Part shown: positions 1 through 64,000 of the stretch, piece by piece
How the letters are laid out: each line of letters starts with the position of its first letter
Position numbering within the stretch: position 1 is the stretch's first letter
Origin: an uncultured delta proteobacterium
GTDB lineage: Bacteria; Desulfobacterota; Desulfobacteria; Desulfobacterales; JAFDCJ01
Direction of reading: 5' to 3'
Assembly (NCBI GenBank): GCA_963769935.1
Contig: CAVYNY010000016.1
Location: 224,001-288,000, forward strand
DNA length: 64,000 nucleotides
Made by a program: the position numbers and the translations under genes
Notes under the pieces: model-generated
The model's database searches: none
Seen by the model: the letters and a program-made list of their open reading frames with translations, nothing else
Told to the model about the DNA's origin: nothing

Positions 1-2177
1 TCGAGGAACTTTTGGGAATAAAAAACGACGATGAAGCCTTCAGCGGTCTGGACCCCCAGCAGAAACGGGAGCGGACCTTTGAAGCCATCCGGGATCTTTT
101 CTTGCGCATCAGCCAGGAACACCCGCTGATTATAGCGGTCGAAGATTTACACTGGATCGACAGGACCTCGGAGGATTTCCTGGACTATCTGCTCGGGTGG
201 CTCGCCAACAGCAAAATCATGCTCCTTTTGCTGTATCGTCAGGAATATACCCATCACTGGGGCAGCAAATCCTACTACACCCAGATCGGCCTGAGCCAGC
301 TGCGCACAGCTTCCAGCACCAAACTGCTTCAAGCCATCCTGGAAGGCAATGAAATTGCCCCCGAAATCAGGGAGCTTATCCTGGCCAGAGCCGCAGGCAA
401 CCCGCTATTCATCGAAGAATTTACCCGGACGCTGCTGGAAAACGGCACCATCAAATGCGAGGAACGCTGCTATATCCTTGATCGCCGGGCAGCTCAGATG
501 GATGTGCCCGACACCATCCAGGGACTGATTGCCGCCCGCATAGACCGTCTGGAGGAAAATATCAAGCGTACCATGCAGGTCGCCTCGGTAATCGGCCGGG
601 ATTTTGCCTATCGCATCCTGCAATCCACCACCGGCATGCACGACGAACTTAAAGCCTACCTTCTCAACCTTCAGGTTCTGGAGTTTATCTATGAAAAATG
701 CCTGTTCCCGGAGCTGGAATACATCTTCAAACACGCACTGATCCAGGAGGTGACCTATTACAGTCTTCTGACGGCACGCCGCAAAGAACTGCACCGCAAA
801 GTCGGACAGGCCATGGCAGAGCACTTTGCGGGCCGCTTAAACGAATACAGCAATGTTATCGGCGAACACTTTTTGCGCGGCGAAGACTGGGAACGCGCCT
901 ACGTTTATCTCAGCCGGGCCGGCGATGCGGCTATCCGGCTCTATGCACATGCCGAGGCCAGAACTCACTTCACCGATTCTCTCGAGGCGCTGGAACACAT
1001 GGAAGATACAGAAAAAAACGTCAGGCGGCAGATTGATACCATCATCAAACTGACAGGGTCTTCATGGCTGACAGATCCGGCGGATGTTCTTCTAAAGCGT
1101 CTGGACAAAGCCGAACGCCTGCTATCCTCATTGTCGGATTCGGCTGAACGATCACCTGAAGACGCATTGTTCCTGGCGCGCGTCCATTTCTGGAAGGGCC
1201 GGGCTTATTATCAGCGCGGTGATATGAGAGAAGCTCTCGGCTATTACAAGCAGGTCCTGCCGGTAGCCCAGCAGGCGGACGATGCGGAACTTCTGGTTAT
1301 CCCTACGGGTGCGATCGGCCAGGCCTTGGTGGTGCAGGGCCATCTGGAAAAGGGCACCACCATGCTCAGTCAGGCTATTCCGGTGTTTGCAAAGATGGCG
1401 CGTTGGCCGCAGTGGATCCAGGCTAAAAGCTTTTACGGTGCTGCAATTGCCGGCATGGGCGACTGGAAGCAGGGGCTGTCCGAAGGTCAGGACGCGCTGA
1501 CCAAGTCCCACGAATTTAGATCTTTCACCGGAATCGGTGTCAGCCAGAATTGTATCGGGTATGCGTATTTGTTTGGCGGAGAACCGCAGCGGGCCATGGA
1601 GGCGGCCCAAGCCGCCGTGGAGGCCGCCAAGCAATCAAAAGATCTTATTTATCAGTATGTGGGTTATGCGCTCTGGGCTTGGTCTGCAGGCCGTTGCGGA
1701 CAATTGGATATCGCCGCTGATAAGATGATTAGATCGGACGAAGTGGCCCGGCAACTGGGCGGTAAAGTCATCATGAGCGACGTATCCCTGGCAGCCAGGG
1801 CCGAAATTACCCTTTTAAAAGGGGAATGGACCGAAGCAATCGAGCTGGCCAGGCAGACCCTGGAAGTCGCCCAAATGACGGGAGCCGCCTGGTCGGCAGG
1901 GGTTGCCTATCGCGTGTGGGGGCAGGCTCTGGTAAACCTTGATCCGCCGGGCTGGGAAGAGGCCGAGAAACAATTTGCGGAAAGCATCAAGGTTTTGGAA
2001 ATCGGAAAAAATCGACTGGAAGCGGCCCGAACGCACCTGGTCTGGGGCAAAGTATGCCGTGACCACGGCGATACAGCTGCGGCACACTATCACTGGGAGC
2101 TGGCCAACCGGCAGTTTACGGAAAGCGATTCCACCCAGGAAATACAGAAAGTTCAGCAGCTGATGGCGGCACTTTAG
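1..2177 (+). CDS. STAND-type AAA ATPase-TPR protein (probably the C-terminal part of an adenylate/guanylate cyclase-ATPase-TPR protein), 5'-truncated by the window
   Basis: Frame is open from the window edge. Walker B-like IAVEDLHWID, GNPLFIEE motif, YIFKHALIQE, then TPR-like helices. The cyclase domain itself is not visible. Confidence 0.8.
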   Translation, partial: EELLGIKNDDEAFSGLDPQQKRERTFEAIRDLFLRISQEHPLIIAVEDLHWIDRTSEDFLDYLLGWLANSKIMLLLLYRQEYTHHWGSKSYYTQIGLSQLRTASSTKLLQAILEGNEIAPEIRELILARAAGNPLFIEEFTRTLLENGTIKCEERCYILDRRAAQMDVPDTIQGLIAARIDRLEENIKRTMQVASVIGRDFAYRILQSTTGMHDELKAYLLNLQVLEFIYEKCLFPELEYIFKHALIQEVTYYSLLTARRKELHRKVGQAMAEHFAGRLNEYSNVIGEHFLRGEDWERAYVYLSRAGDAAIRLYAHAEARTHFTDSLEALEHMEDTEKNVRRQIDTIIKLTGSSWLTDPADVLLKRLDKAERLLSSLSDSAERSPEDALFLARVHFWKGRAYYQRGDMREALGYYKQVLPVAQQADDAELLVIPTGAIGQALVVQGHLEKGTTMLSQAIPVFAKMARWPQWIQAKSFYGAAIAGMGDWKQGLSEGQDALTKSHEFRSFTGIGVSQNCIGYAYLFGGEPQRAMEAAQAAVEAAKQSKDLIYQYVGYALWAWSAGRCGQLDIAADKMIRSDEVARQLGGKVIMSDVSLAARAEITLLKGEWTEAIELARQTLEVAQMTGAAWSAGVAYRVWGQALVNLDPPGWEEAEKQFAESIKVLEIGKNRLEAARTHLVWGKVCRDHGDTAAAHYHWELANRQFTESDSTQEIQKVQQLMAAL

Positions 2178-2297
2178 TGAGAAGGTAGGAAGGTGAGAAA
2201 TTGAGAGATGGCGAAGTTGTGATGTTCTGAAGATCAAATCCGATTCAACTCAATCAACCAAATCAACTTAATCAACTTAATCAACGATTCAACCAAG
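2178..2297 (+). repeat. Composite low-complexity repeat: purine-rich 8-mers (GAGAAGGT-like), AAATCCGATTCA, then 9-mers (CTYAATCAA-like)
   Basis: Read directly; the same composite recurs at 58797-59180. Confidence 0.8.
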
Positions 2298-2299
2298 CG

Positions 2300-3850
2300 A
2301 TGAAAAAGAAGCGGATTTTAATTGTCAACTGCGGTCTGGATGAATTTCGGCTAAATATTCGGCGGGTCAGAAGATTACCGTTTTCCATGGCGCCCGCCTT
2401 TCTGGCCGGTATTCTCTCGCCCGAGCGTTGTGATGTCAAAATTTATGACGAAATCTACAGCGGTCCGCTGGAAGATGAGAAGCGGCTGAGCTGGCCCGAC
2501 ATGCTGATTCTGACCGGGATGAATTCCACATTTGACCGTATGCTGCATTTAACAGCCTATGCGCGTACTAAAAATAATAAAGTGATCGTTGTCGCCGGCG
2601 GACCGATTATTCGTAACATTCCGCAGTTCGCCGGCCGCTTCTTTGACTACCCCTGCACCGGCGACATCGAAACGCTGCGGTTCGTTATTGAAGAGGCCTT
2701 TGGCAGGGAGTACGTTTCGAGCGCATTCCTTGAAAAAGGGTGGTCGATCCCACGCTATGATCTGGCCTATTTTATGAAAGACATGGCGTATGTAGAATCG
2801 AGTCGATACTGCAACTATCGCTGCAATTTTTGCGGCCTCAGCGCCGAAAACAGAAAATATCAGCCGTATGACCTGGCCTATCTGAAAGAACAGTTTGAGG
2901 CCTTGGGAAAACGCAAGCTGGTGCTTTTTTTGGACAATAATTTCGGCGGCCCCAATCGCCGCTTTTTAATTCAACGATTGAAACTGCTGAAAGAATTGCA
3001 CGAGAAAAAATCATTCTGGCGCTGGAGCGCCCTGGTTTCCAATGACTTCTTCTTTGAAGATGAAAATCTGGAACTCGCCCGTAATTCCGGCTGTGTGGGA
3101 CTTTTCAGCGGTGTCGAATCTTTTGACGAACAAGCTTTGCTCAATTTTAACAAGCATCAGAATATCCACATACCCCAGGTCGAGCTCATAAAAAAATGCC
3201 TTGAAGCCGGCATTAACTTTTTTTACGGCATGCTGGTCGACGTTTCGACCAGATCGCTGCACGATATAAAGAAGGAATTGGACTTTTTGCTCGACACGCC
3301 GCACATAACGCTGCCGGCCTTCGTCACCCTGGCTATTCCTCTGTTGGGAACTCCGTTTTTCTATGACTGTGTCAGGCAAAAACGATTTTTGCCGAATGTC
3401 AAGCTGCGGGATCTTGACGGCAAAACCCTGTCGTTGAAACCGATCGATCCCCTGCCGAAAGTTGTACGGTTCGTCAAAGATATCCAGTGCCTCGCCGGCT
3501 ATCGCACCCGCATACTTCGACATCAAAAAGAATTTTTTCGAATATACAGAAAACGGCTGCCGCCGGAGGCGATGTTCACCGAGATTTTCAACAGCCTGCT
3601 GCTCGCCGCACCGAATCTGGCCACGGCCCCCACCGCCATCGGCCGCGTGCTGATGAGCAGATTCAAGTACAAACGTACCTTTCTGAGTACAACCGAGGCT
3701 CTGGATCCGGCCTATACTCCGGCCTTTCGGGTTGACGCCCGCTACGCGTCTTACTTCCAACCAACCATGCTGACAGACAGCGAAGGCAACCTGGTTGAAG
3801 AACTGCACGCAGATCTATCCGAAAAGATGCCGGCCGGGTTGGCCAACTAG
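2300..3850 (+). CDS. Radical SAM protein with N-terminal cobalamin-binding-like domain
   Basis: CNYRCNFC (CX3CX2C), VVAGGP, FLDNNF and FSGVESF motifs. Confidence 0.85.
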   Translation: MKKKRILIVNCGLDEFRLNIRRVRRLPFSMAPAFLAGILSPERCDVKIYDEIYSGPLEDEKRLSWPDMLILTGMNSTFDRMLHLTAYARTKNNKVIVVAGGPIIRNIPQFAGRFFDYPCTGDIETLRFVIEEAFGREYVSSAFLEKGWSIPRYDLAYFMKDMAYVESSRYCNYRCNFCGLSAENRKYQPYDLAYLKEQFEALGKRKLVLFLDNNFGGPNRRFLIQRLKLLKELHEKKSFWRWSALVSNDFFFEDENLELARNSGCVGLFSGVESFDEQALLNFNKHQNIHIPQVELIKKCLEAGINFFYGMLVDVSTRSLHDIKKELDFLLDTPHITLPAFVTLAIPLLGTPFFYDCVRQKRFLPNVKLRDLDGKTLSLKPIDPLPKVVRFVKDIQCLAGYRTRILRHQKEFFRIYRKRLPPEAMFTEIFNSLLLAAPNLATAPTAIGRVLMSRFKYKRTFLSTTEALDPAYTPAFRVDARYASYFQPTMLTDSEGNLVEELHADLSEKMPAGLAN

Positions 3851-3865
3851 GATTGCTTCGTTGAA

Positions 3866-3892
3866 TCTGATTTTTCCTCTCAGAAAATCAGA
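3866..3892. terminator. Hairpin between convergent radical SAM genes (possible bidirectional terminator)
   Basis: TCTGATTTT...AAAATCAGA inverted repeat. Confidence 0.4.
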
Positions 3893-3904
3893 CCCAAAAA
3901 ATAA

Positions 3905-3935
3905 CTCTCTGCGTCCTTTGCGCCTCTGCGGTGAA
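3905..3935 (+). repeat. Single arm of a 9-mer tandem element (CTCTCTGCG TCCTTTGCG CCTCTGCGG TGAA)
   Basis: Three imperfect 9-mers in the intergenic space. Confidence 0.55.
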
Positions 3936-3960
3936 ATTCAGCTATTTTTTCTTCAGTGAA

Positions 3961-5583
3961 TTATAATTTCCGGTTTGCTGTGTCTGGTGATATCAGCTGG
4001 CGATAGTTCATCAACAGATCGGGCTGCAGGGCTTCATTCAAATTGCCCTGTTGATCGGTGAGCATGGTCGGTTTGAAATAGTCCTCATATTTTGATGTGA
4101 GCCGAAATGCCGGCTGATAAACCGAATCCAGCCGTTCGGTTGATCCGACATAAGTCCGGGTGTGCCTACCATAGCCAGGGCCGAAAATACGGCCGAGATC
4201 CGTGCCCAGCGTCGCCAATTTCGGTGTGCAGAGATGAAAAGCACAGTATTGCGCAAAGCCCATCCGCTCCCAGGAGAGGACCGTTCGGTACCTTTTATAG
4301 AAGTCTTTCATATGCCGCACGATTCTTCTCTTATACCCCCTGAGCGTTTGGAAATCTTGCACGAATTGAACAGCCCGCGGCATCGAGTCCAGGGGTTTTA
4401 AGGTTATCGTCGTGCCGTCCAGATCCCTCAATTTGACATTCGGTAAAAATCGTTCTTGTTCGAGGCAATCATAAAAGTAAGGTGTTTTCAAAAGCGGTAT
4501 GGCCAGCGTAACAAAGGCCGGCAGCGTGATGTCCGGATTGCCGACAATGAAATCCAGCTCTGCTTTAAGCTCCGGGATTCGGCGGGTGGTTAGATCCAGG
4601 ACAATGCCATATAAGAAGGTAATGCCGGCGTCCAGACACTTGCGAATCATTTGCACCTGCGGAAGGGTGGTGTTTTGATATTTACGAAAGTGCAAAAGGG
4701 ATTTGCGGTCAAAGGATTCGACGCCGCAAAAAAGGGCCAGGCATCCGCAATTATAAGCCATCTTCAGGTTTTCGTCGTTGAAAAAAAAATCACTGGTAAC
4801 CTCCGCCCCCCAGCGGTGAAAATAGCCGGCTTCGTGTAATTCCTGAAGCAATTCAAAACGGTCCCGCAAAACCTGCCGATCCGGCGATGCAAAATTGTTG
4901 TCGAGAAAATGCACCATCCGCCGTCTGCCGAGGGCCATAAACTGCGCGCGCAGGTATTCTATTTCGTATGGTTGATATTTGCAATCCTCGGCGGTCAGCG
5001 AGCAGTAACTGCACCGGAAGTAACAGTTTCTGCTGGACTCAATATAAGACATTATGGTCATCCAGGGGACCAGATCAAAGCGGGGAACTACCCATCCGGT
5101 TTCTAAATATGATTCGGAAACATAAGACGGCCCGAATACCTCTTTAATGACGTCTGCCAGTTGCTCGATATCTCCCGTACAACAATAGTCAAAGAAATTT
5201 TTCGAGTATTCAGGCAGGGCCCGGATAGCCGATCCGCCCGCCACGACCACTGCTTTGCGGTTTTTCGATTTAACATAGGCGGTCAGATGGAGCATTCTGT
5301 CAAAGGAAGTATTGACGCCTGTCAGCACCAGCATGTCAGGGGCGGACAAAAGACGCTCATTCTCCAGGGGACCGCCGTAAAGCTCGCTGTACAGCGTGAT
5401 GTTGCAGAGGCTGGCAGAAAATAATCCCGCTAAAAAGGCCGGCGTCATGGATTGTGGGATTTTGGTTTTGCGCCGAATCGGGATGCGGAGGTCATCCATA
5501 TAGCAATTGACGATCAGGATGCGTTTTTGAACGCGTACGATAGGTTTTCGCCGGCAGTCGTTCGTGCGTTTGCGGTCTGGCAT
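3961..5583 (-). CDS. Radical SAM protein, paralog of 2300-3850
   Basis: CYFRCSYC; long near-identical stretches shared with the convergent neighbour (KRILIVNC, FDRMLHLTAY, ITLPAFVTLAIPLL, RFLPNVKLRDLDG). Start uncertain. Confidence 0.85.
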   Translation of the reverse strand: MPDRKRTNDCRRKPIVRVQKRILIVNCYMDDLRIPIRRKTKIPQSMTPAFLAGLFSASLCNITLYSELYGGPLENERLLSAPDMLVLTGVNTSFDRMLHLTAYVKSKNRKAVVVAGGSAIRALPEYSKNFFDYCCTGDIEQLADVIKEVFGPSYVSESYLETGWVVPRFDLVPWMTIMSYIESSRNCYFRCSYCSLTAEDCKYQPYEIEYLRAQFMALGRRRMVHFLDNNFASPDRQVLRDRFELLQELHEAGYFHRWGAEVTSDFFFNDENLKMAYNCGCLALFCGVESFDRKSLLHFRKYQNTTLPQVQMIRKCLDAGITFLYGIVLDLTTRRIPELKAELDFIVGNPDITLPAFVTLAIPLLKTPYFYDCLEQERFLPNVKLRDLDGTTITLKPLDSMPRAVQFVQDFQTLRGYKRRIVRHMKDFYKRYRTVLSWERMGFAQYCAFHLCTPKLATLGTDLGRIFGPGYGRHTRTYVGSTERLDSVYQPAFRLTSKYEDYFKPTMLTDQQGNLNEALQPDLLMNYRQLISPDTANRKL

Positions 5584-5606
5584 CAGCAATTTTCCAGCAT
5601 CTAGCT

Positions 5607-7433
5607 TTAATTCAAATCCGTGTAGGGGTCATTCATCAGGTAGTAGGGATTGGCTTTTAGCTTTTCCCAGTCTTTGGCGGCCTGAAGGTAGAGGTTTTGG
5701 AAGTGGTCATTTTTCGTCTCAGGGGAATCCTTTTTTTTCATCTCATCCATGTGCCTCAAAAGATTGTAGCACATTGTCGCCTGTCCACAGGCCAAAAGAT
5801 CGGCCATGTCTTCAGTTGCCAGCCAGAATTTGGTGCCGACGGTTGACGCTTTAGCAACCGTATCCCCGCAAAGCTGCTCGACCCCATCCAGCAGTTTGGC
5901 CATGGTTTCATTCGGTTTTTCTGATCTGGCGGCCTGCTTTTCGACCGTGTCTTTATCACGGATGATGCCGTCAATGACATTGATGATAACTTTGCCTTTC
6001 AAGGGCGGCAGATTAAATACCCTTGCCAGCCCAAGAAACCGGATGCGGTTCAAAAAAACATCCGTGCTCATCGCAATGGCCGAACTTAGCCGCGATTCAA
6101 TCAGGTAACCAAGATCAGAAAATTTCCGCCTTTTAAGATACCGCCAGAGTCGGGGTCTCAAATCCGGATTGTTGCGAAAAGTCGGCTGAGAACCAAAGTA
6201 ATTTTTTAAGCGGCCTGACAGGAAAAGACCGCCGCCGACACACACTAATGACAAGAGCAGCGGTATAACGTACATAAACATATCCCCGATGTGGTTTTGC
6301 CAGTGGCCAAAACGATGCGGATCGGAGAGCAGGTTGGAAATGTAAGCGTAGCCCATACACAGGGTCGAACCTGTGAGCAGCACCAGCGTGATGCTGATGA
6401 TCCATTTGAGTTTTTCCAGATCCAGGAACCCAACCTTTTGCGGTTTGGCAGGCATCTCGTAAATGGGTATTTCTCTAAGCGGTGTATCGGATACAATAAA
6501 CAGATCAATATCATGGGCGCGGTGTTCGGCGGGCTCCTCCCGCCCACCGCCTCCAAACATCCCGGCAAGATTTATATCCCGGGGTATGTAGCCATCGTCT
6601 CCTTTTTCGCGGTCACGCCGGCTGTCGTAGGTGAGCCCTAAAATTTTAAGGATGCTGAAGACTCCCTGATTATCATATACGCCGCCGTCCATCAGGGTGA
6701 TGGATCTTTTATCGTCGGGCTTAACGGGGTCTGCGGGCAATAGCCGGCAGATTTCATCACAGATCCTGCGATTTTTGGGAATCGATGTTGTGTCATCCGG
6801 CCAGCGGAAATCATTTGGGAACTCAATTGGTTCAAATCCAACCGGAATACAGGTTGAAGCGGCCAGAATATCGCACAGGCGGGCCTGCTGAGCATAATTG
6901 GCCGGTAAAGGCGCAAATTCGCTCCCGCTGGGTCGATCTTCGCCACTTTTATAAAACCGAAACCCGACGCCTGTCCTAAATTCAGTCGCATTAAATACGA
7001 TTTCTTCCAGATGACTGGGTTCGCCGTCCCAGAAAAGCTTAAAGCGTTGGTCCTGGCAAAAGTTGAAAAGACCGTTATACACCTCGGCCATATTGACAAT
7101 CATGGTCCTGCGCCCGGAGGGAGCCACCGGCTGTTTGTCGTAGGCTTTTTGAAGCAATCCGACGAGCTGGGCGGGGTCCCGCGGAATGGATTCACGCAAT
7201 TCTCTGTACAGCTTCATCAGGGGTCGCTCCCCATCTTTAGGCTGTTTAGCATACACAGCGTACCCCATCCCCACGGCACTGCCGCCTGAAACTGTGGACA
7301 ACATGCGGACATTGTCCAGAAGACCGATTCGGTCGAGGTAAGACATGCTGCCCAGATGAAATCCAACGGCCCGCGTCCCACCGCCCGACAACGTCAGCGC
7401 GATTCTATCAAATGGTTTTCGATGGAGGTTCAT
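5607..7433 (-). CDS. Patatin-like phospholipase with two predicted TM helices
   Basis: SGGGTRA glycine loop, STVSGGS nucleophile, DGGVYDN catalytic Asp, two hydrophobic segments. Confidence 0.85.
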   Translation of the reverse strand: MNLHRKPFDRIALTLSGGGTRAVGFHLGSMSYLDRIGLLDNVRMLSTVSGGSAVGMGYAVYAKQPKDGERPLMKLYRELRESIPRDPAQLVGLLQKAYDKQPVAPSGRRTMIVNMAEVYNGLFNFCQDQRFKLFWDGEPSHLEEIVFNATEFRTGVGFRFYKSGEDRPSGSEFAPLPANYAQQARLCDILAASTCIPVGFEPIEFPNDFRWPDDTTSIPKNRRICDEICRLLPADPVKPDDKRSITLMDGGVYDNQGVFSILKILGLTYDSRRDREKGDDGYIPRDINLAGMFGGGGREEPAEHRAHDIDLFIVSDTPLREIPIYEMPAKPQKVGFLDLEKLKWIISITLVLLTGSTLCMGYAYISNLLSDPHRFGHWQNHIGDMFMYVIPLLLSLVCVGGGLFLSGRLKNYFGSQPTFRNNPDLRPRLWRYLKRRKFSDLGYLIESRLSSAIAMSTDVFLNRIRFLGLARVFNLPPLKGKVIINVIDGIIRDKDTVEKQAARSEKPNETMAKLLDGVEQLCGDTVAKASTVGTKFWLATEDMADLLACGQATMCYNLLRHMDEMKKKDSPETKNDHFQNLYLQAAKDWEKLKANPYYLMNDPYTDLN

Positions 7434-7801
7434 GGTGATCTTTCTCTGTAATATCGGAAGATGCTATAATTTAGGAATATCGAAGGCGGATCGTGTTGTC
7501 AACGCAGATTTTCTGCTTTGCTTACACTGGCAATTTTAACGAAAAGCTATTTCGATACTCTTTTTTCTCATGCTGGGGATGGCAGATCTGAGGCTTTTTG
7601 TCGTTCTAAACGACTTCCTATTTTGCCAATATTTAGAGAAATCGAAAAGTGTCCAGAAATTTTGATTGTGTGAGAAATCGGGCAGGTGTGGAAAGATGGT
7701 GGAGGCTTTCCGGAGAGTTCTACAAAATTTGAGTTATTAATAAAGCACCAGGCGGCCTCGATTAAGTGTATGTCGAAGAAGGTAACCGCCTTAATAACAT
7801 T

Positions 7802-8233
7802 TCAGTCTTTTATCTGATCAACCAACATCCCTATCGCCTTTTCCATTTTGCAGCTAATCCCTATAAATTCCACGCCAATTCCTGAGGGTCCTGAATGCGC
7901 TACTTGACCTCGAAGTTTTATGGGCTTTTTGAGCCCCTCAAGTCTGAAAGTCATTAAAATTTCCTCCCCAAGAGGCAGACTCTTTCGAGTCTCAATAAGA
8001 AGGCCGCTTTGGCTAATATTTTTAATGTAACTTGAGAATACCTGGTTTTCAGTCGCATAGTAAATCGGGATTTGACAAAGTTTGCGATTATGGATTCTTT
8101 TTTCTTTTAAAAAGAGAGATTCAGCACACCCAATGAGTTTTTTCTGTTGATTCTCATCCAGGCTTAGAATTATCTCAAATAACTTAAGGATAGCGGTATT
8201 ATACCTTTTCACTGCATTTCCCGAAACGCTCAT
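7802..8233 (-). CDS. PilZ-domain protein
   Basis: RIHNR (RxxxR) and NISQSG (D/NxSxxG) motifs. Confidence 0.85.
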   Translation of the reverse strand: MSVSGNAVKRYNTAILKLFEIILSLDENQQKKLIGCAESLFLKEKRIHNRKLCQIPIYYATENQVFSSYIKNISQSGLLIETRKSLPLGEEILMTFRLEGLKKPIKLRGQVAHSGPSGIGVEFIGISCKMEKAIGMLVDQIKD

Positions 8234-8287
8234 TTTATAATACCCTCAACGGTTTGCTATCTGTTTCGATAAAAAGCATGTTAGAAA

Positions 8288-9034
8288 TTATTTTGTGGCC
8301 AATGATCTTAAAATTAAAAACTGCAGTTTAGTTGAACCTATTTTGATTATGTCAAGATTGTTTAATTTAATTGATTCTTTTATAATTTTTTTATTTATCC
8401 GTGGCCTGAAAAATCCTTCGACATAGTTGATATACCAACCATCGGGCGACAAATTAAGGACGGCTGATGTTTTACCAACCCCGAAACCGCTTACCAATAC
8501 ATCGGAATTGGGATCTTTTCCGATCCTGATCATTGGGCCTTTAAGTTGTATCTTTTCTTTTTTTCCGGTTAAATATGATAATACTCCGATATTCTCCCTT
8601 TGCAAATGGCTAATATTTTTATTGGTATCCGACTCAATATTATCTTGATTCTTACTTCTTTCCATCAACTCTCTAAATCTTTTGGTATCTATTTTCATTG
8701 TCTTCGTATTGCCGAAGGTCTTTATTTTTTCCTCTATGATATTATTTGTATTTGAGAATTTTAGGGTATGTTTGCCAATCGTAACAACATCGCCGTCATT
8801 TAGCCAATAGGATTTAATTTGTTGATCATTCACAAAGGACCCGTTTTCACTTTTCATGTCAACGTAAAGAAATTCATTGCCGATAGATTCAATCTTAGCG
8901 TGCTGCGCCGAAACAGCAAGATTGTCTATGACAATATCATTGACGTTGTTTCTACCAATCAGCAAAGTATCACCGGCTCCAATTGGATAATTTCCCAAAC
9001 TTTTATTTTTAAAAAGCAACATTATAGTCGGCAT
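8288..9034 (-). CDS. Tandem FHA-domain protein
   Basis: First FHA canonical (IGR..VSAQHA..SENGSFVN); second FHA degenerate (IGKD). Confidence 0.85.
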   Translation of the reverse strand: MPTIMLLFKNKSLGNYPIGAGDTLLIGRNNVNDIVIDNLAVSAQHAKIESIGNEFLYVDMKSENGSFVNDQQIKSYWLNDGDVVTIGKHTLKFSNTNNIIEEKIKTFGNTKTMKIDTKRFRELMERSKNQDNIESDTNKNISHLQRENIGVLSYLTGKKEKIQLKGPMIRIGKDPNSDVLVSGFGVGKTSAVLNLSPDGWYINYVEGFFRPRINKKIIKESIKLNNLDIIKIGSTKLQFLILRSLATK

Positions 9035-9112
9035 AATAAGCTCTTCCTTACTCTGTTATATCCACTCCGGCTTTTTCATTTAGCAAAAAAAAATGTATCT
9101 TCACAGTCCTAA

Positions 9113-9140
9113 TTATCGGTATATCTTTACAACCCTTTAG
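9113..9140 (-). promoter_or_regulatory. sigma28 (FliA)-type promoter upstream of the FHA gene
   Basis: Minus strand reads CTAAA-N15-ACCGATAA. Confidence 0.7.
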
Positions 9141-9159
9141 CTAATATACGCTGTGGTGA

Positions 9160-11370
9160 TCACGTTAATGATTGCACATTCTTAAGCCGAATAAGATATT
9201 CGTTGTGATTATTTTCAGCCGTCGCTAAAAATGTCTTTAAATCAGGTGTTAGTTCATGGTCAAAAGAAGTAACAGCACCAGCAAACTTAACGGCGATAGG
9301 AATATTATTAATGATAAAGGGAGACTCATGCAATTTAATTAAAAGCCGCTTCAGGGCAATTTTTCCATTTTTTTCATTCGTCATCGGCAATAATACGATA
9401 ATCGTCTTTTTATTAAGAATGCCTACTATGTCTGCTCCCCTTAGCATACGAATCAATTCCCCCATAACTGAATAGCTGATATCATTTGCATTGATTAAAC
9501 CTGTTGGAACCGGCTTTTGGGGCTGCAAATCAAATACGGAAAATGTTATGGTTGAAAATGGCGTATCATAACGCAGGGAACGATTAATTTCTTTTTCAAT
9601 GTATGTAATTGTATTAACGTAATTTAAGATCCCTTGGGGCACAGATGTTTTTCTATTTCCCTTTAGTTGCTCAGCTTTTATTTTTGTGATTTCGTCGTGA
9701 ACCTGTTGAAAATTGTTTTCATCAATGCTGCCTTCTTCAATACCCTCGCGCACTTTGGCCAAAATTTTGTGGAGCCCGTCTCCTTCGCCAACACTTTCCT
9801 CCAACATTCTGAAAACGGACGTATTTCCAAATTCTTCTTCCACATCCGGGGCATCCGTATGAGGGATCAAGTTGGTTTCCAGTTTCTGCAGAAATTTATC
9901 AATTCTTTCCCTGAGCTTTTTTTCTACAGCGACCAAAACGTCACTATCGACATCTTTCATTTTCAGCTTATTGACCATTTTAGAGCCTAAATTTAGAATA
10001 ACCTCCTGTAATATATTGCTTTCTTTAACGTCTTCATCGGACATTTCAATTGCAAACTTTGAACCGACGCGCTCAAGGTATTCAACCAAAAGCTCTGTCA
10101 GTACTTTTTCATCTCCAGTTCCATTCCTGATCTCCGTGGCCAGATAAATGAGTTCTGCTGCCCCTTCCGGATCTATTTTAAAATTTCTGATCAACTCATC
10201 TCCGTCGAGGCCGATCTTTTCGGCACTGTGCCTAAGAACCTCAGAAATTTCGTCGCTTTGCAGCTCCTTGCCTATTTCTTTAACCAGTTCAACGAAATCA
10301 GAAGCTGGCATCCCTTCTGCTATCATAGCATCCTTTAGCGCGGGGAGCATTCTTTGCAATTCTTTGGCATCCGGGATTAATCGACGCAGTATGTGTCCCA
10401 GTCGCTGAATGGAAATCTCGCCTTTTTTGTATTCTTCTCTGACAAGCTGAATGATTACTCGATCCGAGATACCATTGGCCTCATCCAAAATTTGCTTTTC
10501 GTTTTCATATATAATTCCCAGAGCTTTCTGTTCTTCTATCTTTGCCAATAGATGAGTTTTCATATCAAAAACAGCTTTGGCTAAATCTGAAAGTGGCACC
10601 TCTAATCCCCCGTTTTCAGATTTGTCCAATTCATCTTTTAGTCTGTCGAGTTGCCGGGCGATTATAGAACCAGGGCTACCATGCTGATTCTCCTCGCCTT
10701 TATAATTCGTCAGATCTGTTTCAATTAATTGGTCGGAAACTTTTGTCGGATCTTCAACGAGACTTTTAAGGGAAATCGATTTCTCTAATTCATCTAAGAC
10801 AATATCCTCTGTTATTCGATTCAACACCTCTTTATACATTTCCTCGCGAGGATTATTTCTGTCGTTCTCTTTAAGTTGACTTAATTCACCCTTTAAAACA
10901 ACTTCGTCATCGGATGTCATTTTCTTAAAAAAAACGAAGTTAATTTTTATATTGACCACACCTAAAGCTGAAATTTTGGATTTCATAACTTCCGCATTTG
11001 GAAATTTTTTCTGATCGCAAAATACTCCAAAAAAACCTTCAATTTCCGACTCACTGACGCCAGACTCAAAGGATATTGACTCAATAGCCGTATTTTTGAA
11101 ATGTGCCAACATTCTTGAAGTGTTAAGCCGGGAATCAAAAGGTTCATCATCTATAAAAAAATGGTCGTGATTCATGATAAGAACAATTGGAGTGGATGAG
11201 TGGAGTCCTTCACTAATGGTACCATAAAATTCTCTGATCGCGTCAACCGTATAAGGATGTTCCATTTTATACATTGCCACCCTATTAAAAACGAGGCAGA
11301 AAGACCTTCCAATTTTATCAAAGGTTTTATTGTCAGGATTTGGCTTGTTAATTGCTCGAAAATTTTGCAT
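9160..11370 (-). CDS. Large helical protein with C-terminal degenerate GGDEF domain
   Basis: EINRSLRYDTPFS...LRGADIVGILNKKTIIVLLP: GGDEF-fold pattern, RxxD kept, GGDEF motif lost. Confidence 0.7.
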   Translation of the reverse strand: MQNFRAINKPNPDNKTFDKIGRSFCLVFNRVAMYKMEHPYTVDAIREFYGTISEGLHSSTPIVLIMNHDHFFIDDEPFDSRLNTSRMLAHFKNTAIESISFESGVSESEIEGFFGVFCDQKKFPNAEVMKSKISALGVVNIKINFVFFKKMTSDDEVVLKGELSQLKENDRNNPREEMYKEVLNRITEDIVLDELEKSISLKSLVEDPTKVSDQLIETDLTNYKGEENQHGSPGSIIARQLDRLKDELDKSENGGLEVPLSDLAKAVFDMKTHLLAKIEEQKALGIIYENEKQILDEANGISDRVIIQLVREEYKKGEISIQRLGHILRRLIPDAKELQRMLPALKDAMIAEGMPASDFVELVKEIGKELQSDEISEVLRHSAEKIGLDGDELIRNFKIDPEGAAELIYLATEIRNGTGDEKVLTELLVEYLERVGSKFAIEMSDEDVKESNILQEVILNLGSKMVNKLKMKDVDSDVLVAVEKKLRERIDKFLQKLETNLIPHTDAPDVEEEFGNTSVFRMLEESVGEGDGLHKILAKVREGIEEGSIDENNFQQVHDEITKIKAEQLKGNRKTSVPQGILNYVNTITYIEKEINRSLRYDTPFSTITFSVFDLQPQKPVPTGLINANDISYSVMGELIRMLRGADIVGILNKKTIIVLLPMTNEKNGKIALKRLLIKLHESPFIINNIPIAVKFAGAVTSFDHELTPDLKTFLATAENNHNEYLIRLKNVQSLT

Positions 11371-11373
11371 TTT

Positions 11374-12267
11374 TTATAAGAACCTTTTTTTATACCATTT
11401 AAGATCTTTTATGAAATCCTTGCATGTTGGATATCGATGCTCCGGCACATAGGCTGTCGCCCGGCGCACGATTTTATCCATATCCCTATTGAGAGCCGGG
11501 TTTAGCTCTGAGGGTTCCTGCCTGAATATTCCTTCTTTTTTTAAGAGCTTATGCTCGAGCAGTTCTTCAAAGGAATTATAATTCTGCATAGGCAGGGCAA
11601 GCACCAACATTTGAAAAAGCATCGTACCCACCGCATAAATATCTGTTCGTCCGTCAACCGCAGACCCAATTATTTGTTCAGGCGCCATATAAAGGGGAGA
11701 TCCTCCCGCGGTTTGATTTTCGTTTTTTTCTCCACGCAACACTCTGGCGACGCCAAAATCTGAAATAAGCGGCCGGGCGGTGTGGTTTTCAACCAGTATA
11801 TTATCCGGCTTGATATCCATATGGACGATGTCATGTGAATGGGCATAATCCAATGCATCAAGAACCTGAATGATGATTTGGATTGATTTTTTTACGGGCA
11901 AAACACGCCTCGAAGGAATGATCTGTTTTTTTTTCTCTTTCAGGATTTTCGACAAAGTAGCGCCTTGCACGAATTGCATAGTGAAATACAAAAACTCATC
12001 GGTCTCGCCGACTTCATATATCTGGATGATATTCGGATGGGATAAAATTGCAGCTGCCTCGGCTTCAGTTTGAAACAGATCTGCCTTTTCAGGATTCAGG
12101 AGACTTCTCGGCAAAATTTTTACCGCTATCTGGCGTTTGAGTGTTTGCTGATAGGCAATGAACACAACAGCCATTCCACCTCGGGCTATTTCCTTTAAAA
12201 TAGTTGCAGTACCGATCCGCTCACCGATAAATCGTTTGGCGTCTATGTTTTCGATCGATTCCATCAT
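11374..12267 (-). CDS. Soluble Hanks-type Ser/Thr protein kinase (non-RD)
   Basis: RGGMAVV, AVKIL, HMDIKPDN, DFG and YMAPE motifs. Confidence 0.92.
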   Translation of the reverse strand: MMESIENIDAKRFIGERIGTATILKEIARGGMAVVFIAYQQTLKRQIAVKILPRSLLNPEKADLFQTEAEAAAILSHPNIIQIYEVGETDEFLYFTMQFVQGATLSKILKEKKKQIIPSRRVLPVKKSIQIIIQVLDALDYAHSHDIVHMDIKPDNILVENHTARPLISDFGVARVLRGEKNENQTAGGSPLYMAPEQIIGSAVDGRTDIYAVGTMLFQMLVLALPMQNYNSFEELLEHKLLKKEGIFRQEPSELNPALNRDMDKIVRRATAYVPEHRYPTCKDFIKDLKWYKKRFL

Positions 12268-12344
12268 CGGATCTTCTTTTTATTAAAATGCAAAATTAAC
12301 AGCTAAATTCAGGCCTGTTAGTTAAAGTGCATTATCCGCACTAT

Positions 12345-12372
12345 ATATCGGCAGGTGTAAAAGGAAGCTTTA
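12345..12372 (-). promoter_or_regulatory. sigma28-type promoter upstream of the kinase gene
   Basis: Minus strand reads TAAA-N16-GCCGATAT. Confidence 0.65.
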
Positions 12373-12549
12373 TTAAAACTTTATTTGACAAGGTAAAAAT
12401 GAATACCCTTGAGGAAAAATGTTCTTTGATGTTTCAGTGCATACTTGAAAATTAGATCAGACATAACATTCTGATATCTATTTAATTCTTGCAATTTGGG
12501 GTTGTTTTCATTTATAATTTTCTTGTACTCATTCAGGAAAAAAGGATTC

Positions 12550-14235
12550 ATGGCAAATCTGAAATACGTATCAAAATCAAATATTGTTAGAATTATCCTG
12601 TTTCTGCTGCTAACCTCCATGGTCTATTTAGGTTTGAGCTTTCGCAACCGGCAAGCTTTTAAGCAGGATTTTGCTGCGCACAGACCCACCGCTCAGCATG
12701 GCTATATTTATGATTACGCCGAAATTGTTCAGGATATGGAAGAATCCATCGACCGCTACCTGCAGGTCATTCAAAGCGGCTATGCCATTGAAGCGGTTAT
12801 TGTGACCGTACCGGCTTTGCCGCCAAACCACAGCATCGAGTCACTGGCGGCAACGCTTTTCAGCAACTGGAAAATAGGTCAAACCACCGGCGGCAGGGGA
12901 ATCCTGTTAATTTTTGCGGATAAAGAAAAACTTATAAAAATTGAAGTTTCCTATGAATTGGAGGATGTTTTTACCGACATCTTCTGCGGTTATATTGAAG
13001 ACAAGCAGCTCAAAAATTATTTTTTAAGCAACCAGCTCAATATCGGACTGGTGGCGGTGCTGGAAGAAATCGAGCAGCGGGCTCAAATCAAGCAGCAGGC
13101 CGACTACACGGTGGCCGACATTGACCGGCTGGACCGGGAGTTGCTGTCCGGCGGGGCCGGCGCCAAAAGGCAATTATCCGACTTTCAGCCGGAAACGGCT
13201 GCGGCGGCAGCAGAAAATTATCCGGCCGGCCGCACCCCGGATGAAGCCTGGCAGACATTGATCCGCAGCTGGGAGAATAAAGTGCGCGATCCGGACCTGG
13301 GGGTTTACACCCATATCACCCGACTGGCCTATCGTGATTTCCAAAACCTGCCCAACTCCCGTTACGAGGAGGATGCTCAGACCTACAAAAACAAGCCCTA
13401 CGAGGTCATCCAGGACGGACCCTATGCGGTCATTTTCTTCGGAAAAGATAAAGGCTGGACAAATGCACCATTTTTATTCTGCCGCACTGATTCCGGCTGG
13501 CAGTTTGACATCGTCCATCAGCGCAAGTACGTGCGCATGGGCAAAACCCCCCACTGGGGTATCGAACGGTCCGACTATCCTTATGTTGAGCTTTTGTCCG
13601 GCTGCCCGTTCTGGATGAATCAGGACATTCCCCTGCCGGGCGATGATGTGTACCGCATCGGTGACGACCGCCTCCTGGCGGATGAAATCCTTCGCCTGGA
13701 AGCCGCCTATGCCGAAGAACCCGAAAATTTTCAAACCGTCATGCAGCTGGGCCGGCTTTACACCATCACAGCACTAAGCCCCCAAAAGCGGATTGTCTAT
13801 TTAAAAAAAGCCAAACATCTGAACCCCGACAGTCCGGAGCCCTATAAGTATCTGGCCATCGTTTATCTTGATGCGTTTTACCAGTTTGAAACAGCCATTA
13901 AAGAGATTTCGGCATACGTGGTGCGGAGGCCGGATGATGTCTTCGGCCGCAACTATCTTGGCTATCTTTACTACTGTGTCAAAAAATACAAGCCGGCCAT
14001 CGACGAACTAAAAAAGGCCGTTGAACTGGAATCGGATAACTGTTATGCCTTGGCTAAGTTGGCTCGGGTTTACGCCGCCCTTTACCTGAACTCTGCTGAA
14101 ATCGATCCCCGGCGTTCCGACCACCGCGGCAAGGCCCTGGAAATGTTTGCCCGGGCGTCGGCCGTACCGACCCCGGACACCCGGAGGATCAAATGGCTGC
14201 GGCGGTATTTGGTCAGGAAAGGGGTTTTGGAGTAG
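12550..14235 (+). CDS. TPM-domain plus TPR-repeat membrane-anchored protein
   Basis: N-terminal TM helix; YIYDYAEI...WKIG...GILL...IEVSYELE (TPM domain); C-terminal TPRs; AAGGA before ATG 12550. Confidence 0.8.
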   Translation: MANLKYVSKSNIVRIILFLLLTSMVYLGLSFRNRQAFKQDFAAHRPTAQHGYIYDYAEIVQDMEESIDRYLQVIQSGYAIEAVIVTVPALPPNHSIESLAATLFSNWKIGQTTGGRGILLIFADKEKLIKIEVSYELEDVFTDIFCGYIEDKQLKNYFLSNQLNIGLVAVLEEIEQRAQIKQQADYTVADIDRLDRELLSGGAGAKRQLSDFQPETAAAAAENYPAGRTPDEAWQTLIRSWENKVRDPDLGVYTHITRLAYRDFQNLPNSRYEEDAQTYKNKPYEVIQDGPYAVIFFGKDKGWTNAPFLFCRTDSGWQFDIVHQRKYVRMGKTPHWGIERSDYPYVELLSGCPFWMNQDIPLPGDDVYRIGDDRLLADEILRLEAAYAEEPENFQTVMQLGRLYTITALSPQKRIVYLKKAKHLNPDSPEPYKYLAIVYLDAFYQFETAIKEISAYVVRRPDDVFGRNYLGYLYYCVKKYKPAIDELKKAVELESDNCYALAKLARVYAALYLNSAEIDPRRSDHRGKALEMFARASAVPTPDTRRIKWLRRYLVRKGVLE

Positions 14236-14241
14236 ATATTT

Positions 14242-14772
14242 ATGCTCAAACTTCGAATTTTAATTTTAGGCCTGGCAACGTTGATGCTGCAGGTATCCTG
14301 CGCGGTAATCTCGCCACAGCTAAGAAAAGACGCCGCACCGCCGGTGCCTTTCAAAACGCTGCTGGCCGAAGCCGACCGATACAAGGGGCGCATCGTTATT
14401 CTGGCGGGCTATATTCTGGAGACCAGGAACCTGGAATCTGAGACGATCATTAGGGTCCTGCAGGTTCCCTTCAGATCAGGGGAGGAACCGGACTCGAAGG
14501 ACCGGTCGCAGGGAAGGTTTAAAATTTATCACGAAGGTTTTCTGGACCCGGAGGTGTACGCCAAAGACCGGGCCATCACAGTGGCCGGCGAGGTGATCGG
14601 CACCGAATATGAGGAAATCGGCACCGACCGGATTCAATATTTAAAATTAATAGACCGCGAAATCTACCTGTGGCCGGAATATGAAACCCGACCGCGCCCC
14701 TACCCTCTCTGGCCGTATCCCTACTACCGTTACCAGTATCCCTATTATCCATACCCTTACTGGGACTGGTAA
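14242..14772 (+). CDS. Slp-family outer-membrane lipoprotein
   Basis: Lipobox VSC; GRF..GFLDPEVY..R.ITVAG; Tyr/Pro-rich tail. Confidence 0.85.
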   Translation: MLKLRILILGLATLMLQVSCAVISPQLRKDAAPPVPFKTLLAEADRYKGRIVILAGYILETRNLESETIIRVLQVPFRSGEEPDSKDRSQGRFKIYHEGFLDPEVYAKDRAITVAGEVIGTEYEEIGTDRIQYLKLIDREIYLWPEYETRPRPYPLWPYPYYRYQYPYYPYPYWDW

Positions 14773-14889
14773 TTTTCGTTACATCCTGGGATTGATAGCG
14801 GCTGGAAGACTGGGAAGCATGGAGACTGCAAGCTGCTTTAAAGTCTTCTTGGTAGATTCTTTGCATTTTATGCAATCCGCCTTGGGCGG

Positions 14890-15011
14890 ATCACCACGAA
14901 AACACGAAATTTTGAAAGCACGAAATTTATCTAATCATCTTTTCGTGTTTCCGTCCTTTCGTGCTTTTGTGATTAATTTGTCCTTTTTAGTTCCGGCTTG
15001 TCCGGGTTAGG
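14890..15011 (+). repeat. Palindromic CACGAAA/TTTCGTG element plus TTCCGGCTTGTCCGGGTTAGG tail (copy 1)
   Basis: Inverted arms; near-identical copy at 17611-17768. Confidence 0.85.
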
Positions 15012-15057
15012 AACTTCAACTTCAAGGCTTCCCGGCCTTCCAGCCACTGATCCCAAT

Positions 15058-15552
15058 TCAATCTACCTTAAAGAATACCTTGGCCTTGGCCTTGCACACC
15101 GGGCACTCGTCGGGCGGTTCATTTTCGCAGGTGTAGCCGCAAACGCCGCAGACATAGTAATCGACTTCCTCCGGACTTGCCAGACTATCCAGCGCCTTCT
15201 GGTAGAGCGCGGCATGGATCTTCTCCACCTCATTGGCATAGGTAAAGCTGCGTTCGGCAGCTTTATCTTCCTCTTTTTTGGCTGTTTCGATCATCGGCGG
15301 ATACATGCTTTCAAATTCGTAGGTTTCGCCGCCGATCGCCTCTTTGAGGTTGTCGGCCGTGCTGCCGACTCCTTTAAGGGCTCTGAGATGGGTATGGGCG
15401 TGAACGGTCTCGGCTTCTGCCGCCGCGCGGAAAAGTTTGGCCACCTGGGCGTAGCCTTCCCGGTCCGCTTTCTGGGCAAAAGCAAGATACTTTCGGTTGG
15501 CCTGGGATTCGCCGGCAAATGCTTCCTTCAAATTTTGTTCAGACTTACTCAT
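15058..15552 (-). CDS. rbr: Rubrerythrin
   Basis: AFAGESQA, EAETVHA, EVEKIH and C-terminal CGVC..CPVC; AGGAGG before ATG 15552. Confidence 0.93.
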   Translation of the reverse strand: MSKSEQNLKEAFAGESQANRKYLAFAQKADREGYAQVAKLFRAAAEAETVHAHTHLRALKGVGSTADNLKEAIGGETYEFESMYPPMIETAKKEEDKAAERSFTYANEVEKIHAALYQKALDSLASPEEVDYYVCGVCGYTCENEPPDECPVCKAKAKVFFKVD

Positions 15553-15765
15553 TAATTTCCTCCTTTTGTTATCAAAAAAATTATTTTGGACCTCTTCCAG
15601 TGGGAACTGCGAAGTTCTCATTGTCACAATTCTCAAAATAGACTCATGGGCTTCCAGTCCTCAAACCTATAAAAAATCTGCCGCCGCATCATCTGAAAAA
15701 TACAAAATAGCGCGGTTTTTAGTTAAAAAGTCTGCCATGATATCAACGCTGGAGAAAACATAATA

Positions 15766-15781
15766 AACAATTTCCATGCCA
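15766..15781 (-). promoter_or_regulatory. Possible sigma54 promoter for rubrerythrin
   Basis: Minus strand TGGCAT-N5-TTGTT; the -12 GC is imperfect. Confidence 0.3.
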
Positions 15782-16248
15782 GGATAATAATCATCGAAAA
15801 AATTGAATATAATCATATAATTTCAAAAGGTTAACTAATTTTAGGCTACAAGACCTTTGAGATTGATGGAAACGATTCTGAATGATATTTGAGACATTTT
15901 TCAGCAAGGCAGCTGGCGGAACCGATTAAGAAACCTGGCTGGTTGGACCTATTACCGATTGGGAAATGTTTCAATAAAAATTCGAATCAATAGTGTCTCA
16001 CTGAACAATACCATGGAAAGAAAGTAATTCCGGTCCAACAGCTTGAATTTATAAAACTAATTTATCACTTTACTGATTAGTAAAAGACCTGTCAAGATTT
16101 TAATTGAAATGGACAACCATCTGATCTGGCTGGGATAGCCCTAATCCTTGACAATATCCACATAATCGTGATTAATTCAAATCCGCATACGCCGGCAGAA
16201 ACTGACCCATCCGAACCCATAGCCGGCAACCTGAAATGCGGAAACCAT

Positions 16249-16290
16249 AACCCGAAACGCGCAACCCGTAACGCGCAACACGCAACACGA
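16249..16290 (+). repeat. 7-mer tandem arm (AACVCGH)x6 abutting the thiolase RBS
   Basis: aacccga aacgcgc aacccgt aacgcgc aacacgc aacacga; same family as 48420-48456. Confidence 0.75.
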
Positions 16291-16304
16291 AAAAGGAGTT
16301 TCTG

Positions 16305-17555
16305 ATGAACGACGTAGTAATTGCTTCAGCCTGTAGAACCGCCATCGGATCCTTTGGCGGGACCCTGCGCAGCAGTCATGCCGCCACCATCGCCAGTGTG
16401 ACCATGAAAGCAGCCGTCCACAGAGCCGGTATCGATCCGTCGATTATAGATGATGTCCGCTACGGGTGCTGTATGGAGCCGGTCGACACCCTAAACGTAA
16501 CCCGCATTGCGGCCCTGCTGGCCGGAATTCCGGATGCGGTGACCGCGGTCACCATCAACCGGGTCTGTATTTCCGGCATGGAAGCGGTGATCTCCGGCAT
16601 GGCTATGATCCAGGCCGGCATGGCCGACGTAATTCTGGCCGGCGGAGTGGAACATATGTCCGGGGTGCCCTATTCCGTGGCCGCCGCCAGATGGGGCTGT
16701 CGCCTCCAGGACCATGAATTTGTCGATAACATTATCCGAGGACTGCATTGCGGATCGCATGTCATCCCGCACCCCGAAGACGGACCGGTGGACGCTGAGA
16801 AACCACCGTTGAGCTATTTTAAGGGCAAACCCTATATCATGGGACATACTGCCGAGTTCATTGCCCAGCACCTTGATATCAGTCGGGAAGAAATGGACGA
16901 AGTCGCTTTAAGGAGCCATAACAACGTCGAAAGGGCGACCAGCGACGGGTCCTTTGCCGAAGAAATCGTACCGCTGGAAATTCCACAAAGAAAAGGGGAT
17001 CCGATCATTTTTGACAAGGATGAACACTTCAGGCCGGGCCTGACACTCGAAAAACTGCAGTCATTGCCGCCGGCCTTCGTGCCGAAGATCGGCAAAGTAA
17101 CGGCCGGCAACTCCAGCGGCATCAATGACGGATCAGCCGCGCTGGTAATCATGTCCGCCGCCAGAGCCAAGGAATTAAACATCCGGCCCCTGGCCCGGAT
17201 CATAGCCGTGGGCAGAGGCGCCTGCCATCCATCCGTGATGGGCTTATCCCCGGTTCCGGCAGTTAAGCAGTTGTTGACCAAAAGCGGTTTGAAACTGGAA
17301 GATTTCGAACTGATCGAAGTCAATGAAGCCTTTGCGGCCCAGTACCTGGGCTGTGAAAAAGAGCTGGGGTTGAACAGGGAAATCACCAATGTCAATGGGT
17401 CCGGCATCGGACTCGGGCATCCGGTGGGTGCCACCGGCGCCCGGCTCATCGTCACCCTCATCCACGCCATGCAAAAAAGAGGCAACACGCTGGGTCTGGC
17501 GACGCTGTGCGGCGGTGGTGGGGTATCGATGGCGACTGCTGTGGAAATGATCTGA
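16305..17555 (+). CDS. Acetyl-CoA C-acyltransferase (thiolase)
   Basis: INRVCISG, NEAF, GHPVGATG and LCGGGG motifs. Confidence 0.95.
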   Translation: MNDVVIASACRTAIGSFGGTLRSSHAATIASVTMKAAVHRAGIDPSIIDDVRYGCCMEPVDTLNVTRIAALLAGIPDAVTAVTINRVCISGMEAVISGMAMIQAGMADVILAGGVEHMSGVPYSVAAARWGCRLQDHEFVDNIIRGLHCGSHVIPHPEDGPVDAEKPPLSYFKGKPYIMGHTAEFIAQHLDISREEMDEVALRSHNNVERATSDGSFAEEIVPLEIPQRKGDPIIFDKDEHFRPGLTLEKLQSLPPAFVPKIGKVTAGNSSGINDGSAALVIMSAARAKELNIRPLARIIAVGRGACHPSVMGLSPVPAVKQLLTKSGLKLEDFELIEVNEAFAAQYLGCEKELGLNREITNVNGSGIGLGHPVGATGARLIVTLIHAMQKRGNTLGLATLCGGGGVSMATAVEMI

Positions 17556-17610
17556 TCAGTCGCGTAGAATCTTAATTGCTATTTCTTTGCAGTTTATGAA
17601 AAAATTTTTT

Positions 17611-17768
17611 ATCACGAAAACACGAAATATAGAAAGCACGAAAATTATCTTTTATTACTTTCGTGTTTTCGCCTGCCCCGTTAAACTTTTTTTTCTCCGT
17701 TTAACCGGGGTCCTTTCGTGCTTTCGTGATTAATTTGTTCTTTCTGGCCTTGGCTTGTCCAGGTTAGG
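17611..17768 (+). repeat. Palindromic CACGAAA element (copy 2) with a nested 39-bp hairpin insertion at 17672-17710
   Basis: Aligns with 14890-15011 apart from the inserted CCTGCCCCGTTAAAC...GTTTAACCGGGG and scattered substitutions. Confidence 0.85.
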
Positions 17769-17777
17769 AGGTTGCAG

Positions 17778-18524
17778 ATGAAAAAAGCGCTATTTTGCTG
17801 CCTGTGTTTATCATTAGTGATTCTCTTTCCATTCTGTTTGCTTGCCGCCGATTATCTCGTGGAAGCCGACAAGCTGTTTAACCAGGGGGGACTCGATAAT
17901 TTCAAGCAGGCCGTCGAGCTCTATCAAAAAGCGCTGGCCGAAAATCCCGGCAGCTATGAAGCCAACTGGAAATGCGCCCGGGCTCACCGTGAATACGGCA
18001 ATGCCGCCAAGATCCAAAAAATGGAGGGTTGGAAGGACATCTGCGCCAAATACGGCAAGGAAGGTATGCAATACGCTCAGCAGGCGATCGCGATCGAACC
18101 TGAAAAACCGGATGGATACTATTACTACGGGCTCAATGTGGGCATCTACTCCGATGGGGTAAGTATCTTTACGGCCCTGTCGGAAGGTTTGAAAGACAAA
18201 ACCCAAAAAAGTTTTGAAAAAACATATGCTATCGACAAAATGTACAAAGAAGGCGGCCCGATGATTGCGCTTGGGCGCTTCTGGCAAGTGCTTCCCTGGC
18301 CCATGTACGACCGCAAGAAGTCCTTGCAATATTACCGGGAATATCAGGCCACCAAATATTTCGCAGACAACATCGAGATGCACGTCTATCTCGGCGAGTT
18401 GTTGATCCAGATGGGCGGCGATAAAAATAAGGCTGAAGCCAAAGGTTACCTGGAAAAGGCCGCCCATTCGGACGATCCATATTTTAGAGACCGGGCTTTG
18501 GAGCTACTATCCAAAATTAAGTAA
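17778..18524 (+). CDS. Exported TPR-repeat protein
   Basis: Signal peptide, TPR-like helices, AGGAGG RBS. Confidence 0.75.
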   Translation: MKKALFCCLCLSLVILFPFCLLAADYLVEADKLFNQGGLDNFKQAVELYQKALAENPGSYEANWKCARAHREYGNAAKIQKMEGWKDICAKYGKEGMQYAQQAIAIEPEKPDGYYYYGLNVGIYSDGVSIFTALSEGLKDKTQKSFEKTYAIDKMYKEGGPMIALGRFWQVLPWPMYDRKKSLQYYREYQATKYFADNIEMHVYLGELLIQMGGDKNKAEAKGYLEKAAHSDDPYFRDRALELLSKIK

Positions 18525-18577
18525 CTTTCGACGGGGAGTTCGTTAATAATATTTTTATGAATTTTCCCAAAAAACCC

Positions 18578-18756
18578 AAAAAACAAGCACCAAATTCCAA
18601 ATAAATTCGAAATTCCAATTACCGAAACGAGTAACGATATACTTTGAGCGTTTTTGATCAGCTTAGGTTATATATTCAATATCAAGTCTTTGTTTTGAAT
18701 TTGCTTTTTTGGTCATTGGGTATTGTTTGTAATTTGAGATTTGTTATTTGTTTTTT
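18578..18756. repeat. Imperfect palindromic element with 7-mer arms (CAAATTC / GAATTTG-like)
   Basis: C/A-rich left arm and complementary G/T-rich right arm. Confidence 0.65.
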
Positions 18757-18816
18757 CCAATCACGCGGAAATTTGGCAAAAAATACCTTTAGCAAAGACC
18801 AGTCTGAGGTTATGCC

Positions 18817-20508
18817 ATGTCCGACCCTTATGCACTAAAGCCCTGGCTGAAGCACTACGATGATCACGTCCCCGAAAGTCTGATTTACCCCTCAAAGACC
18901 TACATCGAAGTGGTCCGCGAGACAACCTCTCTCATCCCCACCAGAGCGGCGGTCTACTATATGGGACGAGCCATCACTTTCCATGAACTGGATATTTTTT
19001 CCAATCGGTTGGCTCACTTTCTCATAAACAGCGGACTGAAGCCCGGGGACACGGTCGGGGTCAATCTGCCCAATATTCCGGCTTATTACATCTCCATTCT
19101 TGCCATCCAGAAGGCCGGATGCGTGCTGACCGGTGTCAGCCCCCTTCTGCAACCCCAGGAACTCGAATACCAGCTCAATGATTCAGGCGCCAAACTGCTG
19201 GTGACCCTTGATGCATTATTCGACAAGGTGGCCGCAGTAGTCGACCGAACCGGGGTAAAGACCCTGGCGGTGGCATCGATTGCCGATTTTCTCTCTCCGC
19301 TCAAACGAGGTCTGGGCAAACTGCTGAAAAAGATCCCCGGCGGCAAAATCAAACCCGTGAGCGGAATTAATTGTGCGCGGTTTTCCGATGTTTTGCGCCA
19401 GATGTCTTCCGACAGGGTCGAGGAAAAATTGGACCCGGCCGCCGCCTGTTTAATGCAGTATACCGGCGGCACCACCGGACCACCCAAAGGAGCGGTGTTA
19501 ACCCACCAAAATATTGTATCCCAGCTTTATCAGGTGAGCACCTGGTTGGACCTCCAGGCCGGCGCAGCATCCACCCTGATCTCGGCCTTTCCTCTATTTC
19601 ACCAGGCCGGTCTTTTTCTGGGCATGACCGCGTTTGCCATCGGCGCCGGCCAGGTAGCGGTTCCCAACCCCCGGGATCTGGATTTCCTGATTGCAGCGCT
19701 GAAAACCTACCAACCGAGCGGTGTTGTCAATGTGCCTACCATCTACCTGCAGCTGTTGAAAAAACCTAAGTTCTGCGCCCTTGATTTTTCGGGTGTTGCG
19801 TGGTTTGTCAGCGGGGCGGCCCCCTTTCCGCCGGAATACATCAAGGAGTTTGAAGAAGTCGTGGGAAAAAACAAGCTGGTAGAGGTGCTGGGCATGACCG
19901 AAACCAGTCCCGTGCACATGAGCCTGCCCCGCTACGGCCAAAAGAAACCGGGGTCCGTCGGCCTGCCTTTCCCGGATACGGAGGTCAGGCTGATCGATCC
20001 GGAAACCGGAGTAGTTGTGCCTGTGGGCGAACCCGGCGAACTGATCGTCAAAGGCCCCCAGGTGTTTACCGCCGGCTACCACAATAAACCCGAAGAGACG
20101 GCCAACACCTTAAAGGATGGCTGGATCTACACCGGCGATATTTGCCGCATGGACGAAGACGGTTATTTTTATGTAGTGGACCGGGTAAAGGATATGGTGA
20201 TTGTCTCGGGCTACAAGGTTTTCACCCGCACCGTAGATGATGCTTTGATGGAACACCCTGACGTTGATGTCGCGGCCACCATTGGATTGCCGGACCCGCA
20301 CCGGCCCGGGTCGGAAATCGTCGCCACGGCCATCGTACTGAAGCCCGGGGTCGAAAAGAGCGATGCGATGAAAGAAGAAATAATCCGCTATATGCGGAAA
20401 AAAACCGCTCCTTACAAGGTTCCCAAAAGAATCGAGTTCATGGATGAACTGCCGCTGAGTTCTGTGGGCAAGGTGTTGAAAAGAGAATTGCGCGAGATAA
20501 TGAGCTGA
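18817..20508 (+). CDS. Long-chain-fatty-acid--CoA ligase
   Basis: YTGGTTGPPKG, GMTET, TGDI, DRVKD and GKVLKR motifs. Confidence 0.93.
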   Translation: MSDPYALKPWLKHYDDHVPESLIYPSKTYIEVVRETTSLIPTRAAVYYMGRAITFHELDIFSNRLAHFLINSGLKPGDTVGVNLPNIPAYYISILAIQKAGCVLTGVSPLLQPQELEYQLNDSGAKLLVTLDALFDKVAAVVDRTGVKTLAVASIADFLSPLKRGLGKLLKKIPGGKIKPVSGINCARFSDVLRQMSSDRVEEKLDPAAACLMQYTGGTTGPPKGAVLTHQNIVSQLYQVSTWLDLQAGAASTLISAFPLFHQAGLFLGMTAFAIGAGQVAVPNPRDLDFLIAALKTYQPSGVVNVPTIYLQLLKKPKFCALDFSGVAWFVSGAAPFPPEYIKEFEEVVGKNKLVEVLGMTETSPVHMSLPRYGQKKPGSVGLPFPDTEVRLIDPETGVVVPVGEPGELIVKGPQVFTAGYHNKPEETANTLKDGWIYTGDICRMDEDGYFYVVDRVKDMVIVSGYKVFTRTVDDALMEHPDVDVAATIGLPDPHRPGSEIVATAIVLKPGVEKSDAMKEEIIRYMRKKTAPYKVPKRIEFMDELPLSSVGKVLKRELREIMS

Positions 20509-20545
20509 CTCGCAGGATATGATCTATTCTTTTAATTTTCTTATT

Positions 20546-20698
20546 TGGACACGGATTTGCACGGATCGACACAGATAAATTTATAAACATGTGAATGAAG
20601 GGAATTTGAATTTATAAATCAGCATTTCGCTTTGCTTTTCTCATCGGTTTCTTAATTTATTTTTTATTATCCGTCTAATCCGCGTTTATCCGTGTCCA
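20546..20698. repeat. Palindromic element with 10-mer arms and TGGACACGGAT/ATCCGTGTCCA termini
   Basis: Three CACRGAT units on the left, three ATCCGY units on the right, perfect 11-bp terminal inverted repeat. Confidence 0.8.
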
Positions 20699-20745
20699 TT
20701 AGAAAAAAACAAGAACTATTTAACCTTTTACCTTGGGCTTTCCTT

Positions 20746-22587
20746 ATGAATACAGCTGAGCTCTTCGATCCGGAGCGGCGCAGCAGAGCGCCGCTTGTTT
20801 TTGTTGTCTGCCTCGCCGTGCTGATCGCTTCTGTTCTCCTGGCCTCTTTGATCCAAAAGAGCTTCGGTCGGGTGTCGGTTTCCAATGTAGCTTTTACCAA
20901 TTCCAACGGCCTTGCCATCCGGGCCAAACTTTTAAAGCCCTTGAGCGCTTCAAAAACCAATCCGGTGCCGGGCGTCGTTTATATTCACGGCTATCAGAAC
21001 AACCGCGAAACCAGCGACGCCTATTGCATTGAGCTGGCAAGGCGCGGCATTGTGGTTCTCGAAATTGATGCCCTCGGACGCGGCAACTCCGACGTTCCCG
21101 GCCGGCTGGATGATCCTGACTTCGATCCGACCTATGGCGGCAAAACTTCTTTAAAATACTTGCGGTCTCTGCCTTACGTCGACGGCGAGAGGATCGGCCT
21201 GATGGGCCACAGCCTGGGCGCCGAAATCGTCTATCAAATGGCGCTCCACGATCCATCGATCAAAGCGCTTGTCATTTCCGGCTTTGCCTACCGGGATGAC
21301 GCTTCAACCGGTATGCCCAAAAACATGCTCATGATTTTCGGCAAGTATGATGAATTTCGCAGGCGCATGACCGCCACCCGGGATTTTGAAAAAGAATGGA
21401 TGCAATCGCCCCAAACCCGCAAGGTATTTCCCGCCAAAAATCCGAAAATCGGCGCAACTTACGGAAATTTCGAAAACGGCAGCGCCCGGCGGGTTTACAT
21501 GCCGCCCATCACACACCTGCAGCAATCCCACAGCAAGGCGGCCGTCGCAGAGGCGCTGGAGTGGATCAAGCAGGCGCTCAAACCCGCCCCGGAAAATTGG
21601 ATCCCGGCCAACCGCCAGATCTGGCAAATCAAAGAGTGGTCGACCTTGTTTGCCATGCTTGCCGGCCTTGCAGCCTTGCTGCCGTTGGGACTGATGCTGC
21701 TGAGAGCCTCATTTTTCAATGCGCTGCAGTTTCATAACCACCGAAGCTACGCCTGCACCGGCAGGCCCTACGTTCGGGCGGCCATCCTCAACGGCGTGCT
21801 CATGGGTCTTTATTTTCCCATAATTTTTGTTCTCTTCGGAATTCATGTTTACCTGATTCATATCGACCGTGCGTTTCCCTTGATGATGACCAATGGCATC
21901 GTCTGGTGGTTTCTATGGGTCAACATCATCGGTTTTATATTTTTCAGGAGCTGGTTTAAAAAGCAAAACCGTGCCGACGGTTTGACCCTGTATGAACTGG
22001 GATTATCCTATCAAAAAGACCGTTTTACCGTTGATGCGGTTCAGATCGGCAAAACAGCCCTGCTGGCAGCCATTTTGTTTTTATTTGCTTATTTAATCGA
22101 ACATACGCTGGAGAGCATTTTCCTGGTAGACTATCGCTTCATCTTTCCCTTCGCCAGCGATCTGACGGCTTACCGGGCAAAACTCTGGCTGACCTACTTT
22201 CCATTGCTGGTGGTGGCTTTTCTGCTGATGGGAATTTTTATCCACGGCCGGCTGCGCCGGCCGCCGAAATCAAGCTGGTGGCTGACGTTTATCACCTGGT
22301 CGGCGTTCAACATACTGGTGCTGGTGACACCGCTGGTTGTGCTTCTCTTAATTCAGTATGTTCCGCTGTTTACCATCGGCACTATCCCGCTGGTCGGCCC
22401 CGGCGGCATGTTCATCGCCTTTACTCACAATCTTTTCCATATTATCGGCGTTCTGATCATGATTGTGCCGATATCAACCTGGTTTTATCAGCTGACCGGT
22501 AAAATCTACCTGGGCGCCCTGCTCACCGCCGCCCTGGTTGCCTGGATGTTTGTATCCTCCCAGGTGGTGGCGCCGCTGCCGATTTAG
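20746..22587 (+). CDS. Alpha/beta hydrolase fused to a multi-TM domain
   Basis: YIHG, GHSLG nucleophile elbow, many C-terminal hydrophobic helices. Confidence 0.85.
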   Translation: MNTAELFDPERRSRAPLVFVVCLAVLIASVLLASLIQKSFGRVSVSNVAFTNSNGLAIRAKLLKPLSASKTNPVPGVVYIHGYQNNRETSDAYCIELARRGIVVLEIDALGRGNSDVPGRLDDPDFDPTYGGKTSLKYLRSLPYVDGERIGLMGHSLGAEIVYQMALHDPSIKALVISGFAYRDDASTGMPKNMLMIFGKYDEFRRRMTATRDFEKEWMQSPQTRKVFPAKNPKIGATYGNFENGSARRVYMPPITHLQQSHSKAAVAEALEWIKQALKPAPENWIPANRQIWQIKEWSTLFAMLAGLAALLPLGLMLLRASFFNALQFHNHRSYACTGRPYVRAAILNGVLMGLYFPIIFVLFGIHVYLIHIDRAFPLMMTNGIVWWFLWVNIIGFIFFRSWFKKQNRADGLTLYELGLSYQKDRFTVDAVQIGKTALLAAILFLFAYLIEHTLESIFLVDYRFIFPFASDLTAYRAKLWLTYFPLLVVAFLLMGIFIHGRLRRPPKSSWWLTFITWSAFNILVLVTPLVVLLLIQYVPLFTIGTIPLVGPGGMFIAFTHNLFHIIGVLIMIVPISTWFYQLTGKIYLGALLTAALVAWMFVSSQVVAPLPI

Positions 22588-22744
22588 TAGACAGAGGGCT
22601 GAAGACATCAAGAACGACGGTCAAACGACGGACGATCATAAATTGATTGGAGCAATCAAGCAGGTGTTTCCTTGCGAATGATGACATGGGATGGCAATAG
22701 AAAATACATCAGGCGCCAGGCGGGCGTTTCGGAAATTTAGAATA

Positions 22745-23233
22745 TTACTCCACAGTATCAAGTAGACTATTTTTTCGATGATTGTATTCTTTAATCAATT
22801 TTACAGAAAAGTTTACCACTTTTTCATTGGGGCCGACAAATTTAATGCCGGAATGATACATACCAGCAGCAGATTTTTTACAGTACACTAATTCACCATT
22901 AATTTCGATAAAATTATTTTCCACATCGATAGCCATCAATGAAATCAATCCTGATTCGATCGGATGAGGCGTTTCGAGTAATATTCCGCCAATGCTGATA
23001 TCTATGGCTTTGCTCAAACCTTGAGAGATCAACTTCCCCTTTTCATCAACGGAGACATGGGAAATCAGATTGCTTGTTTTAACCCTTGGAAATTTTCTTC
23101 GATTAACCACATCCAGAGGATAAACCCTGAAAACAAGTCTGCATTTGGAGCACCTTACAATTGATCCGGTGGGCTTTACAAGACTGTCTTTTAAACTAAA
23201 TAACGATTGACATGATTCGCAGAGTATTTTCAT
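22745..23233 (-). CDS. MJ0042-type zinc-ribbon plus PilZ-domain protein
   Basis: CESC..CSKC; RKFPR; DISIGG; start probably at MKILC. Confidence 0.85.
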   Translation of the reverse strand: MKILCESCQSLFSLKDSLVKPTGSIVRCSKCRLVFRVYPLDVVNRRKFPRVKTSNLISHVSVDEKGKLISQGLSKAIDISIGGILLETPHPIESGLISLMAIDVENNFIEINGELVYCKKSAAGMYHSGIKFVGPNEKVVNFSVKLIKEYNHRKNSLLDTVE

Positions 23234-23308
23234 TGAATGAGGCCTAAACTGGTATGTAGCTTGTCCTATTTTGCCAAGAAGGTAAAAAGTATTTTCGATC
23301 ATCGTAAT

Positions 23309-23335
23309 ATATCGGCATATCGGTAAATAAGTTTA
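23309..23335 (-). promoter_or_regulatory. sigma28-type promoter upstream of the zinc-ribbon-PilZ gene
   Basis: Minus strand TAAA-N15-GCCGATAT. Confidence 0.7.
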
Positions 23336-23619
23336 ATGGATAATTTTTGGGAGATCAATTACCAGATTAAGGTTTTACTCTCAAGCGGTGAATTAAAAAA
23401 ACCGGAGGAGATAGAAATAAAAGATTTCAAGGATTTATCAAGAAGCCGTAGAATATGATTACCCTGTCTGATAAGGCGGCTGAAATATAGGGTTGGATAT
23501 TTTTAAAAACCATTTCATATGTTCCTTAAGAATCTGCTTCAATTCCCCTGTAGATATTTTTCGCAATTCAGCTTGAGTCTCATCAGAAGGTTTTTTCCTC
23601 TATTGGCAAGTCGGTTTGA

Positions 23620-24111
23620 TTGTTTTTAGCCGAACAGGAATCGCTCAGTTATCAACGCTACTTGTTAGAGCTGGCTGTCAAGGAATGTGAAGCGCGAGGT
23701 CAGCGACGCGTGGAGCGGTTTTTGCGCGAATCGTCTCTGCCGTTGGAAAAGACGCTGGATGCCTTCGACTTGAAACGTTTACCGGCAAAAGGCATTCACC
23801 AGGTCAACCATCTGCTGGAAGGGTTTTTTCTGGATAAAGCGGAGAATGTCCTGGCTTTTGGCAATCCGGGAACGGGCAAAACGCATTTGCTGCATGCCAT
23901 AGCCCGAGCCTTGATTTATCAGGGGCGAAGGATTTATTTTGCCAAATGCTCCTTGCTGGTTCAAAGGCTGCTGGCCGCCAAAAGGGACTTAAAACTGGCA
24001 CAGGAGTCGAAGAAGCTGAACAAATTTGATGCGATTGTGATTGACGATATCGGCTATGTTCAGCAAGACCGAGAAGAGATGGAATTAAGAAAGGGAAATC
24101 CGCAATTATAA
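23620..24111 (+). pseudogene. istB: IS21-family istB ATPase fragment
   Basis: GNPGTGKTH, IDDIGY, QQDREEME, then abrupt end; N-terminus missing; no istA. Confidence 0.85.
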
Positions 24112-24298
24112 TTGTCGTCAGACTTCAAGAATAATTGTCGCTTTACAGATGAACGCTAACCCAGAAAATGGTCTTTCTAAAGTATTCACGAATAAGTGCC
24201 GAATACAATAAAATCGTACTATCAAATCCGACGATAGGTGCCACAGCTATTGTTAAAGAAAAACGGATGGCAAGGCCGATGAAGTTTGCTGGAAACTT

Positions 24299-25261
24299 TC
24301 AGTAATCGTCACCATGCAATGCTGACCATTTCGTCTCAAGGTAGTCCATATCCAATCTCACCTTTTTCAATTGAAACCAATCATCAATTGGAGCCATGGA
24401 TTCAAAACGGTCAACAATATTTGGGATTTGCATTAAATGTTCGATTACCGCAGCTTTCCTGGAAAATTTCTGGTCTCCCGCTATTGAATTGAGCTGGCTA
24501 AGCTTTAAAGTTTTCAGCTTCTCTTCTAATGATATTTCAACCCCCTTGCTGGCCAGCCCCAACTGAGCCGCCTGCTCAAATCGGATTCGGTAACGATCGT
24601 TTTTAGGTACCCATTCTGGTTTCGTTCCATTATGTCGAATGCGCGAATCGAAAAATCTGATAAAATAAATGAAATCATCCTCCAACTGCTTGATAATTAG
24701 ATGCTCAGTTATATGAACAATTCCATACTGGCTTTCAACCAGATCCTTTCTTGAATTAAGTACAAATTCCCTAGCTTTTGTTTTATTCATCTGACTAGGA
24801 GTTATGCTTTGATTTTTCAGGATTGCAGCATTCTTTTTTTCAGGAGGTTCAAACAACCCAATAATATCCGAAGCCATCCCTTTAGTTAAGTTTAAGGTAT
24901 CCAAATTAATCCCCAATTCTTTTAATCGTGAGATTTGACTATAAGTCGCATAATCGAAGTACCACTTAGATACAGTTTTTAATGTGCCCGAATTATACTC
25001 TTCCTTTATTCTTTCCCAACGTTTTTGAAGCAAGTCTATGTTACCATCGATTATCTTCTGACTTTCTGAATTCCTAACGCTCTTAATTTCACCTACTTTG
25101 GCCCTCTTTCGAGCACTGCCGTATACAGCGATCAGCATGCCAATAGCAGCTATAGCCATGCTGACCCTTATGCCAGAATTGACTGATATTCCGAAAAAAG
25201 AAACTAAAATTAGGATTAAACAGGAAGATACCACAAAAGCAGTTGCGATTTTTTTCCTCAT
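24299..25261 (-). CDS. Hypothetical membrane protein (two N-terminal TM helices)
   Basis: 320-aa ORF in an AT-rich region, with RBS and upstream sigma54-like site. Confidence 0.7.
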   Translation of the reverse strand: MRKKIATAFVVSSCLILILVSFFGISVNSGIRVSMAIAAIGMLIAVYGSARKRAKVGEIKSVRNSESQKIIDGNIDLLQKRWERIKEEYNSGTLKTVSKWYFDYATYSQISRLKELGINLDTLNLTKGMASDIIGLFEPPEKKNAAILKNQSITPSQMNKTKAREFVLNSRKDLVESQYGIVHITEHLIIKQLEDDFIYFIRFFDSRIRHNGTKPEWVPKNDRYRIRFEQAAQLGLASKGVEISLEEKLKTLKLSQLNSIAGDQKFSRKAAVIEHLMQIPNIVDRFESMAPIDDWFQLKKVRLDMDYLETKWSALHGDDY

Positions 25262-25431
25262 TATTTGTTCCTGCTTTTCTATATTAGCGGGAAGCTCCAG
25301 CGAAAACCGACTAAATTGAAAGGATGATTTAAAAGATTTTCCTTATTCTTAATTTTATCAACTCATACAAATTCTATTTCCTTATGCGTGGATAAAACAT
25401 AGGCCGGCAAACCGCGATTTCAAGCGTACCG

Positions 25432-25447
25432 CGCAGGTTTTGTGCCA
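25432..25447 (-). promoter_or_regulatory. sigma54-type promoter
   Basis: Minus strand TGGCAC-N5-CTGCG. Confidence 0.55.
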
Positions 25448-25712
25448 AATCCAATTGTAAAATTATTATATTATTTCAGCTCGATAAAGCAATTGGTTAT
25501 ATACAGATTTTCTGTAATATAAAAAAATGGCACTTTCGCGAAAATAAGTGTCATTATTTTGACCCGCCATAGCTTTCTTCGTGCTCAGTCGACGATGTTA
25601 TCAGAGTTACCAGCCCTCCATTTCAGCCGCTTGGAGAATGCTCGGAAAACTTCAAAAATGTGCGATAAATGCAGATTGGGCAAGCAACGACCTTGATCTT
25701 CGAATCACTCAG

Positions 25713-26354
25713 TTATTGGCAATCTCTGATTTCTGGCAGCGATTTTTCATAGCTCAAATCTTTCCTTATCGAGGCCACTGTTGTTATGATGATTTTTTTT
25801 AAGGTAGCAAGGACGTTTATTCCCAACCAAGCACTTGCTTCAAAAGACGGCGCTTTGGGTTCACGATTGAGATCTTTCTCAAGCGTTTCAATTGGCAACA
25901 ATGGAATACCCTTTTCGAAAAGGTCCATCTTGTTATATTGGATTACACATGGAATCTGTTCGATTCTCTTTTTATAGTGGGCTAAGTCTTCTCTCAGATT
26001 ATGCAAGGAAAGAATATTATCATTTCGGCGCACAGCCATGGCGTCTGCCACAAACACAATGCCGTCTACGCCCCTCATCAACACTCGTCGAGTGGCATTA
26101 TATTTTAATTGGCCCGGCACAGTATAAAGCTGAACTTTCAAATTATAGCCGTTAATTACGCCGATATCAAAAGGCAGAAAATCGAAAAAAAGGGTATGCC
26201 CCTCCCCGGTGTTAATGGTCACAATCTCGGAATTTATATGCTTTGCAGACTTTTTATATATGTATTCAAGATTGGTGGTCTTGCCGCCTCTGCCGGGGCC
26301 GTAATAGACAATTTTGGCTTGAATTTCATTTTTTTTGAGATTTACTAACGCCAT
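25713..26354 (-). CDS. mglA: MglA-family small GTPase
   Basis: KIVYYGPGRGGKTTNL, TLFFDFLP, LYTVPGQ, GVDGIVFVAD and NKMD motifs. Confidence 0.9.
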   Translation of the reverse strand: MALVNLKKNEIQAKIVYYGPGRGGKTTNLEYIYKKSAKHINSEIVTINTGEGHTLFFDFLPFDIGVINGYNLKVQLYTVPGQLKYNATRRVLMRGVDGIVFVADAMAVRRNDNILSLHNLREDLAHYKKRIEQIPCVIQYNKMDLFEKGIPLLPIETLEKDLNREPKAPSFEASAWLGINVLATLKKIIITTVASIRKDLSYEKSLPEIRDCQ

Positions 26355-26848
26355 AATTTTTAAAAATGATCAATAAAGATAGACTTATGCCTTGCTTATG
26401 GTTTTATAAATTTTTGTCAGGAGGAAGATTCCCAGGAAATTCTGCAAAAATCGTGCAAGCTGAAGGAAATTACAGATGTTATATATTTTAAACTTTTTAT
26501 TTCACTAATAAAAAATAGTATTTCAAAATGCTGTGAAACGTCAATCCGATAATTCTGGAATTTAATTCAGACAACAACATAGACGAAATGCTTCAGGTGA
26601 TTGAACATTTCTTTTCTATTTTTATCCATAATTGCTATTAATTTAGATGAATTGAATAATCAAAATAACCGAATGCCTTTTAAACTTATCGTCCCTTGCC
26701 GATATGCCACAATCTTCACTGAGTTGTTAAAATACCTTGTATCTTCCAATTTAAGATTTTTGATTTAATGACATCAATTTCTTCAGCCATAATTTCCAGT
26801 TTCTATTATGAGACTAAATGTTCGAAAGATGCATTCAGCACCATTATA

Positions 26849-26876
26849 ATATCGGTAAGACTAAACAAAAACTTTA
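26849..26876 (-). promoter_or_regulatory. sigma28-type promoter facing mglA
   Basis: Minus strand TAAA-N16-ACCGATAT. Confidence 0.55.
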
Positions 26877-26901
26877 AGGCACCTTTTTCCTTATTGTTCA
26901 T

Positions 26902-26929
26902 TAAAGTCCTACCTATTTCATCCCGATAG
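26902..26929 (+). promoter_or_regulatory. sigma28-type promoter facing the pilin cluster
   Basis: TAAA-N16-CCCGATAG. Confidence 0.4.
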
Positions 26930-27175
26930 TAGAAACATACCCGTGAGTTACTTTCAACTATAAAAAAATTTAATGATTTGAAAAAAATTTTATATTTGGC
27001 GCGAACCGCTCTATGCAGGTCCGAAGCCGTTAGGTACCGAATCGGATAGGTGCCGTATTACTGCCGGGTTCAGATTTAAGTATATAAAATTGCATATTAT
27101 TTTGTTCATATCAACGCTATCGGATGCCGATTTGAGATCGGCGGAAAGGTCTGATTTAAGCGTTGGGCAAAGCTA

Positions 27176-27191
27176 TGGCACCAAACTTGCT
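27176..27191 (+). promoter_or_regulatory. sigma54 promoter of the minor-pilin operon
   Basis: TGGCAC-CAAAC-TTGCT, a consensus -24/-12 site, 26 bp before the fimT ATG. Confidence 0.85.
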
Positions 27192-27217
27192 CTGAACCAT
27201 GACAAAGGAAATTAGCC

Positions 27218-27697
27218 ATGCAGAAAAACTCAGGGTTCACAATATTCGAAGTGATGATCGTTTTGGCAATAACGGCCGTGCTGGCTGCCATCGCGGTACC
27301 CAATATGATCTCCTGGCGCGGCGAGGCCAAGCTCAGGGGTGCTGTGGAAAATCTAAAAGGAGACCTGAACATGGCTAAAATGATGGCTGTGCGAGAGAAT
27401 GCCTTTGTCGTCATTAATTTTTCAGCCGACCGATACGATGTATTTGTCGATAACGGAGCGGGCGCTAACGCAGGAAATTGGTCATGGGACGCGGACGAGC
27501 GTCGCATAGCGAACAGAGCGTTGCCGGCAGGCGTAACCATTGACCTTGGCGCCACCGACTTTGACAGCAACCGAACGCGCTTCAACCGAAGAGGCTTGCC
27601 CGAGAACACCGGTAGTGTTGTGATGGAGGCTTCCAACGGTGATCAACAGCAGATTCAACTCAATCGACTGGGCCGTATCGATATCCAACAGCTTTGA
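27218..27697 (+). CDS. fimT: FimT/FimU (GspH-like) minor pilin
   Basis: G|FTIFE prepilin site; position in cluster. Confidence 0.8.
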   Translation: MQKNSGFTIFEVMIVLAITAVLAAIAVPNMISWRGEAKLRGAVENLKGDLNMAKMMAVRENAFVVINFSADRYDVFVDNGAGANAGNWSWDADERRIANRALPAGVTIDLGATDFDSNRTRFNRRGLPENTGSVVMEASNGDQQQIQLNRLGRIDIQQL

Positions 27698-27718
27698 AAA
27701 CCATTACAGGGTGTTGGC

Positions 27719-28141
27719 ATGCAAAGTAATCAACATAGATGTCGCTTTTTTAACAATGAACAGGGGTTTACCTTGATCGAAGTCCTCATTGCGATGGCAA
27801 TTTTTGCCATCGGCATACTGGCCGTAGCCCAATTGCAATTGTGGAATGTGAAAAACAACACGACCGGCAATATCACGACCATGGCCACCATGCTGGCCCG
27901 AGAGCAGATGGAAGCGCTAAAAAACGCTTCGGACGTAACCACGCTAAATTCGGGCTCCGATCCCAATAACCCCATTGATGCAGACGGCAATTCCGGGGGC
28001 ATCTTCACGCGGAGCTGGACCGTTAGCAATCCGCTTGGCGGCAATACTTCGCGTCATTTAGCGGTGACGGTGAGCTGGAACCGGCGGGGGCAAAACCGCA
28101 GCGTGGTTCTCACTTCGATTACCAGAGGAAATGGAACATGA
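27719..28141 (+). CDS. pilV: PilV-like minor pilin
   Basis: G|FTLIEVLIAMAIFAIG. Confidence 0.8.
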   Translation: MQSNQHRCRFFNNEQGFTLIEVLIAMAIFAIGILAVAQLQLWNVKNNTTGNITTMATMLAREQMEALKNASDVTTLNSGSDPNNPIDADGNSGGIFTRSWTVSNPLGGNTSRHLAVTVSWNRRGQNRSVVLTSITRGNGT

Positions 28142-28782
28142 CAAATTGCCAATCAATAGTGTCTATACTGAAGGTATCGCAAGGTTCACCAAGCATCAGG
28201 GCCAGGGGATTTACTCTGATCGAATTGCTGGTAGCCCTGGGCGTCGGCGCAATTGTTTTAACTGCGATATTCAGCGTCTATGGGGGGCTTACGCGATCTT
28301 ACACCACCCAAAATGTTGCCGCCGGTATGCAGCAGGTGGTGCGGGCCGGTATTGATTTTATGGTGGAAGATATCATCCGGGCGGGTTTAAATCCCAGAAG
28401 TGCGGCCGGTATGGGCATCGCGGTGGCGACATCCACTTCCATTCGTTTCACCGCCGACCGCAACATGAACGGCACACTTGATTCGGCCAATTCCGAAGAG
28501 ATTTCCTATGCTTACATTCCGGCCAGCCACCGGATTGATCAATGTCTGGATGAAACCATCGGCGCGGCGGACTGCCAGCCCTTCATCGACAATGTCACCG
28601 GTTTGGCATTTACTTATCTGGATGGGGACGGCAACGATTTGGGAGATCCCGTGGCGGTTGCCGATCTTGATGATATTCGAACAATCGCTATCTCCATGAC
28701 CGTTCAGGAACCGGCCGGTCGCCAGGGACTGATTGCCCGGACGTACAGCACCCGCTTCAGGTGCCGCAATCTGGGTATTTGA
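28138..28782 (+). CDS. pilW: PilW-like minor pilin
   Basis: G|FTLIELLVAL; C-terminal RCRN. Confidence 0.8.
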   Translation: MTNCQSIVSILKVSQGSPSIRARGFTLIELLVALGVGAIVLTAIFSVYGGLTRSYTTQNVAAGMQQVVRAGIDFMVEDIIRAGLNPRSAAGMGIAVATSTSIRFTADRNMNGTLDSANSEEISYAYIPASHRIDQCLDETIGAADCQPFIDNVTGLAFTYLDGDGNDLGDPVAVADLDDIRTIAISMTVQEPAGRQGLIARTYSTRFRCRNLGI

Positions 28783-28855
28783 TCGCGCGGTATGCTGTAT
28801 CAATGCGGGCCACTGCCGGGAACTTCCCCGGCAGAGTCCGAAAGGAGTCGGAAAA

Positions 28856-29365
28856 ATGAGACAGACAATTTCCTTGCTGAAAAATGAAGCGGGGGGTGTG
28901 GTTATCATCGCCGCCATCATGATTTTGGCTCTGCTTACAATTATCGGAATTGCATCCCTGACCACCAGCAATACCGAGGTGCGGATTGCCGGTCAGGAGA
29001 GTGTTTACCAGCAAAATTTTTACAACGCCGAAGGCGCCACGCTGGAAACCGTTGAGCTGCTGGAAAATATTTCCGATCCGAAAACGGCCGGCCTATCCTG
29101 GCTGGAGCTGAATATCGACAGTGTAACCGCTGCTGACATTCTGGATAAATCATTTTGGCAATCCGGCAACGGCACCGTCACACCGCAGCCATCGGCCGCG
29201 CTGGCGGATACGCAATTTATGGCTGTTTCCGAGGGAGCTGTTACCGGAACCTCGCTGGCCATGGGCAGCGCCAAGGTGCATGCTTACACAATATACGGCC
29301 GGGCGGCGCCCCCTAACAGGGGCGAGACCATCATCCAGATCGGATACCTGAAGGCGTTTAAATAA
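28856..29365 (+). CDS. pilX: PilX-like minor pilin
   Basis: NEAG|GVVII without Glu5; FYNAEG; AAGGAG before ATG 28856. Confidence 0.8.
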   Translation: MRQTISLLKNEAGGVVIIAAIMILALLTIIGIASLTTSNTEVRIAGQESVYQQNFYNAEGATLETVELLENISDPKTAGLSWLELNIDSVTAADILDKSFWQSGNGTVTPQPSAALADTQFMAVSEGAVTGTSLAMGSAKVHAYTIYGRAAPPNRGETIIQIGYLKAFK

Positions 29366-29474
29366 AGTCCTGTAAGGGGCTTGGCGGCATTGAGTTGGCA
29401 ACGCCCACAGGAGAGAATACAAACGACTGGTCACTCCTCCAGGTCAGGGGGATCTCAAGTCGCAGGAGTAAAAT

Positions 29475-32400
29475 ATGAATACCCAAAAATTCGCGCTAAC
29501 TTGGTTGCTGACGATATGTTTTCTGACCGCCGTGTTTTTGCCGGCAGTCCAGGCCGAGTCACCGGATTATGGTGATAGCTGCTACTCGGCAAAAGTAATC
29601 GCTCTGAACACGACAACCAATGGATACATCGAAAAGGGCAATTGCGGATGGGTCTATGGTCATTGGCAATGTTCACCTAGCCCCGATAAAGACTACTTTA
29701 AGATTGTGGTCCCGGAATCAGGCTCCCTGACCATTTACACGACTGACTCAAATTACAACCCCGCCATGGACACGGAGGGCTACCTGTATGATGACAGTGA
29801 CTGCAATTACGGTGACATCATCGCCCACAATGACGATGCCGACAGTCCCAGTAATACAAATTTTCGGATTGTGCAGGCGGTAAACACCGGGACCTATTGG
29901 ATCCGCGTGCAAGGCGGACATACGGACATTCAGGGGTATTATCGACTGCACGTGGAGTTTGTCGCCCAGAACGCGCACAGCATCACGGCCAGCGCCGGGG
30001 CCGGCGGCAGCATTTCCCCCGCAGGGGATGTCGGTGCGGCCGAGGGGGGCCTCCTGAGCTTTGCGATCACACCGGATGCCTGCCATGAAGTGGCCGATGT
30101 GCTCGTCGACGGGGTTTCCGTGGGAGCCCAGACTTCCTATACGTTCACCAATATCACGGGTGACCACACTATAGAGGCCAGTTTTGTCGCAGCCGCGAAT
30201 TTTACGATCAGCGTCATTTCCGACGGCAACGGCCTCATATCCGACGGCAACGGTCTCATTACGCATACCGAGGGTGCTGTGACATTGAGCTGCGGTGAGG
30301 ATCAGGCAATTGAAATTGCAGCGCTACCCTCTTATAAAATCCTCGACGTTAAGGTTGACGGTGTGTCTGTGGTCGATCCTCTGACGGCGGGGGCAATGAC
30401 CACCTACACTTTCACCAACGTAACTGCCGATCATACGGTCACGGCCAGCTTCACCGGCATAAACGATTACATTATCGCCACCGTTGCCGGCGCCGACGGC
30501 AACATTGTGCCTTCGGGTCCGGTGGGCGTTGCATCCGGCGAAAGCCGGACGTTTAGCATCGCGGCGGACCCCGGATTTGATGTCAAAGAAGTCTGGGTGG
30601 ACGGCACCTCGGTGGGGATGGTGGACACCTATGCGTTTAACGATGTCCATGCCAATCATGAGCTGCGGGCGGAATTTAGTCCCATGGCGGGCCGGCCGGA
30701 CCTGGATACCTGTATTGACATATCCGATATACCGCTGGACACCCGTGTCCGGGCCGCGCCGGCCAATATCATGTTCGTGCTGGACGACTCCGGCAGCATG
30801 GACTGGGAGTTTATGACCGGCGAGAGCGAAGGTCAATTTGAAGGCGAGCGTTATATCTTCAACAACCCCGGCGATAATCTGTATTCCGACAGTTACATCC
30901 TGGACAGCAGTCAACGCAAAAAATGGAAATCCCAATGGTTTCGCTACAACATGCTGTACTATAACCCGCGGACGGAATATACACCCTGGCCGAACATGAG
31001 CGACGCGGACACGGCCCATCCGTGGTCCCACCCGCAGGTTACCACGGCGGGCTCGCCCAGCCTTAATCTGGCGGCCGAGTTTACCCAGATTTCGGCCAAT
31101 GGCGAGACGATTGTCGTCGACGACGGGGATGCCGAATTTTCGATCATCTCCGGCGACTGGAATACCAGCGGCTTTCATGCCGACGCGTATAACACCAACT
31201 TCACGGAATCTACGCTGGCTGACGAAGATAGGATCGCGCGCTGGGCGCCGAACCTTGCGGCGGGCAATTATGACGTCTATGCGAGCTGGGTGGCGGATGC
31301 CGCCTATTATGACAAGATGCAATATTTTGTGGTTCCCGACGGCATTGCTCCGGGAACCAAAATCGAGGTCGATCAGACCGCTGACGGCGGAACCTTCGGC
31401 GATAAGACCACAGCCAATTATCTGGGCAACTTTACCTTTACCCCCGCCGGATATGTTGAGATCTACATTAAACATGATCATGCCAAAGACTTCCAGGCAA
31501 GTGCCGATGCGGTCAAGTTTGTGCCCACTGACAGTGTCACGGCCAGCATCAAAAACGCTCATTATTACACCTGGTACGACGCCGATGAGGACGGTGAGCT
31601 GGACAGCGGCGAAACCGTCTACCTCGTGAATTTTGTGGATACCACCGGCGACGGCGCGCTCAACGCCCGGCAGTGGTATGCATTTGCCGACGACGGCGAT
31701 AATATCGTGGAAGCGGGTGAATTAACCGAAATTTCTGAATCCAGCGTGCCGGAGATCGTCATACCCTACAAGACGGCGGCGGATGATTTGCAGAACTTCG
31801 CCAACTGGTTTTCTTACTACCGGCGGCGGGAGCTGTCAGCCACGGCCGCCATGGCCACCTTAATCACCTACGCCCAGGGCATGCAAATCGGCATATACAG
31901 TATCAACGGAAATCTGAAGGTACCGGTGCACAAGATTAAAGTGGACGGGGTGGATGAAACCGCCGCCCTGTTGAACACACTGTATAGCCTTAAAGTCTCA
32001 GCCGACGGTACCCCATTGCGCCAGGGACTGCAAAATGTCGGGAAATATTACCACAAAAATGATAATTCCAATGGGGGTATAGGCACCTCGGCGGATCCCG
32101 ACGACGATTCGCCGATTGCCGACGCCGCCGACGGCGGCGAATGCCAGCAGTGTTTTGCCATCGTGATGACCGACGGATTTTGGAACGGCAGCAGCCCCGG
32201 GGTCGGCAACACCGATGCCGATGACGCCAACTCCGATTTTGATGGTCCGCCTTATGCCGATACGTATTCGGATACCCTGGCCGATGTTGCCATGAAGTAT
32301 TATGAGACTGACCTGGATACGAACCTGAGCGATTTTGTTCCGACCAACAGCCGCGATTTGGCCAAACATCAGCACATGGTAACTTACACGATCGGGTTCG

Positions 32401-34661
32401 GTGTTGTCGGGTCGTTGACCCTGGCGCCGGATTACCTGGACACCGGCGTTTATCCCACCTGGACCAACCCGGCTGACGGTAATGACGCGCACAAAATCGA
32501 CGACTTGATGCATGCCGCCGTCAACGGCCGGGGCCGGTATCTGAAGGCGCAAAATTCACTCGAACTGATCAACGACTTGTACCTCATCTTAAAAGATATC
32601 GCATTCTACAGCGGATCGGCATCCTCGGTTTCGGTCAACGGGGATGAGTTGTACACCCGTGTTAATGAAAACGTGATGCTGTTTCAGTCCAAGTATTACA
32701 GCGAGGGCTGGCATGGGGATGTTCTGGCCTACCGGGTGGACAACTCGACCGGCGAGCTCATCCAGCCGGCCCTGTGGTCGGCGGCCAAAAGCATGAGCTT
32801 GCAGTCGTTGGCCGGCCGCAAAATAGCAACCTATGACGGATCTTCCGCGGGCATCCCTTTCAGGTTTGACAACCTGACGGTTTATCAAAAAGCTATGCTG
32901 GATGCCGCCTGGGAAACCAATGATACGAACGCCAGAAACATCCTTGATTATGTGCGGGGCGAGCCTTCCCTCGAATTGGACAACGGCGGCACTTTCAGAA
33001 ACCGCACCTGGAAAATTGCAGATCAGGAACACCCCTACAACGGTTCGATTATCGCCTCCTCCAGACTGGGCGATATCGTACACGCCTCACCGGTTTACAA
33101 GAACGGCGTGCTGTATTCGGGCGCCAATGACGGCATGCTTCATGCCTTCGATGCGAACAGCGGTGAGGAAATTTTTGCCTATGTGCCGAATCTGGTGTTC
33201 GGCAACCTCCCGAACCTGACCGATCCGACGATCGGCCATCGATTTTATGTGGACCTGACACCCACCATCGCCGATGTGGATCTGTCCGGTATAACCACCA
33301 TGCTGGTCGGCGGTCTGGGCAAAGGCGGCCGCGGCTACTATGCGCTGAATTTAACCGATGTTGCCACTACCGGCGCTATTTACCCGATCGACGAGAATGA
33401 TCTTGCCGGCATGGTGATGTGGGAATTCCCCAATTGGTCCACATCCAACACAGTGGTGGCCGATCTCGGCTATTCGTACAGCAAGGCCGAGATTGTGAAG
33501 ACGTATGATGCCAATTATCCCTACATCCTGATATTCGGCAATGGTTATAACAGCGTCAACGGAAGAGCCGTCCTTTTTATGCTCAACCCGGCTACCGGCG
33601 AACTCATCAAGCGCATTGATACGGGCGTTGGCACCTGCAACGGGCTTTCGACACCGGTCGCAGTGGATGTGAATTACGATGATAAGGTGGATTATGTTTA
33701 TGCCGGCGATTTGAAAGGTAATTTGTGGAAATTTGACCTGACAAGCGACGATTCGACGAACTGGGATGTGGCCTATTACGAAAGCGGAACCAAAATACCG
33801 CTTTTTACAGCCGCCGGTCAACCGATAACCACCCGGCCGGATGTGATGTTTCACTGTGAGAAAGACGGCTATCTGGTGCTTTTCGGCACAGGAAAATATC
33901 TGGAAGATTCCGACCTTTCCGATACCAGCGGCCAGGCGGTATACGGCATCTGGGATTATGGAGACGATGCCGACAAAGGCGAATATGTAGGCACCATCAA
34001 CAGTGGAACCTTTACGCCCTCTCCCCTGCTGCCGTCGGGCACGGTCTCTCTTTTGGCGCAAAATGTCGTCAATGAGCAAACCGCCAATGATCTGGACCTT
34101 AGAACATTGTCGAACAGTCAAGCAGACTGGACCGCCTCTGCTTTGAATCCGATGGACGGGATCGCCTGCGGCGACTATGGCGGCACGGAAGACTGTGACC
34201 CGAACGGTACGGGCGAACATCCGGATCCTGTCAGAAATGTCGGCTGGTATTTTGATCTGCCGGATGCCGGCGAACGGGTGGTCAGTGATGTGATCGCCAG
34301 GGAGGGAAATCTTATCGTATTATCCTATACGCCGGGAGGTTCAATGTGCGCCACGGGCGGCCATACCTGGGTGATGGCAATGGATGCCTGCTCCGGCGGC
34401 AGGCTTTCGGAGGCCAACTTTGATGTCAACGGCGACGGCGGGATCGATGACCAGGATTTGGTCGATATCGGCACCTCTGACGAGATCATGGCGCCACCGA
34501 CCGGAACAAAATTCTCCGGAAGGCTTCTGCCGCCTGCCATTTTAATAATGAGCAAGAATACGGAGAAACTTTATATGAGCTCATCCATGGGCAGCATCGA
34601 AATTTTGGGGCAGAAGGCGGCAAGACTGGGTGTTTATTACTGGAACATATTTTCGCAATAG
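29475..34661 (+). CDS. pilY1: PilY1/PilC pilus-tip adhesin
   Basis: Signal peptide; vWA MIDAS DDSGS; SSRLGDIVHASP; GANDGMLHAF; Ca-loop DVNYDDKVDYVYAGD; GWYFDL. Confidence 0.92.
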   Translation: MNTQKFALTWLLTICFLTAVFLPAVQAESPDYGDSCYSAKVIALNTTTNGYIEKGNCGWVYGHWQCSPSPDKDYFKIVVPESGSLTIYTTDSNYNPAMDTEGYLYDDSDCNYGDIIAHNDDADSPSNTNFRIVQAVNTGTYWIRVQGGHTDIQGYYRLHVEFVAQNAHSITASAGAGGSISPAGDVGAAEGGLLSFAITPDACHEVADVLVDGVSVGAQTSYTFTNITGDHTIEASFVAAANFTISVISDGNGLISDGNGLITHTEGAVTLSCGEDQAIEIAALPSYKILDVKVDGVSVVDPLTAGAMTTYTFTNVTADHTVTASFTGINDYIIATVAGADGNIVPSGPVGVASGESRTFSIAADPGFDVKEVWVDGTSVGMVDTYAFNDVHANHELRAEFSPMAGRPDLDTCIDISDIPLDTRVRAAPANIMFVLDDSGSMDWEFMTGESEGQFEGERYIFNNPGDNLYSDSYILDSSQRKKWKSQWFRYNMLYYNPRTEYTPWPNMSDADTAHPWSHPQVTTAGSPSLNLAAEFTQISANGETIVVDDGDAEFSIISGDWNTSGFHADAYNTNFTESTLADEDRIARWAPNLAAGNYDVYASWVADAAYYDKMQYFVVPDGIAPGTKIEVDQTADGGTFGDKTTANYLGNFTFTPAGYVEIYIKHDHAKDFQASADAVKFVPTDSVTASIKNAHYYTWYDADEDGELDSGETVYLVNFVDTTGDGALNARQWYAFADDGDNIVEAGELTEISESSVPEIVIPYKTAADDLQNFANWFSYYRRRELSATAAMATLITYAQGMQIGIYSINGNLKVPVHKIKVDGVDETAALLNTLYSLKVSADGTPLRQGLQNVGKYYHKNDNSNGGIGTSADPDDDSPIADAADGGECQQCFAIVMTDGFWNGSSPGVGNTDADDANSDFDGPPYADTYSDTLADVAMKYYETDLDTNLSDFVPTNSRDLAKHQHMVTYTIGFGVVGSLTLAPDYLDTGVYPTWTNPADGNDAHKIDDLMHAAVNGRGRYLKAQNSLELINDLYLILKDIAFYSGSASSVSVNGDELYTRVNENVMLFQSKYYSEGWHGDVLAYRVDNSTGELIQPALWSAAKSMSLQSLAGRKIATYDGSSAGIPFRFDNLTVYQKAMLDAAWETNDTNARNILDYVRGEPSLELDNGGTFRNRTWKIADQEHPYNGSIIASSRLGDIVHASPVYKNGVLYSGANDGMLHAFDANSGEEIFAYVPNLVFGNLPNLTDPTIGHRFYVDLTPTIADVDLSGITTMLVGGLGKGGRGYYALNLTDVATTGAIYPIDENDLAGMVMWEFPNWSTSNTVVADLGYSYSKAEIVKTYDANYPYILIFGNGYNSVNGRAVLFMLNPATGELIKRIDTGVGTCNGLSTPVAVDVNYDDKVDYVYAGDLKGNLWKFDLTSDDSTNWDVAYYESGTKIPLFTAAGQPITTRPDVMFHCEKDGYLVLFGTGKYLEDSDLSDTSGQAVYGIWDYGDDADKGEYVGTINSGTFTPSPLLPSGTVSLLAQNVVNEQTANDLDLRTLSNSQADWTASALNPMDGIACGDYGGTEDCDPNGTGEHPDPVRNVGWYFDLPDAGERVVSDVIAREGNLIVLSYTPGGSMCATGGHTWVMAMDACSGGRLSEANFDVNGDGGIDDQDLVDIGTSDEIMAPPTGTKFSGRLLPPAILIMSKNTEKLYMSSSMGSIEILGQKAARLGVYYWNIFSQ

Positions 34662-34764
34662 TGATTAATTTGTTCGTTGAACCCGGCAGCTCATGCTTTA
34701 ACCTTGTCAGAAAAGACCTATGAGCTGACGGAAGAGGCTTTGGCATATTGAGGAGCATACAATA

Positions 34765-35118
34765 ATGAGGAATTCAGTGTTCAAAAATTTTAGGTGCAGG
34801 CTGGGTCTGCTTCTGTTCCTGGCCGCGATCGCTTTGCCGGCAGGTTCCTGTTTGGCGCAGGAAAGCCGCAGCGAAGGCTGGATTTTGCCCAAGCATTATC
34901 CAACCCATTTTTCCGGGCATGGTTGCATAAACCGCATAGAGGGCGACGAAGTTGTCATCGATGACCAGCTCTTCAGGTTCGCACCGGATGCAACCTATCA
35001 CACTCCGAAATCCCAGTATGCATCACGCTCACCGTTTCGCAAGGGCGTGCGGGTCGGCTTTATCAGTACCGCCAGCAAAACCATTGAATCGCTTTGGTAT
35101 ATTGACAAGTGCAGGTAG
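34765..35118 (+). CDS. Small exported hypothetical protein (pilus-cluster associated)
   Basis: Signal peptide, GAGGAG RBS. Confidence 0.65.
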   Translation: MRNSVFKNFRCRLGLLLFLAAIALPAGSCLAQESRSEGWILPKHYPTHFSGHGCINRIEGDEVVIDDQLFRFAPDATYHTPKSQYASRSPFRKGVRVGFISTASKTIESLWYIDKCR

Positions 35119-35190
35119 TAAAATATCCGAATCCTACATTGTAATTCAAGTTGAATTATTTTTGAGTATATAGATTACAAATATGTAGGA

Positions 35191-35589
35191 ACCAATAATA
35201 AAATCTTAATTGTGGATGATGAAGCTGCTATCCAGAATTTGCTCAAAATGGCTTTGGGCAGAAACGGCTATGAAGTCTTTGAAGCACCCGGCGCTGAAAA
35301 AGCCATTGAAATTTTAGAACAAGAACAAATTCCGGTCATACCAATTGACTTAGGCTTAGAAACAATGAACGGATTTGAATTGTGTGAAAAAGTTCGAGAA
35401 GATCATCCTGAAGCTATCATTTACGCATTGTCTGGTCACGTTGGCCTGTTTGGCCCGCAGGATTTAAGCAAAGCCGGCTTTAATGGATATGAGGCAAAGC
35501 CCATCGTAATTGAAAATATTGATAAAATTATAAAAGGCTCTTTTGAAAAAAATATAAGAGCTAACCATTTGACATTATATAGCTTATAA
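35191..35589 (+). CDS. Single-domain response regulator, start unresolved (possible pseudogene)
   Basis: KILIVDDE, DLGLETMNG, ALSG and AKP motifs; no in-frame ATG before the first beta strand. Confidence 0.65.
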   Translation, partial: TNNKILIVDDEAAIQNLLKMALGRNGYEVFEAPGAEKAIEILEQEQIPVIPIDLGLETMNGFELCEKVREDHPEAIIYALSGHVGLFGPQDLSKAGFNGYEAKPIVIENIDKIIKGSFEKNIRANHLTLYSL

Positions 35590-35602
35590 AACTTCCCAAA
35601 AA

Positions 35603-35618
35603 TGGTACACTCATTGCG
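35603..35618 (+). promoter_or_regulatory. sigma54-type promoter
   Basis: TGGTAC-N5-TTGCG upstream of the pilin-like gene. Confidence 0.65.
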
Positions 35619-35692
35619 ATACTGTGCAATACTGTATCGCAGAGTCCCAGGAAGTGAATCTCCTAAACTAAAATTAAACGATTACACAGAAA

Positions 35693-36094
35693 ATGCACAA
35701 TATTTTGAAATCCGCGATAAATTTCAGGACAGACAATCAGAGGGGCTATACCCTAATTGAGCTTATATCTGTACTGATCATAATGGGTGTAATGGTCTCA
35801 GTTGTAATAAAGAAATTTGATCTTCTGTCTGATAACGCCAGCATAACCGCCTTGCAAGCCGGAGTTCGAGAACTTAAATCAAGAGAAACTGTGACATGGT
35901 TTAAAATAAAACTATCTGATACCGGCTATACAAATGACGTGGATGTTTACAATGCAGTCGATAAAGACATAGGCCAAGTTTTTAGTTGGAATCCCGGTCC
36001 CCTTATTAGCGGAGGAAGATTGCACTTTAAAGCACAAACAGTAAATCTCAATAGAGTTCCATCCACCCCAAATTCACCAGGATATTGGATGTAG
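35693..36094 (+). CDS. Prepilin-type (type IV pilin-like) protein
   Basis: NQRG|YTLIELISVLIIMG. Confidence 0.8.
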   Translation: MHNILKSAINFRTDNQRGYTLIELISVLIIMGVMVSVVIKKFDLLSDNASITALQAGVRELKSRETVTWFKIKLSDTGYTNDVDVYNAVDKDIGQVFSWNPGPLISGGRLHFKAQTVNLNRVPSTPNSPGYWM

Positions 36095-36305
36095 AGTATT
36101 TTCGCTGTGCTTTAAGATGACCTCAAGAAAGATAACTGCTATCTATCGCATCTCTGCGTATTTTTAGATATATTATTTAAATATCTTTCCTCAGGTTCGG
36201 CAAATCCGGCCGGATTGAAATCGGGACCGGGTGTGGAGAGCATACTTCCGGCATGGGACGAATTTCCTGCCTTCATCCCCTGCGTTAGGTTGAAGTTTAT
36301 GTCCG

Positions 36306-36410
36306 GTGGGAGGGGTTTGCAACCACGAATTCAGATGGTGGCCCGACCGAGTACATCGCGGTTGCCTCCAGCCCGTAGGGCTCACGCCCCGGAGGGAAAA
36401 CCGCTCCCAC
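36306..36410. repeat. REP-like inverted pair (GTGGGAG...CTCCCAC) with nested ~31-bp hairpin insertion at 36365-36395
   Basis: Left arm GTGGGAGGGGTTTGCAACCACGA; right arm TCGCGGTTG[insert]GAAAACCGCTCCCAC. Confidence 0.75.
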
Positions 36411-36428
36411 AACATCTTAAAACTGTTT

Positions 36429-37361
36429 TCAGGTCCCCAGAAAACCTTCCACCAGCCTGATAATCGCATTCAGCCGGTCGGGCGCGTACCAATTAATTTG
36501 CGGATCGGCACCAAACCAGGTGAACTGGCGCTTGGCAAATCGCCGGGTATCACGTTTGAGCGTCCGAACGCACTCCTCCCACGGCAATCTTTCCGCGAAG
36601 AATTCAACCATATGGCGATAGCCGATGGACTGCATGGATTTCAATTCGGCCGCATAGCCCATGGCCAACAACTTCCTTACCTCCTCAACCAAACCGGCGC
36701 GAATCATCGAGTCCACCCGCCGGTCAAGCTGCGCATACAGCTCCCGGCGATCTATCCGCAGCCCTGCTTTGAGCGTATTAAACGGATATTCTTGAAAGCC
36801 GTGGTCCTGGTGGTGTTTTGATATAGACTTGCCGCTGGATTCAATGGTTTCCAACGCTCTAATTATGCGGTAGGAATCATTGGGGTGCAACCGCCCGGCA
36901 GTAGCGGGGTCGACTTGTTTCAGGCGTTCGTAAAGAGAACTGCTGCCGTCTTGATATAGTTGCTGCTTGAGCCGGTTTCTTATCTCCGAATCAACCGGTT
37001 CGGATTGAAATAAGCCGTGCAGCAGGGCTTTGATGTAAAGCCCCGTGCCGCCGACGACAAAGGCAAGCTGCCCCTGCGCGTGAAGTGCTGCAATCGTCGC
37101 CCGGGCCCGTTCTGAAAACTGCACGGCATCAAAATCTTCATCCGGATCCACGATATCGACCATGTGATGGGCAACGCGGCGCCGCTCTTCAAGAGTCGGT
37201 TTCGCCGTTCCAATGTCCATATGCCGGTAAATCTGCATGGAATCCGCACCGATGATTTCACCGCCAAATTTTTCAGCAAGGTTGATGCCGACGGCTGTCT
37301 TGCCGATGCCGGTGGGTCCGCAGATGATGATAATTTTTGGTTTGCCGGAAATTGAGATCAT
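36429..37361 (-). CDS. miaA: tRNA dimethylallyltransferase
   Basis: GPTGIGKT, DSMQIY, GTAKP, GGTGLY and AKRQFTWF motifs. Confidence 0.97.
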   Translation of the reverse strand: MISISGKPKIIIICGPTGIGKTAVGINLAEKFGGEIIGADSMQIYRHMDIGTAKPTLEERRRVAHHMVDIVDPDEDFDAVQFSERARATIAALHAQGQLAFVVGGTGLYIKALLHGLFQSEPVDSEIRNRLKQQLYQDGSSSLYERLKQVDPATAGRLHPNDSYRIIRALETIESSGKSISKHHQDHGFQEYPFNTLKAGLRIDRRELYAQLDRRVDSMIRAGLVEEVRKLLAMGYAAELKSMQSIGYRHMVEFFAERLPWEECVRTLKRDTRRFAKRQFTWFGADPQINWYAPDRLNAIIRLVEGFLGT

Positions 37362-37711
37362 TATCCGATCGTATTTTTTACGATCCCGATCAGCTTTTCC
37401 GGATCAAAGGGTTTTTTTACAAAGGCCACCGCATCTTTGATGGCATGATCACCGTCGATACCGCTGACCACAACCACAGGTGTGTCTTTAAGCGCTTTGT
37501 CCTTTCTGAGTTTGCGGTAAAACCGGGGGCCCCATTCACCGGGCAGCTGCAAATCAAGGGTAATCAGGTCCGGCTTCTCCCGGCGGACTACCTCCAGGCC
37601 TTCCGAGCTGCTGCCGGCCGTGCAGGTGGCATAGCCGTTATCGCTGAATACCGCCTGCAGATACTTGACGATTACCGGATCGTCTTCAATGATTAAAATC
37701 TTTTTCGGCAT
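37361..37711 (-). CDS. Single-domain response regulator associated with the tmc operon
   Basis: ILIIEDD, ITLDL and KKPF motifs; directly downstream of tmcA. Confidence 0.88.
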   Translation of the reverse strand: MPKKILIIEDDPVIVKYLQAVFSDNGYATCTAGSSSEGLEVVRREKPDLITLDLQLPGEWGPRFYRKLRKDKALKDTPVVVVSGIDGDHAIKDAVAFVKKPFDPEKLIGIVKNTIG

Positions 37712-37781
37712 AATGGTCCTCACTATTCTTTCTTCAACTTTTATTACTGTGTTAGTTGGTTCAGAATACTGATTTTCGAGG

Positions 37782-38183
37782 TCATCCTTCGGCCTTTAAC
37801 CCACGAACATGACATTCTCCGCACATTACAGGCCCCTTATTTTTCTCCTTGTGACAGTCCTCGCATCTGGTATGAAACGCATTCATCAGTGCCGGTTTCC
37901 TGCCGGAAGCTTTCAGTTCGTGGCATTCGGAGCAGCGCTGATCTTCGGAGGATTCGTCCTTAATCAGCTTACCCTCATCATTATATGTGTGGTGGCATTC
38001 GTTGCACTCTTCGATGCCGGCCTTTTCATTGTGTTCATCATGCTGGAACACGGAAGGCGGCCGTTGCGGGTTGTCAAAGGCATCGTTGTTGACAACCACC
38101 ATATCTTCCTGGGAATAGGCGGAAACAAAAATCAAGAGGGTGGCCATTAGGCCGGCGCAAATGAAAAAGGCGCACTTTTTCAT
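37782..38183 (-). CDS. tmcA: Acidic tetraheme type II cytochrome c3
   Basis: Signal peptide, four CxxCH motifs, operon context. Confidence 0.9.
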   Translation of the reverse strand: MKKCAFFICAGLMATLLIFVSAYSQEDMVVVNNDAFDNPQRPPSVFQHDEHNEKAGIEECNECHHTYNDEGKLIKDESSEDQRCSECHELKASGRKPALMNAFHTRCEDCHKEKNKGPVMCGECHVRGLKAEG

Positions 38184-38201
38184 CCTGTTACCTCCTTTAG
38201 A

Positions 38202-39536
38202 TCATACCGGTTTTTCGATAACTTCATACAGAATGTCGCTGATAAATTTAATTTCCATACCAAGGCCATAGTGATGATTGATATCTTCCAGGCCGCTGTG
38301 GCAGTTATGGCAGGGGGTAATAATAACCTTTGCGCCGCGGGCTTTGGTGGCAAATAACTGCTCGGCCTTTACCCGGTTGCCCTCCATTCTTTTTAATTTG
38401 TAGGGCGGCCCGCAGTTGATCACACCGCCGCCGGCACAGCAGCAGTAGTTGTGCTCCCGGTTCGGATGCATCTCCACCAGCTCTTCACAGATGGCATTGA
38501 CGACATAGCGCGACTGTTCAGCCAGTCCACCGCCCCGAATCACATTGCAGGGGTCATGCAGGGTTACCGGAGTCTCAAATTTTTTGGCGACTTTCAGCTT
38601 CCCCTCTTTCAGCAATTCGTAATAAAATTGAATTGCATGCACAATCGGAATGGGCGGCATGCGCCATCCCAACCAGCGGTTGCCCATGTCATACACCGAA
38701 CGAAAAGCATGGCCGCATTCGCCCATAACGATGCGTTTAACTTTCAGCCTGGCGGCAATATCAAAGTGCTCCCGTTTGAGGCGTCCCATCAGCTCATTGT
38801 CGCCGGTATACATGGCCATATCGCTGTTGTCCCAGCCCGGGGTGGCGGGCATGGTCCAGTCCACCCCGGCCACATTCATAATCACGGCCGCCTGATAAAG
38901 CAGCTGGGCCTGAAATTTAGGCTCCGGCCCGATCACGGAATACATGATATCGGCCCCTTCTTTCTCAAGGGGAATCCGCAAGGTCGGGATTTCGGACTGC
39001 GCCTCTTCTTCCTGCCATTGCAGGGTGTCGATCCACTCATCATCTTTCACCCACATCTGGTTCAAGGTGGCGGCATGGCTGTGGGCCGTGTCCTGGATGT
39101 AAAGCGGCGTTACACCGAGCAAATGGCAGATCCTTCGCACGACCAGCATCATGTAAGCGATGTCGATGCCAAAGGGACAGTACATGGCGCAGCGTTTGCA
39201 GCAATTGCACTCGGTGGCGGCGATCTCACAGGCGCTTTTAATAAATTCCGGACTGACCTTGCCCTTATTCTTCACCATCTCCCAGATAGTCTGCTTGACT
39301 TTGCCCACCGGCGACCAGCGCGGCTCCTTATCGTGGGATAAATAGTAGTGGCAGGCCTCCGAACACAGGCCGCAGTGAATGCAGGTTTCCACGTACGCTT
39401 TCAGCCGCGCACCGCTTTCGCCCTTTAAAACCCGGTTGACCACCTTTTCAATGCGCTCCGGGGTGAGGTTTTGCGCCCCTCGTTCCAGACCTTCATCCAC
39501 AATCTTTTTTTGTTCTTTCGGTGCAGGTTCAACCAT
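38202..39536 (-). CDS. tmcB: Tmc complex HdrD-like Fe-S subunit
   Basis: CIHCGLCSEAC, CNCCKRCAMYCP and CCG-domain motifs (ECGH, HDPC, CCCAGGG, PCHNC). Confidence 0.92.
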   Translation of the reverse strand: MVEPAPKEQKKIVDEGLERGAQNLTPERIEKVVNRVLKGESGARLKAYVETCIHCGLCSEACHYYLSHDKEPRWSPVGKVKQTIWEMVKNKGKVSPEFIKSACEIAATECNCCKRCAMYCPFGIDIAYMMLVVRRICHLLGVTPLYIQDTAHSHAATLNQMWVKDDEWIDTLQWQEEEAQSEIPTLRIPLEKEGADIMYSVIGPEPKFQAQLLYQAAVIMNVAGVDWTMPATPGWDNSDMAMYTGDNELMGRLKREHFDIAARLKVKRIVMGECGHAFRSVYDMGNRWLGWRMPPIPIVHAIQFYYELLKEGKLKVAKKFETPVTLHDPCNVIRGGGLAEQSRYVVNAICEELVEMHPNREHNYCCCAGGGVINCGPPYKLKRMEGNRVKAEQLFATKARGAKVIITPCHNCHSGLEDINHHYGLGMEIKFISDILYEVIEKPV

Positions 39537-39547
39537 AATTGGTGTCT

Positions 39548-39672
39548 CCTAACCCGGATTATCCGGAAATGACTATTGAAAATTGAATATTTTCGGAAGC
39601 ATTCCTTAAATTTTTAATATTCAATCGAAACTATTTAATTTAAATGACATCAATCCTTAAATATTCAATTTA
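39548..39672 (-). repeat. ATTGAAT-arm palindromic element plus TTCCGGATAATCCGGGTTAGG tail
   Basis: Arms resemble 51035-51160; tail resembles 14991-15011. Confidence 0.7.
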
Positions 39673-39678
39673 ACACCC

Positions 39679-40338
39679 CTACCAATCCCGTGCATGTCGG
39701 ACCCCCCCGAACTCCGATCCCATATAAGCCCGCGTCAGGGGTGCAAACAACATGTGGCTCAGGCGTGTAAAAGGAATGGCAATCAACATGACTTCACCCG
39801 ACACGACATGCAGGACCATAAGGACCTGATAACCGAACCATTGATAATAGGCCAGAAAACCGGTGATAAAGGGCGCGGCGGCAATCGCCAGAATGACATA
39901 GTCGGATATCGATGTTACATATTTCACCTCGGGTGACACCAGACGCCGGACCAGAAAAAATACACACCCGCCGATAACAATCAGGGTCATCAGTATTGCC
40001 AGACCGTCCGGCAGGGACCACCAGTTCACGCCAAAGGCTTCGTCCCACAAAACCACATGTGCCAACAGAAAGATGGGCGTTAAAATCAGACATAAATGAA
40101 AGGCAAAGGTTACAATGGTCAGCGCCGGATGTCTTCTCCAGTTGACCGTGCCGAAAGGGGTGATCCAATGTAAAATTGAGCGCAAGCTGTATTTCCAGCT
40201 CATGTATGTATAGATGAACTTTTCTTTTTTATGCACCTGCACCAGCAGGCTGACCAGGCGGTAAAAACTTCCACCAATGAAAATTACAAACGCCGCCCAT
40301 GCCAGAGGACCGCTTACAAAGTTGTAGACGCTGTTCAT
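39679..40338 (-). CDS. tmcC: Tmc complex membrane cytochrome b subunit
   Basis: NarI-like TM protein with FH, LAH, LH and SH histidines. Confidence 0.9.
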   Translation of the reverse strand: MNSVYNFVSGPLAWAAFVIFIGGSFYRLVSLLVQVHKKEKFIYTYMSWKYSLRSILHWITPFGTVNWRRHPALTIVTFAFHLCLILTPIFLLAHVVLWDEAFGVNWWSLPDGLAILMTLIVIGGCVFFLVRRLVSPEVKYVTSISDYVILAIAAAPFITGFLAYYQWFGYQVLMVLHVVSGEVMLIAIPFTRLSHMLFAPLTRAYMGSEFGGVRHARDW

Positions 40339-40349
40339 TGCTCCCCCGT

Positions 40350-41609
40350 TCATTTCAGTTCGCTTACAGGCAAAACCCTTCTATAGTAGCTTCCATTCTC
40401 AATGGTTCGCAACAATATTTTGTCCCCCCCGGGGCTGAACACAGGATCCCAGGCTGCCTCGCATTGCCCGGACCACAATCGATCGTTTAGGGCAATGGTG
40501 TATTTGCCTTTCTTTTCCACCCTGGCCGCCAGGTATTTGCCATCGGGGCTGAATACCGGTTTCCACGCCATGTCGAAGGCATTTTTCCAGCGGGTGCCGT
40601 CGGCCACTATATACCATTTCTCCTCTTCTTTGGCCAGAGCGGCCAACCGGTTGCCGTCCGGACTGAAGACGGCGTCGGTCACAAGATCTTTAAACGTCAC
40701 GGACCAGGGCTGGCCATCAACGGCAACCGTCCATTTGCCGAAACTGGGTGCGACAATGGCCGCTAGTTTGCTGCCGTCCGGGCTGAACATCTGATGCCAG
40801 AGCTGCACAAATCGCCGATCCCAGATGATCTTGCCGTCCGCGGCCATAGTCCAGCTGCCTTCGGATCTCACCGGGGCGACGACGACACCGCTGCGCGGAT
40901 TAAAAACCGGCTGCCAGACACATCCATACGTTTGCTCCCAGGGTTGGCCGTTGACCGCAATGGTGTAGTCATAGAGGTTCAGCCGAACCTCAGCGGCCAA
41001 TTTCTTACCCTCCGGGCTGATAGCCATTCGCCAGACATTGACGAATTTGCGATCCCAGCTCTTGCCGTTCAGAGCTGCAGTGTAGATTCCCTGCTGGTAT
41101 TTGTAAATATCCCCTTCGCCCAATTCCTCCACTTGAACCACGGCGGCTGTATTCAGACCGTCGTTGCTGAACAGTGGGTTGGTCATATTCCGATAGGATT
41201 CAACCCAGGGGATATCGTCAACTGCCATTCTGTAGGCCATATCCTTTTGAACCGCTGCGGCAATGTGCTTGCCGTCCGCACTGAACATGGTGTTCCAGAC
41301 ATACCCGAATTTCTTCTGCCAGGCGAGCCCGTCTACCGCGACTGTCCATTCACCCATTTCCGATACCAGGCCGGTTAGACGGCCATCGGGTGCAAAGCGC
41401 AGATACCAGATTTTATCATAAGCATTTTCCCAGGTTTCACCATTGACACAAACGTTGAATTCACCTTCGCCGGTCTTGACGATGGCGGCGATTTTTTCGC
41501 CGTCAGGACTGGCCTGAGGTTCTTCTACCCATTCAAACTCACCTTTCCATTTGTCGAAGGCGAAGATTTTTTCAGAGGTTTCCCAGTCCCAATTATTCAA
41601 GCCGACCAT
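40350..41609 (-). CDS. tmcD: Tmc complex Trp-rich beta-propeller subunit
   Basis: Repeated FSPDG..W motifs; AGGAGG before ATG 41609. Confidence 0.9.
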   Translation of the reverse strand: MVGLNNWDWETSEKIFAFDKWKGEFEWVEEPQASPDGEKIAAIVKTGEGEFNVCVNGETWENAYDKIWYLRFAPDGRLTGLVSEMGEWTVAVDGLAWQKKFGYVWNTMFSADGKHIAAAVQKDMAYRMAVDDIPWVESYRNMTNPLFSNDGLNTAAVVQVEELGEGDIYKYQQGIYTAALNGKSWDRKFVNVWRMAISPEGKKLAAEVRLNLYDYTIAVNGQPWEQTYGCVWQPVFNPRSGVVVAPVRSEGSWTMAADGKIIWDRRFVQLWHQMFSPDGSKLAAIVAPSFGKWTVAVDGQPWSVTFKDLVTDAVFSPDGNRLAALAKEEEKWYIVADGTRWKNAFDMAWKPVFSPDGKYLAARVEKKGKYTIALNDRLWSGQCEAAWDPVFSPGGDKILLRTIENGSYYRRVLPVSELK

Positions 41610-41661
41610 AAAGCCTCCTTGTAGTCCGTGATTGATATTGAACAGCACTTTCAATCTTATC

Positions 41662-41707
41662 TGTTTGTATAATCAACAATAAAATGTTTGTATAACCAAC
41701 AATAAAA
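41662..41707. promoter_or_regulatory. 23-bp tandem direct repeat upstream of tmcD (candidate operator)
   Basis: TGTTTGTATAAYCAACAATAAAA x2. Confidence 0.55.
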
Positions 41708-41843
41708 AGAAATGCAACCTAAGTGTTAAAACCAATATCCTAATTTTTAATTTTGAATGATTTTCCCGGCCAAAGCCCCCTTCGACCGGGATATTTTTGA
41801 GCCCGTACCGGCCGGGTTGAAATCCAGAAAATTTTTAAAATTA

Positions 41844-41872
41844 TTGACAACTGACTTATTAGAATGTATTAT
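41844..41872 (+). promoter_or_regulatory. sigma70-type promoter of the hdr-nuo-flx operon
   Basis: TTGACA-N17-TATTAT. Confidence 0.75.
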
Positions 41873-42027
41873 CTCACCTTTTTGTAAAAACACAAAATGC
41901 GTGGGATAAATGGAATTTACATGGTTGTCAGTTTCCACCCGCAGCGCTTCCAACAGTAAATTTTGATCAGCCTTGGTGCACGCTTGGTGCACGCAACAAG
42001 GCAACTTTTTTTCAGGAGATCATCGCT

Positions 42028-42417
42028 ATGGCAAAAAAAGTAAAAGGCTCGGTTCTGGTGGTCGGCGGCGGAATTGCCGGAATGCAATCCGCCTTGGATC
42101 TGGCCAACTCCGGTTATTACGTTTACCTGCTGGAAAAGTCGCCTTCCATCGGCGGCGTGATGTCCCAGCTGGACAAGACATTTCCCACCAATGACTGTGC
42201 GATGTGAATTATCTCACCGAAACTGGTCGAGGTCGGCCGGCACTTAAATATCGAACTCATCACCTATGCAGACCTTGAGAGCGTGGAAGGCTCTCCCGGA
42301 AACTTCAAGGTCAAGGTCAGAAAACGCGCCCGCACCATCATCGAAGACCGGTGCACCGGCTGCGGCGCCTGCGTTGAAAACTGCCCTGTCGTCATTCAAT
42401 CTGTGCCCGCAAGCTGA
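42028..42417 (+). CDS. hdrA: Selenocysteine-containing N-terminal HdrA fragment (129 aa; Sec60 at TGA 42205-42207)
   Basis: GGGIAGMQSALDLA...LDKTFPTNDCAM-U-IISPKL...CTGCGACVENCP; homology continues in frame past the TGA; SECIS-like hairpin at 42223-42240. Confidence 0.9.
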
Positions 42418-42499
42418 TGAATAGGTGATTTTAGACGGAAAGCTTTCCTTTACAGGTTTGTCCTAACCAAAAGCTTCCCAATCATTAGGAGAATCCGAG

Positions 42500-42997
42500 A
42501 TGAATAAGGACATTGAACATAACAATGATGCATCAGCCGAAATCGATTACCTGATGTTAGATTCGATCATCGAAAAAGAATTTAACCAGAACAAAGAAAA
42601 TCTGATCATGATGCTTCAAGCAATTCAAAAGACCTATAATTATCTTCCCCAGCCTGCTATAGCTTATCTGGCCACCAAGATCGGTGTCCCCTACAGCAAA
42701 ATATATGGCGTGGCAACCTTTTACAGCACCTTTAGCCTGGAACCCAGAGGCCGCAACATAATTTCCATCTGTCTGGGAACTGCCTGTCATGTCCGGGGTG
42801 CCGAAAGGATTCATGAAAGAATCATTGAGGCCATTAACGTCTGCGATGGGCAAACGACGGAAGACCGGCGTTTTACACTGGAGTCCGTGCGCTGTATCGG
42901 CTGCTGCAGCCTGGGACCGGTGGTTAAAATCAATGAAGACATGCACGCAAGGCTGGAACCGGATAACGTCAAAAAAGTTCTGGACCAATACGAATAA
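42500..42997 (+). CDS. NuoE/HydC-like [2Fe-2S] subunit
   Basis: VATFYS, CLGTACHVRG and CIGCC motifs. Confidence 0.92.
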   Translation: MNKDIEHNNDASAEIDYLMLDSIIEKEFNQNKENLIMMLQAIQKTYNYLPQPAIAYLATKIGVPYSKIYGVATFYSTFSLEPRGRNIISICLGTACHVRGAERIHERIIEAINVCDGQTTEDRRFTLESVRCIGCCSLGPVVKINEDMHARLEPDNVKKVLDQYE

Positions 42998-43018
42998 AAA
43001 AATTACGAGGCGCAAACC

Positions 43019-44920
43019 ATGAAAATCACGTCTGTTAAGGACTTAGAAAATATACGCCGGGAGCATGGCAAACGACTGTACTGGCCTGATGCCGTTAAGG
43101 TAAACATCGGCATGGCCTCCTGCGGAATTGCTGCCGGAGCCCAGGCATCTTATGAAATAGCCAAAGAGGTGTTCCCGGCCGGCACCGGCGTGCAGATCTG
43201 TCAAACCGGCTGCATCGGTTTCTGTGAAGAAGAGCCCCTGGTTGAAATCCTCGGTTACGGTAAACCCAGAGTAATGTACAAACATATCACCGAAAAAAAG
43301 GTCGCCGATGCGATTAAAGGCTACATGGAAGGTGATTTCAATAAAAAGTGGATTCTCGGCCAGATGCAGGATCCCCGCAATATATTGGAGGACGACATCG
43401 ACAATGCCCTGGCGGGGATGGCACCGGTAGACGGCATCCCTTATTTGGAAGATATACCCTTTTACCGCAAACAGGTGAAAATCGCTCTGCGCAATTGCGG
43501 CTATATTGACCCGGATTCCATTGAAGAATACATTGCCAGAAAAGGCTACCTGGCTTTTCTGAAAGCGCTGCAGGAAATGGATCCCTCCGACATCATCCCC
43601 ATCATTAAAGAATCCGGACTGCGCGGACGCGGAGGCGGAGGTTTCCCTACCGGAATTAAGTGGGCCAGTTGTGCCAAACAAGAGGGGCAGCGCTTCATCA
43701 TCTGCAATGCGGATGAAGGCGACCCGGGTGCATACATGGATCGCAGCATCCTGGAGGGTGATCCCCACAGCGTGCTGGAAGGTATGCTGATTGCCGGGGT
43801 GGCTATCGGTTCCAATCAGGGTTCAATCTATGTGCGCAATGAATATCCGCTGGCCGTCAAGCGGTTGGTCACCGCCATCAAAGAAGCAGAGAAATATGGT
43901 TTGCTGGGTGATGGTATCGCCGGATCGGATTTCAGTTTTCACATTAAGATATCCACGGGGGCCGGCGCCTTTGTGTGCGGCGAGTCCACCGCCCTGATGG
44001 CATCTCTGGAGGGAAACGTTGGCAGACCCCGTGCCAAATATATCCATACGGTTGAAAAAGGATTCCATGACAGCCCGTCAAATCTGAACAATGTCGAAAC
44101 CTACGCCAATGTACCCGCTATTCTTTTAAAAGGGGCCGGATGGTTTGCAGGAATGGGCACCGACCAGAGCAAAGGCACCAAGGCTTTCAGCCTGGTGGGC
44201 AAGGTAAAAAATACAGGCCTGGTGGAAGTGCCGATGGGGATATCTTTGAGAGATATCGTTTTCGAACTGGGCGGCGGCGTGCCCAAGAAGAAAGAATTCA
44301 AAGCGGTCCAAACCGGCGGACCCTCAGGGGGCTGTATTCCTGAGCGATTTCTGGACCTGCCGGTGGATTACCAAAAGTTGAATGAAGTGGGGTCCATCAT
44401 GGGCTCCGGCGGTATGATCGTCATGGATCAGGATACCTGCATGGTGGATGTGGCACGCTATTTCCTGGATTTTCTCAAGGAAGAATCCTGCGGCCAGTGC
44501 AACCCGTGTCGCGAGGGGATCAAGCAGATGCTCGGGATCCTAAATAGGATTTGTGAAGGAAACGGGAAAGAAGGCGATATCGAACTTCTGGAAGAACTTG
44601 GCAGCATGGTGCAAAAATTTTCTTTGTGCGGGTTAGGGACCTCGGCTCCCAATCCGGTTTTGACAACCATCCGTTACTTCAGGGATGAGTATGAATCCCA
44701 TATTTACCAAAAAAAATGTCCGGCCGGTGTCTGTAAGCCGCTGTTTTATTACGAAATTGATGTCGATGCCTGTACCGGATGCGGTGTGTGCGCGCGCAAG
44801 TGCCCGCAGGAGGCGATCAGCGGTGAAAAAAAACAGGCGCACGAGCTGAACCGGGAAAAATGCATAAAGTGCGGCATATGCTATGATGCATGTAAATTCG
44901 ATGCTATTAAAATTCGATAA
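43019..44920 (+). CDS. NuoF/HydB-like NADH-FMN subunit (long form)
   Basis: N-terminal Trx-like Fe-S domain, GRGGGGFPTG, NADEGDPG, GGPSGG, ESCGQCNPCREG and a C-terminal 2x[4Fe-4S] domain. Confidence 0.93.
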   Translation: MKITSVKDLENIRREHGKRLYWPDAVKVNIGMASCGIAAGAQASYEIAKEVFPAGTGVQICQTGCIGFCEEEPLVEILGYGKPRVMYKHITEKKVADAIKGYMEGDFNKKWILGQMQDPRNILEDDIDNALAGMAPVDGIPYLEDIPFYRKQVKIALRNCGYIDPDSIEEYIARKGYLAFLKALQEMDPSDIIPIIKESGLRGRGGGGFPTGIKWASCAKQEGQRFIICNADEGDPGAYMDRSILEGDPHSVLEGMLIAGVAIGSNQGSIYVRNEYPLAVKRLVTAIKEAEKYGLLGDGIAGSDFSFHIKISTGAGAFVCGESTALMASLEGNVGRPRAKYIHTVEKGFHDSPSNLNNVETYANVPAILLKGAGWFAGMGTDQSKGTKAFSLVGKVKNTGLVEVPMGISLRDIVFELGGGVPKKKEFKAVQTGGPSGGCIPERFLDLPVDYQKLNEVGSIMGSGGMIVMDQDTCMVDVARYFLDFLKEESCGQCNPCREGIKQMLGILNRICEGNGKEGDIELLEELGSMVQKFSLCGLGTSAPNPVLTTIRYFRDEYESHIYQKKCPAGVCKPLFYYEIDVDACTGCGVCARKCPQEAISGEKKQAHELNREKCIKCGICYDACKFDAIKIR

Positions 44921-44937
44921 CATGAGGAAAAAGATCA

Positions 44938-47900
44938 ATGGTTACATTTAAACTAAACGGTAAAACCGTCCAGGGTGAAGAAGGCCAATATATCCTCCAG
45001 GTGGCGGAAAAATACAACGTCGACATTCCGACCCTTTGCCACCATAAGGCGCTTGAGCCGGCCGGTATGTGCCGCCTGTGCACGGTAGAGCTTTTTGACG
45101 GCCGCCGCAAACGCTATGTCACTGCCTGCAACTATCCGATATGGGAAGGCATGGAGGTCAGCACCGATTCGGAAGCCGTCCATCAGGGGCGGAAATTAAT
45201 CGTGGAGTTGCTGCTGGCCCGCTGCCCGGAAGTTCCGATCCTGAAAAAATTGGCGGCCCGGTACGGAATCGAAGAATCCCGCTTCCCGAAGGAAAACGAC
45301 ACCTGTATTCTTTGTGGTCTGTGTGTGCGCACCTGCGAAAGAATGGGAGCCAATGCCATCAGTTTAACCGGCCGCGGGGTCGATATGAAAGTGGACACAC
45401 CGTTTCATCTTCAAGCCGATGCCTGTATAGCCTGTGGCGCTTGCGCCACGGTGTGTCCCACCGGACATATTACCCTGGAAACCATCAGGGCAAATGTCAC
45501 CAAGCATGATTTTGAAAAAATCCCCTCCGAATACGAAATGGGATTAAAAGGCCGCAAGCCGGTCTACGTTCCTTATGCCCAGGCGGTTCCCAACACGCCG
45601 GCCATCGATCGAACCAAATGTATTCATTTTAAGACCGGCGGCTGTAAAATCTGCGTCGAATTTTGCGGGGTCGACGCCATTGACCATACCATGCAGGATG
45701 AGATCATCGAGTTGAACGTCGGAGCCATCGTTTTGGCACCCGGCTTCGAGCCGTTCGATCCGTCGAAATTCGACTCCTATAGTTACAGCAAGTACCCAAA
45801 TGTCATCACTTCCATGGAAATGGAACGGATCCTGTCCGCTTCGGGTCCCACCGGCGGACATCTCGTCCGGCCCTCGGATCACAGCGAACCCCAAAAGATC
45901 GCCTGGTTTCAATGCGTCGGCTCGCGCGACCTGAACCGCTGCGACAATTCCTATTGTTCTTCGGTCTGCTGTATGTATGCAATCAAGGAGGCGGTCATTG
46001 CCAAGGAGCATGCCGGCAGCGACCTGGACTGTGCCATCTTCTATATGGACATGCGGACCCATGGCAAGGATTTTGAACGATTTTACGATAGCGCCCGGGA
46101 AAAGCAGGGCGTGCGGTTTATCCGCAGCCGGGTGCATACCATTGAGCCCGTCAACGGCGGCGATGATCTGTCGGTGCGCTATATCACCGAAAGCGGCGAA
46201 TTAGTATCCGAAACCTACAATATGATCGTGCTCTCGGTCGGATTGCAGACATCCCCCGAGGTGGTCGAACTGGCCGATCGGCTGGGGCTTGAGAAGACCA
46301 AGGGCAATTTTTGCAAGACCGATACATTCAATCCGGTGGCAACCTCCCGGAAAGGCATCTACGTTTGCGGCGCCTTTCAAGGACCCAAGGACATTCCGCA
46401 GTCCGTGGTGGACGCCAGTGCCGCCGCAGGGGCCGCCGGCGAAATCCTGAGTACTGCCCGCAACACCGAAACCAAAACCAAGGAAGTCGTACCGGAAACC
46501 AACGTCATCAACGAACGTCCGCGGGTCGGGGTGTTCGTCTGCCGCTGCGGCATCAACATCGCCGGCATTGTCGATGTCCCGTCGGTGGCCGAATATGCCA
46601 AGAGTCTGCCCTATGTGGAGTACGCCAGCGACAACCTGTATACCTGTTCCCAGGACACTCAGGAAGCCATTTCCCAGATCATCAAACAAAAAAACTTGAA
46701 CCGGGTCGTCGTGGCGGCCTGCACGCCGAAAACCCACGAACCCTTGTTCCAGGAAACCCTGATCAATGCCGGCTTGAATAAATATCTGTTTGAAATGGCC
46801 AATATCCGCAACCAGGATTCCTGGGTTCACAAAAACAACCCCGAACTGGCAACCCAAAAGGCCAAGGACCTGGTGCGCATGGCCGTGTCCAAAGTGGCGC
46901 TGCTGCAACCGCTCAAGGAAACCGAGCTTGAAGTCAATCAGGCGGCCATGGTTATCGGCGGCGGCATCGCCGGCATGGCGGCAGCCAAAAACCTGGCCAA
47001 CCAGGGCTATGCAACGCATCTCATCGAACGCAGCGCCCAGCTTGGCGGCCAGGCTTTGAATCTTTATCACACGCCGGCCGGCGAGGACATTCAGCAAAAA
47101 TTGGCTGAACTGATCCAGGAGGTCGAAAAAAATAAAAAAATAACGGTCCATCTGAACACCATGCTTGACCATGTGGACGGTTTTGTCGGCAATTTTACAA
47201 GCACTTTGGCCTGCAACGGCGACAAACAGGATTTGGAACACGGCATTGCCATATTGGCAACCGGTGCTTCGCCCTTGAAACCCGACGAATACAGCTACGG
47301 CCAGGATCCGCGCATCTTAACCGGCCTGGAGCTCGACCGCAGATTCATCGAAAAGGATCCGGATTTAAAGAAACTCAACACCGCCGTATTTATCCAGTGT
47401 GTCGGCTCCCGCGAACCGCAAAGACCGTATTGTTCGAGAGTTTGCTGCACGCATTCAGTGGAAAGCGCCATCCAACTCAAACGGCTAAATCCGGACATGA
47501 ATGTGTTCGTGCTCTATCGCGACCTTCGCACCTATGGCGAACGCGAGTATCTGTACAAGGAGGCCCGCGAGGAAGGTGTCATTTTCATTCGCTACACCCT
47601 TGATCACAAGCCCCGGGTAAAAATTAAAGACGGCAAATTGCGGGTAGCCGCCATCGATCAGGTGATCGGTCGACAGGTTGAGATTGAAACCGATCTTCTA
47701 ACCCTGGCGACGGCGATTATCCCGAACCGGGACGATCGATTGGCCAATTTCTTCAAGGTGCCCCTGAATGATGACGGTTTTTTTGTGGAACGCCACGCCA
47801 AACTCGGCCCGTCGGAATTTGCCACCGACGGCGTATTTCTCTGCGGTCTGGCACATTATCCCAAGCCCATCGATGAATCCATTGCCCAGGGTCAGGCGGC

Positions 47901-48195
47901 GGCATCCCGGGCCATCACCTTGCTGGCCCGTGAAACCGTCCATACCAGCGGCACAATTGCAGCGACGGATCCGGCCTTGTGCAGCCAGTGCGGAGTTTGC
48001 GTGTCGGTCTGCCCGTATTCGGCACCTTCTTTTGTAGAATCCGGCCCCTGGACCGGCCGGGCACAAATCAATCCGGTTTTGTGCAAGGGCTGCGGTCTGT
48101 GCGTAGCCTCCTGCCGCTCGGGTGCCATCCACCTGAAAGGTTTTGACAATGATCAGATCTTCTCGCAGATTTTTGCTTTGAAGGAAGCCGTGTGA
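44938..48195 (+). CDS. hdrA: Fusion of NuoG/HydA-like N-terminal Fe-S domains with the remainder of a tandem-module HdrA
   Basis: PTLCHH..CRLC..TAC and CILCGLCVRTC; then EYEMGL..YAQAVP, two QCVGSR..YCSxVCC motifs, GVFVCRCG, GGGIAG and a C-terminal ferredoxin. Confidence 0.9.
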   Translation: MVTFKLNGKTVQGEEGQYILQVAEKYNVDIPTLCHHKALEPAGMCRLCTVELFDGRRKRYVTACNYPIWEGMEVSTDSEAVHQGRKLIVELLLARCPEVPILKKLAARYGIEESRFPKENDTCILCGLCVRTCERMGANAISLTGRGVDMKVDTPFHLQADACIACGACATVCPTGHITLETIRANVTKHDFEKIPSEYEMGLKGRKPVYVPYAQAVPNTPAIDRTKCIHFKTGGCKICVEFCGVDAIDHTMQDEIIELNVGAIVLAPGFEPFDPSKFDSYSYSKYPNVITSMEMERILSASGPTGGHLVRPSDHSEPQKIAWFQCVGSRDLNRCDNSYCSSVCCMYAIKEAVIAKEHAGSDLDCAIFYMDMRTHGKDFERFYDSAREKQGVRFIRSRVHTIEPVNGGDDLSVRYITESGELVSETYNMIVLSVGLQTSPEVVELADRLGLEKTKGNFCKTDTFNPVATSRKGIYVCGAFQGPKDIPQSVVDASAAAGAAGEILSTARNTETKTKEVVPETNVINERPRVGVFVCRCGINIAGIVDVPSVAEYAKSLPYVEYASDNLYTCSQDTQEAISQIIKQKNLNRVVVAACTPKTHEPLFQETLINAGLNKYLFEMANIRNQDSWVHKNNPELATQKAKDLVRMAVSKVALLQPLKETELEVNQAAMVIGGGIAGMAAAKNLANQGYATHLIERSAQLGGQALNLYHTPAGEDIQQKLAELIQEVEKNKKITVHLNTMLDHVDGFVGNFTSTLACNGDKQDLEHGIAILATGASPLKPDEYSYGQDPRILTGLELDRRFIEKDPDLKKLNTAVFIQCVGSREPQRPYCSRVCCTHSVESAIQLKRLNPDMNVFVLYRDLRTYGEREYLYKEAREEGVIFIRYTLDHKPRVKIKDGKLRVAAIDQVIGRQVEIETDLLTLATAIIPNRDDRLANFFKVPLNDDGFFVERHAKLGPSEFATDGVFLCGLAHYPKPIDESIAQGQAAASRAITLLARETVHTSGTIAATDPALCSQCGVCVSVCPYSAPSFVESGPWTGRAQINPVLCKGCGLCVASCRSGAIHLKGFDNDQIFSQIFALKEAV

Positions 48196-48456
48196 CGAGG
48201 TGCGGGGTAAGCGGTCGCGGGGTTCGAAGTGCGCATATCGTGGTGCAGGGTACGGGTTTCAGGAGGGAATTTAGTAAGGAGAGGGTGTGCAAAGTTACAG
48301 GGACCTGGATATATACCAGCTATCTTATGAATTAGGGAGAAAAATTAACAAGTCTATCCAATACGTCGAAAAAGAATAGAAATAAGCGGGGTAGCGAGTA
48401 GCATAGCCATCGAAATGCTAAACACCGAAACGCGAAACACGCAACTCGCAACGCGA
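48196..48456. mobile_element. Palindromic element with 7-mer arms enclosing a four-helix-bundle gene remnant
   Basis: G-rich 7-mer left arm (48196-48263), complementary AACNCGH right arm (48420-48456), internal remnant ORF. Confidence 0.65.
48287..48385 (+). pseudogene. Internally deleted four-helix-bundle (23S rRNA IVP-family-like) gene
   Basis: TAAGGAG RBS, then [34 protein letters not shown]- and C-terminal family-like motifs joined directly. Confidence 0.7.
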
Positions 48457-48471
48457 AGGAGATTTTTTGAT

Positions 48472-48903
48472 ATGAACGATTGGGAACCTAAAATTGTGGC
48501 TTTTTTGTGCAACTGGTGCAGCTATGGGGCTGCCGATCTTGCCGGTGTCGGCCGAATGGAGTATCCGCCCAATATCCGGGTTATCCGGATACCGTGCACC
48601 GGCCGGATGAGCCCCAAATTCTTTCTGGCCGCCCTGCGGGAAGGTGCAGACGGCGTCTGGGTATCCGGGTGACATCCCGGTGAATGCCATTACCTGGAAG
48701 GTAATTACTACGCTCGCCGCAAATTTGCCCTGTTTAAAAATCTGATGGAACATATGGGAGTCGAACCCGACCGCCTTCAGTTTTCCTGGGTCTCTTCGGC
48801 CGAATCCACCAAGTTTGTCGCCGTCGTCAAAGATGTTACCGACGCGATTAAAGCCCTCGGACCCAATCAAACTTTTTCTAAAATAGAGGCTAAGGTTGCA
48901 TAA
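48472..48903 (+). CDS. flxD: Selenocysteine-containing MvhD/FlxD (143 aa; Sec67 at TGA 48670-48672)
   Basis: [25 protein letters not shown]...WVSSAE; SECIS-like hairpin at 48689-48705. Confidence 0.92.
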
Positions 48904-48904
48904 C

Positions 48905-49852
48905 ATGACTGGTTATATCGATAAAATAAAAGAAGTTTCGGCAAGGCTGCTGAAGGAATGCAAAGTGGATATGGTGATCGGTTTCCGCAAAGGGACCATG
49001 CCCATGATGAACGAGCCTTATTTTGCCAAAACCCAGGAGGATGTCCGGAATCTGGTATGGGACAGCAACTGCGGCATCAATCTGGCAAACTATCTGACCA
49101 ACCGGAAAGAGAAAATCGGCATCGTCGCCAAAGGATGCGATTCGCGCAATATCGTCACCCACATTATCGAGAACAAGATCAAGCGGGAGCAATTGGTCAT
49201 CATCGGCGTACCCTGCAAGGGGATGATCGACAAACGCCGAATCAATGCCATGTTTGACGGCGAAATTACCGCAGTGACCGAAGATGAAGACAATATTAAA
49301 GTCAGCGGCAACGGTTTTGAAAAGGTATTGAACAAGGCGGACGTGCTCCAGCAAAACTGCGCCCTTTGCATTCATCGCAACCCGGTCGTGCACGATGAAC
49401 TGGTCGCCGAACCGGTTGCCGAGCAGCAGGATGTCGATCGCTATGCGGATGTTCGTGAAATCGAGGCCCTGTCGGCCGAGGAAAAAGCCGGATATTTTGA
49501 TGAACTTTTCGCGCCCTGCATCCGTTGCTATGCCTGCCGCAATGCCTGTCCCCTGTGTTACTGCCCGACCTGTTTTGTAGATGAATCCCGCCCCCAGTGG
49601 GTGGGCAAAAGCCAGGATGACACCGACATTAAAACATTTCACTTTCTGAGAGCCTATCACTGTGCCGGCCGGTGTACGGATTGCGGGGCCTGCGAACGGG
49701 CCTGCCCGGTAGGCATCAACATGCGGAAGCTGACCAAAAAGCTGGAAAAAGACTGCTTCGAGCTTTTCAACTGGGAAGCGGGCCTGTCGCTGGAGGTGCG
49801 CCCGCCGCTGGATACCTACAAACCGGATGATCCGGATGAATTTATAAAGTAA
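48905..49852 (+). CDS. flxC: FlxC [4Fe-4S] subunit
   Basis: KGCDSR, CIRCYACRNACPLCYC and CTDCGACERACP; order flxD-C-B-A. Confidence 0.85.
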   Translation: MTGYIDKIKEVSARLLKECKVDMVIGFRKGTMPMMNEPYFAKTQEDVRNLVWDSNCGINLANYLTNRKEKIGIVAKGCDSRNIVTHIIENKIKREQLVIIGVPCKGMIDKRRINAMFDGEITAVTEDEDNIKVSGNGFEKVLNKADVLQQNCALCIHRNPVVHDELVAEPVAEQQDVDRYADVREIEALSAEEKAGYFDELFAPCIRCYACRNACPLCYCPTCFVDESRPQWVGKSQDDTDIKTFHFLRAYHCAGRCTDCGACERACPVGINMRKLTKKLEKDCFELFNWEAGLSLEVRPPLDTYKPDDPDEFIK

Positions 49853-49854
49853 TT

Positions 49855-49944
49855 AGCGTTTCGTTTTTTGTGTTTAGTGCTTGGCAGAGCACTATGACGG
49901 CAATTTCTGCAGAAACAAAACACCAAACACGAAATACCAAACAC
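49855..49944. repeat. Palindromic element with 7-mer arms (GTGTTTN / NAAACAC)
   Basis: Complementary tandem arms between flxC and flxB. Confidence 0.7.
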
Positions 49945-49963
49945 TTCCAAAAAGGTTGGAAAA

Positions 49964-51031
49964 ATGAAGATCATACAAATTGATAAAAAGAGATGGGCCG
50001 AAGGCCTCGCCAAGGCAGCGAAATCCTACCGCCTGTTCGGGCCGGTCAAGGAAAACGGGCTTCATAATTTCAAAGAGCTCGCCCCGGGCCAGGCGCCGGA
50101 ATTCGATTGCCTGAACACCCGTCTTTCAGCCAAATCGATTATTTATCCCCAGTCGGAGGCCCTGCTGGAATACACCCTGGATGAATCCCGCGCAGACCAC
50201 CACATTATGAAAGAAGTCGACAGCGACGATTCACCCCGAGCGGTATTCGGCATCCGCCCCTGTGATGCCAAAGCCTTTTTGCTGGTCGGTCATAACTTCG
50301 ACACGTCCGATTACAAAGATCCCTACTGGATCAGAGCCTATGAAGCCACCACTCTCTTGGGTCTGGCCTGTGATGAACCCTGCCGCAGCTGCTTTTGCAC
50401 CACCGCCGGCTGCGGACCGTATCATGAAGCGGGGCTGGATGTGCTGCTGGCGGATGCGGGTGATCACTATCTGGCCAAAGTTCTCACGGACAAAGGCGAA
50501 AAATTGATGGCCGCCGCCGGCTGGCATACCGCGGCCGACGCTGATACCGCCGGCCGGCAGCTGGAAAATAAAAAGCAGCAGGCTGAGGCGAAAATTACGG
50601 CTTTTGTGAATGTGGACAGCCTCAAGACAACCGACACGACAGCACTGTACAATGCGCCTTTCTGGGAAGATGTGTCGTTCTCGTGCATAAATTGCGGCAC
50701 CTGCACCTTTGTGTGTCCGACCTGCTGGTGTTTTGACATCCAGGACGAAAACCGCGGAAAGTCCGGCAAGCGCATGCGCAACTGGGACAGCTGCATGTTC
50801 CCGCTGTTTACCCTGCATGGTTCCGGACACAATCCCCGGGGCACCAAACTGCAGCGCGTTCGCCAGCGCTTCATGCACAAATTAAAATATTATGTCGACA
50901 AGTATGATGTCGGAATTCAATGTGTCGGGTGCGGCCGCTGCGTTCGATCCTGTCCCGTCAATATCGATATCCGCCGGGTCTGTGAATTAATGAACAGCTT
51001 CGCTTCCGCAGAGAACACCTGCGAAGTTTAA
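49964..51031 (+). CDS. flxB: FlxB (AsrA-like) [4Fe-4S] subunit
   Basis: RPCD, CINCGTCTFVCPTCWC, RNWDSC and CVGCGRCVRSCP motifs. Confidence 0.88.
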   Translation: MKIIQIDKKRWAEGLAKAAKSYRLFGPVKENGLHNFKELAPGQAPEFDCLNTRLSAKSIIYPQSEALLEYTLDESRADHHIMKEVDSDDSPRAVFGIRPCDAKAFLLVGHNFDTSDYKDPYWIRAYEATTLLGLACDEPCRSCFCTTAGCGPYHEAGLDVLLADAGDHYLAKVLTDKGEKLMAAAGWHTAADADTAGRQLENKKQQAEAKITAFVNVDSLKTTDTTALYNAPFWEDVSFSCINCGTCTFVCPTCWCFDIQDENRGKSGKRMRNWDSCMFPLFTLHGSGHNPRGTKLQRVRQRFMHKLKYYVDKYDVGIQCVGCGRCVRSCPVNIDIRRVCELMNSFASAENTCEV

Positions 51032-51034
51032 AGG

Positions 51035-51160
51035 ATTGAATATTTTAAATTGAATATTGAATATTTAAGGAATTCTTTCAACTTTTATAGGGTTTCTCAA
51101 GAATGACGGAGCGAAGCGGCTTCTACAAATATTCAATTTTCAATATTCATTCTTCAATTT
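51035..51160. repeat. Palindromic element with ATTGAAT/ATTCAAT 7-mer arms
   Basis: Complementary arms between flxB and flxA; related to 39570-39672. Confidence 0.75.
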
Positions 51161-51175
51161 AATTGGGGGGTTAAC

Positions 51176-52021
51176 GTGCAAAATCCATATCTACCCTATC
51201 CGGTCCGCATCGATGATATCATCATCGAAACCGAAGATAAAAATTTAAAAACTTTCAAATTTGTCTTTCTGAATTCAGACGACGAGAATAAATTTGACTA
51301 CAAAGCCGGTCAATTTGCAGAGCTTTCCGTAACCGGCAAGGGCGAAATACCCATCGGCATCGCATCTTCTCCTACCGAAAAAGGCTTTGTCAAGTTTACC
51401 ATCAACAAGGTCGGGCTGGTATCCTCCTGTCTGCACACCATGAAAGCCGGAGATGTCATGGGAATCCGCGGTCCCCTGGGCAACTGCTACCCATGGGATA
51501 CGCTTGAGGGTAAAAACATAGTGATCATCGGCGGCGGTTTCGCCTTTACCACCCTGCGATCTTCCATCATCTTTATGCTGGATCCCGCCAATCGATCGAA
51601 ATTCAAGGATATTCATGTAATTTACGGCGCCCGGACGCCCGGCATGCTCCTATACCGCAATGAGCTGGCTGAATGGGAAAAGCGCGATGACATCAACATG
51701 CATATCACCGTGGATGGAACGGACGATCCCAATTGGAAATACAACACCGGGTTCGTACCGACCATTACCGAACAGAAAGCGCCTCCGGCAGATGAAGATA
51801 CCTATGCGATTATATGCGGACCGCCCATTATGATAAAATTTACCCAGCCGGTTTTGGATAAGCTCGGCTATTCCCATGACAAGATTATCATGTCCCTTGA
51901 AAACCGCATGAAATGCGGTATCGGCATGTGCGGCCGATGCAATATCGGGCAGGAATTTGTCTGCAAGGACGGTCCGGTTTTCACCCTCGAACAGTTGAAC
52001 AAAACACCAAAGGAATACTAA
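51176..52021 (+). CDS. flxA: FlxA FAD/NAD(P)-binding [2Fe-2S] subunit
   Basis: GQF, RGPLG, GGG, CGPPIM and MKCGIGMCGRC..CKDGPVF motifs. Confidence 0.9.
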   Translation: MQNPYLPYPVRIDDIIIETEDKNLKTFKFVFLNSDDENKFDYKAGQFAELSVTGKGEIPIGIASSPTEKGFVKFTINKVGLVSSCLHTMKAGDVMGIRGPLGNCYPWDTLEGKNIVIIGGGFAFTTLRSSIIFMLDPANRSKFKDIHVIYGARTPGMLLYRNELAEWEKRDDINMHITVDGTDDPNWKYNTGFVPTITEQKAPPADEDTYAIICGPPIMIKFTQPVLDKLGYSHDKIIMSLENRMKCGIGMCGRCNIGQEFVCKDGPVFTLEQLNKTPKEY

Positions 52022-52050
52022 ATTCCTGAATTAAAGGTCATATTTTCATG

Positions 52051-52079
52051 TTGACATACATACTTCATTGGGCTAAATA
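52051..52079 (+). promoter_or_regulatory. Possible sigma70 promoter for dsrC
   Basis: TTGACA-N17-TAAATA. Confidence 0.45.
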
Positions 52080-52172
52080 AGACCTTTTGATAAAGGTTTA
52101 AAATATTACACAAAGGATATTCCAAGGCTGAGGCCGCAAAAAAGCAAAATAAATTAAAGGAGGTAAGATTAA

Positions 52173-52490
52173 ATGCCAACAGCAGAGTTCATGGGTAAAA
52201 CATTCACGATCGACGAAGACGGTTTTATTGATTCCTACGAAAACTGGAGTCAGGAATGGGTACAGTTCGTAAAAAAGGAAGAAGGCATTGACGAACTCAA
52301 TGACGAACACCAGAAAGTTATCGCCGTCCTGCGTGATTATTACGAGAAAAACGGCATTGCACCGATGGTACGGGTTCTCTCAAAGGTTACCGGTTTTAAA
52401 CTGAAACACATTTATGAGCTTTTCCCGTCCGGGCCCGGTAAAGGAGCCTGTAAAATGGCGGGACTCCCGAAACCAACGGGTTGTGTCTAA
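52173..52490 (+). CDS. dsrC: DsrC sulfur-carrier protein
   Basis: DEDGF, APMVR, LFPSGPGKGACKMAGLPKPTGCV with both conserved Cys (C-X10-C). Confidence 0.96.
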   Translation: MPTAEFMGKTFTIDEDGFIDSYENWSQEWVQFVKKEEGIDELNDEHQKVIAVLRDYYEKNGIAPMVRVLSKVTGFKLKHIYELFPSGPGKGACKMAGLPKPTGCV

Positions 52491-52523
52491 TCGATCGACT
52501 GTGACCAAAAATTCTGTCCGGAT

Positions 52524-52559
52524 AAAGGGCTCTGCTTGACAGGCAGAGCCTTTTTTTTT
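52524..52559 (+). terminator. Rho-independent terminator after dsrC
   Basis: GGCTCTGC..GCAGAGCC stem followed by T9. Confidence 0.9.
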
Positions 52560-52578
52560 GCATTGCAGGGAGACCGCC

Positions 52579-52980
52579 ATGATTCTTTCAGTTAAAACTC
52601 GAGAAAGAACCGAATTAGTTGATGTCACATCGGATATAAACCAATTAATACAGAAATCGGGCATCGATCAGGGCCTTTGCATGCTTTATGTGCCGCACAC
52701 GACGGCAGCGGTTACCATCAATGAGAGCGCGGATCCCAGTGTCAAGTCCGACATGCTGATGATCTTAAACAAGATAATTCCATGGGAAGCAGATTATCGG
52801 CATCTGGAAGGCAATTCCGCCGCCCACATTAAATCGACCCTGGTAGGGCCATCAGAACTGGTTGCAATCGAAAATCGCAAACTGGTGTTAGGAACCTGGC
52901 AGGGAATCTTTTTCTGTGAATTTGACGGACCGCGCAACAGAAAATTGCATGTTAAGATATCTAAGCAAAACTTCCTTTAA
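52579..52980 (+). CDS. yjbQ: YjbQ/UPF0047 family protein
   Basis: HTTAAVTINE, NSAAHIKS and LGTWQGIFFCEFDG motifs. Confidence 0.9.
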   Translation: MILSVKTRERTELVDVTSDINQLIQKSGIDQGLCMLYVPHTTAAVTINESADPSVKSDMLMILNKIIPWEADYRHLEGNSAAHIKSTLVGPSELVAIENRKLVLGTWQGIFFCEFDGPRNRKLHVKISKQNFL

Positions 52981-52989
52981 GGATTCACC

Positions 52990-53451
52990 ATGCCGGATCT
53001 TCTAGACGACATCGATAAGACCATTATAAACCGAATCCAATCGAATTTCCCGATCACGTCGCGTCCGTATCTCACGCTGGCCGATGAAATGGACCTGACC
53101 GAGAAAGAGGTTTTGGATCGTGTTGGGCGGCTAAAAAAGGCCGGCATTATACGGCGTATCGGCGGAAACTTCGTACCCGCCAAACTGGGGTTTGTGAGCA
53201 CATTGTGTGCGGCCAAAGTTCCTCCCGATAAGGTTACGGATTTTGCGGCAGCCGTCAACCGCTATCCCGGAGTCACCCACAATTATCAGCGCGACAATGA
53301 ATATAATGTCTGGTTCACCTTTATTTCCCCATCGGTGGATGAAATTGAGGCGAATCTGAAAAAAATAGCCGAAGATACCGGTGTCAAAGATATCCTCAAT
53401 CTACCGGCCACGAAGGTGTTTAAGATCAAGGCGCAATTTGATGTATCATGA
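52990..53451 (+). CDS. ahbA: Siroheme decarboxylase subunit alpha
   Basis: IQSNFPITSRPY, IIRRIG and VTHNYQR..YNVWFT motifs. Confidence 0.85.
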   Translation: MPDLLDDIDKTIINRIQSNFPITSRPYLTLADEMDLTEKEVLDRVGRLKKAGIIRRIGGNFVPAKLGFVSTLCAAKVPPDKVTDFAAAVNRYPGVTHNYQRDNEYNVWFTFISPSVDEIEANLKKIAEDTGVKDILNLPATKVFKIKAQFDVS

Positions 53452-54254
53452 AAGACATTCGCATCGCGGCCGTTATTTTCAATTCGATTGTCAACCAGCC
53501 CGAAAATAACCTGGCAAGGATGGCTCACTGGATCAAACAGGCCCAAAATCATGGTGCCCGGCTGATCTGTTTTCCCGAGTTGTCCGTCACCGGCTACAGT
53601 ACCCGGCCGGAAATAAAGGCTTCCGCGGAACCGCTTCCCGGTCCCATCAGCCGGTGTCTTCAGAAAATGGCCCAGGACCATCAGCTGGTGATCCTGGCCG
53701 GTATGGCTGAAAGGGATGAAAAAGACCGCATCTTTGCCAGCCACCTGGTGGTAACACCACAAAAAATTTCAGGTGTCTATCGCAAAATTCACATTGCGCC
53801 GCCGGAGCGTTGCATTTTCTCGCCCGGCGATACGGTACCCCTATTTGAGACGGCCGGCATTAGACTGGGCATTCAACTTTGCTACGATGCCCATTTTCCG
53901 GAACTTTCTACCCGCATGGCCCTCGGCGGTGCGGACGTCATTTTCATGCCCCACGCCTCTCCACGAGGAACACCCCAGGAAAAATTCAATTCCTGGATGC
54001 GTCATCTGACAGCCAGAGCGTTTGACAACGGGGTGTTCATCGTGGCCTGCAACCAGGCCGGCAAAAATCAAAAAGGGCTTGAGTTCCCCGGGCTGGCAGT
54101 GGTTATCGGGCCGTCAGGCAATATCTTGCAAGATAAAACCACCGACCGGGAAGGCATGCTGATAGCGGACTTGAAAGCCGATGATCTGTCGGATGTCAGG
54201 GACCACAAAATGCGGTATTTCCTGCCTAACAGGCGACCGGAACTGTATGAATAG
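53448..54254 (+). CDS. Nitrilase-family carbon-nitrogen hydrolase
   Basis: E-K-C triad: FPEL, YRKIH, LCYD. Confidence 0.9.
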   Translation: MKDIRIAAVIFNSIVNQPENNLARMAHWIKQAQNHGARLICFPELSVTGYSTRPEIKASAEPLPGPISRCLQKMAQDHQLVILAGMAERDEKDRIFASHLVVTPQKISGVYRKIHIAPPERCIFSPGDTVPLFETAGIRLGIQLCYDAHFPELSTRMALGGADVIFMPHASPRGTPQEKFNSWMRHLTARAFDNGVFIVACNQAGKNQKGLEFPGLAVVIGPSGNILQDKTTDREGMLIADLKADDLSDVRDHKMRYFLPNRRPELYE

Positions 54255-54267
54255 CATGCCCGGTCCG

Positions 54268-57200
54268 TCATGCCTCAGGGAGTTTAACCCGAAAAAGGAT
54301 GCTGTAAAGTGCCGGTACATAGTTTAGCGTAAACATGCTGCCGATGCCCAGACCGAAGAACATGATGGATGCCATGCCGTAAAAAAGCGGATCATGATTG
54401 ATGATCAGCGGCAAAAATCCCAGCATGGTGGTTGAAACCGAAAGCAGGATCGGTCTGAAACGACTGACGGCCGAGTTGATAACCGCATCATAAGGCGTCT
54501 GCCCGTCGCGCCGGTTCTCCTCAATTTTATCGATCATCACTATGCCGTTGTTTACAATGGATCCGGCCAGGGCCAGAAGTCCCAGGATGACCATAAACCC
54601 GAAATCGGCCCGCATTACCAGCAGACCGACTACGGATCCGACAACGACCAGCGGCATGGTCAGGATAATGATGGCGGCCCGCCGGATGGAGTTAAACTGC
54701 CATACCAGCAGAAATACAATGCCGCCAAAACATGGCAGCAGCCATTTCGCCAGGTTTTTCTGGGCCCTGGCGGAATCTTCCAGTTCGCCCCCGACTTCCC
54801 AATGGTGGTTTTTCGGAAATTCCATCCCGGCCAGGGTCGGCTTGAGGCCGGCGAAGATCTCGGAAGCCTTCAGCACCTGGTTTTTGGCGCTGACGGTTAT
54901 GGTGCGCTCCTGATTGTAGCGCACGATGCGGTTCAGCTCGCCGATGGTGTACACATCGGCCACCTGGTTGAGCGGCACGCTGTCGCCGGATGACGAACGG
55001 ATGCCGAGCGTGCGCAGGCTGTCGGGAGAATCCCTTTCAGCCTTGACGCCGCGCCCGACGATCGGGATCTGAACATTGCCCTGATGGTAATTGGTAGTCG
55101 TGACACCGTCGATAAAGAAATCCAGGGTATTGGCGACACCCTCCGATGTCACCCCGGCGCGGCGGGCGCGGGCCTGATCGACGTCCGCCATGGCCGTAAA
55201 CACCCGGTTGTTCCAATCCTGTTTAATATCGATGGTGCCGGGGATCTTGCGGAGCGCGGCCATCAACTGCTCGGCCTGCTCCAGCAGCACATCCGTTTCG
55301 GGGCCACTGAGCCGAATTTGCATCAGGCCGGTTTCGCTGCCGCCAAGCCACATGGACTTAACCCTGCCGCGCACATTGGGAAAATTATTCAGCACATATT
55401 GGCTCGTACGCGAAACAAGTTCAGGCACCTGCTTGTTGGTCTCGGTATTGACGATTAAAAATCCGACGAACGGGTCCGGGTCCACCGGTGCCAGGGACAG
55501 GAAAAAACGCGGTCCGCCGTTTCCCACATAGGCAATGGTTCCGGTGATTTCCGGGTTTTCCTTTTTGTCCTGCAGCCAGGCGCTGAGTTCCCGCACGGTC
55601 CGGTCGGTCTCCTCGATGCGCGTGCCGGCGGGGAGGTCGAGATAAATCAGATACTGGTTTCGGTCCCCGCTCGGAAAAAAGGCCTGGGGTATGAACGTGG
55701 CCGCATATAGTGCCACGGCAAATATGCCGCCCGTCACGGCCAGCACCAGAAACCGAAAGCGCAGGGACAATTCCAGCACCCGACGATAGAGTCGATAAAA
55801 TTTCCCCTGGTAGGGATCGCCCGCCTGTTTTTTAGCGCCGCCGGCAGCCGGTTTAACCTTTAAAAACCAGTAGCACATGCTGGTGGAGGAAAACATGGAA
55901 AAAAACCACGATGCCATGAGCAAAATAATCATCACCGAACCCAGCGAGGAGGTGTAGTCCCCCGTTGTACCGATTTGCAGCAGAATCGGTCCAAAGGCAA
56001 AAACAGTCGTCAGCGTGCTGGTGAGCAGGGGAATCGATAAGGAGCTGCCGGATTTTAAAACGGCGTCCTTGCGTGCCATGCCCGATTCCAGATTCACTTT
56101 TATGTCATCAGATACCACAATGGCGTTGTCCACGAACATACCCAAGGCAATAATCATCGTGGCCAGCGACATCCGTTCCAAATCAATCCCCAGGGCGTAC
56201 ATCATCAAAACACCGAAAAGCATGACCAGGGGGATGAATGAGCCCACAATCAAACCGGTTCTGAGCCCCAGCAGCAGCATGACCACCACCAGGACGATGA
56301 CCACACTTTCGATCACATTGACCACCATGCCGTTGACGGATTTTTTAATGAGTTCGGGCTGGTAGGTGGCAAATTGGAGCACATAGCCCCAAGGCAGGGA
56401 CTGCTCGATTTCTTTGACTTCTTTCTGCAGCCGCTCGCCGAATTCAACCGCATCGACCCCTCGAAGGATAAAGACACTTATAACAATGGCCTGATGGCCG
56501 TTGTAGTAGGCCGGGTTGTGGATCGGCTCCACGTAGCCTCTTCTGATAGCTGCGATGTCGCGCAGCGGAATCGTGGCCTGGGTGCCGGAAATCGGGATCG
56601 GGACATCTTCGATCTCCTCCAGAGACCTGAACCGGCCCTGGGTTTCCACGATGATTTCTACTTCGTTGACGTCTATTGTGCCGCCGGGCAGAAGAATGTT
56701 CTGCTGCTGCAGACTCTTCCCGATATCGGCGGGATCGATTCCCAGCTGTGCAATCTTGGCGTTTGACACCTCGAGATAGATGCGCTCATCCTGCACACCG
56801 GTGAGATCGACCTTCTGGATGCCCTTCAGCAGGTTGAGGCGCTCTCGGATTTGACGGGCGGTTTCATGCATTTCCCCCATACTGAATCCATCGCTCCACA
56901 GCGCGATGGTAGCCACCGATGTATCTCCGAAAGTATCGTTGACCATCGGCCCGATGGTGCCTTCAGGAAGTTCGGATTTGACATCATTCATCCGGTTGCG
57001 CAGCAGTTTCCACGTTGCCGGAAGCTGTTCCGAGGGCACTTCATCTTTGATGGTCACATGGATCAGGGATTCGCCGACTTTGGAGGTGGAGTCCTTGATC
57101 TTATCTATTTCGCCCATGCTCCGGATTTCTTCTTCGATGGGCCGGGTAATCAGACGTTCGACCTGCTCCACCGGCATGCCGGGATATTTGGCCGCCACCA

Positions 57201-57339
57201 CCGCTTCGCGAATCGTAATGAGGGGATCTTCCAGTTTCGGAAGCTTCAAAAATGCAAAGATGCCGCCGACAATTACCAGCAACAGGGTCATGACGACGGT
57301 TCGCGAATTATTCAGCGCAAATGCGGTGATCCCTTTCAC
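54268..57339 (-). CDS. RND efflux permease
   Basis: 1023 aa; GMFVDNAIVV, NNGIVMID and SRFRPI motifs. Confidence 0.95.
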   Translation of the reverse strand: MKGITAFALNNSRTVVMTLLLVIVGGIFAFLKLPKLEDPLITIREAVVAAKYPGMPVEQVERLITRPIEEEIRSMGEIDKIKDSTSKVGESLIHVTIKDEVPSEQLPATWKLLRNRMNDVKSELPEGTIGPMVNDTFGDTSVATIALWSDGFSMGEMHETARQIRERLNLLKGIQKVDLTGVQDERIYLEVSNAKIAQLGIDPADIGKSLQQQNILLPGGTIDVNEVEIIVETQGRFRSLEEIEDVPIPISGTQATIPLRDIAAIRRGYVEPIHNPAYYNGHQAIVISVFILRGVDAVEFGERLQKEVKEIEQSLPWGYVLQFATYQPELIKKSVNGMVVNVIESVVIVLVVVMLLLGLRTGLIVGSFIPLVMLFGVLMMYALGIDLERMSLATMIIALGMFVDNAIVVSDDIKVNLESGMARKDAVLKSGSSLSIPLLTSTLTTVFAFGPILLQIGTTGDYTSSLGSVMIILLMASWFFSMFSSTSMCYWFLKVKPAAGGAKKQAGDPYQGKFYRLYRRVLELSLRFRFLVLAVTGGIFAVALYAATFIPQAFFPSGDRNQYLIYLDLPAGTRIEETDRTVRELSAWLQDKKENPEITGTIAYVGNGGPRFFLSLAPVDPDPFVGFLIVNTETNKQVPELVSRTSQYVLNNFPNVRGRVKSMWLGGSETGLMQIRLSGPETDVLLEQAEQLMAALRKIPGTIDIKQDWNNRVFTAMADVDQARARRAGVTSEGVANTLDFFIDGVTTTNYHQGNVQIPIVGRGVKAERDSPDSLRTLGIRSSSGDSVPLNQVADVYTIGELNRIVRYNQERTITVSAKNQVLKASEIFAGLKPTLAGMEFPKNHHWEVGGELEDSARAQKNLAKWLLPCFGGIVFLLVWQFNSIRRAAIIILTMPLVVVGSVVGLLVMRADFGFMVILGLLALAGSIVNNGIVMIDKIEENRRDGQTPYDAVINSAVSRFRPILLSVSTTMLGFLPLIINHDPLFYGMASIMFFGLGIGSMFTLNYVPALYSILFRVKLPEA

Positions 57340-57383
57340 TTTGAGTCCCTTCTACTCCTGTGATTTGGAATATTATGAAACCT

Positions 57384-57526
57384 TTCAGAGGTTCCGGGTT
57401 CAGGACAAAAAAGACATTATTCCAGGATTGAGGCAAATAAGCATGCCAGATGCAGTCCAACGGATGAAAGTTGAACCTTGAACCACTTAACCCTTTAACC
57501 CCTGAACCTTTGAACCTTGAACGCCT
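57384..57526. repeat. Palindromic element with GGTTCA / TGAACCYT-like arms
   Basis: Short left arm and about seven 7-8-mer units in the right arm, inside the RND operon. Confidence 0.7.
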
Positions 57527-57529
57527 ACA

Positions 57530-58618
57530 TCACTGTTTCATCAGTTTGACTTTCATCCCATCGGCTAAAAAACTCACCCCGGCCACCGCAATAACATCCC
57601 CGTCCGCAAGTCCCTCGGACACGATTGCTTCTTTATTCTCCATACCACGGGAGCGGACCCGAGTTTTTTTGACCGTCGATGTCTGGGGGTCATAGACAAA
57701 AGCATACCCCTGGTTCTCCTCCGTAGCCGGCAGAATTGCCTGGAGCGGGACCAGGAAACCGGCCTCCCGGTTGGCATCTTTTATAAAAAGATTTGCTTCA
57801 GCGGTCATGCCGGGTTTTACATCTTTATTCGGATCAATCAGCACCACCTTGACCGGAAAGGCGCCGGCCTTAACAGCGGCGGAACCGATAAAGGAAATAC
57901 GGCCTTTGGCGGAATCACCCGGCAGCGTGGGAAATGAGATGGTTGCCGGACCATCGATGTGTATCCGGTCGATGGTGGACTCCGGAACGGCCAACTGTAC
58001 CTCCATGGTCCCCTTGGCATTAATTTCGAACACTTTCTGTCCGACTTTCACCTCCTCGTGCGGCTGCACCGAGCGCCAGGCGATGGCGCCGTCGTAGGGG
58101 GAGAGCAGCTTCGTTTTGCGCAGATTGCGATTGGCAAGATCCAGTCTTGCTATCTGAACATTTACCGCGCTCCCGGCGGCCTTATAATTATATTCGGCGG
58201 CATCCAGATCACTTTTGGCCCCCGCACCCTGTTCGAAAACCCGCTTCTGGCGATCGAACTCCGCCTTTGTATTGGTAACGTTGGCCTTGATCTTTACAAG
58301 TTCAGCCTGGACTGCATCCACCTCCAACTGGTAGGGCTCCGGATCAAGCGCAGCGAGCACCTGCCCTTTTGTCACGTGGTCACCGATGTCGACTTCCACA
58401 GATTCCACCTGCCCGGCGACCTGAAAACTGAGCCCGGAGGAATCGACCGCGGCGACAATTCCGGAAAATTTGCGGATCTGCTCGGTAGCCTGGTCTTTGA
58501 CGGTAATCGTCTTGATGGGTCTTATGACTTCAATAATTTCAGTTTTTTCTTTGCATGCCGCCAGGGCAAGCGATATGCAGATCAGCCCGAGCATCTGCTT
58601 TAATATCTGTTTGGTCAT
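57530..58618 (-). CDS. RND periplasmic adaptor (MFP) lipoprotein
   Basis: Lipobox LAAC; LSFQVAG, LLSPYDG and KPGMTA motifs. Confidence 0.93.
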   Translation of the reverse strand: MTKQILKQMLGLICISLALAACKEKTEIIEVIRPIKTITVKDQATEQIRKFSGIVAAVDSSGLSFQVAGQVESVEVDIGDHVTKGQVLAALDPEPYQLEVDAVQAELVKIKANVTNTKAEFDRQKRVFEQGAGAKSDLDAAEYNYKAAGSAVNVQIARLDLANRNLRKTKLLSPYDGAIAWRSVQPHEEVKVGQKVFEINAKGTMEVQLAVPESTIDRIHIDGPATISFPTLPGDSAKGRISFIGSAAVKAGAFPVKVVLIDPNKDVKPGMTAEANLFIKDANREAGFLVPLQAILPATEENQGYAFVYDPQTSTVKKTRVRSRGMENKEAIVSEGLADGDVIAVAGVSFLADGMKVKLMKQ

Positions 58619-58796
58619 ATCAAATCTCCCACGAAAAATATTGTAAGGGTCTTTTGACAATTATTTACGGGGCATAGCACCATAAGTTGCTTAAAATCAC
58701 AAATCTCATTTGAATACAACCTCTACTCTATTCCCCCCTTCTGGTCAATCATCATTTGAATCAGCCCACACGCGCAGTAAAGGCTGAATTAAGGCG

Positions 58797-59180
58797 AGAT
58801 GAGAAGGTGAGAAGGTGGGAGGGTAAGAGGGTGAGAAGCTAAGAAAATCAGAAAAGCAGAAGGTCAGACCGTCGGAAGGTCAGAAGGTGGGAGGGTGGGA
58901 AGGTGAGAAGTTGAGAAGATCAGAAAATCAGAAAACAGAAATCAGAAGAGCAGAAAGTCAGACGGTCGGAAGGTGAGAGGGTGAGAAGGTGAGAAGCTGG
59001 GAAGTTGGGAAATCCGATTCACCTCAATCAACCTAATCAACTCAATCAACCCAATAAACTCAATCAACCCAACAAACTCAATAAACTCAATAAACTCAAT
59101 AAACTCAATAAACACAACAAACACAACAAACTTCGGCTCTCCGCAATCTGCAATCATCAATCGAAAAACTCGCAATCCGT
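58797..59180 (+). repeat. Long composite repeat: 8-mer/7-mer purine tract, AAATCCGATTCA, about twelve 9-mers (CTCAATMAA), then GCAATC-type 7-mers
   Basis: Read directly; same junction as 2178-2297. Confidence 0.9.
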
Positions 59181-59182
59181 CA

Positions 59183-60091
59183 TCATCCCCTCCTTCGAAA
59201 ATAAATCACCGAATCCGTGGAATAGATGGCCAGGGCCGTCCAGATCATGATGAATGTCCACACCTGGACCTTTGAAAAAGGCTCATGGAAGTAAAATACT
59301 GCCAGCAGGAACATGCCGGTGGGGGCAATATACTGCAGCAGACCGAGCGTCGAAAGATTTATCCGCCTGGCGCCGGCCGTGAAAAAAGTCAGCGGAACAG
59401 CGGTAAGCACCGAGGTCCCCAGGAGAAGTAAATCAATACGGACACTGCCGCGCAGAAAAGATCCACTCCCTTTGGCGCCGAGATAGATGAGATAAGCTGC
59501 TGCCGGGGTTGTCAGCAGCATGGTTTCAATACTCAGACCCACCAGCGGCCCCACCGGCGCAACTTTGCGAATCAGCCCGTATAACCCGAAGGATGAGGCC
59601 AGCGCCAGCGCTATCCAGGGAAACGATCGGTAAGAAATGGTAAGGTAGACAACCCCTACTCCCGCTAACAAAACCGCCAGAACTTGGATCGGACGCAGGC
59701 GCTCTCTGAGAAACAAGACCCCGAATACAACGTTTATCAGCGGATTGATATAATAGCCGAGACTGCCTTGCAGCACGAAATCATTGTTAATGGCCCAGAT
59801 ATACAACCACCAGTTGAGTGCCAGTATAACGGCTGATGCAGACAGCATCAGGAGGATTCTAAGATCCTTCAACGCCCGGAATAATTCATCCCAGCGTCTT
59901 CCTATAAAGATTAAGACCAGCAGAAATATAAATGCCCAGACCACCCGGTGCAAAATGATTTCCAGCGGGGGAACTGAATCGAGGGCTTTCCAGTATATCG
60001 GACCCAGGCTCCAGATAAGAAACGCCGACCCCGCATACATCACACCGGATACTGATTCTGTTCTTAATCTTTTTGAATCATGTGTTTCCAT
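59183..60091 (-). CDS. rarD: RarD EamA-family transporter
   Basis: HRVVW, SLGYYINPL, YGLIRK and GLLQYIAPT motifs. Confidence 0.92.
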   Translation of the reverse strand: METHDSKRLRTESVSGVMYAGSAFLIWSLGPIYWKALDSVPPLEIILHRVVWAFIFLLVLIFIGRRWDELFRALKDLRILLMLSASAVILALNWWLYIWAINNDFVLQGSLGYYINPLINVVFGVLFLRERLRPIQVLAVLLAGVGVVYLTISYRSFPWIALALASSFGLYGLIRKVAPVGPLVGLSIETMLLTTPAAAYLIYLGAKGSGSFLRGSVRIDLLLLGTSVLTAVPLTFFTAGARRINLSTLGLLQYIAPTGMFLLAVFYFHEPFSKVQVWTFIMIWTALAIYSTDSVIYFRRRG

Positions 60092-60374
60092 TCAGTAAAA
60101 TGCCTAATCCCGCTTACAGCGGGACTAAGATGCACTAAAATTAAGGAGGTTAATCGTTTTAGATAAGCGAAGGAGATCCCTATTTCAGGATACTTCAGAA
60201 CTAATTCAGCTGGTTTCAGTATAACCGGAAACGAATAATTCCTTGTTTTCGCAGCCGGCACCATACTCCATCCCCGGAGGGGAGTCAAATCTCTTTGACT
60301 TTGAAAGATGATTCCATTAAAGCAAGGCTTCAGGTGTCTGGTGTCAGGTTTCAGCCCAATTGAAAAGAAAAAGA

Positions 60375-60562
60375 GGAATGGATTCTTATTTTAAAGAAAA
60401 TAATTGGACAGGATCAACAGGATCGTTAAGATAATACGGCCTTCGGCCGAAAGGCCCCTCGCCGCAGGCGAAAAAATTCCTGTTAATCCTGCGTGCCAGG
60501 GCGAAGCTTCTGCGAAGACTGGTTAATCCTGTCTAAATAAAAATAAAAATCGAATCCATTCC
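60375..60562. repeat. MITE-like element with 11-bp terminal inverted repeats, 9-mer arms and a nested 31-bp insertion at 60492-60522
   Basis: GGAATGGATTC/GAATCCATTCC termini; ACAGGAT and ATCCTGT arms. Confidence 0.8.
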
Positions 60563-60576
60563 ACTTACCCTCATTG

Positions 60577-60636
60577 AAGTTTCACACGAGCGCCGCCGCT
60601 GGCCGCAAGCGTCCAGTCTGATCGTAGAAGAAACTT
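60577..60636. repeat. Short element bounded by AAGTTTC/GAAACTT
   Basis: 7-bp inverted termini, GC-rich core, AGTTTCA repeated just downstream. Confidence 0.4.
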
Positions 60637-60674
60637 AATGTAGTTTCATATAAGCTATAGGAGGTCAGGATATT

Positions 60675-61481
60675 ATGAGTGAATCCGCCCAATTCAAAGT
60701 TGAACACGAAGCGCACATTGCCTGGTTAACCCTGAATCGGCCCGAAAAACGCAATGTCATGGGAACCGCATTCTTTAAGGAACTGGCCGGGCATTTAGAA
60801 GCGTTCGACCAGGATCCTGCCGTTCGGGTGGTGGTTGTCAAGGCCGAAGGCCAAAGCTTCACGGCCGGAACCGACCTTACAGAGGCCGCCTCGCTGCTGA
60901 GCGGTGCCGCCGCCGATCAGCGGGAGGCAACCCGCATAAAGATCTTAGCGCTCCAGACAGGCTTAACGAAATTAGAAGAATGCCGCAAACCGGTAATTGC
61001 CGCAGTGCACAGCCATTGCATCGGCGGCGGGATCGATCTGATCAGTGCCTGCGACATCCGGCTCGCAACCAAAGACGCAGTTTTCAGCATTCGAGAGACC
61101 CGCATGGGAATTATCGCCGACCTGGGTACGCTTCAACGCTTGCCCTACATCATCGGCCACGGCTGGTTTCGTGAACTGGCCTTGACGGGACGCGATTTCA
61201 CGGCTGAAGAAGCCTTGCAGATGCATCTGATCACCCGGATTTGCGAAGATCGCGATGCCCTGTATGCCGCAGCGAAAAAACTGGCACTTCAGATTGCCGC
61301 CTGCCCGCCCCTTACCGTTCAAGGCACCAAAGACGTTATGCTTTACAGCCGGGATCACGGCATCGCGGCCGGTCTGAACTACGTAGCCCAGAAAAACACA
61401 GCGGCACTTCCCTCGGAAGATGTCGTTGAAGCCGTGACGGCGTTTATGGAAAAGAGACCGCCCAAATTCAAAGGCAAATAG
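60675..61481 (+). CDS. Crotonase/enoyl-CoA hydratase family protein (dienoyl-CoA isomerase-like)
   Basis: LNRPEKRN, FTAGTD, CIGGG and ADLGTLQRLP motifs. Confidence 0.92.
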   Translation: MSESAQFKVEHEAHIAWLTLNRPEKRNVMGTAFFKELAGHLEAFDQDPAVRVVVVKAEGQSFTAGTDLTEAASLLSGAAADQREATRIKILALQTGLTKLEECRKPVIAAVHSHCIGGGIDLISACDIRLATKDAVFSIRETRMGIIADLGTLQRLPYIIGHGWFRELALTGRDFTAEEALQMHLITRICEDRDALYAAAKKLALQIAACPPLTVQGTKDVMLYSRDHGIAAGLNYVAQKNTAALPSEDVVEAVTAFMEKRPPKFKGK

Positions 61482-61566
61482 AAAAAGAGCACTGCGCTCC
61501 TCAAGGCCGAAGGCCGCTCACTGAGCGAAGCCATCGATCGACGATCATAAACTATGAAAATAGGAG

Positions 61567-62721
61567 ATGAATCAAATGTCTCATGGTGCCTTATCCGGAA
61601 TAACTGTTATAGACCTTTCCCGCCTCCTGCCGGGTCCCTACTGTTCGATGATTCTGGCCGATCACGGGGCCCGGGTCATCGCCATTGAAGATAGACGTTT
61701 TCTGGCGGACGGGCTCTTCATGAACATTATCAACAGGAACAAAGAGCACATGTGCTTGAACCTGAAAACGGAACAGGGCCGGGAAATCTTTTTCCGCCTG
61801 ATCCGGAGGGCCGATGTCGTGCTGGAGGGTTTTCGGCCCGGCGTTGTCGACCGGCTGGGAGTCGATTATAAAACGGTTTGCAAGGTCAATCCGCGCATTG
61901 TCTACTGCTCGATTACCGGGTACGGTCAAACCGGCCCCTACCGCGACCGGGTCGGACATGATGCCAATTACCTGAGCTATGCCGGTGTCTTGGATCTCAT
62001 CGGAGAGGCGGATCGTCCGCCGTCCATCCCGGGAGTTCAAATTGCCGATATTGCCGGCGGCGGCATGAATGCAGCCATCGGCATTCTGCTGGCCCTTATG
62101 GCCCGTGATAAAACCGGCCGGGGCCAATACATCGATATCTCCATGACCGACGGGATGGTGGGTTTGCTGCCGGCCGTAATGTTTTTTCATCAGCTGACCG
62201 GCCGGGAGCCGAAACGCGCCGATACCCTCCTGTCGCATCGCTATGCCTGCTATAACACTTACGAGACCGCCGACGGCCGGTTCCTGTCCATCGGCGCGGT
62301 GGAATATCGTTTCTGGCAGCAGCTTTGCCAGACCCTCGGTGTACCGGAATATGCATCCCTGCAGTATGATGATCAGCGCCGCCGGGAAATCCTGGACTTC
62401 ATGCGCACCACGTTCAAGAAAAAAACGCTGGCTGAATGGGAAGTCGAGCTCGGGGACCGGGATATCTGCTGGGGGCGGGTCCAGTCACTGGCGGAAGTGC
62501 TGGATGATCCGCTTTTCAGGGAGCGGGAGATGGTGGTTGAAATCGAGGGCAAAGACGGCCAAATGTCCAAAACCCTCGGCGTTCCCGTGAAACTGAGTGA
62601 TACCCCGGGCACGGTTCGCAGCCCACCGGTGGATTTTGGTGAAAGTACTGCAGCCGTACTCGGCGAGCTCGGGTATACGCCGGAAGAAATCAAGACTCTG
62701 GGCGAAAAGGAAGTGATCTAA
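61567..62721 (+). CDS. CaiB/BaiF family III CoA-transferase
   Basis: DLSRLLPGP, NRNK, EGFRPG, GHDANY and IADIAGG motifs. Confidence 0.93.
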   Translation: MNQMSHGALSGITVIDLSRLLPGPYCSMILADHGARVIAIEDRRFLADGLFMNIINRNKEHMCLNLKTEQGREIFFRLIRRADVVLEGFRPGVVDRLGVDYKTVCKVNPRIVYCSITGYGQTGPYRDRVGHDANYLSYAGVLDLIGEADRPPSIPGVQIADIAGGGMNAAIGILLALMARDKTGRGQYIDISMTDGMVGLLPAVMFFHQLTGREPKRADTLLSHRYACYNTYETADGRFLSIGAVEYRFWQQLCQTLGVPEYASLQYDDQRRREILDFMRTTFKKKTLAEWEVELGDRDICWGRVQSLAEVLDDPLFREREMVVEIEGKDGQMSKTLGVPVKLSDTPGTVRSPPVDFGESTAAVLGELGYTPEEIKTLGEKEVI

Positions 62722-62755
62722 AAATAAAATCCCAAACGCAGAAAGATTCGATTAA

Positions 62756-64000
62756 ATGGCAGCAGCCGATCAGAAATATGTCCTGTCGATTGACCTGGGA
62801 ACTTCCGGCAGCAAAACAGCGATAGTGTCGGTCCATGGGGAAGTCATTGATTTCGACTTCCAATCGGTTCCCTTATATCTTTTAGATAACGGCGGCGCGG
62901 AACAGAATCCATTGGACTGGTGGGAGGCAATCATGGCGACATCCAAACGGCTTTTGAGCCGGGGTTCGGTGGATCCGGACAATATTGTCGCCATTGCAGC
63001 ATCTACCCAGTGGTCCGGAACCGTGGCGGTCGATCGGAACGGCCGTCCCCTGATGAACGCCGTGATCTGGATGGATATGCGCGGCGCCGGATATGTCAAA
63101 GAAATGGCCGGCGGACCCCTAAAAATCGAAGGCTATGACATAAGAAAACTGCTGCGCTGGATCCGAATGACCGGCGGCGCGCCCGGCCTGTCCGGCAAAG
63201 ACCCGGTCGGTCATATTCTGTTGATCAGAAATGAGTTTCCCGACGTTTACAAAAATACCTTTAAATTTCTCGAACCCAAGGACTATATCAATTATTGCTT
63301 TACGGGCAGATACGCGGCCTCCTACGATTCCATTACCCTGCACTGGGTCACCGACAATCGCAATATCCGCAATATCGCCTACAGCGATGACCTGTTGCGT
63401 ATCTATAACCTCGAAAAGGATAAGCTGCCGGCGCTCAAGCGTTCCATCGACCTCCTGGGCCCGCTAAAAAAAGAAGTGGCCGCCGAACTGGGCCTGCGGG
63501 AAGATGTCCAGGTGGTGATGGGCTCCCCCGATGTTCAGGCGGCCGCCTTGGGATCGGGCGCCGTCCGCGATTTCGAGGGCCACCTTTACATTGGGACCTC
63601 TTCCTGGATATCGGCCCATGTGCCTTTCAAAAAGACGGATGTCCTGCATGCGATTGCCTCGATTCCCAGCGCGATTCCCGACAAATATCTGATCGCCAAC
63701 GAGCAGGAGACCGCCGGCGCCTCTTTAACTTTTCTGAAAGAAAACATCCTCTACCACAAAGATGAATTGCTGCGGGAAGAAGCGCTGCCCGACGTCTATA
63801 AGGTATTTGACCGCATCGCGGAAGCATCACCCCCCGGCAGCAACAGGGTGATCTTTACGCCGTGGCTCAACGGCGAACGCACACCCGTCGAAGACAATTC
63901 GGCCCGGGCCTGCTTATACAATTTATCTTTAAGTTCAACGCGGTCCGACATTATCCGGGCCTTTCTGGAGGGTGTGGCCTGCAATCAGCGCTGGGCATTG
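62756..64000 (+). CDS. FGGY-family carbohydrate kinase (xylulokinase-like), 3'-truncated; absent from the ORF track
   Basis: MAAADQKYVLSIDLGTSGSKT..., IWMDMRG, GTSSW, PWLNGERTP, RAFLEGVA; frame open to the window end. Confidence 0.9.
   Translation, partial: MAAADQKYVLSIDLGTSGSKTAIVSVHGEVIDFDFQSVPLYLLDNGGAEQNPLDWWEAIMATSKRLLSRGSVDPDNIVAIAASTQWSGTVAVDRNGRPLMNAVIWMDMRGAGYVKEMAGGPLKIEGYDIRKLLRWIRMTGGAPGLSGKDPVGHILLIRNEFPDVYKNTFKFLEPKDYINYCFTGRYAASYDSITLHWVTDNRNIRNIAYSDDLLRIYNLEKDKLPALKRSIDLLGPLKKEVAAELGLREDVQVVMGSPDVQAAALGSGAVRDFEGHLYIGTSSWISAHVPFKKTDVLHAIASIPSAIPDKYLIANEQETAGASLTFLKENILYHKDELLREEALPDVYKVFDRIAEASPPGSNRVIFTPWLNGERTPVEDNSARACLYNLSLSSTRSDIIRAFLEGVACNQRWAL

Follow-up and report, generated by a model that had tools for sequence, protein, structure and literature searches.

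The 64,000 nucleotides analysed here (the window), from the genome of an uncultured bacterium of the Desulfobacterales (G000), raise the question of why so many of their intergenic spacers carry elements of one design: an array of imperfect short tandem repeats, a spacer and a complementary second array. This array design had been described in an earlier note on this DNA and is seen at all 13 printed sites. In sequence, the elements correspond to the arms of small cassettes. Each cassette contains a gene with no evident promoter, encoding either a four-helix-bundle protein (4HB; PF05635, S23p/Avd-like fold) or a GxxExxY protein, inside inverted arrays of a 7-10-nt word. We think it probable that these small proteins read their own words and help to copy arm-bounded DNA. 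The elements of the window are (z, RNA folding z-score):

48196..48455, plus strand: 4HB cassette with an internal deletion, between hdrA and flxD, from alignment to the full cassette L076
51034..51158, unstranded: gene-less two-armed element of the 7-nt family c6 (4HB type); z -4.7
39570..39671, unstranded: gene-less element of the 51035 family in the tmcC/tmcB spacer; z -2.1
49853..49944, unstranded: gene-less element with 7-nt units, between flxC and flxB; z -2.3
14842..15011, unstranded: gene-less GxxExxY-type element with 8-nt arms at 14895-14975; z -5.2
17566..17768, unstranded: element of the 14890 family; z -8.9
18570..18760, unstranded: gene-less 7-nt element of 4HB cluster c1, from printed arrays and word scan
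20546..20698, unstranded: gene-less 10-nt element of GxxExxY type; z -3.7
57343..57531, unstranded: element with 7/8-nt units and arms at 57382-57522, between the RND adaptor and permease genes (4HB cluster c32); z -1.6
60368..60592, unstranded: 9-nt GxxExxY-type element with conserved interior, 11 aligned copies; z -2.9
16249..16289, unstranded: isolated closing arm belonging to the 48196 family, no hairpin; z +0.4
3905..3936, unstranded: lone closing arm of 9-nt GxxExxY type, 13 other loci
2178..2296, unstranded: chimeric element without hairpin, four near-full copies; z +1.4
58800..59132, unstranded: longer copy of the 2178 chimeric family, from arm words and dispersed copies

One window element is a deletion remnant of a 4HB cassette: between an opening arm that starts at 48196 and a closing arm at 48411-48455 lie roughly the first 13 and the last 19 codons of a 4HB gene, joined at 48326/48327. 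In comparison to the L076 cassette at the same site, 267 nt are absent and the 3' segment is identical at 79 of 99 positions; complete 4HB cassettes occupy this hdrA/flxD site in four congeners (L076, L087, L088 and L092). The repeat noted previously at 48420 is present, not as a lone arm but as part of this element. The arm at 16249, directly preceding the ribosome-binding site of a thiolase gene, does stand alone, as had been proposed, and the lone arm at 3905 has the same word as L046 and L049 (by eye).

The gene-less elements belong mostly to dispersed families. The element at 51034 begins 2-3 nt past the flxB stop; its family (51035) has 139 other loci (E<1e-4), and the same arms bracket an intact 4HB gene (G000:C13:92531-92908) and its relatives. 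For the element at 18570 there are 68 other loci, with 4HB remnants of cluster c1 at G000:C2:15890 and C2:18339. The 14890 family has 62 other loci and 43 near-full copies, one of them 98% identical (G000:C11:63089); its arm words match cassette L065, and the ends of the element at 14842, which has non-periodic extensions on both sides, were taken from the family alignment. The member at 17566 has an extra small hairpin inside the closing arm and nine near-full copies (88-91%). By eye, the 20546 word also flanks the GxxExxY genes L063 and L075, and the 60368 word agrees with GxxExxY cassette L064; the 60368 element itself has neighbours on both sides, an opening arm with 7-nt units at 60330-60354 and, at 60575-60654, a non-periodic repeat unit of 80 nt. 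The elements 48196, 57384 and 20546 have dispersed copies in the range of 2-5 (E<1e-4). The word at 49853 resembles 4HB cassette cluster c20 by eye, and this element (49855) has no dispersed full copy in G000 at E<1e-4. Most units are thus shared among loci, and what was seen as shared architecture without shared sequence is better read as about 30 families tied to protein lineages.

Two complementary arms are also not the rule everywhere: 2178 and 58800 pair arms of different families, and 2178, the one of the two that was folded, forms no hairpin. It joins an opening arm from one 4HB family, with 8-nt units, to a closing arm from another, with 9-nt units, and intact genes of both parent families are found at G000:C19:30660 and C16:12842. 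Seven of the eight two-armed window elements have folding z-scores between -2.1 and -8.9; the eighth (57384) has -1.6. As for operon context, tmcC/B/D, hdrA and the RND pair were correctly named, while the genes labelled flx match Asr/sulfhydrogenase-like subunits.

Across G000, with gene calls from our own crude caller, a genome-wide scan found tandem arrays with periods of 7-10 nt in 1,131 of 4,527 spacers; after dinucleotide shuffling, three repeats of the scan gave 16, 29 and 23. The arrays merge to 2,039, of which 151 lie within coding sequence by these crude calls, and their density is lower in divergent spacers (0.32 per kb) than elsewhere (0.91 and 0.85). Of the 1,888 intergenic arrays, 1,343 resemble cassette arms (397 with letter-permuted controls), and they fall into about 30 word families, each linked to its own small-protein lineage. 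The elements searched had no Rfam match at gathering thresholds. They are not CRISPR arrays, which have identical direct repeats of 23-47 nt, as the periods are 7-10 nt and there are no spacers; they are also not classical insertion sequences, as there is no target duplication. A common generating mechanism had been suspected, and the elements are indeed multicopy, variable among relatives and far more frequent than in shuffles. Pairing of TRF arrays yielded just 156 inverted pairs from 1,782 neighbouring pairs, so all pair-based counts cover a minority of elements. Among 127 arm pairs of G000, the order of opening and closing arm is the same as in gene-bearing cassettes in 114 of the 115 that are assignable, and the genes between paired arms are, by eye, 4HB or ordinary host genes. 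In 41 of 80 4HB-type pairs the element starts at most 12 nt from a stop codon; with short spacers left out, stop-codon targeting is modest (17/50 versus 9.6 expected). In the window, a loose arm-word scan was noisy (77 of 221 coding tiles matched at low threshold, one at a score of at least 15) and therefore only scores of at least 15 or matches by eye were used.

We know of no catalytic activity of 4HB proteins; structurally, they resemble Xcc0516 (TM 0.90) and Avd of diversity-generating retroelements (DGRs; TM 0.71-0.76, PDB 4DWL, 8UB7/8UB8). GxxExxY proteins match TIGR04256 (E 1e-41) and PF13366 (PDDEXK_3, E 9e-41) and are PD-(D/E)XK nuclease-like, with predicted nuclease activity. The suspected link of the elements to these two types of gene is borne out, as arms of this kind bracket both. 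In G000, arms adjoin all seven 4HB genes, six of them on both sides, compared to 4.2% of all genes; among the 95 4HB genes of relatives, 88 have at least one arm and 63 have both, matching in inverted orientation in 51 and directly in three (cross-cassette control: 3.1%). GxxExxY cassettes are less clean, with four inverted and four direct among nine two-armed ones. For 80 of the 95 4HB cassettes a protein-coding upstream neighbour was identified, and in all 80 the 4HB gene follows it in orientation; GxxExxY genes are co-oriented in 19/23. Nine 4HB cassettes have a dN/dS of 0.069, indicating purifying selection, and in one pair the 4HB genes are almost identical in hosts that are 0.23 apart at synonymous sites. 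About 12 gene remnants were recognised in G000 by eye, after leaving out most of 84 loci that were arm sequence within two miscalled genes. The proposed linkage to RAYT or reverse transcriptase (RT) genes found no backing: within 300 nt, arms adjoin none of 11 Y1 (Y1_Tnp) matches in G000, they adjoin one of nine RT loci, and none of the seven 4HB matches is near any of the 10 RT matches.

Hypermutation of 4HB genes was considered and rejected. Their dS seemed 2-9x that of flxD, but was mostly 1-3x in comparison to hdrA and flxC, and at other sites exceeded the host gene in just 23 of 35 pairs; the raised values are in good part due to low codon bias. Adenine-biased change was absent at fourfold sites.

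The word follows the protein lineage. An arm cluster is common to 68 of 69 protein pairs with at least 80% identity and to 3 of 583 with 30-60%, based on a quick protein tree; across phyla, the word is shared in 13/13 pairs with at least 65% identity, in 7/19 intermediate ones and in 0/35 below 55%. Several clades sit at unrelated host sites with arms unchanged. Many 4HB clades sit at a single inherited site and the match between word and protein is therefore partly shared descent; co-transfer alone could account for much of the rest. The load of the 51035 family has a median of 29.5 first-look candidates per Mb in 12 genomes with the cognate gene and 11.1 in 11 genomes without (p 0.011, overstated because genomes are incomplete and related); exceptions are G018 (high load, no cognate gene) and G020 and G021 (low load with the gene). 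Gene density does not predict array load (rho 0.11; 20-60 kb samples of 18 order/genus genomes). Judged from these sequence comparisons, it is likely that each small protein recognises its own word.

Copies without a gene have spread: in 37 of 946 arm-bearing spacers, at least 80 nt recur elsewhere at 95% identity or more, indicating recent spread; gene-less copies are up to 98% identical, their orientation is unpolarised (15:19 and 16:13 in two families) and most contain no gene remnant. We infer that 4HB and GxxExxY proteins rather probably mobilise such copies in trans, and a route through DNA appears somewhat favoured over one through RNA. Each cassette protein would recognise its own 7-10-nt word and would help to place copies of arm-bounded DNA, whether or not they include the gene, in the non-coding sequence that follows stop codons. 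GxxExxY could act as the cutter for its own arms; for the 4HB type, some other nuclease or a host repair activity would cut. A 4HB gene would be kept only in sense orientation, because its expression would need read-through from the host gene. By analogy, the whole is best read as a REPIN/RAYT-like partnership with different proteins, probably acting on DNA.

An unlikely alternative leads through RNA: the arms would base-pair within the host mRNA and RNase III would excise the element, as with 23S intervening sequences, after which an Avd-like 4HB ring would help an RT borrowed in trans to copy it to new sites. Scarcity in divergent spacers and the frequent start close behind stop codons agree with such a transcribed intermediate, but not the presence of gene-less copies in both orientations. 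The fold match is to DGR Avd, an RNA- and RT-binder according to passages of 10.1101/2023.10.23.563531, and G000 has 10 RT matches, but these genes are unlinked to arms, 4HB genes show no adenine-biased change, and GxxExxY is nuclease-like and equally without RT linkage. In vitro, RNase III cleaves a Coxiella intervening sequence (IVS) that carries an S23p gene, heptamer repeats and inverted repeats at its ends, as parts of PMC4990558 describe, and helices of at least 11 bp occur in 69 of 101 elements; however, G-U pairs are not in excess on the transcribed strand (110 G-U versus 92 A-C, p 0.23), and the chimeric family, unable to pair, multiplied anyway. RNA contigs (assembled, from one study, with possible DNA carry-over) cross the 49855 element gap-free, which also argues against excision. 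Splicing of elements from mRNA was rejected: some joints reflect the loss of 44 nt between direct repeats of 10 nt in the 39570 element, seen in contigs of all four RNA runs, and the others belong to ~92%-identical relatives, like the contig of run X4 (92% identical) that has 9 nt in place of the 57343 element. We read these joints as alleles.

It is improbable that the elements are domesticated regulators, with hairpins or protein-bound arms that tune mRNA stability or subunit ratios and the small proteins as regulators. They lie within core energy operons, the flxC/flxB spacer is occupied in 13 of 13 genus loci (by four arm families, as judged by eye), and 4HB genes are under purifying selection at long-held sites; but words are swapped between sister loci, hdrA/flxD spacers are at most 40 nt long in 5 of 80 cases, and element load differs more than 10-fold within the genus. 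The transcribed strand folds slightly better (-2.5 kcal/mol, 60:38; arm-free control -1.4, 69:51), but arms pair better with their own partner than with that of another copy in just 24 of 103 cases, in a comparison set picked by similarity and favouring other copies. With neither copy-specific covariation nor G-U pairs clearly above A-C, the earlier proposal of selection for long mRNA hairpins received little support.

In the preferred reading, a partnership of proteins and words acting on DNA, turnover at single sites is not fully accounted for. Sister loci only 1.5-2% apart have different families in one spacer, and in L162/L160 the family differs though both flanks are within 2-4%; simple insertion does not explain such family-for-family replacement. 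Some discordant pairs diverge more upstream (12%) than downstream (3-4%), a sign of recombination. Homing with co-conversion of flanks was considered, with one of 10 windows significant (p 0.002), and was set aside as weak. Young composite units with non-periodic ends sit within each other. Target duplication was absent in three families (30, 11 and 18 copies): the longest flanking direct repeats are 3.8, 3.7 and 3.7, versus 3.9, 3.2 and 3.8 across copies, with ends set by BLAST and possible erosion of old copies. That the elements are passive passengers, with rare horizontal entry of cassettes, arms spreading inside MITEs of ordinary transposases and through slippage, and alleles shuffled by homologous recombination, is the least likely explanation: nested young units, uneven flank divergence, the one co-converted window, the near-identical 4HB genes in diverged hosts and the Y1 transposases of G000 agree with it, but the missing target duplications, the lack of arms at Y1 genes, the L162/L160 difference and the fixed arm order and cross-phyla word conservation, both unexpected for passengers, do not.

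MITEs of DDE insertion sequences and Foldback-type elements with internally repeated arms are gene-less, have inverted ends, arise by internal deletion and are nested. The elements described here share all of this, but target duplication was not found in the three families and the partner genes, judged by eye in G000, do not appear to be DDE transposases. A close likeness to gene-bearing cassettes is in 23S IVS of Coxiella and Leptospira: parts of PMC4990558 describe a PF05635 family gene inside inverted arms, heptamer repeats 5' of the gene, gene deletions and signs of horizontal spread. The cassettes likewise have an S23p/PF05635 gene between complementary termini (in the window, only as the 48196 remnant), but in spacers of protein-coding operons rather than the 23S rRNA gene, with about 30 word families, more than 1,000 gene-less arrays and GxxExxY as second partner gene. 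The 23S IVS looks like one member of a wider word-armed class. REPINs, in the passages of PMC3337134 used here, are, like these elements, extragenic inverted doublets in several groups, each specifically associated with a low-copy short gene, with singlets as decay products. Here, however, the partner is of a different kind from the HUH/Y1 transposases, each arm repeats a short word in tandem instead of being a single palindrome, a lone arm is unfolded, and the partner gene is found within the arms, at varied sites and across phyla. Heptamer repeats of Xanthomonas and Nostoc (PMC4692102) and Beggiatoaceae (PMC4679880) consist, in the passages used, of arrays with a seven-base unit that lie between aligned genes, show strand polarity near stops and starts and are scarce between divergent genes, in Xanthomonas often as inverted pairs like the elements here; these papers differ in having one word per genome and, in their main-text passages, no named partner gene.

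More tentatively, the elements may represent a widespread bacterial and archaeal class of mobile DNA based on a code between proteins and words. Each of dozens of 4HB rings and GxxExxY nucleases would read its own 7-10-nt word, arm-bounded DNA would be moved without any known transposase, families would overwrite one another in the slot between stop codon and ribosome-binding site of operons, and 23S IVS, heptamer-repeat families and DGR Avd would be offshoots. Parts of PMC5524665, 10.1101/2021.01.26.428298 and PMC3936711 mention the partner genes merely in passing, and PMC3424549, where seen, lists PDDEXK_3 as of unknown function with multiple transfers. In mostly open texts only parts of the class are known (23S IVS, heptamer repeats), and as a whole it is likely undescribed. 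A quarter of G000 spacers is affected, including those of core energy operons. If true, this would explain the function of two very frequent gene types, 'four helix bundle' and GxxExxY, the spread of 23S IVS and the abundance of intergenic heptamer repeats in bacteria; and if the proteins do read words, they would form a natural collection of tiny binders with sequence specificity, and perhaps a compact insertion system with a preference for non-coding slots. Ready test pairs are the ~30 protein/word combinations, the full and deleted alleles at one site and the family-swapped sister loci.

4HB proteins share the four-helix-bundle fold with DGR Avd, but, in contrast to DGRs, they have no linked RT in G000 and their genes show no adenine-biased change at fourfold sites. 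Known homologues form a pentameric nucleic-acid-binding ring, according to parts of PMC10053308 and 10.1101/2023.10.23.563531. The average 4HB-type arm has ~4.4 units, a count biased by TRF thresholds; a relation to a five-subunit ring is only suggestive.

The arrays named in the earlier note lie in the window where it had placed them, and of eight two-armed window elements folded as RNA, seven give hairpins with z from -2.1 to -8.9. In the 8.0 Mb genome that contains the window, TRF array periods peak sharply at 7, 8 and 9, and 1,131 of 4,527 spacers carry an array, compared with 16-29 in three shuffles of the sequence; the array observation is real and not an ordinary one. With coding and spacer assigned from crude gene calls, an overlap with coding sequence was found for 151 of the 2,039 merged arrays. 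Co-directional (829/3,676) and convergent (145/625) spacers carry arrays about equally often and divergent ones (97/627) less often; per kb, arrays are rarer in divergent spacers (0.32) than in co-directional (0.91) or convergent ones (0.85).

Profile searches of this genome matched seven genes of TIGR02436 (four-helix bundle, 4HB; PF05635) and two of TIGR04256 (GxxExxY; PF13366, a PD-(D/E)XK family). All seven 4HB genes have an arm, i.e. a tandem array of a 7-10-nt word, within 300 nt (six on both sides), compared with 4.2% of 5,721 genes; the suggested co-occurrence with 4HB genes is thus supported, while the one with RAYT or RT genes is not (arms beside 0/11 Y1 transposases and 1/9 RT loci). 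The word is different for each of these 4HB genes, and the arms of the one on contig C13 are those of window elements 51035 and 39570. In 40 relatives, counting only the best-scoring among the matches listed (95 4HB and 26 GxxExxY genes), 88 of the 95 4HB genes have an arm; where both arms are present (63 genes), they match in inverted orientation in 51 and directly in 3 (control 3.1%). The nine both-armed GxxExxY genes are untidier (4 inverted, 4 direct). The 4HB gene is co-oriented with its upstream gene in 80/80 cases, excluding 15 of the 95 with no identified neighbour, and is under purifying selection (dN/dS 0.069, nine cassettes, that is, genes bracketed by arms). Its predicted structure (pLDDT 94) matches Xcc0516 (TM 0.90), BT_0352 and DGR Avd (TM 0.76). 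The only intact GxxExxY gene of this genome (L055, G000:C8:187500-189500) is surrounded not by a single arm pair but by entire hairpin units repeated directly in tandem, and its neighbouring ORFs appear foreign.

The word follows the protein lineage. Among 88 4HB proteins, again the best-scoring among the matches listed, an arm cluster is shared by 68/69 pairs with at least 80% identity, 34/58 pairs at 60-80%, 3/583 at 30-60% and 28/3,118 below 30%, and the 33 arm clusters require 36 changes on a quick 4HB tree, compared with 74 when shuffled. Part of this match is owed to inheritance at one site; clusters c4, c5, c32 and others are found again at unrelated host genes, as is the clade of the C13 4HB gene. 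Cross-phylum relatives of the hdrA/flxD 4HB protein, from hosts including Nitrospirota, Chloroflexota, Planctomycetota, Bacteroidota and archaea, have an arm in 70/80 cases; excluding three reference loci and ten armless loci, the word is that of the hdrA/flxD cassette in 13/13 at 65% identity or more, 7/19 at 55-65% and 0/35 below 55%. At loci L118 and L122, 4HB genes at one site have a synonymous distance of 0.00 in hosts 0.23 apart, a near-identity that suggests recent transfer. Locus L358 (G004:C113) has a 51035-family 4HB cassette behind a different hdrA-like gene.

The gene-less window elements very probably descend from 4HB and GxxExxY cassettes, and this reading is well supported. The window hdrA/flxD spacer (48196-48471) aligns with the complete same-site 4HB cassette of four congeners (a fifth has a cassette without closing arm); by comparison, 267 nt are missing from the window allele, which retains both arms and about the first 13 and the last 19 codons of the gene. 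By eye, and with arm-only matches removed beforehand, about 12 gene remnants (8 4HB, 4 GxxExxY) were counted in the genome. Opening and closing arms have cassette order in 114 of 115 assignable pairs (127 in total), and a match to cassette arms was obtained for 1,343 of the 1,888 intergenic arrays, compared with 397 in letter-permuted controls. The flxB/flxA spacer (L009) has a nested element with, by eye, an apparent GxxExxY start and end and the middle deleted.

Contents turn over at the same site. The flxC/B spacer has four families across 13 loci (by eye), and the 1-nt flxD/C junction has no element in 8/8 loci. The hdrA/flxD spacer, compared in 80 distinct loci out of 101, shows 10 states, with 30 changes on the host tree compared with 50 shuffled; the 4HB gene is nearly complete in 13 of these loci and partial in 4, and in 5 the spacer is at most 40 nt long. 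Sister pairs whose flxD/C sequences differ by just 1.5% and 2.0% have different families there, the swapped segment reaching from stop codon to ribosome-binding site. Co-conversion of the flanks is weak (1/10 windows), and some pairs show signs of recombination across the spacer.

Selection for long mRNA hairpins, as previously proposed, received little support: arms pair better with their own partner than with that of another copy in only 24/103 cases, in a test that leans towards other copies, and G-U mismatches are not in significant excess over A-C (110 vs 92, p 0.23). The folding advantage of the transcribed strand is slight (-2.5 kcal/mol vs -1.4 in controls), and an unbroken 20-bp helix is present in 5/101 elements. 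The chimeric family with mismatched arms (2178, 58800) cannot pair and nonetheless has several copies. Complementarity therefore looks like a family property, namely two oppositely oriented arrays of one word.

In the search of this genome, near-full copies of the gene-less elements numbered 43 for the 14890 core (one at 98% identity), 41 for 51035 (up to 78%) and none for 49855. Young composite units have sharp ends, are inserted within other elements and, in contrast to the gene-bearing cassettes, have interiors in either direction relative to transcription (15:19 and 16:13); no target duplication was seen in the three gene-less families inspected. 4HB-type pairs begin no more than 12 nt from a stop in 41/80 cases, but in roomy spacers only in 17/50 (9.6 expected), a small excess, so that selection accounts for much of the placement. 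The 57343-57531 element is absent from a ~92%-identical contig of an RNA run. Within the genus, the 12 genomes in which the cognate gene was found have 29.5 first-look 51035-family candidates per Mb and the 11 others have 11.1 (p 0.011), a trend that some genomes clearly break; gene density did not predict array load in 18 genomes, mostly of other families of the order (rho 0.11).

By analogy with RAYTs and REPINs, we consider it reasonably probable that a protein recognises the word and mobilises the element in trans at the DNA level. Each small protein would read its own word and would move arm-bounded DNA, as RAYTs do for REPINs; the logic would be common to both, the enzyme not (PMC3337134, available text). 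The number of units in 4HB-type arms is about 4.4 at any period, and the length of GxxExxY-type arms is about 30 bp: a 4HB ring may read one unit per subunit, and GxxExxY, a predicted nuclease, may have a fixed footprint. The main rival is an RNA route as in 23S intervening sequences (IVS), with a borrowed RT; according to the available account, the Coxiella IVS carries a gene of this family and likewise has inverted termini and heptamer repeats (PMC4990558), and we regard this route as doubtful. At least one defining feature was lacking for each of IVS, REPIN, DDE-MITE, DGR and CRISPR. Regulation and passive hitch-hiking fit less well than DNA-level mobilisation and are both unlikely, the latter slightly more so. 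Heptamers of Xanthomonas and Nostoc (PMC4692102) and of Beggiatoaceae (PMC4679880) are placed like the arrays here, and the available text of these papers mentions no partner gene. PF05635 is described, in the available parts of two others, as Avd-like (PMC10053308) and as a passenger of cas loci (PMC3936711). No description of this element class was found in the literature searched.

Several elements show further details. An 80-nt non-periodic unit (60575-60654; 28 aligned copies), with a small loop often containing other elements, resembles a landing pad where nested insertions arrive. The 44 nt at 39616-39659, between 10-nt direct repeats, are missing from contigs of 4/4 RNA runs, which may reflect a strain allele, an assembly difference or template switching alike. 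RNA contigs also contain the centre of element 57384 (57415-57447), flanked there by arms from a different family, thus interiors and arms are exchangeable. In a convergent spacer, the 14890 element lies within an outer 27-nt inverted pair (14797-14823 and 15022-15048), the left arm of which has no other copies at E<1e-4. Other features of the window are:

22640-22801 and 59906-60072, two additional imperfect inverted pairs outside the assigned families
29475-34661, a protein of 1,728 aa that partially matches PilC-type pilus adhesin
41662-41707, a 23-nt direct repeat directly upstream of tmcD that may be a regulator site
48670-48672, an in-frame TGA at codon 67 of flxD/mvhD, likely selenocysteine; the frame continues to 48903

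Follow-up and report, generated by a model that had tools for sequence, protein, structure and literature searches.

The DNA analysed here is a window of 64,000 nucleotides, taken as a whole, from an uncultured member of the Desulfobacterales (genome of 8.0 Mb in 41 contigs, 96.7% complete). A thiolase gene (16305-17555, + strand) and a gene for a TPR protein (17778-18524, + strand), given for context only, enclose a spacer in which lies a copy of a host repeat (about 17565-17769, + strand), a CACGAAA/TTTCGTG octamer palindrome with flanking modules. A paralogous copy of this repeat is found at 14895-15012 (+ strand). The host is a palindromic intergenic repeat of ~130-200 bp, and the arms of the two window copies are 83-85% identical. 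When aligned, the copies differ by one clean block of 39 bp, present at 17672-17710 (+ strand) and missing between 14953 and 14954; the block follows a G, and no base was lost or repeated at the insertion. It consists of a 4-nt tag and a bulged hairpin and ends exactly at the right junction. The 5' tag CCTG (17672-17675), unpaired in the linear hairpin, is followed by the 5' stem arm (17676-17686), whose first base, i.e. base 5 of the element, pairs with the last base. Then come a T-rich loop (17687-17698), variable in length and sequence across the family described below, and the 3' stem arm (17699-17710), in which one extra pyrimidine (17705/17706) is the conserved irregularity of the family; all four parts read on the + strand. 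Folded as DNA, the block pairs over 11 bp with a single bulged C, closes a 12-nt loop and leaves the 5' CCTG free, at an energy of -7.8 kcal/mol (z=-3.15; 1 of 200 shuffles equally good).

The first-pass annotation had described a 39-bp hairpin in one of two repeat copies, inserted after a G and without target duplication. Its sequence and coordinates were as claimed, and the aligned window copies confirm both properties of the junction. The junction G can be assigned to either side in the window pair alone, and its assignment comes from other sites: at 17/131 CYYG target contexts a base other than G stands at -1, yet the element ends in G, which makes the last base its own; an insertion in a Y1 gene, with exact empty paralogues, bears this out. 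Contigs of two public runs from two studies, the first of which may be the source sample, span both junctions of the filled form with 0 and 2 differences, so that the insert is not an assembly artefact. Rfam gave no match at the locus, the sole sub-threshold match in 14500-19000 lying elsewhere (E=0.93). Further short tandem or inverted repeat blocks in the style of the host occupy spacers of the window at 16231-16296, 18570-18770, 39568-39645 and 51035-51164. Tandem 8-/9-base arrays at 2176-2294 and 58789-59131 are like those beside four-helix-bundle genes elsewhere in the genome, and there is a likeness between hosts of this style and the octamer arrays bordering its GxxExxY and four-helix-bundle genes. 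The empty host copy has a different hairpin of 17 bp (14875-14891) at its left edge, where most copies have an A/T run; this swap recurs in several other host copies. Another host copy, on contig C32 near 192630, carries in its left arm a 28-bp insert unrelated to the tagged hairpin.

Of the 22 genus relatives, 17 yielded both flanking genes together, with spacers of 14 to 685 bp. Read by eye, none of these 17 spacers contains the host repeat of the window; they hold other repeats or another small gene. The host therefore arrived at this locus itself, either empty or already filled, and the host repeat is itself mobile. Thus, the earlier claim that a filled and an empty site coexist in the window stands insofar as the two copies differ by the insert, but the empty copy is a paralogue and not the pre-insertion allele of this locus, given the 17 relatives without the host. 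The thiolase-TPR spacer (17556-17777 in the window; orthologues L168-L186) is a repeat hot-spot with unrelated repeat families in different species. In three species it holds a small gene between G/C-run palindromes, which we take to be DUF559-like.

Dozens of copies of the host are present in the genome. Among 39 aligned copies, 8 are filled, all at the same base, and 31 are empty; a ninth, divergent filled copy lies outside the tree. The host tree was built from these 39 copies over 157 columns with the insert removed, after 8 of 47 rows had been dropped (6 mis-anchored duplicates and 2 inverted or divergent copies). A single filled clade was rejected (p-AU 6e-8), and the filled state needs 7 changes, no better than with shuffled labels. 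Since the host alignment is short and mosaic, these results demonstrate non-monophyly, by repeated gain, loss or conversion, rather than a number of insertions. The filled copies are scattered over host subfamilies, and the nearest host neighbours of several of them are empty.

The insert is a member of a family of tagged hairpins of 34-58 bp, in which a 4-nt tag (CCTG, CTTG, TTTA or TTCA) precedes a bulged stem. A relaxed pattern found 22 matches in this genome, one of them probably spurious. When their flanks were compared with empty sites across the genome, as the first-pass annotation had proposed, 17 of the 22 had exact empty paralogues, in six contexts, among them a sister hairpin and the opposite arm of the host itself. 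The strict pattern occurs in 13/22 genus relatives, in 30/151 genomes of the order (0 with a reversed-pattern control) and in at least 122 GTDB stretches. Among the matches listed (80 titles), most belong to Desulfobacterales or Desulfobacteraceae, and Cloacimonadota, Planctomycetota, Bacteroidales and Neomarinimicrobiota are represented too. Seven viral stretches match the family pattern, and besides unrelated hosts, a phage and a transposase gene also carry the element.

The target consensus is YYYG|Y, in at least 93 distinct contexts. In 93 non-redundant contexts, the base at -1 is G in 80, that at -2 is T in 64 and that at +1 is T or C in 82. Among 148 sites, target duplications of 3, 4 and 5 bp were found 0, 2 and 0 times, and a 2-bp duplication, seen at 31/148, is not general. 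Elements of the family also insert into one another (9/174), and head-to-tail arrays occur. The view of the insert as a very small mobile unit that targets other repeats has thus held up, with copies in many contexts and no target duplication. Neither of the two outcomes that the first-pass annotation named as refuting it, a lack of copies in different contexts or a majority of filled repeats, was observed. We conclude that the 39-bp block is almost certainly a mobile mini-element. Hairpins lie 12 times in C-rich and 6 times in G-rich context (19 versus 11 for empty hosts); a replication-strand bias is therefore uninformative, the skew being weak and the empty hosts leaning the same way.

Other observations concern the surroundings of the family. 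A Mu-like phage record (G172; L226, L227) carries four hairpin copies between genes, and inspection by eye revealed no obvious mobilising gene in it. A sister family (L216-L225, L196, L200) has the same tag and right end with a GTAG...GTAC stem of 33 bp; its insertions in phage repeats lie at CTCTG|TG, and members of the hairpin family insert into it in turn. Hairpin copies often adjoin clusters of small toxin-antitoxin-type genes (L196-L200, L215 and other GTDB loci).

The conservation of the family concerns the stem, the tag and the bases at its foot. Two stem positions left unconstrained by the search covary, in 124/135 (p=1e-24) and 126/135 elements. The irregular stem position shuns a perfect pair: A.T was counted once and A.C 90 times, and other bases face T in 81 and C in 121 cases. 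When the tag was left free in a metagenome scan, CCTG (40), TTTA (33), CTTG (13) and TTCA (7) together made up 93/138, and tag bases 1 and 4 were complementary in 101/108 tags of the form Y..R. Sequences of the types CYYG and TYYA form type II DNA tetraloops, according to excerpts of PMC9975016. Element base 5 and the last base are C-G in 251 and T-A in 17 of 300 distinct elements, a set enriched for C-G by the search patterns used. The target base at -1 tracks this pair, being G in 126/163 contexts for C..G elements and A in 9/11 for T..A elements (p=4e-8, with related elements that are not independent). The rule is incomplete, because TTTA-tagged C..G elements follow G in just 12/32 contexts.

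A search for GIY-YIG genes in five hairpin-rich genomes revealed some that lie between the arms of the hairpin family. The full elements, found in relatives, are 284-298 bp long and encode an 84-residue Slx1-like GIY-YIG nuclease; their order is tag, 11-bp arm, short leader, 84 codons and second tag, and the last codons of the gene (SYLTG-stop) are written in the right arm. Pfam assigns the GIY-YIG domain to the enclosed gene, and no NCBIfam family was above the cut-off for the 84-aa protein. Its predicted fold (pLDDT 92) is nearest to UPF0213, HIGLE and Slx1, and its nearest solved relatives are UPF0213 and Slx1. The protein family is large, with 7851/7999 scored candidates at E<=1e-20, distant GIY-YIG proteins included. 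Inverted repeats of at least 11 nt enclose 19/25 close homologues and 0/16 other GIY-YIG genes; the homologues were pooled from order, phylum and genus searches, and two arms of the GTKAAA type of the window are found at only 9/25 close loci. Some full elements interrupt GxxExxY genes, as judged by eye and, for L199, confirmed by Pfam. At another locus (L457), an AAC-rich stretch, which we presume to resemble the template repeat of a diversity-generating retroelement, surrounds a GIY-YIG element of this clade.

Bases 1-15 of the insert match the left end of the full GIY-YIG element at 13/15 positions, and the right arm is common to both; the second tag is missing in the insert. This genome also contains gene-less copies with the same ends, 8 of about 100 bp and 2 of about 150 bp, the latter sharing 22-30 terminal bases with full elements. 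Sizes with shared ends thus form a series of 34-58, about 100, 154 and 284-298 bp, and a common ancestry of the mini and long-form ends is well supported. Among the long forms, which come from family searches and not from a census, 17/19 have a second tag at the end and stems without a bulge; 291/305 short forms, a set biased by the search patterns, end in a single G or A. The class of about 100 bp replaces 4 host bases (7 filled versus 14 empty of 23 rows), and the 39-bp mini removes none. That the mini and long forms share a mechanism is therefore something we only infer, the long forms being two-tagged and unbulged and the class of about 100 bp replacing bases, neither of which applies to the mini.

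The arm type of the gene-bearing elements goes along with that of the minis. Three genomes with a GTTAGA-armed gene have 9, 6 and 2 matches to GTTAGA minis versus 0, 1 and 0 to GTKAAA minis; one genome with a GTTAAA-armed gene has 23 GTKAAA mini matches, a GTKAAA-rich genome has 0 GTTAGA mini matches, and a genome with a third arm type has neither (hand-picked genomes, two-tag copies counted on both strands). A close GIY-YIG homologue is present in 4/30 hairpin-positive versus 1/121 hairpin-negative genomes of the order (p=0.006), a count that is partly circular, the query having come from a hairpin-rich genome, and in which kin are not independent. It was not found in the other 26 of the 30 hairpin-positive genomes, and searches of the window's genome recovered no intact member of the clade. 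The two intact genes found in the genus lack one arm or are flanked by arms of another type. Small GIY-YIG genes do exist in the genome of the window, but they belong to other classes with other flanking repeats and were rejected as partners, and the viral contigs searched held no close relative of this protein.

Several explanations might account for these data. According to the simplest one, nothing moves: the hairpin would be a fixed part of one host-repeat subfamily, and the empty copy in the window would be a deletion. Similarity is somewhat higher among filled hosts (82%) than between filled and empty ones (76%, duplicates still included), as this account would have it, but empty copies are in the majority, and the element also occurs outside this host, in unrelated ones, in a phage and within a transposase gene. 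This explanation is highly improbable, and we regard it as refuted by the rejection of filled-clade monophyly together with the exact empty paralogues in six contexts. It is also unlikely, though less so, that new sites are rare accidents and that the hairpin spreads mostly by homing-like conversion, in which a nuclease cuts empty hosts and repair then uses a filled paralogue as the template for the hairpin. The scattered filled copies do share one position and near-identical inserts, and in several host families, copies filled at one base turn up in more than one genome. However, at least 93 target contexts with one consensus, the self-insertions and the head-to-tail arrays call for a de novo insertion route, and the filled copies with empty nearest neighbours show no co-converted flanks, as far as the short alignment reveals.

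The other explanations differ in the enzyme. The first-pass annotation favoured HUH (Y1/RAYT-type) chemistry, i.e. a REP-like substrate moved in trans by a Y1/RAYT or IS200/IS605-type transposase, with bases 2-5 as a guide and the bulge marking the strand. The anatomy is that of HUH substrates, with a 5' tetranucleotide, an imperfect stem and no duplication (excerpts of PMC8266576 and PMC3479197); HUH chemistry alone can join strands; and the published guide rule, by which the identity of the base 5' of the cut depends on the fourth guide base, agrees with base 5 predicting -1. Y1 genes are available too, with 11 in this genome and some in 5/5 hairpin-rich genomes. Nevertheless, the +1 base does not follow element base 4 as guiding of the IS200/IS605 kind would have it (C 21 and T 10 of 32 for TTTA tags), and both the GTAG tag and the CT cut site are absent. 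The cognate transposase flanked by the hairpin, which the first-pass annotation had suggested looking for, did not appear: a hairpin lies within 1.5 kb of 0/11 scored Y1 genes here and near 1/30 Y1 loci of the five hairpin-rich genomes. Conversely, a Pfam scan of the 143 ORFs nearest to hairpins (80 of at least 122 GTDB loci) found no Y1, IS110, GIY-YIG or GxxExxY domain among what were housekeeping genes and about a dozen toxin-antitoxin-type genes. The Y1 class tested (that of L005) does not co-occur with the hairpins (11/30 versus 27/121 genomes, p=0.16, counted by hand from tables) and is their target, not their partner: in this genome, four copies carry a 40-bp TTTA-tagged sister at one point, which is unoccupied in four others and taken by a CCTG-tagged element in another genome. 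With the same ends enclosing a GIY-YIG gene, we consider a Y1 mover rather unlikely. Distinctly unlikely, in our opinion, is movement by yet another protein or by an RNA step, as left open for the cyanobacterial SDRs, with the GIY-YIG elements sharing an ancestor with the hairpin or having borrowed it. The GIY-YIG clade is missing from most hairpin-positive genomes, one-tag and two-tag forms insert differently, and the 6 C.A versus 0 T.G pairs at one stem position, albeit small numbers, would suit folding of the opposite strand. Against this, no other recurrent neighbour gene was found: clustering of 1121 ORFs near hairpins gave no transposase-like cluster, twenty regions of four hairpin-rich genomes having also been inspected by eye. 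GxxExxY does not co-occur (20/30 versus 66/121, p=0.30, hand counts from tables), the arm variants track the GIY-YIG element, and Rfam has no match.

Regarding the Y1 genes themselves, TTTA- or CCTG-tagged hairpins lie in Y1/RAYT-like genes at C10:2566-2606, C18:65165-65205, C18:72958-72997 and C31:4013-4052 and at L115, and the filled genes look fragmentary. In another genome (G059:C457), a hairpin abuts a match to the same Y1 class at another position.

The family was not found described in the full-text literature searched, a scope that leaves most subscription papers outside. Among known systems, its anatomy resembles that of REP/RAYT and its candidate protein partner that of Ssn/NTS. Elhai et al. 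(2008) are said to have given a size of 21-27 nt for the cyanobacterial SDRs, a further set of structured repeats to which the hairpins may be compared. In the available text of PMC5861425, PMC4390886 and PMC3116915, the SDRs of Nostoc are very small structured repeats, SDR5 inserts between bases 3 and 4 of HIP1, and no SDR enzyme is named. The likeness, by description only, lies in the precise insertion at a fixed base of another repeat, and the phylum differs. With REP, BIME, REPIN-RAYT and IS200/IS605 sequences, as covered by excerpts of PMC8266576, PMC3479197, PMC3116915 and PMC3733652, the hairpins share the 5' tetranucleotide, the imperfect stem with a conserved irregularity, intergenic dispersal, occasional insertion inside other palindromes and, in part, an element-directed base at the cut. 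In contrast to REPs, the tag is CYYG/TYYA and not GTAG or CGTC, and the element is a single hairpin with exact ends and no linked Y1 gene (no REPtron); 'CCTG' does not occur in the available text of PMC3733652 and PMC12306157.

The Ssn system was described by Chenal et al. in 2025 (PMC11893778, excerpts). There, SsnA (cd10448), associated with NTS/SRM hairpin repeats, cuts single-stranded DNA just 5' of a hairpin, and the authors suggested an origin from a mobile element. Common to both systems is a single-domain GIY-YIG gene of ~90 aa tied to a short hairpin repeat family, a tie seen here in relatives and not in this genome. The SRM consensus has no match on either strand of 17601-17780 in the window. 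The gene lies inside one pair of arms here, whereas in Ssn it lies between whole hairpins, and the predicted fold here is nearest to UPF0213/Slx1. Moreover, filled sites have exact empty counterparts here and insertion follows a target rule, and the excerpts of PMC11893778 hold no demonstration of transposition for Ssn. As in MITEs, a gene-less short version keeps the ends of a gene-bearing element (PMC3184786, excerpts), but the example of that paper, at 130-170 bp, is three to five times the size of the minis, which differ from classical MITEs by the lack of target duplication, the exact empty sites and a partner gene that is not a known transposase.

Taken together, we lean towards the reading that the mini is copied to new sites in trans by the GIY-YIG nuclease of the related 285-bp elements. 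In such a mechanism, the element would fold as single-stranded DNA and its ends would be joined, the tag capping the stem as a type II tetraloop (CYYG/TYYA) to give a closed dumbbell. Head-to-tail junctions of ends do occur in genomes; in the circular form the standard energy model, which has no term for such loops, leaves the tetraloop unclosed. The nuclease, acting in trans and perhaps supplied transiently, might release or copy the mini, possibly as this closed dumbbell, by cutting at the foot of the hairpin and at the target YYYG|Y, usually in another repeat, on its pyrimidine-rich strand. The target base at -1 would then pair with element base 5 in place of the element's last base, which would explain the target preference encoded in the element. 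GIY-YIG enzymes are known as hydrolases; joining would therefore need host functions or an activity of another kind, and the joints may be sealed by host ligase or repair. Where copies of one host are filled at an identical base, homing-like conversion may have contributed to the spread. A bolder reading, which we hold only tentatively, is that these elements form a class of mobile DNA whose sole encoded enzyme is the 84-residue Slx1-like nuclease and whose smallest passengers, of 34-58 bases, move as closed single-stranded dumbbells capped by a tetraloop of the CCTG/TTTA type, each choosing its insertion base through pairing with its own fifth base.

The present family, with its exact ends, its target consensus, its base-swap rule and an 84-aa candidate enzyme, makes the question of how repeats of less than 60 bp move accessible to tests with oligonucleotides. 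If the nuclease is indeed the mover of the minis, GIY-YIG would join the short list of chemistries that drive bacterial DNA mobility, and this would be an undescribed way for DNA to jump. If the dumbbell and the role of base 5 are as proposed, the minis would be among the smallest targeted mobile elements known, and type II DNA tetraloops would gain a biological job. Such a system might also offer a very small, possibly retargetable insertion tool.

Follow-up and report, generated by a model that had tools for sequence, protein, structure and literature searches.

A divided HdrA with a Bfu module fused at its inserted ferredoxin in an uncultured member of the Desulfobacterales

In an uncultured delta proteobacterium of the Desulfobacterales, hdrA is split into two genes around a NuoE-NuoF-NuoG' module, and this arrangement is confirmed as real, being neither chance nor misassembly. 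The locus lies in a 64,000-nucleotide stretch of contig CAVYNY010000016.1 (the window), and all features described below are on its forward strand. The preferred reading, with a probability of about 0.55, is that a fused-dimer HdrA is made as two chains that reassemble, that Bfu is tethered at the inserted ferredoxin and that the low-potential branch runs through Bfu to NADH and reduced ferredoxin. It is more tentatively proposed, as a joint claim held at a little under even odds, that Hdr-Bfu is an undescribed, widespread and doubly bifurcating class found in about a quarter of Desulfobacterales. Under this joint claim Bfu would occupy the low-potential exit and so come after HdrA in the path, opposite to class II benzoyl-CoA reductase, the inserted ferredoxin would be an exchangeable socket (free ferredoxin, NfnB/NADP or Bfu) by which the redox gear of the dsrC-linked Flx-Hdr complex is set, and the FAD and two or three Fe-S clusters would be ligated by two polypeptides.

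One HdrA in two genes

The hdrA head (42028..42417) starts at ATG 42028, reads MAKKVKGSVLVVGGGIAG...FPTNDCAM-TGA-IISPKL...CTGCGACVENCPVVIQSVPAS and ends at the stop codon 42415-42417. It contains the FAD-binding GxGxxG, C57-x-x-U60 and the first ferredoxin motif 'a' (CTGCGACVENCP, 42352-42387). The first-pass annotation had recognised a 129-aa HdrA N-terminus, which is present, but left unstated that this length is reached only if the TGA at 42205-42207, an in-frame stop under table 11, is read as selenocysteine U60. U60 aligns to Cys197 and C57 to Cys194 of HdrA (5ODC), and the two residues equal Cys62 and Cys59 of BamE. Among 26 homologous heads, 25 have TGA as the U60 codon and one (L041) has TGT, and the genome contains both tRNA-Sec and selB. 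A SECIS-like hairpin at 42223..42240 is suggested by its fold (z -2.1 as a 28-mer, 0.0 as a 60-mer) and by an 18-nt block that is identical in the 25 TGA heads and differs in the TGT copy at synonymous sites only. Standard gene calling truncates this catalytic head, a small selenoprotein, and the body therefore looks like a defective HdrA, which makes the locus an annotation trap. Upstream of the head, a candidate sigma-70-like promoter (TTGACA-17-TATTAT, 41844..41872) matches the consensus at 11/12 positions and is the best of 12 sites, where shuffles averaged 11.1 sites.

The 1085-aa body (44938..48195) is NuoG/BfuA-like over residues 1-180, which end in CIACGACATVCP, and HdrA sequence resumes behind these Fe-S domains at I195 (IPSEYEMGLKGRKPVYVPYAQAVP), as had been noticed at the outset. 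The remainder of HdrA unit 1 (45520..46497) comprises the second half of the inserted ferredoxin (motif d, C228/C236/C239/C243) and the rest of the TrxR-like FAD domain, with the HA4/E4 cysteines C326/C340/C344/C345 and the flavin N5 lysine, Lys350. The latter is equated with BamE Lys280 by motif rather than by BamE alignment, and is kept in all 131 BfuA-linked sequences in which the motif matched. The parent is a fused HdrA dimer, since a second HdrA-like unit, left unmentioned by the first-pass annotation, follows at residues 524-1085 (46507..48195) with an N-terminal-type Fe-S domain, a second TrxR-like domain without the CxxC/U and without the lysine (E842 there), and a C-terminal 2[4Fe-4S] ferredoxin. 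The N-terminal Fe-S domain that would hold the shuttle cluster (residues 526-660) and the Cys197 equivalent (U60) thus sit in different units, a pattern also described in part of PMC9012536.

The head aligns with 5ODC_A 145-260 and the body from 5ODC_A 260 onward, so that the two abut without gap or overlap. The TrxR-like FAD domain is complete only when both genes are combined, and HdrA here is not a single polypeptide, as nuoE and nuoF stand between the halves. The suggestion that one FAD site is assembled from two polypeptides is borne out by GxGxxG and C57/U60 on the head and Lys350 and the HA4/E4 cysteines on the body. Structure prediction agrees: with the natural-Cys homolog L041, head plus body residues 1-522 plus FAD reached an ipSAE of 0.91, where the best of three controls gave 0.00; 116 of 157 solved pairs pass the mark for a complex, as do 2 of 215 mismatched ones. 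Contact agreement between runs was at least 96% and partner pLDDT at least 93; the model gives no cluster geometry and may draw on memory of solved HdrA. The predicted interface holds 4/4 motif-d cysteines and 1/8 BfuA ferredoxin cysteines, and BfuA residues 164-172 lie against the head. The head is thus predicted to dock into the body, with FAD and the two clusters of the inserted ferredoxin, whose motif a comes from the head and motif d from the body, predicted to be common to both chains, and the shuttle cluster possibly shared as well via U60 (Cys197). For P0123, a natural relative in which the parts form one chain, the predicted structure shows an undisrupted HdrA core (420 residues aligned to 5ODC_A 142-569, Z 40.0, rmsd 2.7); BfuA loops out of it, and pLDDT is below 50 in the BfuA ferredoxin region (residues 278-356).

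With a table-11 stop within the reading frame of the head and several intact HdrA paralogs elsewhere in the genome, it could be argued that this hdrA is broken and that the head is an insertion relic or an assembly or annotation artefact. This is most improbable, as dN/dS of the head is 0.005-0.089 against 13 homologs, the SECIS block co-varies with the TGA and the head is found in 26 of 29 loci with at least ~2.85 kb of upstream sequence; in G027 it is kept though displaced ~22 kb from nuoF. Misassembly is excluded: the whole BfuA-HdrA junction recurs in 36 of 47 loci, independent contigs span the head-to-nuoE gap (X1, 42329-42969; X3, 42216-43014), and X1, which may be the source sample, crosses the fusion junction (45258-45923) with 0 differences. 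Natural fusions also exist, namely unsplit head-BfuA-body chains (P0123, P0272-P0276, P0332), head-NuoE fusions in 9 of 15 distant loci and head-NuoE-NuoF' in one.

The inserted module and its point of fusion

The first gene of the insert, nuoE/bfuC (42500..42997, 165 aa; PF01257, NF005722), encodes the [2Fe-2S] thioredoxin-like subunit with C1. It is followed by nuoF/bfuB (43019..44920, 633 aa) with the FMN/NAD site, B1, B3, B4, the B2/B5 site and a C-terminal 2[4Fe-4S], and by the BfuA (NuoG') domain of the body (44938..45459) with the [2Fe-2S] A1 and the 2[4Fe-4S] A2/A4 (motifs b and c) but no A3. In BfuB, A238/M240 and GGPSG (G433-G437) are Losey's A232/M234 and GGPSG at an offset of 6 to T. 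maritima. The number 367 of Losey's 'F367' maps to no aromatic at this offset; should the GAF/GAY position, that of the Nqo1 tyrosine, be intended, BfuB has F there. The B2 ligands C474/H561/C567/C572 align with C438/H525/C531/C536 of A. mobile, CGES..KYIH is present as in Wor-BfuB (9MQX_B), the N-terminal 3Cys+Glu site resembles the 3C1E Zn site of 9BOV_B, and the closest PDB match of the BfuA domain is Wor-BfuA (9MQX_A). By its motifs the insert is a complete Wor-type BfuCBA. The idea of an NADH module wired into the HdrA ferredoxin insert holds as an inference; rather than a plain NADH module, it would be more apt to call this a full bifurcating-type BfuABC.

The recombination at homologous CxxCGACxxxCP motifs that had been suspected is not supported: the motif downstream is that of BfuA, and HdrA is broken just after its own. 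Of 26 homologous heads, 25 keep the HdrA motif unbroken, and the remaining one is frameshifted. In the body the motif precedes 'TG', a feature shared by 76 free BfuA proteins and by 0 of the 28 intact HdrA motifs. Judged from these alignments, the break is directly 3' of the HdrA motif and BfuA is joined at its usual C-terminal domain boundary. The linker from BfuA to HdrA (45460..45519) differs in length and sequence across homologs; it spans 20 aa here and is 4 aa shorter in several homologs. Intact HdrA has ~3 aa at this position.

Proposed electron path and competing wirings

The genes downstream resemble flxDCBA by domain content and synteny, on which their Flx names are based, no Flx-specific model being involved. 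They are mvhD/flxD (48472..48903; PF02662) with an in-frame TGA (Sec) at 48670, whose 143-aa product lacks the extension of BamF, flxC-like (48905..49852) and flxB-like (49964..51031; AsrA/HydB-like) genes for Fe-S proteins, and a flxA-like gene (51176..52021; PF00175, PF00970, PF10418) for an FAD/NAD(P)-binding [2Fe-2S] protein. Next comes dsrC (52173..52490) with both C-terminal cysteines, the best of three DsrC-family matches in the genome, and a 14-bp intrinsic-terminator-like hairpin (52524..52554). A gap of 152 bp precedes dsrC, and its separate transcription is possible. The genome carries dsrAB.

ORFs and domain search gave no hdrB or hdrC within the operon, and the high-potential exit is therefore absent locally. 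Likewise hdrBC is missing from 19 complete syntenic copies, and the tmc-like genes that neighbour the operon here were not seen upstream in the homologous loci compared. Elsewhere the genome has 3 HdrB-like and 21 CCG-domain matches, none with a link to the complex.

Of 300 genomes of the class, 75 have the fusion; named cultured hosts (L033, P0067) carry it, and the split layout recurs in many relatives. The partner on the MvhD side varies (Flx here, MvhAG hydrogenase, Fdh or MetVF elsewhere), whereas the position of Bfu at the ferredoxin does not. In relatives, the mvhD-flxCBA slot is also taken by intact HdrA in 7 loci, of which one has nfnAB upstream, and by HdrA with an NfnB/GltD insert at this ferredoxin in 2 loci; free ferredoxin, an NADP module and Bfu therefore look like alternative outlets. 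Compared with intact orthologs of its own genus, the locus diverges in the inserted-ferredoxin half only (42%, versus 83-90% in split orthologs).

From solved HdrA and Bfu structures it is proposed that NAD(P)H electrons enter at FlxA and pass through FlxB/C and the C-terminal ferredoxin/MvhD to FAD, where the HdrA flavin likely bifurcates them. The low branch would lead from the shuttle cluster through the inserted ferredoxin and BfuA A4-A2-A1 to FMN, and so to NAD+ and ferredoxin. This is consistent with the inserted ferredoxin as low-potential exit of HdrA and BamE (in parts of bioRxiv 10.64898/2026.04.10.717634 and PMC9012536) and with the entry of electrons into Wor-type BfuA via A4, on its C-terminal side (in part of PMC12318220). 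The high branch would leave via HA4 to an acceptor encoded elsewhere, most likely DsrC via a CCG-domain protein. The purpose may be a change of gear: with NADH assumed at -280 mV and ferredoxin at -500 mV (potentials from PMC9304861 Table 1), plain Flx-Hdr would need an acceptor of at least -60 mV and the stacked form only -170 mV, with three NADH yielding, net, two reduced acceptor and two ferredoxin. The overall reaction may also go in reverse.

The missing hdrBC would be accounted for if only Bfu bifurcated and the HdrA flavin were a wire from an NADPH-specific FlxA to BfuA, an Nfn/Stn-like transhydrogenase (2 NADPH + NAD+ + 2 Fd) in keeping with nfnAB or an NfnB-like insert in the same slot of relatives. 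This is unlikely, as the bifurcation lysine, the HA4 cysteines and C57/U60 are conserved, hdrB immediately precedes the head in L079, L081 and L103, and operon alleles with intact HdrA have neither hdrBC nor Bfu. Wiring as in class II benzoyl-CoA reductase (BCRII), where Bfu would be the input side, confurcating NADH and reduced ferredoxin, and its covalent attachment would be just a tether to the C-terminal ferredoxin/MvhD side, is quite unlikely. BamGHI is so coupled to the fused HdrA dimer in BCRII, BfuA/B here are of Wor/Bam type and the linker is variable. That linker is nonetheless short and attached within the inserted ferredoxin, whose half co-varies with the presence of Bfu; the model sets BfuA against the head, MvhD lacks the BamF extension and a donor module (Flx, MvhAG or Fdh) is already present on its side. 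Highly unlikely is reverse operation, in which electrons of NADH and reduced ferredoxin, arriving via Bfu, and those of a reduced high-potential donor such as DsrC would be confurcated by HdrA, with NAD(P)+ reduced at FlxA. Such enzymes are reversible according to part of PMC9304861, and confurcation is proposed for ANME-1 HdrA-NfnB fusions in part of PMC9012536, yet ferredoxin would be spent on NAD(P)H in a dsrAB-bearing heterotroph. The preferred reading, with Bfu on the low-potential exit, bears on how sulfate reducers without HdrBC could couple NADH oxidation to DsrC and ferredoxin at a small driving force.

Relation to known systems

FlxABCD-HdrABC of Desulfovibrio vulgaris, reportedly treated by Ramos in 2015 and Ferreira in 2023, shares flxDCBA-like genes with hdrA and a link to DsrC, as far as partial accounts go; here the operon has no hdrBC and HdrA is dimer-type, split and Bfu-bearing. 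In HdrL of Desulfobacterium autotrophicum HRM2 (hdrL1-mvhD-'dsrAB'-dsrC; part of PMC2702500) a pyridine-nucleotide module likewise sits in the inserted ferredoxin, as does the NfnB-type insertion of ANME-1 HdrA9-11 (part of PMC9012536), and passages of both papers propose two bifurcation sites for these insertions. True HdrL was found in L043-L046, L095 and L101, and the genes in L095 and L101 have the same downstream slot as here. HdrL and HdrA-NfnB differ in having a single in-frame GltD/NfnB domain ~30 residues further downstream, with no split and no Bfu; domain search detected no such domain in the body.

WorABCSL of Acetomicrobium mobile (parts of PMC9304861 and PMC12318220) has BfuBC core motifs, BfuA A1/A2/A4 and CGES..KYIH in common with the insert, and NfnABC of C. 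saccharolyticus (part of PMC11829005) the 3Cys+Glu N-terminal site (9BOV_B). The Bfu family, as covered there, attaches a third-substrate module at the BfuA C-terminus; here that module is HdrA itself, fused to BfuA. The Bfu-family passages of these three papers, supplementary clade figures apart, mention no HdrA-fused Bfu class, and the literature searched held no description of a split HdrA-Bfu architecture.

Another close parallel is BCRII, in the covered parts of the preprint (bioRxiv 10.64898/2026.04.10.717634) the only solved HdrA+Bfu enzyme and presented as the first report of two bifurcation modules in one complex. BamDEFGHI of Geobacter metallireducens likewise has a fused HdrA dimer with a Lys-type first FAD and a degenerate second, the Cys59-Cys62 equivalent, Sec-MvhD and a HydCBA/Bfu module with an A1/A2/A4-type A subunit. 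In BCRII, however, BamE is one chain, Bfu acts as input with a separate BamI feeding the C-terminal ferredoxin where it docks, and BamC sits on the inserted ferredoxin. The present locus has a split HdrA and a BfuA joined to it at the inserted ferredoxin, with Flx and dsrC following, and neither bamBC (W-AOR) nor bamD is among the ORFs of 42028-52490; the inferred wiring would be the reverse of that of BCRII. The Hdr-Bfu locus thus points to a second two-module arrangement, much commoner than BCRII and probably wired in the opposite sense, which is directly testable because natural Cys or single-chain versions (L041, P0332, P0123) and cultured hosts exist.

An hdrA gene opened around a bifurcating-type module

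The plus strand of the window carries, in this order, a short hdrA head, nuoE, nuoF, a 1085-aa ORF (44938-48195), mvhD, three flx-like genes and dsrC, and a sequence scan finds a promoter-like site ahead of this operon and, after it, a strong hairpin. The head (42028-42417, + strand) covers residues 145-260 of the solved HdrA structure 5ODC, and the 1085-aa protein, the body, consists of BfuA (NuoG') followed by HdrA, which is picked up again at residue 260. HdrA is thus cut in two around nuoE-nuoF-NuoG', as the first-pass annotation had proposed. Since the body also holds a second HdrA unit, the parent was a BamE-type fused dimer, BamE being the HdrA-like subunit of class II benzoyl-CoA reductase (BCRII); several intact paralogs of this type occur in the host genome, which also carries dsrA.

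Codon 60 of the 129 codons of the head is TGA and falls on Cys197 of 5ODC. It is read as selenocysteine (U60) because the host genome encodes both tRNA-Sec and selB, because 25 of 26 homologous heads share the TGA (TGT in one), and because only the TGA copies preserve an 18-nt hairpin block without change; the SECIS fold by itself is weak (z of 0.0 over 60 nt). The dN/dS values of the head (0.005-0.089 against 13 homologs) indicate strong purifying selection. Another lone HdrA head, of the Cys form (127 aa; locus L105, 7955-8821, G027:C3), is preceded by hdrD-like and mvhD genes and followed by a double-cubane reductase; the fetched stretch contains no body.

The breakpoint had been attributed to recombination at homologous CxxCGACxxxCP motifs. 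The motif in the body, CIACGACATVCP, is however the second ferredoxin motif of BfuA itself. In 76 free BfuA and 119 fused proteins the two residues after such a motif are TG, a pair that comes after none of 28 intact HdrA motifs, which continue with about three residues and then P-N/S/D-E-F/Y. Between the BfuA motif and the HdrA remainder lies a variable linker, about 16-21 residues long, and HdrA's own ferredoxin motif (motif a) remains intact on the head. On these three features the recombination model was rejected; with the HdrA motif on the head and the body motif belonging to BfuA, the gene must have been opened in the loop right after motif a. The attachment point of BfuA is the site that, in Bfu enzymes, holds the variable third-substrate domain (PMC12318220).

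Occurrence, ancestry and expression

Both junctions are bridged by contigs of other sequencing runs, which argues against an assembly artefact, and the arrangement recurs. Among loci drawn from the genome collection, 36 of 47 extend across the BfuA-HdrA junction; the head occurs in 26 of the 29 junction loci having about 2.85 kb or more upstream, and mvhD-flxCBA-dsrC comes next in 19 of the 23 that reach far enough. The three head-less loci comprise one that is probably too short and two that lack both head and nuoE. Genome G027 has no head or nuoE before nuoF, and its contig carries hdrB-head-nuoE ~22 kb upstream. Among relatives, 18 of 40 carry the intact fusion and one more has a broken copy; at class level the count is 75 of 300 genomes, and at phylum level, with six candidates scored per genome, it is 15 of 400. 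The best 120 of 2104 protein clusters matching at E <= 1e-60 all cover the junction. One locus, L003, was left out of alignment A2 owing to an internal stop. The split HdrA-Bfu architecture is almost certainly real. At locus L076 (7747-14187) a split HdrA-Bfu is followed directly by an intact Sec-HdrA dimer and then by mvhD-flxCBA.

A single origin of the BfuA-HdrA link is shown by neither the HdrA tree (102 of 174 rows after redundancy filtering) nor the BfuA tree (117 of 279 rows, some 'free' ones being contig-end fragments), both of them quick trees with sampling biased toward fusions. The BfuA-linked state is scattered across the former, where placing the split label takes 13 changes and starred branches force 10 of these; the latter is poorly resolved, with nine starred branches.

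The stretch was found in four sediment metatranscriptome runs, in two of which contigs cover all 30 of its bins. RNA contig depth is mostly 45-170 across hdrA-nuoEF-body and mostly 5-25 in the 11 kb that follow, with DNA runs roughly flat; because this very stretch served to find the runs and genes cannot be ranked by contig depth, the pattern only hints at expression in sediment. Divergent from the head lies a tmc-like cluster (37782-41654, - strand; WD40-like, NarI-like, CCG/Fe-S and cytochrome c3 genes), and a link to it was rejected, its adjacency not being conserved upstream of the head in the homologous loci compared. By ORF inspection the window also carries PilW/PilX-like genes with a 1728-aa PilY1-like protein (28138-34661, + strand) and two convergent paralogous radical-SAM/B12-like ORFs of 516 and 542 aa beside a patatin-like gene (2300-5589). 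Short low-complexity repeats (for example an ORF reading NQLNQPNKLNK...) at ~58700-59250 and ~60350-60650 attract contigs that belong elsewhere; joints are numerous there and depth is high in both RNA and DNA runs, and the stretches are probably dispersed intergenic repeats.

The inserted subunits and the fit of the two halves

The best structural relatives of NuoF are bifurcating B subunits, and its sequence shows A238/M240, GGPSG, the ligands of the B2 site and a C-terminal 2[4Fe-4S] domain; NuoG' is nearest to Wor-BfuA and has clusters A1/A2/A4 only. By these sequence features the insert is a Bfu module. The CGES..KYIH stretch of NuoF is nearest to Wor-BfuB. CGES in place of CGEE was considered as a mark of NADP specificity in NuoF. 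This assignment was dropped because Wor-BfuB (9MQX_B), an NAD-using protein (PMC12318220), shares the motif. HdrA unit 1 retains Lys350 (131 of 131), the HA4 cysteines and C57/U60; unit 2 is without the Cys pair and has Glu in place of Lys.

Comparison of window 42500-43500 with L002, L003, L013, L018, L027 and other loci revealed two nuoE-nuoF alleles on otherwise similar operons, differing in nuoE and the first ~160 aa of nuoF. Allele 1, that of the window, encodes a 633-aa NuoF with an N-terminal site of the 3Cys+Glu type, and allele 2 a NuoF of 617 aa whose site is of the 4-Cys [2Fe-2S] type. NuoF identity between alleles is 10-35% before residue 160, mostly 68-90% past 200 and 50-55% at 281-320, suggesting natural exchange of the B5/C1 part of Bfu. 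At three further loci (L024, 962-4276; L083, 14149-17388; L090, 11142-13580) NuoF carries a GltD/NfnB-like domain, which in L024 interrupts the C-terminal 2[4Fe-4S] domain in frame, an insertion of the kind seen in HdrL.

The multimer prediction agrees with the earlier proposal that head and body complement one another. Using a natural-Cys homolog, the head with body residues 1-522 and FAD scored 0.91 vs 0.00 for the best of three controls, against a mark passed by 116 of 157 solved pairs and 2 of 215 mismatched pairs; contacts agree to at least 96% between runs and partner pLDDT is at least 93. This pass may be due to likeness with solved HdrA. In the model the head contacts four of four motif-d cysteines (HdrA remainder) and one of eight BfuA ferredoxin cysteines (motifs b and c), which favours pairing of a with d and of b with c. 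Independent support for head and body as one unit comes from natural fusions: head and NuoE are fused in 9 of 15 distant loci, with head-NuoE-NuoF' in one, and seven proteins (P0123, P0272-P0276, P0332) unite head, linker, BfuA, linker and body in a single chain. The head and BfuA of P0332 (1228 aa) are 76% and 78% identical to those of the window. The P0123 model (pLDDT 75, pTM 0.63) aligns over 420 residues to 5ODC_A 142-569 (rmsd 2.7), and its BfuA A2/A4 region, with pLDDT below 50, has unusable geometry. Monomer-type versions also occur, some named Chloroflexota.

Proposed wiring and comparison with known systems

Solved HdrA and BamE proteins receive electrons via MvhD and the ferredoxin at the C-terminus; HA4/E4 is the exit of the high branch and the inserted ferredoxin that of the low branch (bioRxiv 10.64898/2026.04.10.717634; PMC9012536). 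It is at this low-branch exit that BfuA is tethered here. The MvhD side is served by Flx in the window and by MvhAG hydrogenase, formate dehydrogenase or MetVF genes at other loci. The orthologous flx slot holds an intact dimer HdrA in seven fetched loci (one with nfnAB upstream) and HdrL in two, a further four being truncated and two distant monomer types; intact HdrA alleles of the same genus differ from the window body mainly in the inserted-ferredoxin half (42%, vs 83-90% in split orthologs). Together these observations argue that Bfu most likely receives the low-potential branch from HdrA and would split it between NAD+ and ferredoxin, a wiring and direction to which we assign a probability of about 0.55. 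The tether site and the varied MvhD donors speak against the rival in which Bfu serves as input, wired as in BCRII; for it stands the sole solved HdrA+Bfu complex, which is wired opposite to the exit-side reading. The assembly might alternatively act as an Nfn-like transhydrogenase, or the same complex might operate in reverse.

With Bfu at the exit, stacking would relax the required acceptor potential from -60 to -170 mV, as computed from published potentials (PMC9304861), at the price of half the ferredoxin per acceptor reduced. The operon keeps dsrC downstream and is devoid of hdrBC, candidate CCG proteins being encoded elsewhere. DsrC reportedly interacts with Flx-Hdr.

Neither a split HdrA nor one fused to BfuA was described in the full-text literature searches and the paper passages covered, and reviews or supplements might mention one. 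The component parts of the locus are already known, and the proposal of a second nucleotide module (NfnB) in the inserted ferredoxin has been published (PMC2702500, PMC9012536). In HdrL this NfnB/GltD domain is inserted about 30 residues further on than the BfuA break. BamE, as described in bioRxiv 10.64898/2026.04.10.717634, combines one bifurcating with one non-bifurcating flavin, matching units 1 and 2 of the protein described here.

Follow-up and report, generated by a model that had tools for sequence, protein, structure and literature searches.

A collapsed four-helix-bundle gene between hdrA and flxD as the remnant of a heptamer-armed, probably selfish cassette

What fills the gap between two neighboring operon genes of an uncultured delta proteobacterium, and how did it come to be there? 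In the window, by which we mean the whole 64,000-nt stretch of DNA analysed, a 277-nt spacer runs from the stop codon of hdrA (TGA ending at 48195) to the ATG of flxD (48472). The upstream gene (44938-48195, + strand) encodes an HdrA-type flavoprotein of 1085 aa whose top NCBIfam matches are HdrA2 and HdrA, both under their cut-offs. The downstream gene (48472-48903, + strand) is of the flxD/mvhD type and matches PF02662. It has one in-frame TGA at codon 67 (48670-48672) within G*HPGECH, and reading this codon as selenocysteine gives a full-length PF02662 match. FlxD is backed by this match; the flx names of the other downstream genes follow the initial annotation. From 42500 to 48195 the window contains NuoE/NuoF-like genes and then hdrA, which encodes an N-terminal HoxU/NuoG-like domain; flxDCBA-type genes follow. 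The initial annotation had proposed that the spacer holds a four-helix-bundle (4HB) gene with a deleted middle inside a repeat-armed palindrome. This copy is an in-frame 267-bp deletion remnant, and on balance we judge it probable that its intact form is a selfish cassette that inserts by copying between a stop codon and the ribosome-binding site that follows.

The whole remnant lies in the spacer, on the + strand. Its 5' arm (48196-48265) is formed by about nine decayed G-rich 7-mers with the consensus CGNGTTD, and its first base is the first base after the hdrA stop, which directly abuts it. A Shine-Dalgarno (SD)-like TAAGGAG, predicted from sequence, lies at 48275-48281, 5 nt ahead of the GTG start of the collapsed gene (48287-48385). 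This gene has 30 codons, being open without a stop from 48287 to 48376 and followed by TAG (48377-48379), AAA, and TAA (48383-48385), and its GC content is 33% compared to 55% for hdrA. A 3' untranslated linker (48386-48419) leads to the 3' arm (48420-48455), which contains about five C-rich 7-mers of the AACNCG type, the reverse complement of the 5' unit, and ends at the AAGGAG of flxD (48456-48461). The letters of this mini-ORF, its putative ribosome-binding site, and its complementary arms were confirmed. The 5' arm tiled with the family 7-mer with a score of 30.4, and none of 2000 shuffles was as good for either this arm or the 3' arm. TRF run on the spacer detected the 3' arm only (48426-48457). 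The description as a repeat-armed palindrome stands for the tiling of both arms and fails for their pairing. Folding the whole spacer as RNA gave z = -0.20, with 72 of 200 shuffles equal or better, and the arm-to-arm duplex gave z = -1.3, with 23 of 200 equal or better. Taken as a palindrome, the window copy is decayed and its arms pair no better than chance.

Searching 61 genomes at the DNA level, we found both flanks at 30 loci, of which one is the window, 19 belong to congeners, and 10 come from other families. Five of the 19 congeners (G018, G017, G003, G021, and G012) have an intact gene at the hdrA-flxD junction, an ORF of 120-121 aa, confirming that the mini-ORF derives from a longer 4HB gene. 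All five intact alleles passed PF05635 along the full model (78-90 bits, cut-off 33.8), and the three tested against TIGR02436 passed as well (83-85 bits, cut-off 24). An intact allele compared with 2GSC gave a weak sequence match (E 0.007). The same arms as in the window flank these genes, as had been suggested. Both 7-mer arms are kept in four of the five, with a duplex z of -3.4 to -7.5 and none of 200 shuffles as good in each case. In G003 (L017:1730-2089, - strand) the 3' arm is lost and the 4HB ORF is fused in frame to flxD, giving 186 aa open up to the TGA. The dN/dS ratio between intact genes at this junction was 0.03-0.11 in 14 of 15 pairs, the remaining pair being saturated; judged from these codon comparisons, the intact gene is under purifying selection.

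Comparison with the intact alleles locates the deletion. The collapsed gene consists of codons 1-16 fused in frame with codons 106-121 of a 121-aa parent, and the 267 bp missing lie between two copies of ATGAATTAG, both visible in intact alleles. The breakpoint falls at (Y/D)EL codons as annotated, and the microhomology is this 9-mer (48327-48335, + strand), not 10 nt from 48326. The codon for W120 of the parent reads TAG in the window copy; a near-identical strain has G at 48378, bearing out the idea that the TAG is a decayed TGG. The linker is homologous to those of the intact alleles. The two halves of the gene share 34-38 of 48 nt and up to 52 of 63 nt with intact alleles, and a DNA profile built from 28 relatives matches both (E 3.9e-5 and 9e-5). 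At E<=10 the 30-aa peptide by itself found neither a Pfam nor an NCBIfam model, and a PF05635 scan of the genome did not pick up the collapsed gene. Its membership of PF05635/TIGR02436 is by descent. The peptide is likely without function and the remnant a dead gene.

Other congeners contain further states of the same junction, so that full, collapsed, and gene-less alleles are all found, as a comparison of spacers had been expected to reveal. Besides the window, two further congeners have broken alleles, each with its own breakpoint. There is a separate deletion of the 4HB gene in G005, and other repeats stand in place of its 5' half in G010. The 5' arm alone is left in G013 and G039. A palindrome of a second arm family (TTGATTAG/AATAAACC type) without a gene fills the junction in eight congeners, in one of them shrunk to 35 nt, and a third arm family (GATACTG/CATCCAG) occupies it in three congeners and in G052. 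At five loci from other families the spacer is 15-61 nt. By eye, the collapses in L013 and L144, which affect different junctions in different genomes, apparently used the same CTTGAA(A)TTT-type microhomology.

Allelic variation was also seen within the species. We compared contigs from four sequencing runs over 47600-49000 and from four over 48300-48560; these are unphased contigs taken from the assembly graphs of three or four studies, with 30 letters visible per replaced part. Their flanks are 98-99.6% identical to the window, whereas those of congeners in flxD are 83-89% identical. The window's own allele (a) occurs in DNA runs X6 and X7. Allele b (X1, depth 10.4) matches the window over the first 11 bases of the spacer and, with three differences, over 48327-48485, and 5 of 17 comparable bases differ in its 5' part. 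It joins DLEIY to LEKYDELGRK, a distinct in-frame collapse, and has TGG where the window has TAG; this sister-strain contig retains the 3' copy of ATGAATTAG preceded by its own upstream letters. In allele c, the major allele, about 125 other letters replace 48180-48455 (X1, depth 58.6; X2, depth 13.7; right end also in DNA run X3). Its CATCCAG-type heptamers end flush with the AAGGAG at 48456, the ribosome site of flxD; the switch occurs at this SD and flxD is then 99% identical to that of the window. RNA splicing was considered for the 276-nt skip in RNA runs and rejected, given the approximately 125 other letters there and the same end in a DNA run. The RNA-run contigs over the remnant do not demonstrate its transcription or processing. 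In the window's genome there are 14 matches to the 3' arm of allele c, the best with one mismatch and none identifiable as a donor, and no arm of this type ends at AAGGAG. That near-identical strains have different inserts at hdrA-flxD points to a cassette, likely selfish and lacking a transposase, that is exchanged in and out between operon genes. This within-species allele swap is what the junction adds.

The arms of the window belong to a large population of repeats. A profile of the arm unit found 48 arms at 43 sites in the genome, mostly at gene ends, and none in a shuffled genome. Counting all families, the genome has 1354 arrays with a period of 7-8, compared to 4 after shuffling, and these form 153 inverted pairs (none after shuffling) and 56 direct pairs. 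That the repeats arose by local slippage and the mini-ORF resembles a 4HB gene by chance agrees with the lack of a profile match for the peptide and with the weak fold of the window spacer. These genome-wide counts, the DNA-profile match to both halves, and above all the intact orthologous alleles and sister-strain contigs, which refute this explanation, leave it with next to no probability.

The compact coding cargo seen within the 153 inverted pairs is 4HB. Seven PF05635 genes score above the cut-off in the genome, each with arrays of a different word, and by eye six of these are inverted. An automatic test found arrays on both sides of five of the seven, compared to 9 of 3000 random intervals. 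At one of the seven, on C27, the both-side arrays within 350 nt run in the same direction, and a weak eighth match (C10) has no arrays. The window's own 4HB subfamily has no intact gene in the assembly, which is 96.7% complete; the best match is at 51%. Several other arrays were noted in the window. A lone 3' arm of the window's 7-mer family (16228-16293) runs up to the SD of a thiolase-like gene. A nested palindrome at 14797-15048 has an outer 27-nt inverted pair around a CACGAAA-type pair resembling that at 17608-17733. Other 7-9-mer families form more tandem arrays, some of them end-to-end, at 2180-2296, 18566-18756, 57471-57522, 58800-59132, and 60330-60566.

Arm and DNA profiles identified another collapsed member of the window's 4HB subfamily at G000:C19:65458-65883 (L137, - strand), frameshifted, with both arms and with a linker homologous to that of the window. 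Its orthologous junction has collapsed genes in G012 and G017 (tblastn) and in G009 (by eye), an intact gene at none of 17 readable loci, and other arm families at some. The proposal that empty palindromes are gene-less relatives of an armed 4HB unit is supported by this second copy and three more at the orthologous site, a support that covers the window's arm family and not every empty palindrome. The tail of the C19 copy is nearest to a copy from the hdrA-flxD site (score 49; the other copies at the C19 junction score 9-10), which points to copying between sites.

We considered whether the junction instead reflects one old insertion, after which ordinary homologous recombination alone carried the entire spacer segment between lineages. 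In that case the 4HB protein would be a tolerated or useful nucleic-acid-binding regulator with the arms as its sites, and neither would serve mobility. The strong purifying selection on the gene fits such a regulator. The six 4HB genes of the hdrA-flxD junction form one clade (97/93), and an AU test did not reject the main clade of the flank tree (p 0.14), rejecting only a weaker pair (p 0.038). This junction-specific clade and the AU result count in favor of a single old insertion. At hdrA-flxD and flxC-flxB, the allele classes also stay homologous as far as the start codon when distant congeners are compared. In the flank-gene tree, gene-bearing and second-family alleles pair as sisters within three clades (support 100, 99, and 94), and permutation gave no co-conversion of flanking codons with allele class (p 0.2-0.9), which counts against recombination of whole segments. 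So does the sister-strain allele that switches at the SD with flxD beyond it 99% identical, compared to 83-89% in congeners. The repeated loss of the gene, the derivation of the second-site copy from the hdrA-flxD lineage, and the recurrence of this protein with its arms beside unrelated operon genes in four phyla (below) also speak against this explanation. We therefore regard this explanation as unlikely, while granting it an appreciable minority chance. Synonymous divergence of the 4HB genes at the junction is as deep as or deeper than that of the flanks, giving no sign of a recent burst. Their synonymous distances did not correlate with those of the flanks (rho -0.22, p 0.42), a result that is uninformative since the 15 pairs are non-independent and near saturation. 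Repeat-armed palindromes are also present at the flxC-flxB (49853-49963) and flxB-flxA (51032-51175) junctions of the window. At flxC-flxB in 18 congeners, other arm families interleave likewise, and for these junctions congeners have several allele classes that conflict with the flank tree.

Relatives of the gene occur widely. The best 80 of 105 span Desulfobacterota, Nitrospirota, Planctomycetota, Chloroflexota, and Bacteroidota, and those with 65-74% protein identity come from the first four of these phyla. The latter group adjoins unrelated genes, for example DprA/TopA, GcvP, ArgJ, thiolase, CheR, and GT2; 17 of its 29 flank proteins could be named and none is HdrA or FlpD. One relative (L118) is on a contig titled Bifidobacterium breve amid otherwise Bacteroidota matches, possibly a binning error. 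A unit of the form arm-4HB gene-arm between operon genes had been predicted, and by a strict measure that asks for three or more in-register units in each arm it was found at 49 of 82 relative loci, in many unrelated operons. The 4HB gene is co-directional with the upstream ORF at 69 of 73 loci, and an arm begins at most 10 nt past the upstream stop at 45 of 60 measurable loci (9 were unmeasurable). Similarity of the arm word correlated with that of the protein across 95 loci (Mantel rho 0.58, 0 of 999 permutations), a result inflated by kinship among loci and including six low-rank rows placed in a host group by hand. At 65% protein identity or above, arm similarity was 0.59 within phyla and 0.58 between them; below 35% identity it was 0.11-0.12. 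The arm sequence tracks the protein, not the host phylum.

The inverted ends and many gene-less copies resemble a conventional non-autonomous transposon (a MITE or mobile insertion cassette) that an unrelated IS transposase mobilizes in trans, with the 4HB gene as passive cargo. The genome has 11 Y1 transposase matches that might supply such an activity, and IS elements lie near paired repeat sites in Geobacter (PMC2700814). We found no transposase, integrase, or reverse transcriptase (RT) within the cassette unit, and both-side arrays flank none of the 11 Y1 transposases and at most one of nine RT loci in the genome. This search for an armed mover covered Y1 and RT loci. In two places, G000:C11:462316-463941 and C17:221555-223181, an RT gene lies at most 700 nt from a Y1 transposase gene, and four RT matches score nearly alike. 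There was no target duplication at the 49 loci tested, where the mean shared word was 4.35 compared to 4.12 after shuffling (28 of 500 shuffles as high) and reached at least 7 at two loci; old copies could have lost such a duplication. The arms vary freely in length and phase, unlike fixed terminal repeats, and passive cargo would not require the arm word to track the protein. We consider transposition by an unrelated enzyme improbable.

REP/REPIN-RAYT systems pair gene-less extragenic palindromes with a protein that is flanked by the same repeats. The cassette differs from these in that its matched protein is not a Y1 transposase and its arms are tandem arrays, and no cognate RAYT was seen in the genome, where none of 11 PF01797 matches has arrays within 900 nt. 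Avd of diversity-generating retroelements and Xcc0516 are reported to have a homologous four-helix-bundle fold (PMC10053308). In such retroelements an RT, a template, and a variable repeat are expected next to an Avd-like gene, whereas the neighbors of the cassette are hdrA and flx genes, and none of the genome's 10 RT matches is on the window's contig.

Inverted heptamers are already in print. Intergenic arrays of GGGAATC in Xanthomonas and GGGGA(C/T)T in Nostoc place the G-rich strand within 50 bp after stops and the C-rich strand before starts, and are mostly transcribed. Xanthomonas has 70-75 inverted pairs per genome, and the arrays were interpreted as quadruplexes at genetically stable loci (PMC4692102). 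These pairs have the geometry of the cassette with another repeat word and no cargo gene named; the main text mentions neither xcc0516, S23, nor a helix bundle (PMC4692102). The main text on Geobacter metallireducens describes several families of three to five tandem 7/8-mers in inverted pairs with a variable spacer, interpreted as putative IHF/HU sites (PMC2700814). This is a cassette-like geometry in a deltaproteobacterium without cargo, and that text makes no mention of S23 and no tie to a 4HB gene.

The closest likeness is to the intervening sequence (IVS) in helix 45 of the 23S rRNA of Coxiella burnetii. There, one S23p/PF05635 gene lies between terminal inverted repeats, a variable number of tandem heptamers (GACAGAT) precedes the start codon, and the gene decays by deletion, of 176 bp in one strain. 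The IVS was termed selfish, and a role in mobility had been proposed earlier for its ORF (PMC4990558). The anatomy is alike, down to the heptamers and the gene decay, and in the four intact alleles with both arms the inverted repeats are likewise predicted to pair as an RNA stem around an S23p ORF. The IVS sits in rRNA; in contrast, the cassette sits between protein genes, from the hdrA stop to the flxD SD, has many families per genome, and has intact alleles under purifying selection. The unit falls outside IVS, REP-RAYT, diversity-generating retroelements and, on duplication, MITEs, yet it is built like an IVS. PMC4679880, PMC5524665, and PMC8700078 added no link between arms and a 4HB gene, and our literature search, which covered main texts and few subscription journals, turned up no publication that connects intergenic arms with such a gene. 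Its parts are known separately in print, as ORF-bearing 23S rRNA intervening sequences and as unexplained inverted heptamer pairs.

Returning to the selfish cassette, we infer its mobility from its distribution; no transposase, target duplication, or flank co-conversion was found, and the mechanism of movement set out here is a proposal. Counting against the cassette, no pair of near-identical full copies was found at different sites. By homology, the 4HB protein is a predicted nucleic-acid-binding pentamer like Xcc0516 and Avd. It may recognise its own repeat word and promote the copying of any unit bearing its arms. Because the unit has no nuclease, the strand chemistry would be supplied by the host or by a trans-acting enzyme. 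On the operon mRNA the insert might be looped out by pairing of the arms, or RNase III might cut there as in rRNA intervening sequences, which are excised without ligation; either would leave the operon readable and the insert tolerated. Once a copy is fixed, its gene could be lost by microhomology deletion, leaving an empty palindrome that might later be overwritten by another arm family. Repeated microhomology deletion, occupation of the stop-to-SD gap, and turnover of arm families are what the alleles display.

A broader proposal, which we offer tentatively and consider rather doubtful, is that these units are a new class of transposase-free mobile DNA in which each 4HB lineage reads and spreads its own word of 7-9 bases, targets the stop-to-SD gaps of operons, and has its families overwrite one another within species. 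The hdrA-flxD junction brings together intact, independently collapsed, one-armed, and replaced stages, plus alleles segregating in one species. A single genome supplies matched protein-repeat pairs together with mismatched controls, making binding and mobility directly testable. The structure of PF05635 has been solved with no function assigned, and inverted heptamer arrays have been reported unexplained in several bacteria. If true, the proposal would give PF05635 a function, and would give the heptamer palindromes of many bacteria and the ORF-bearing rRNA intervening sequences an origin.
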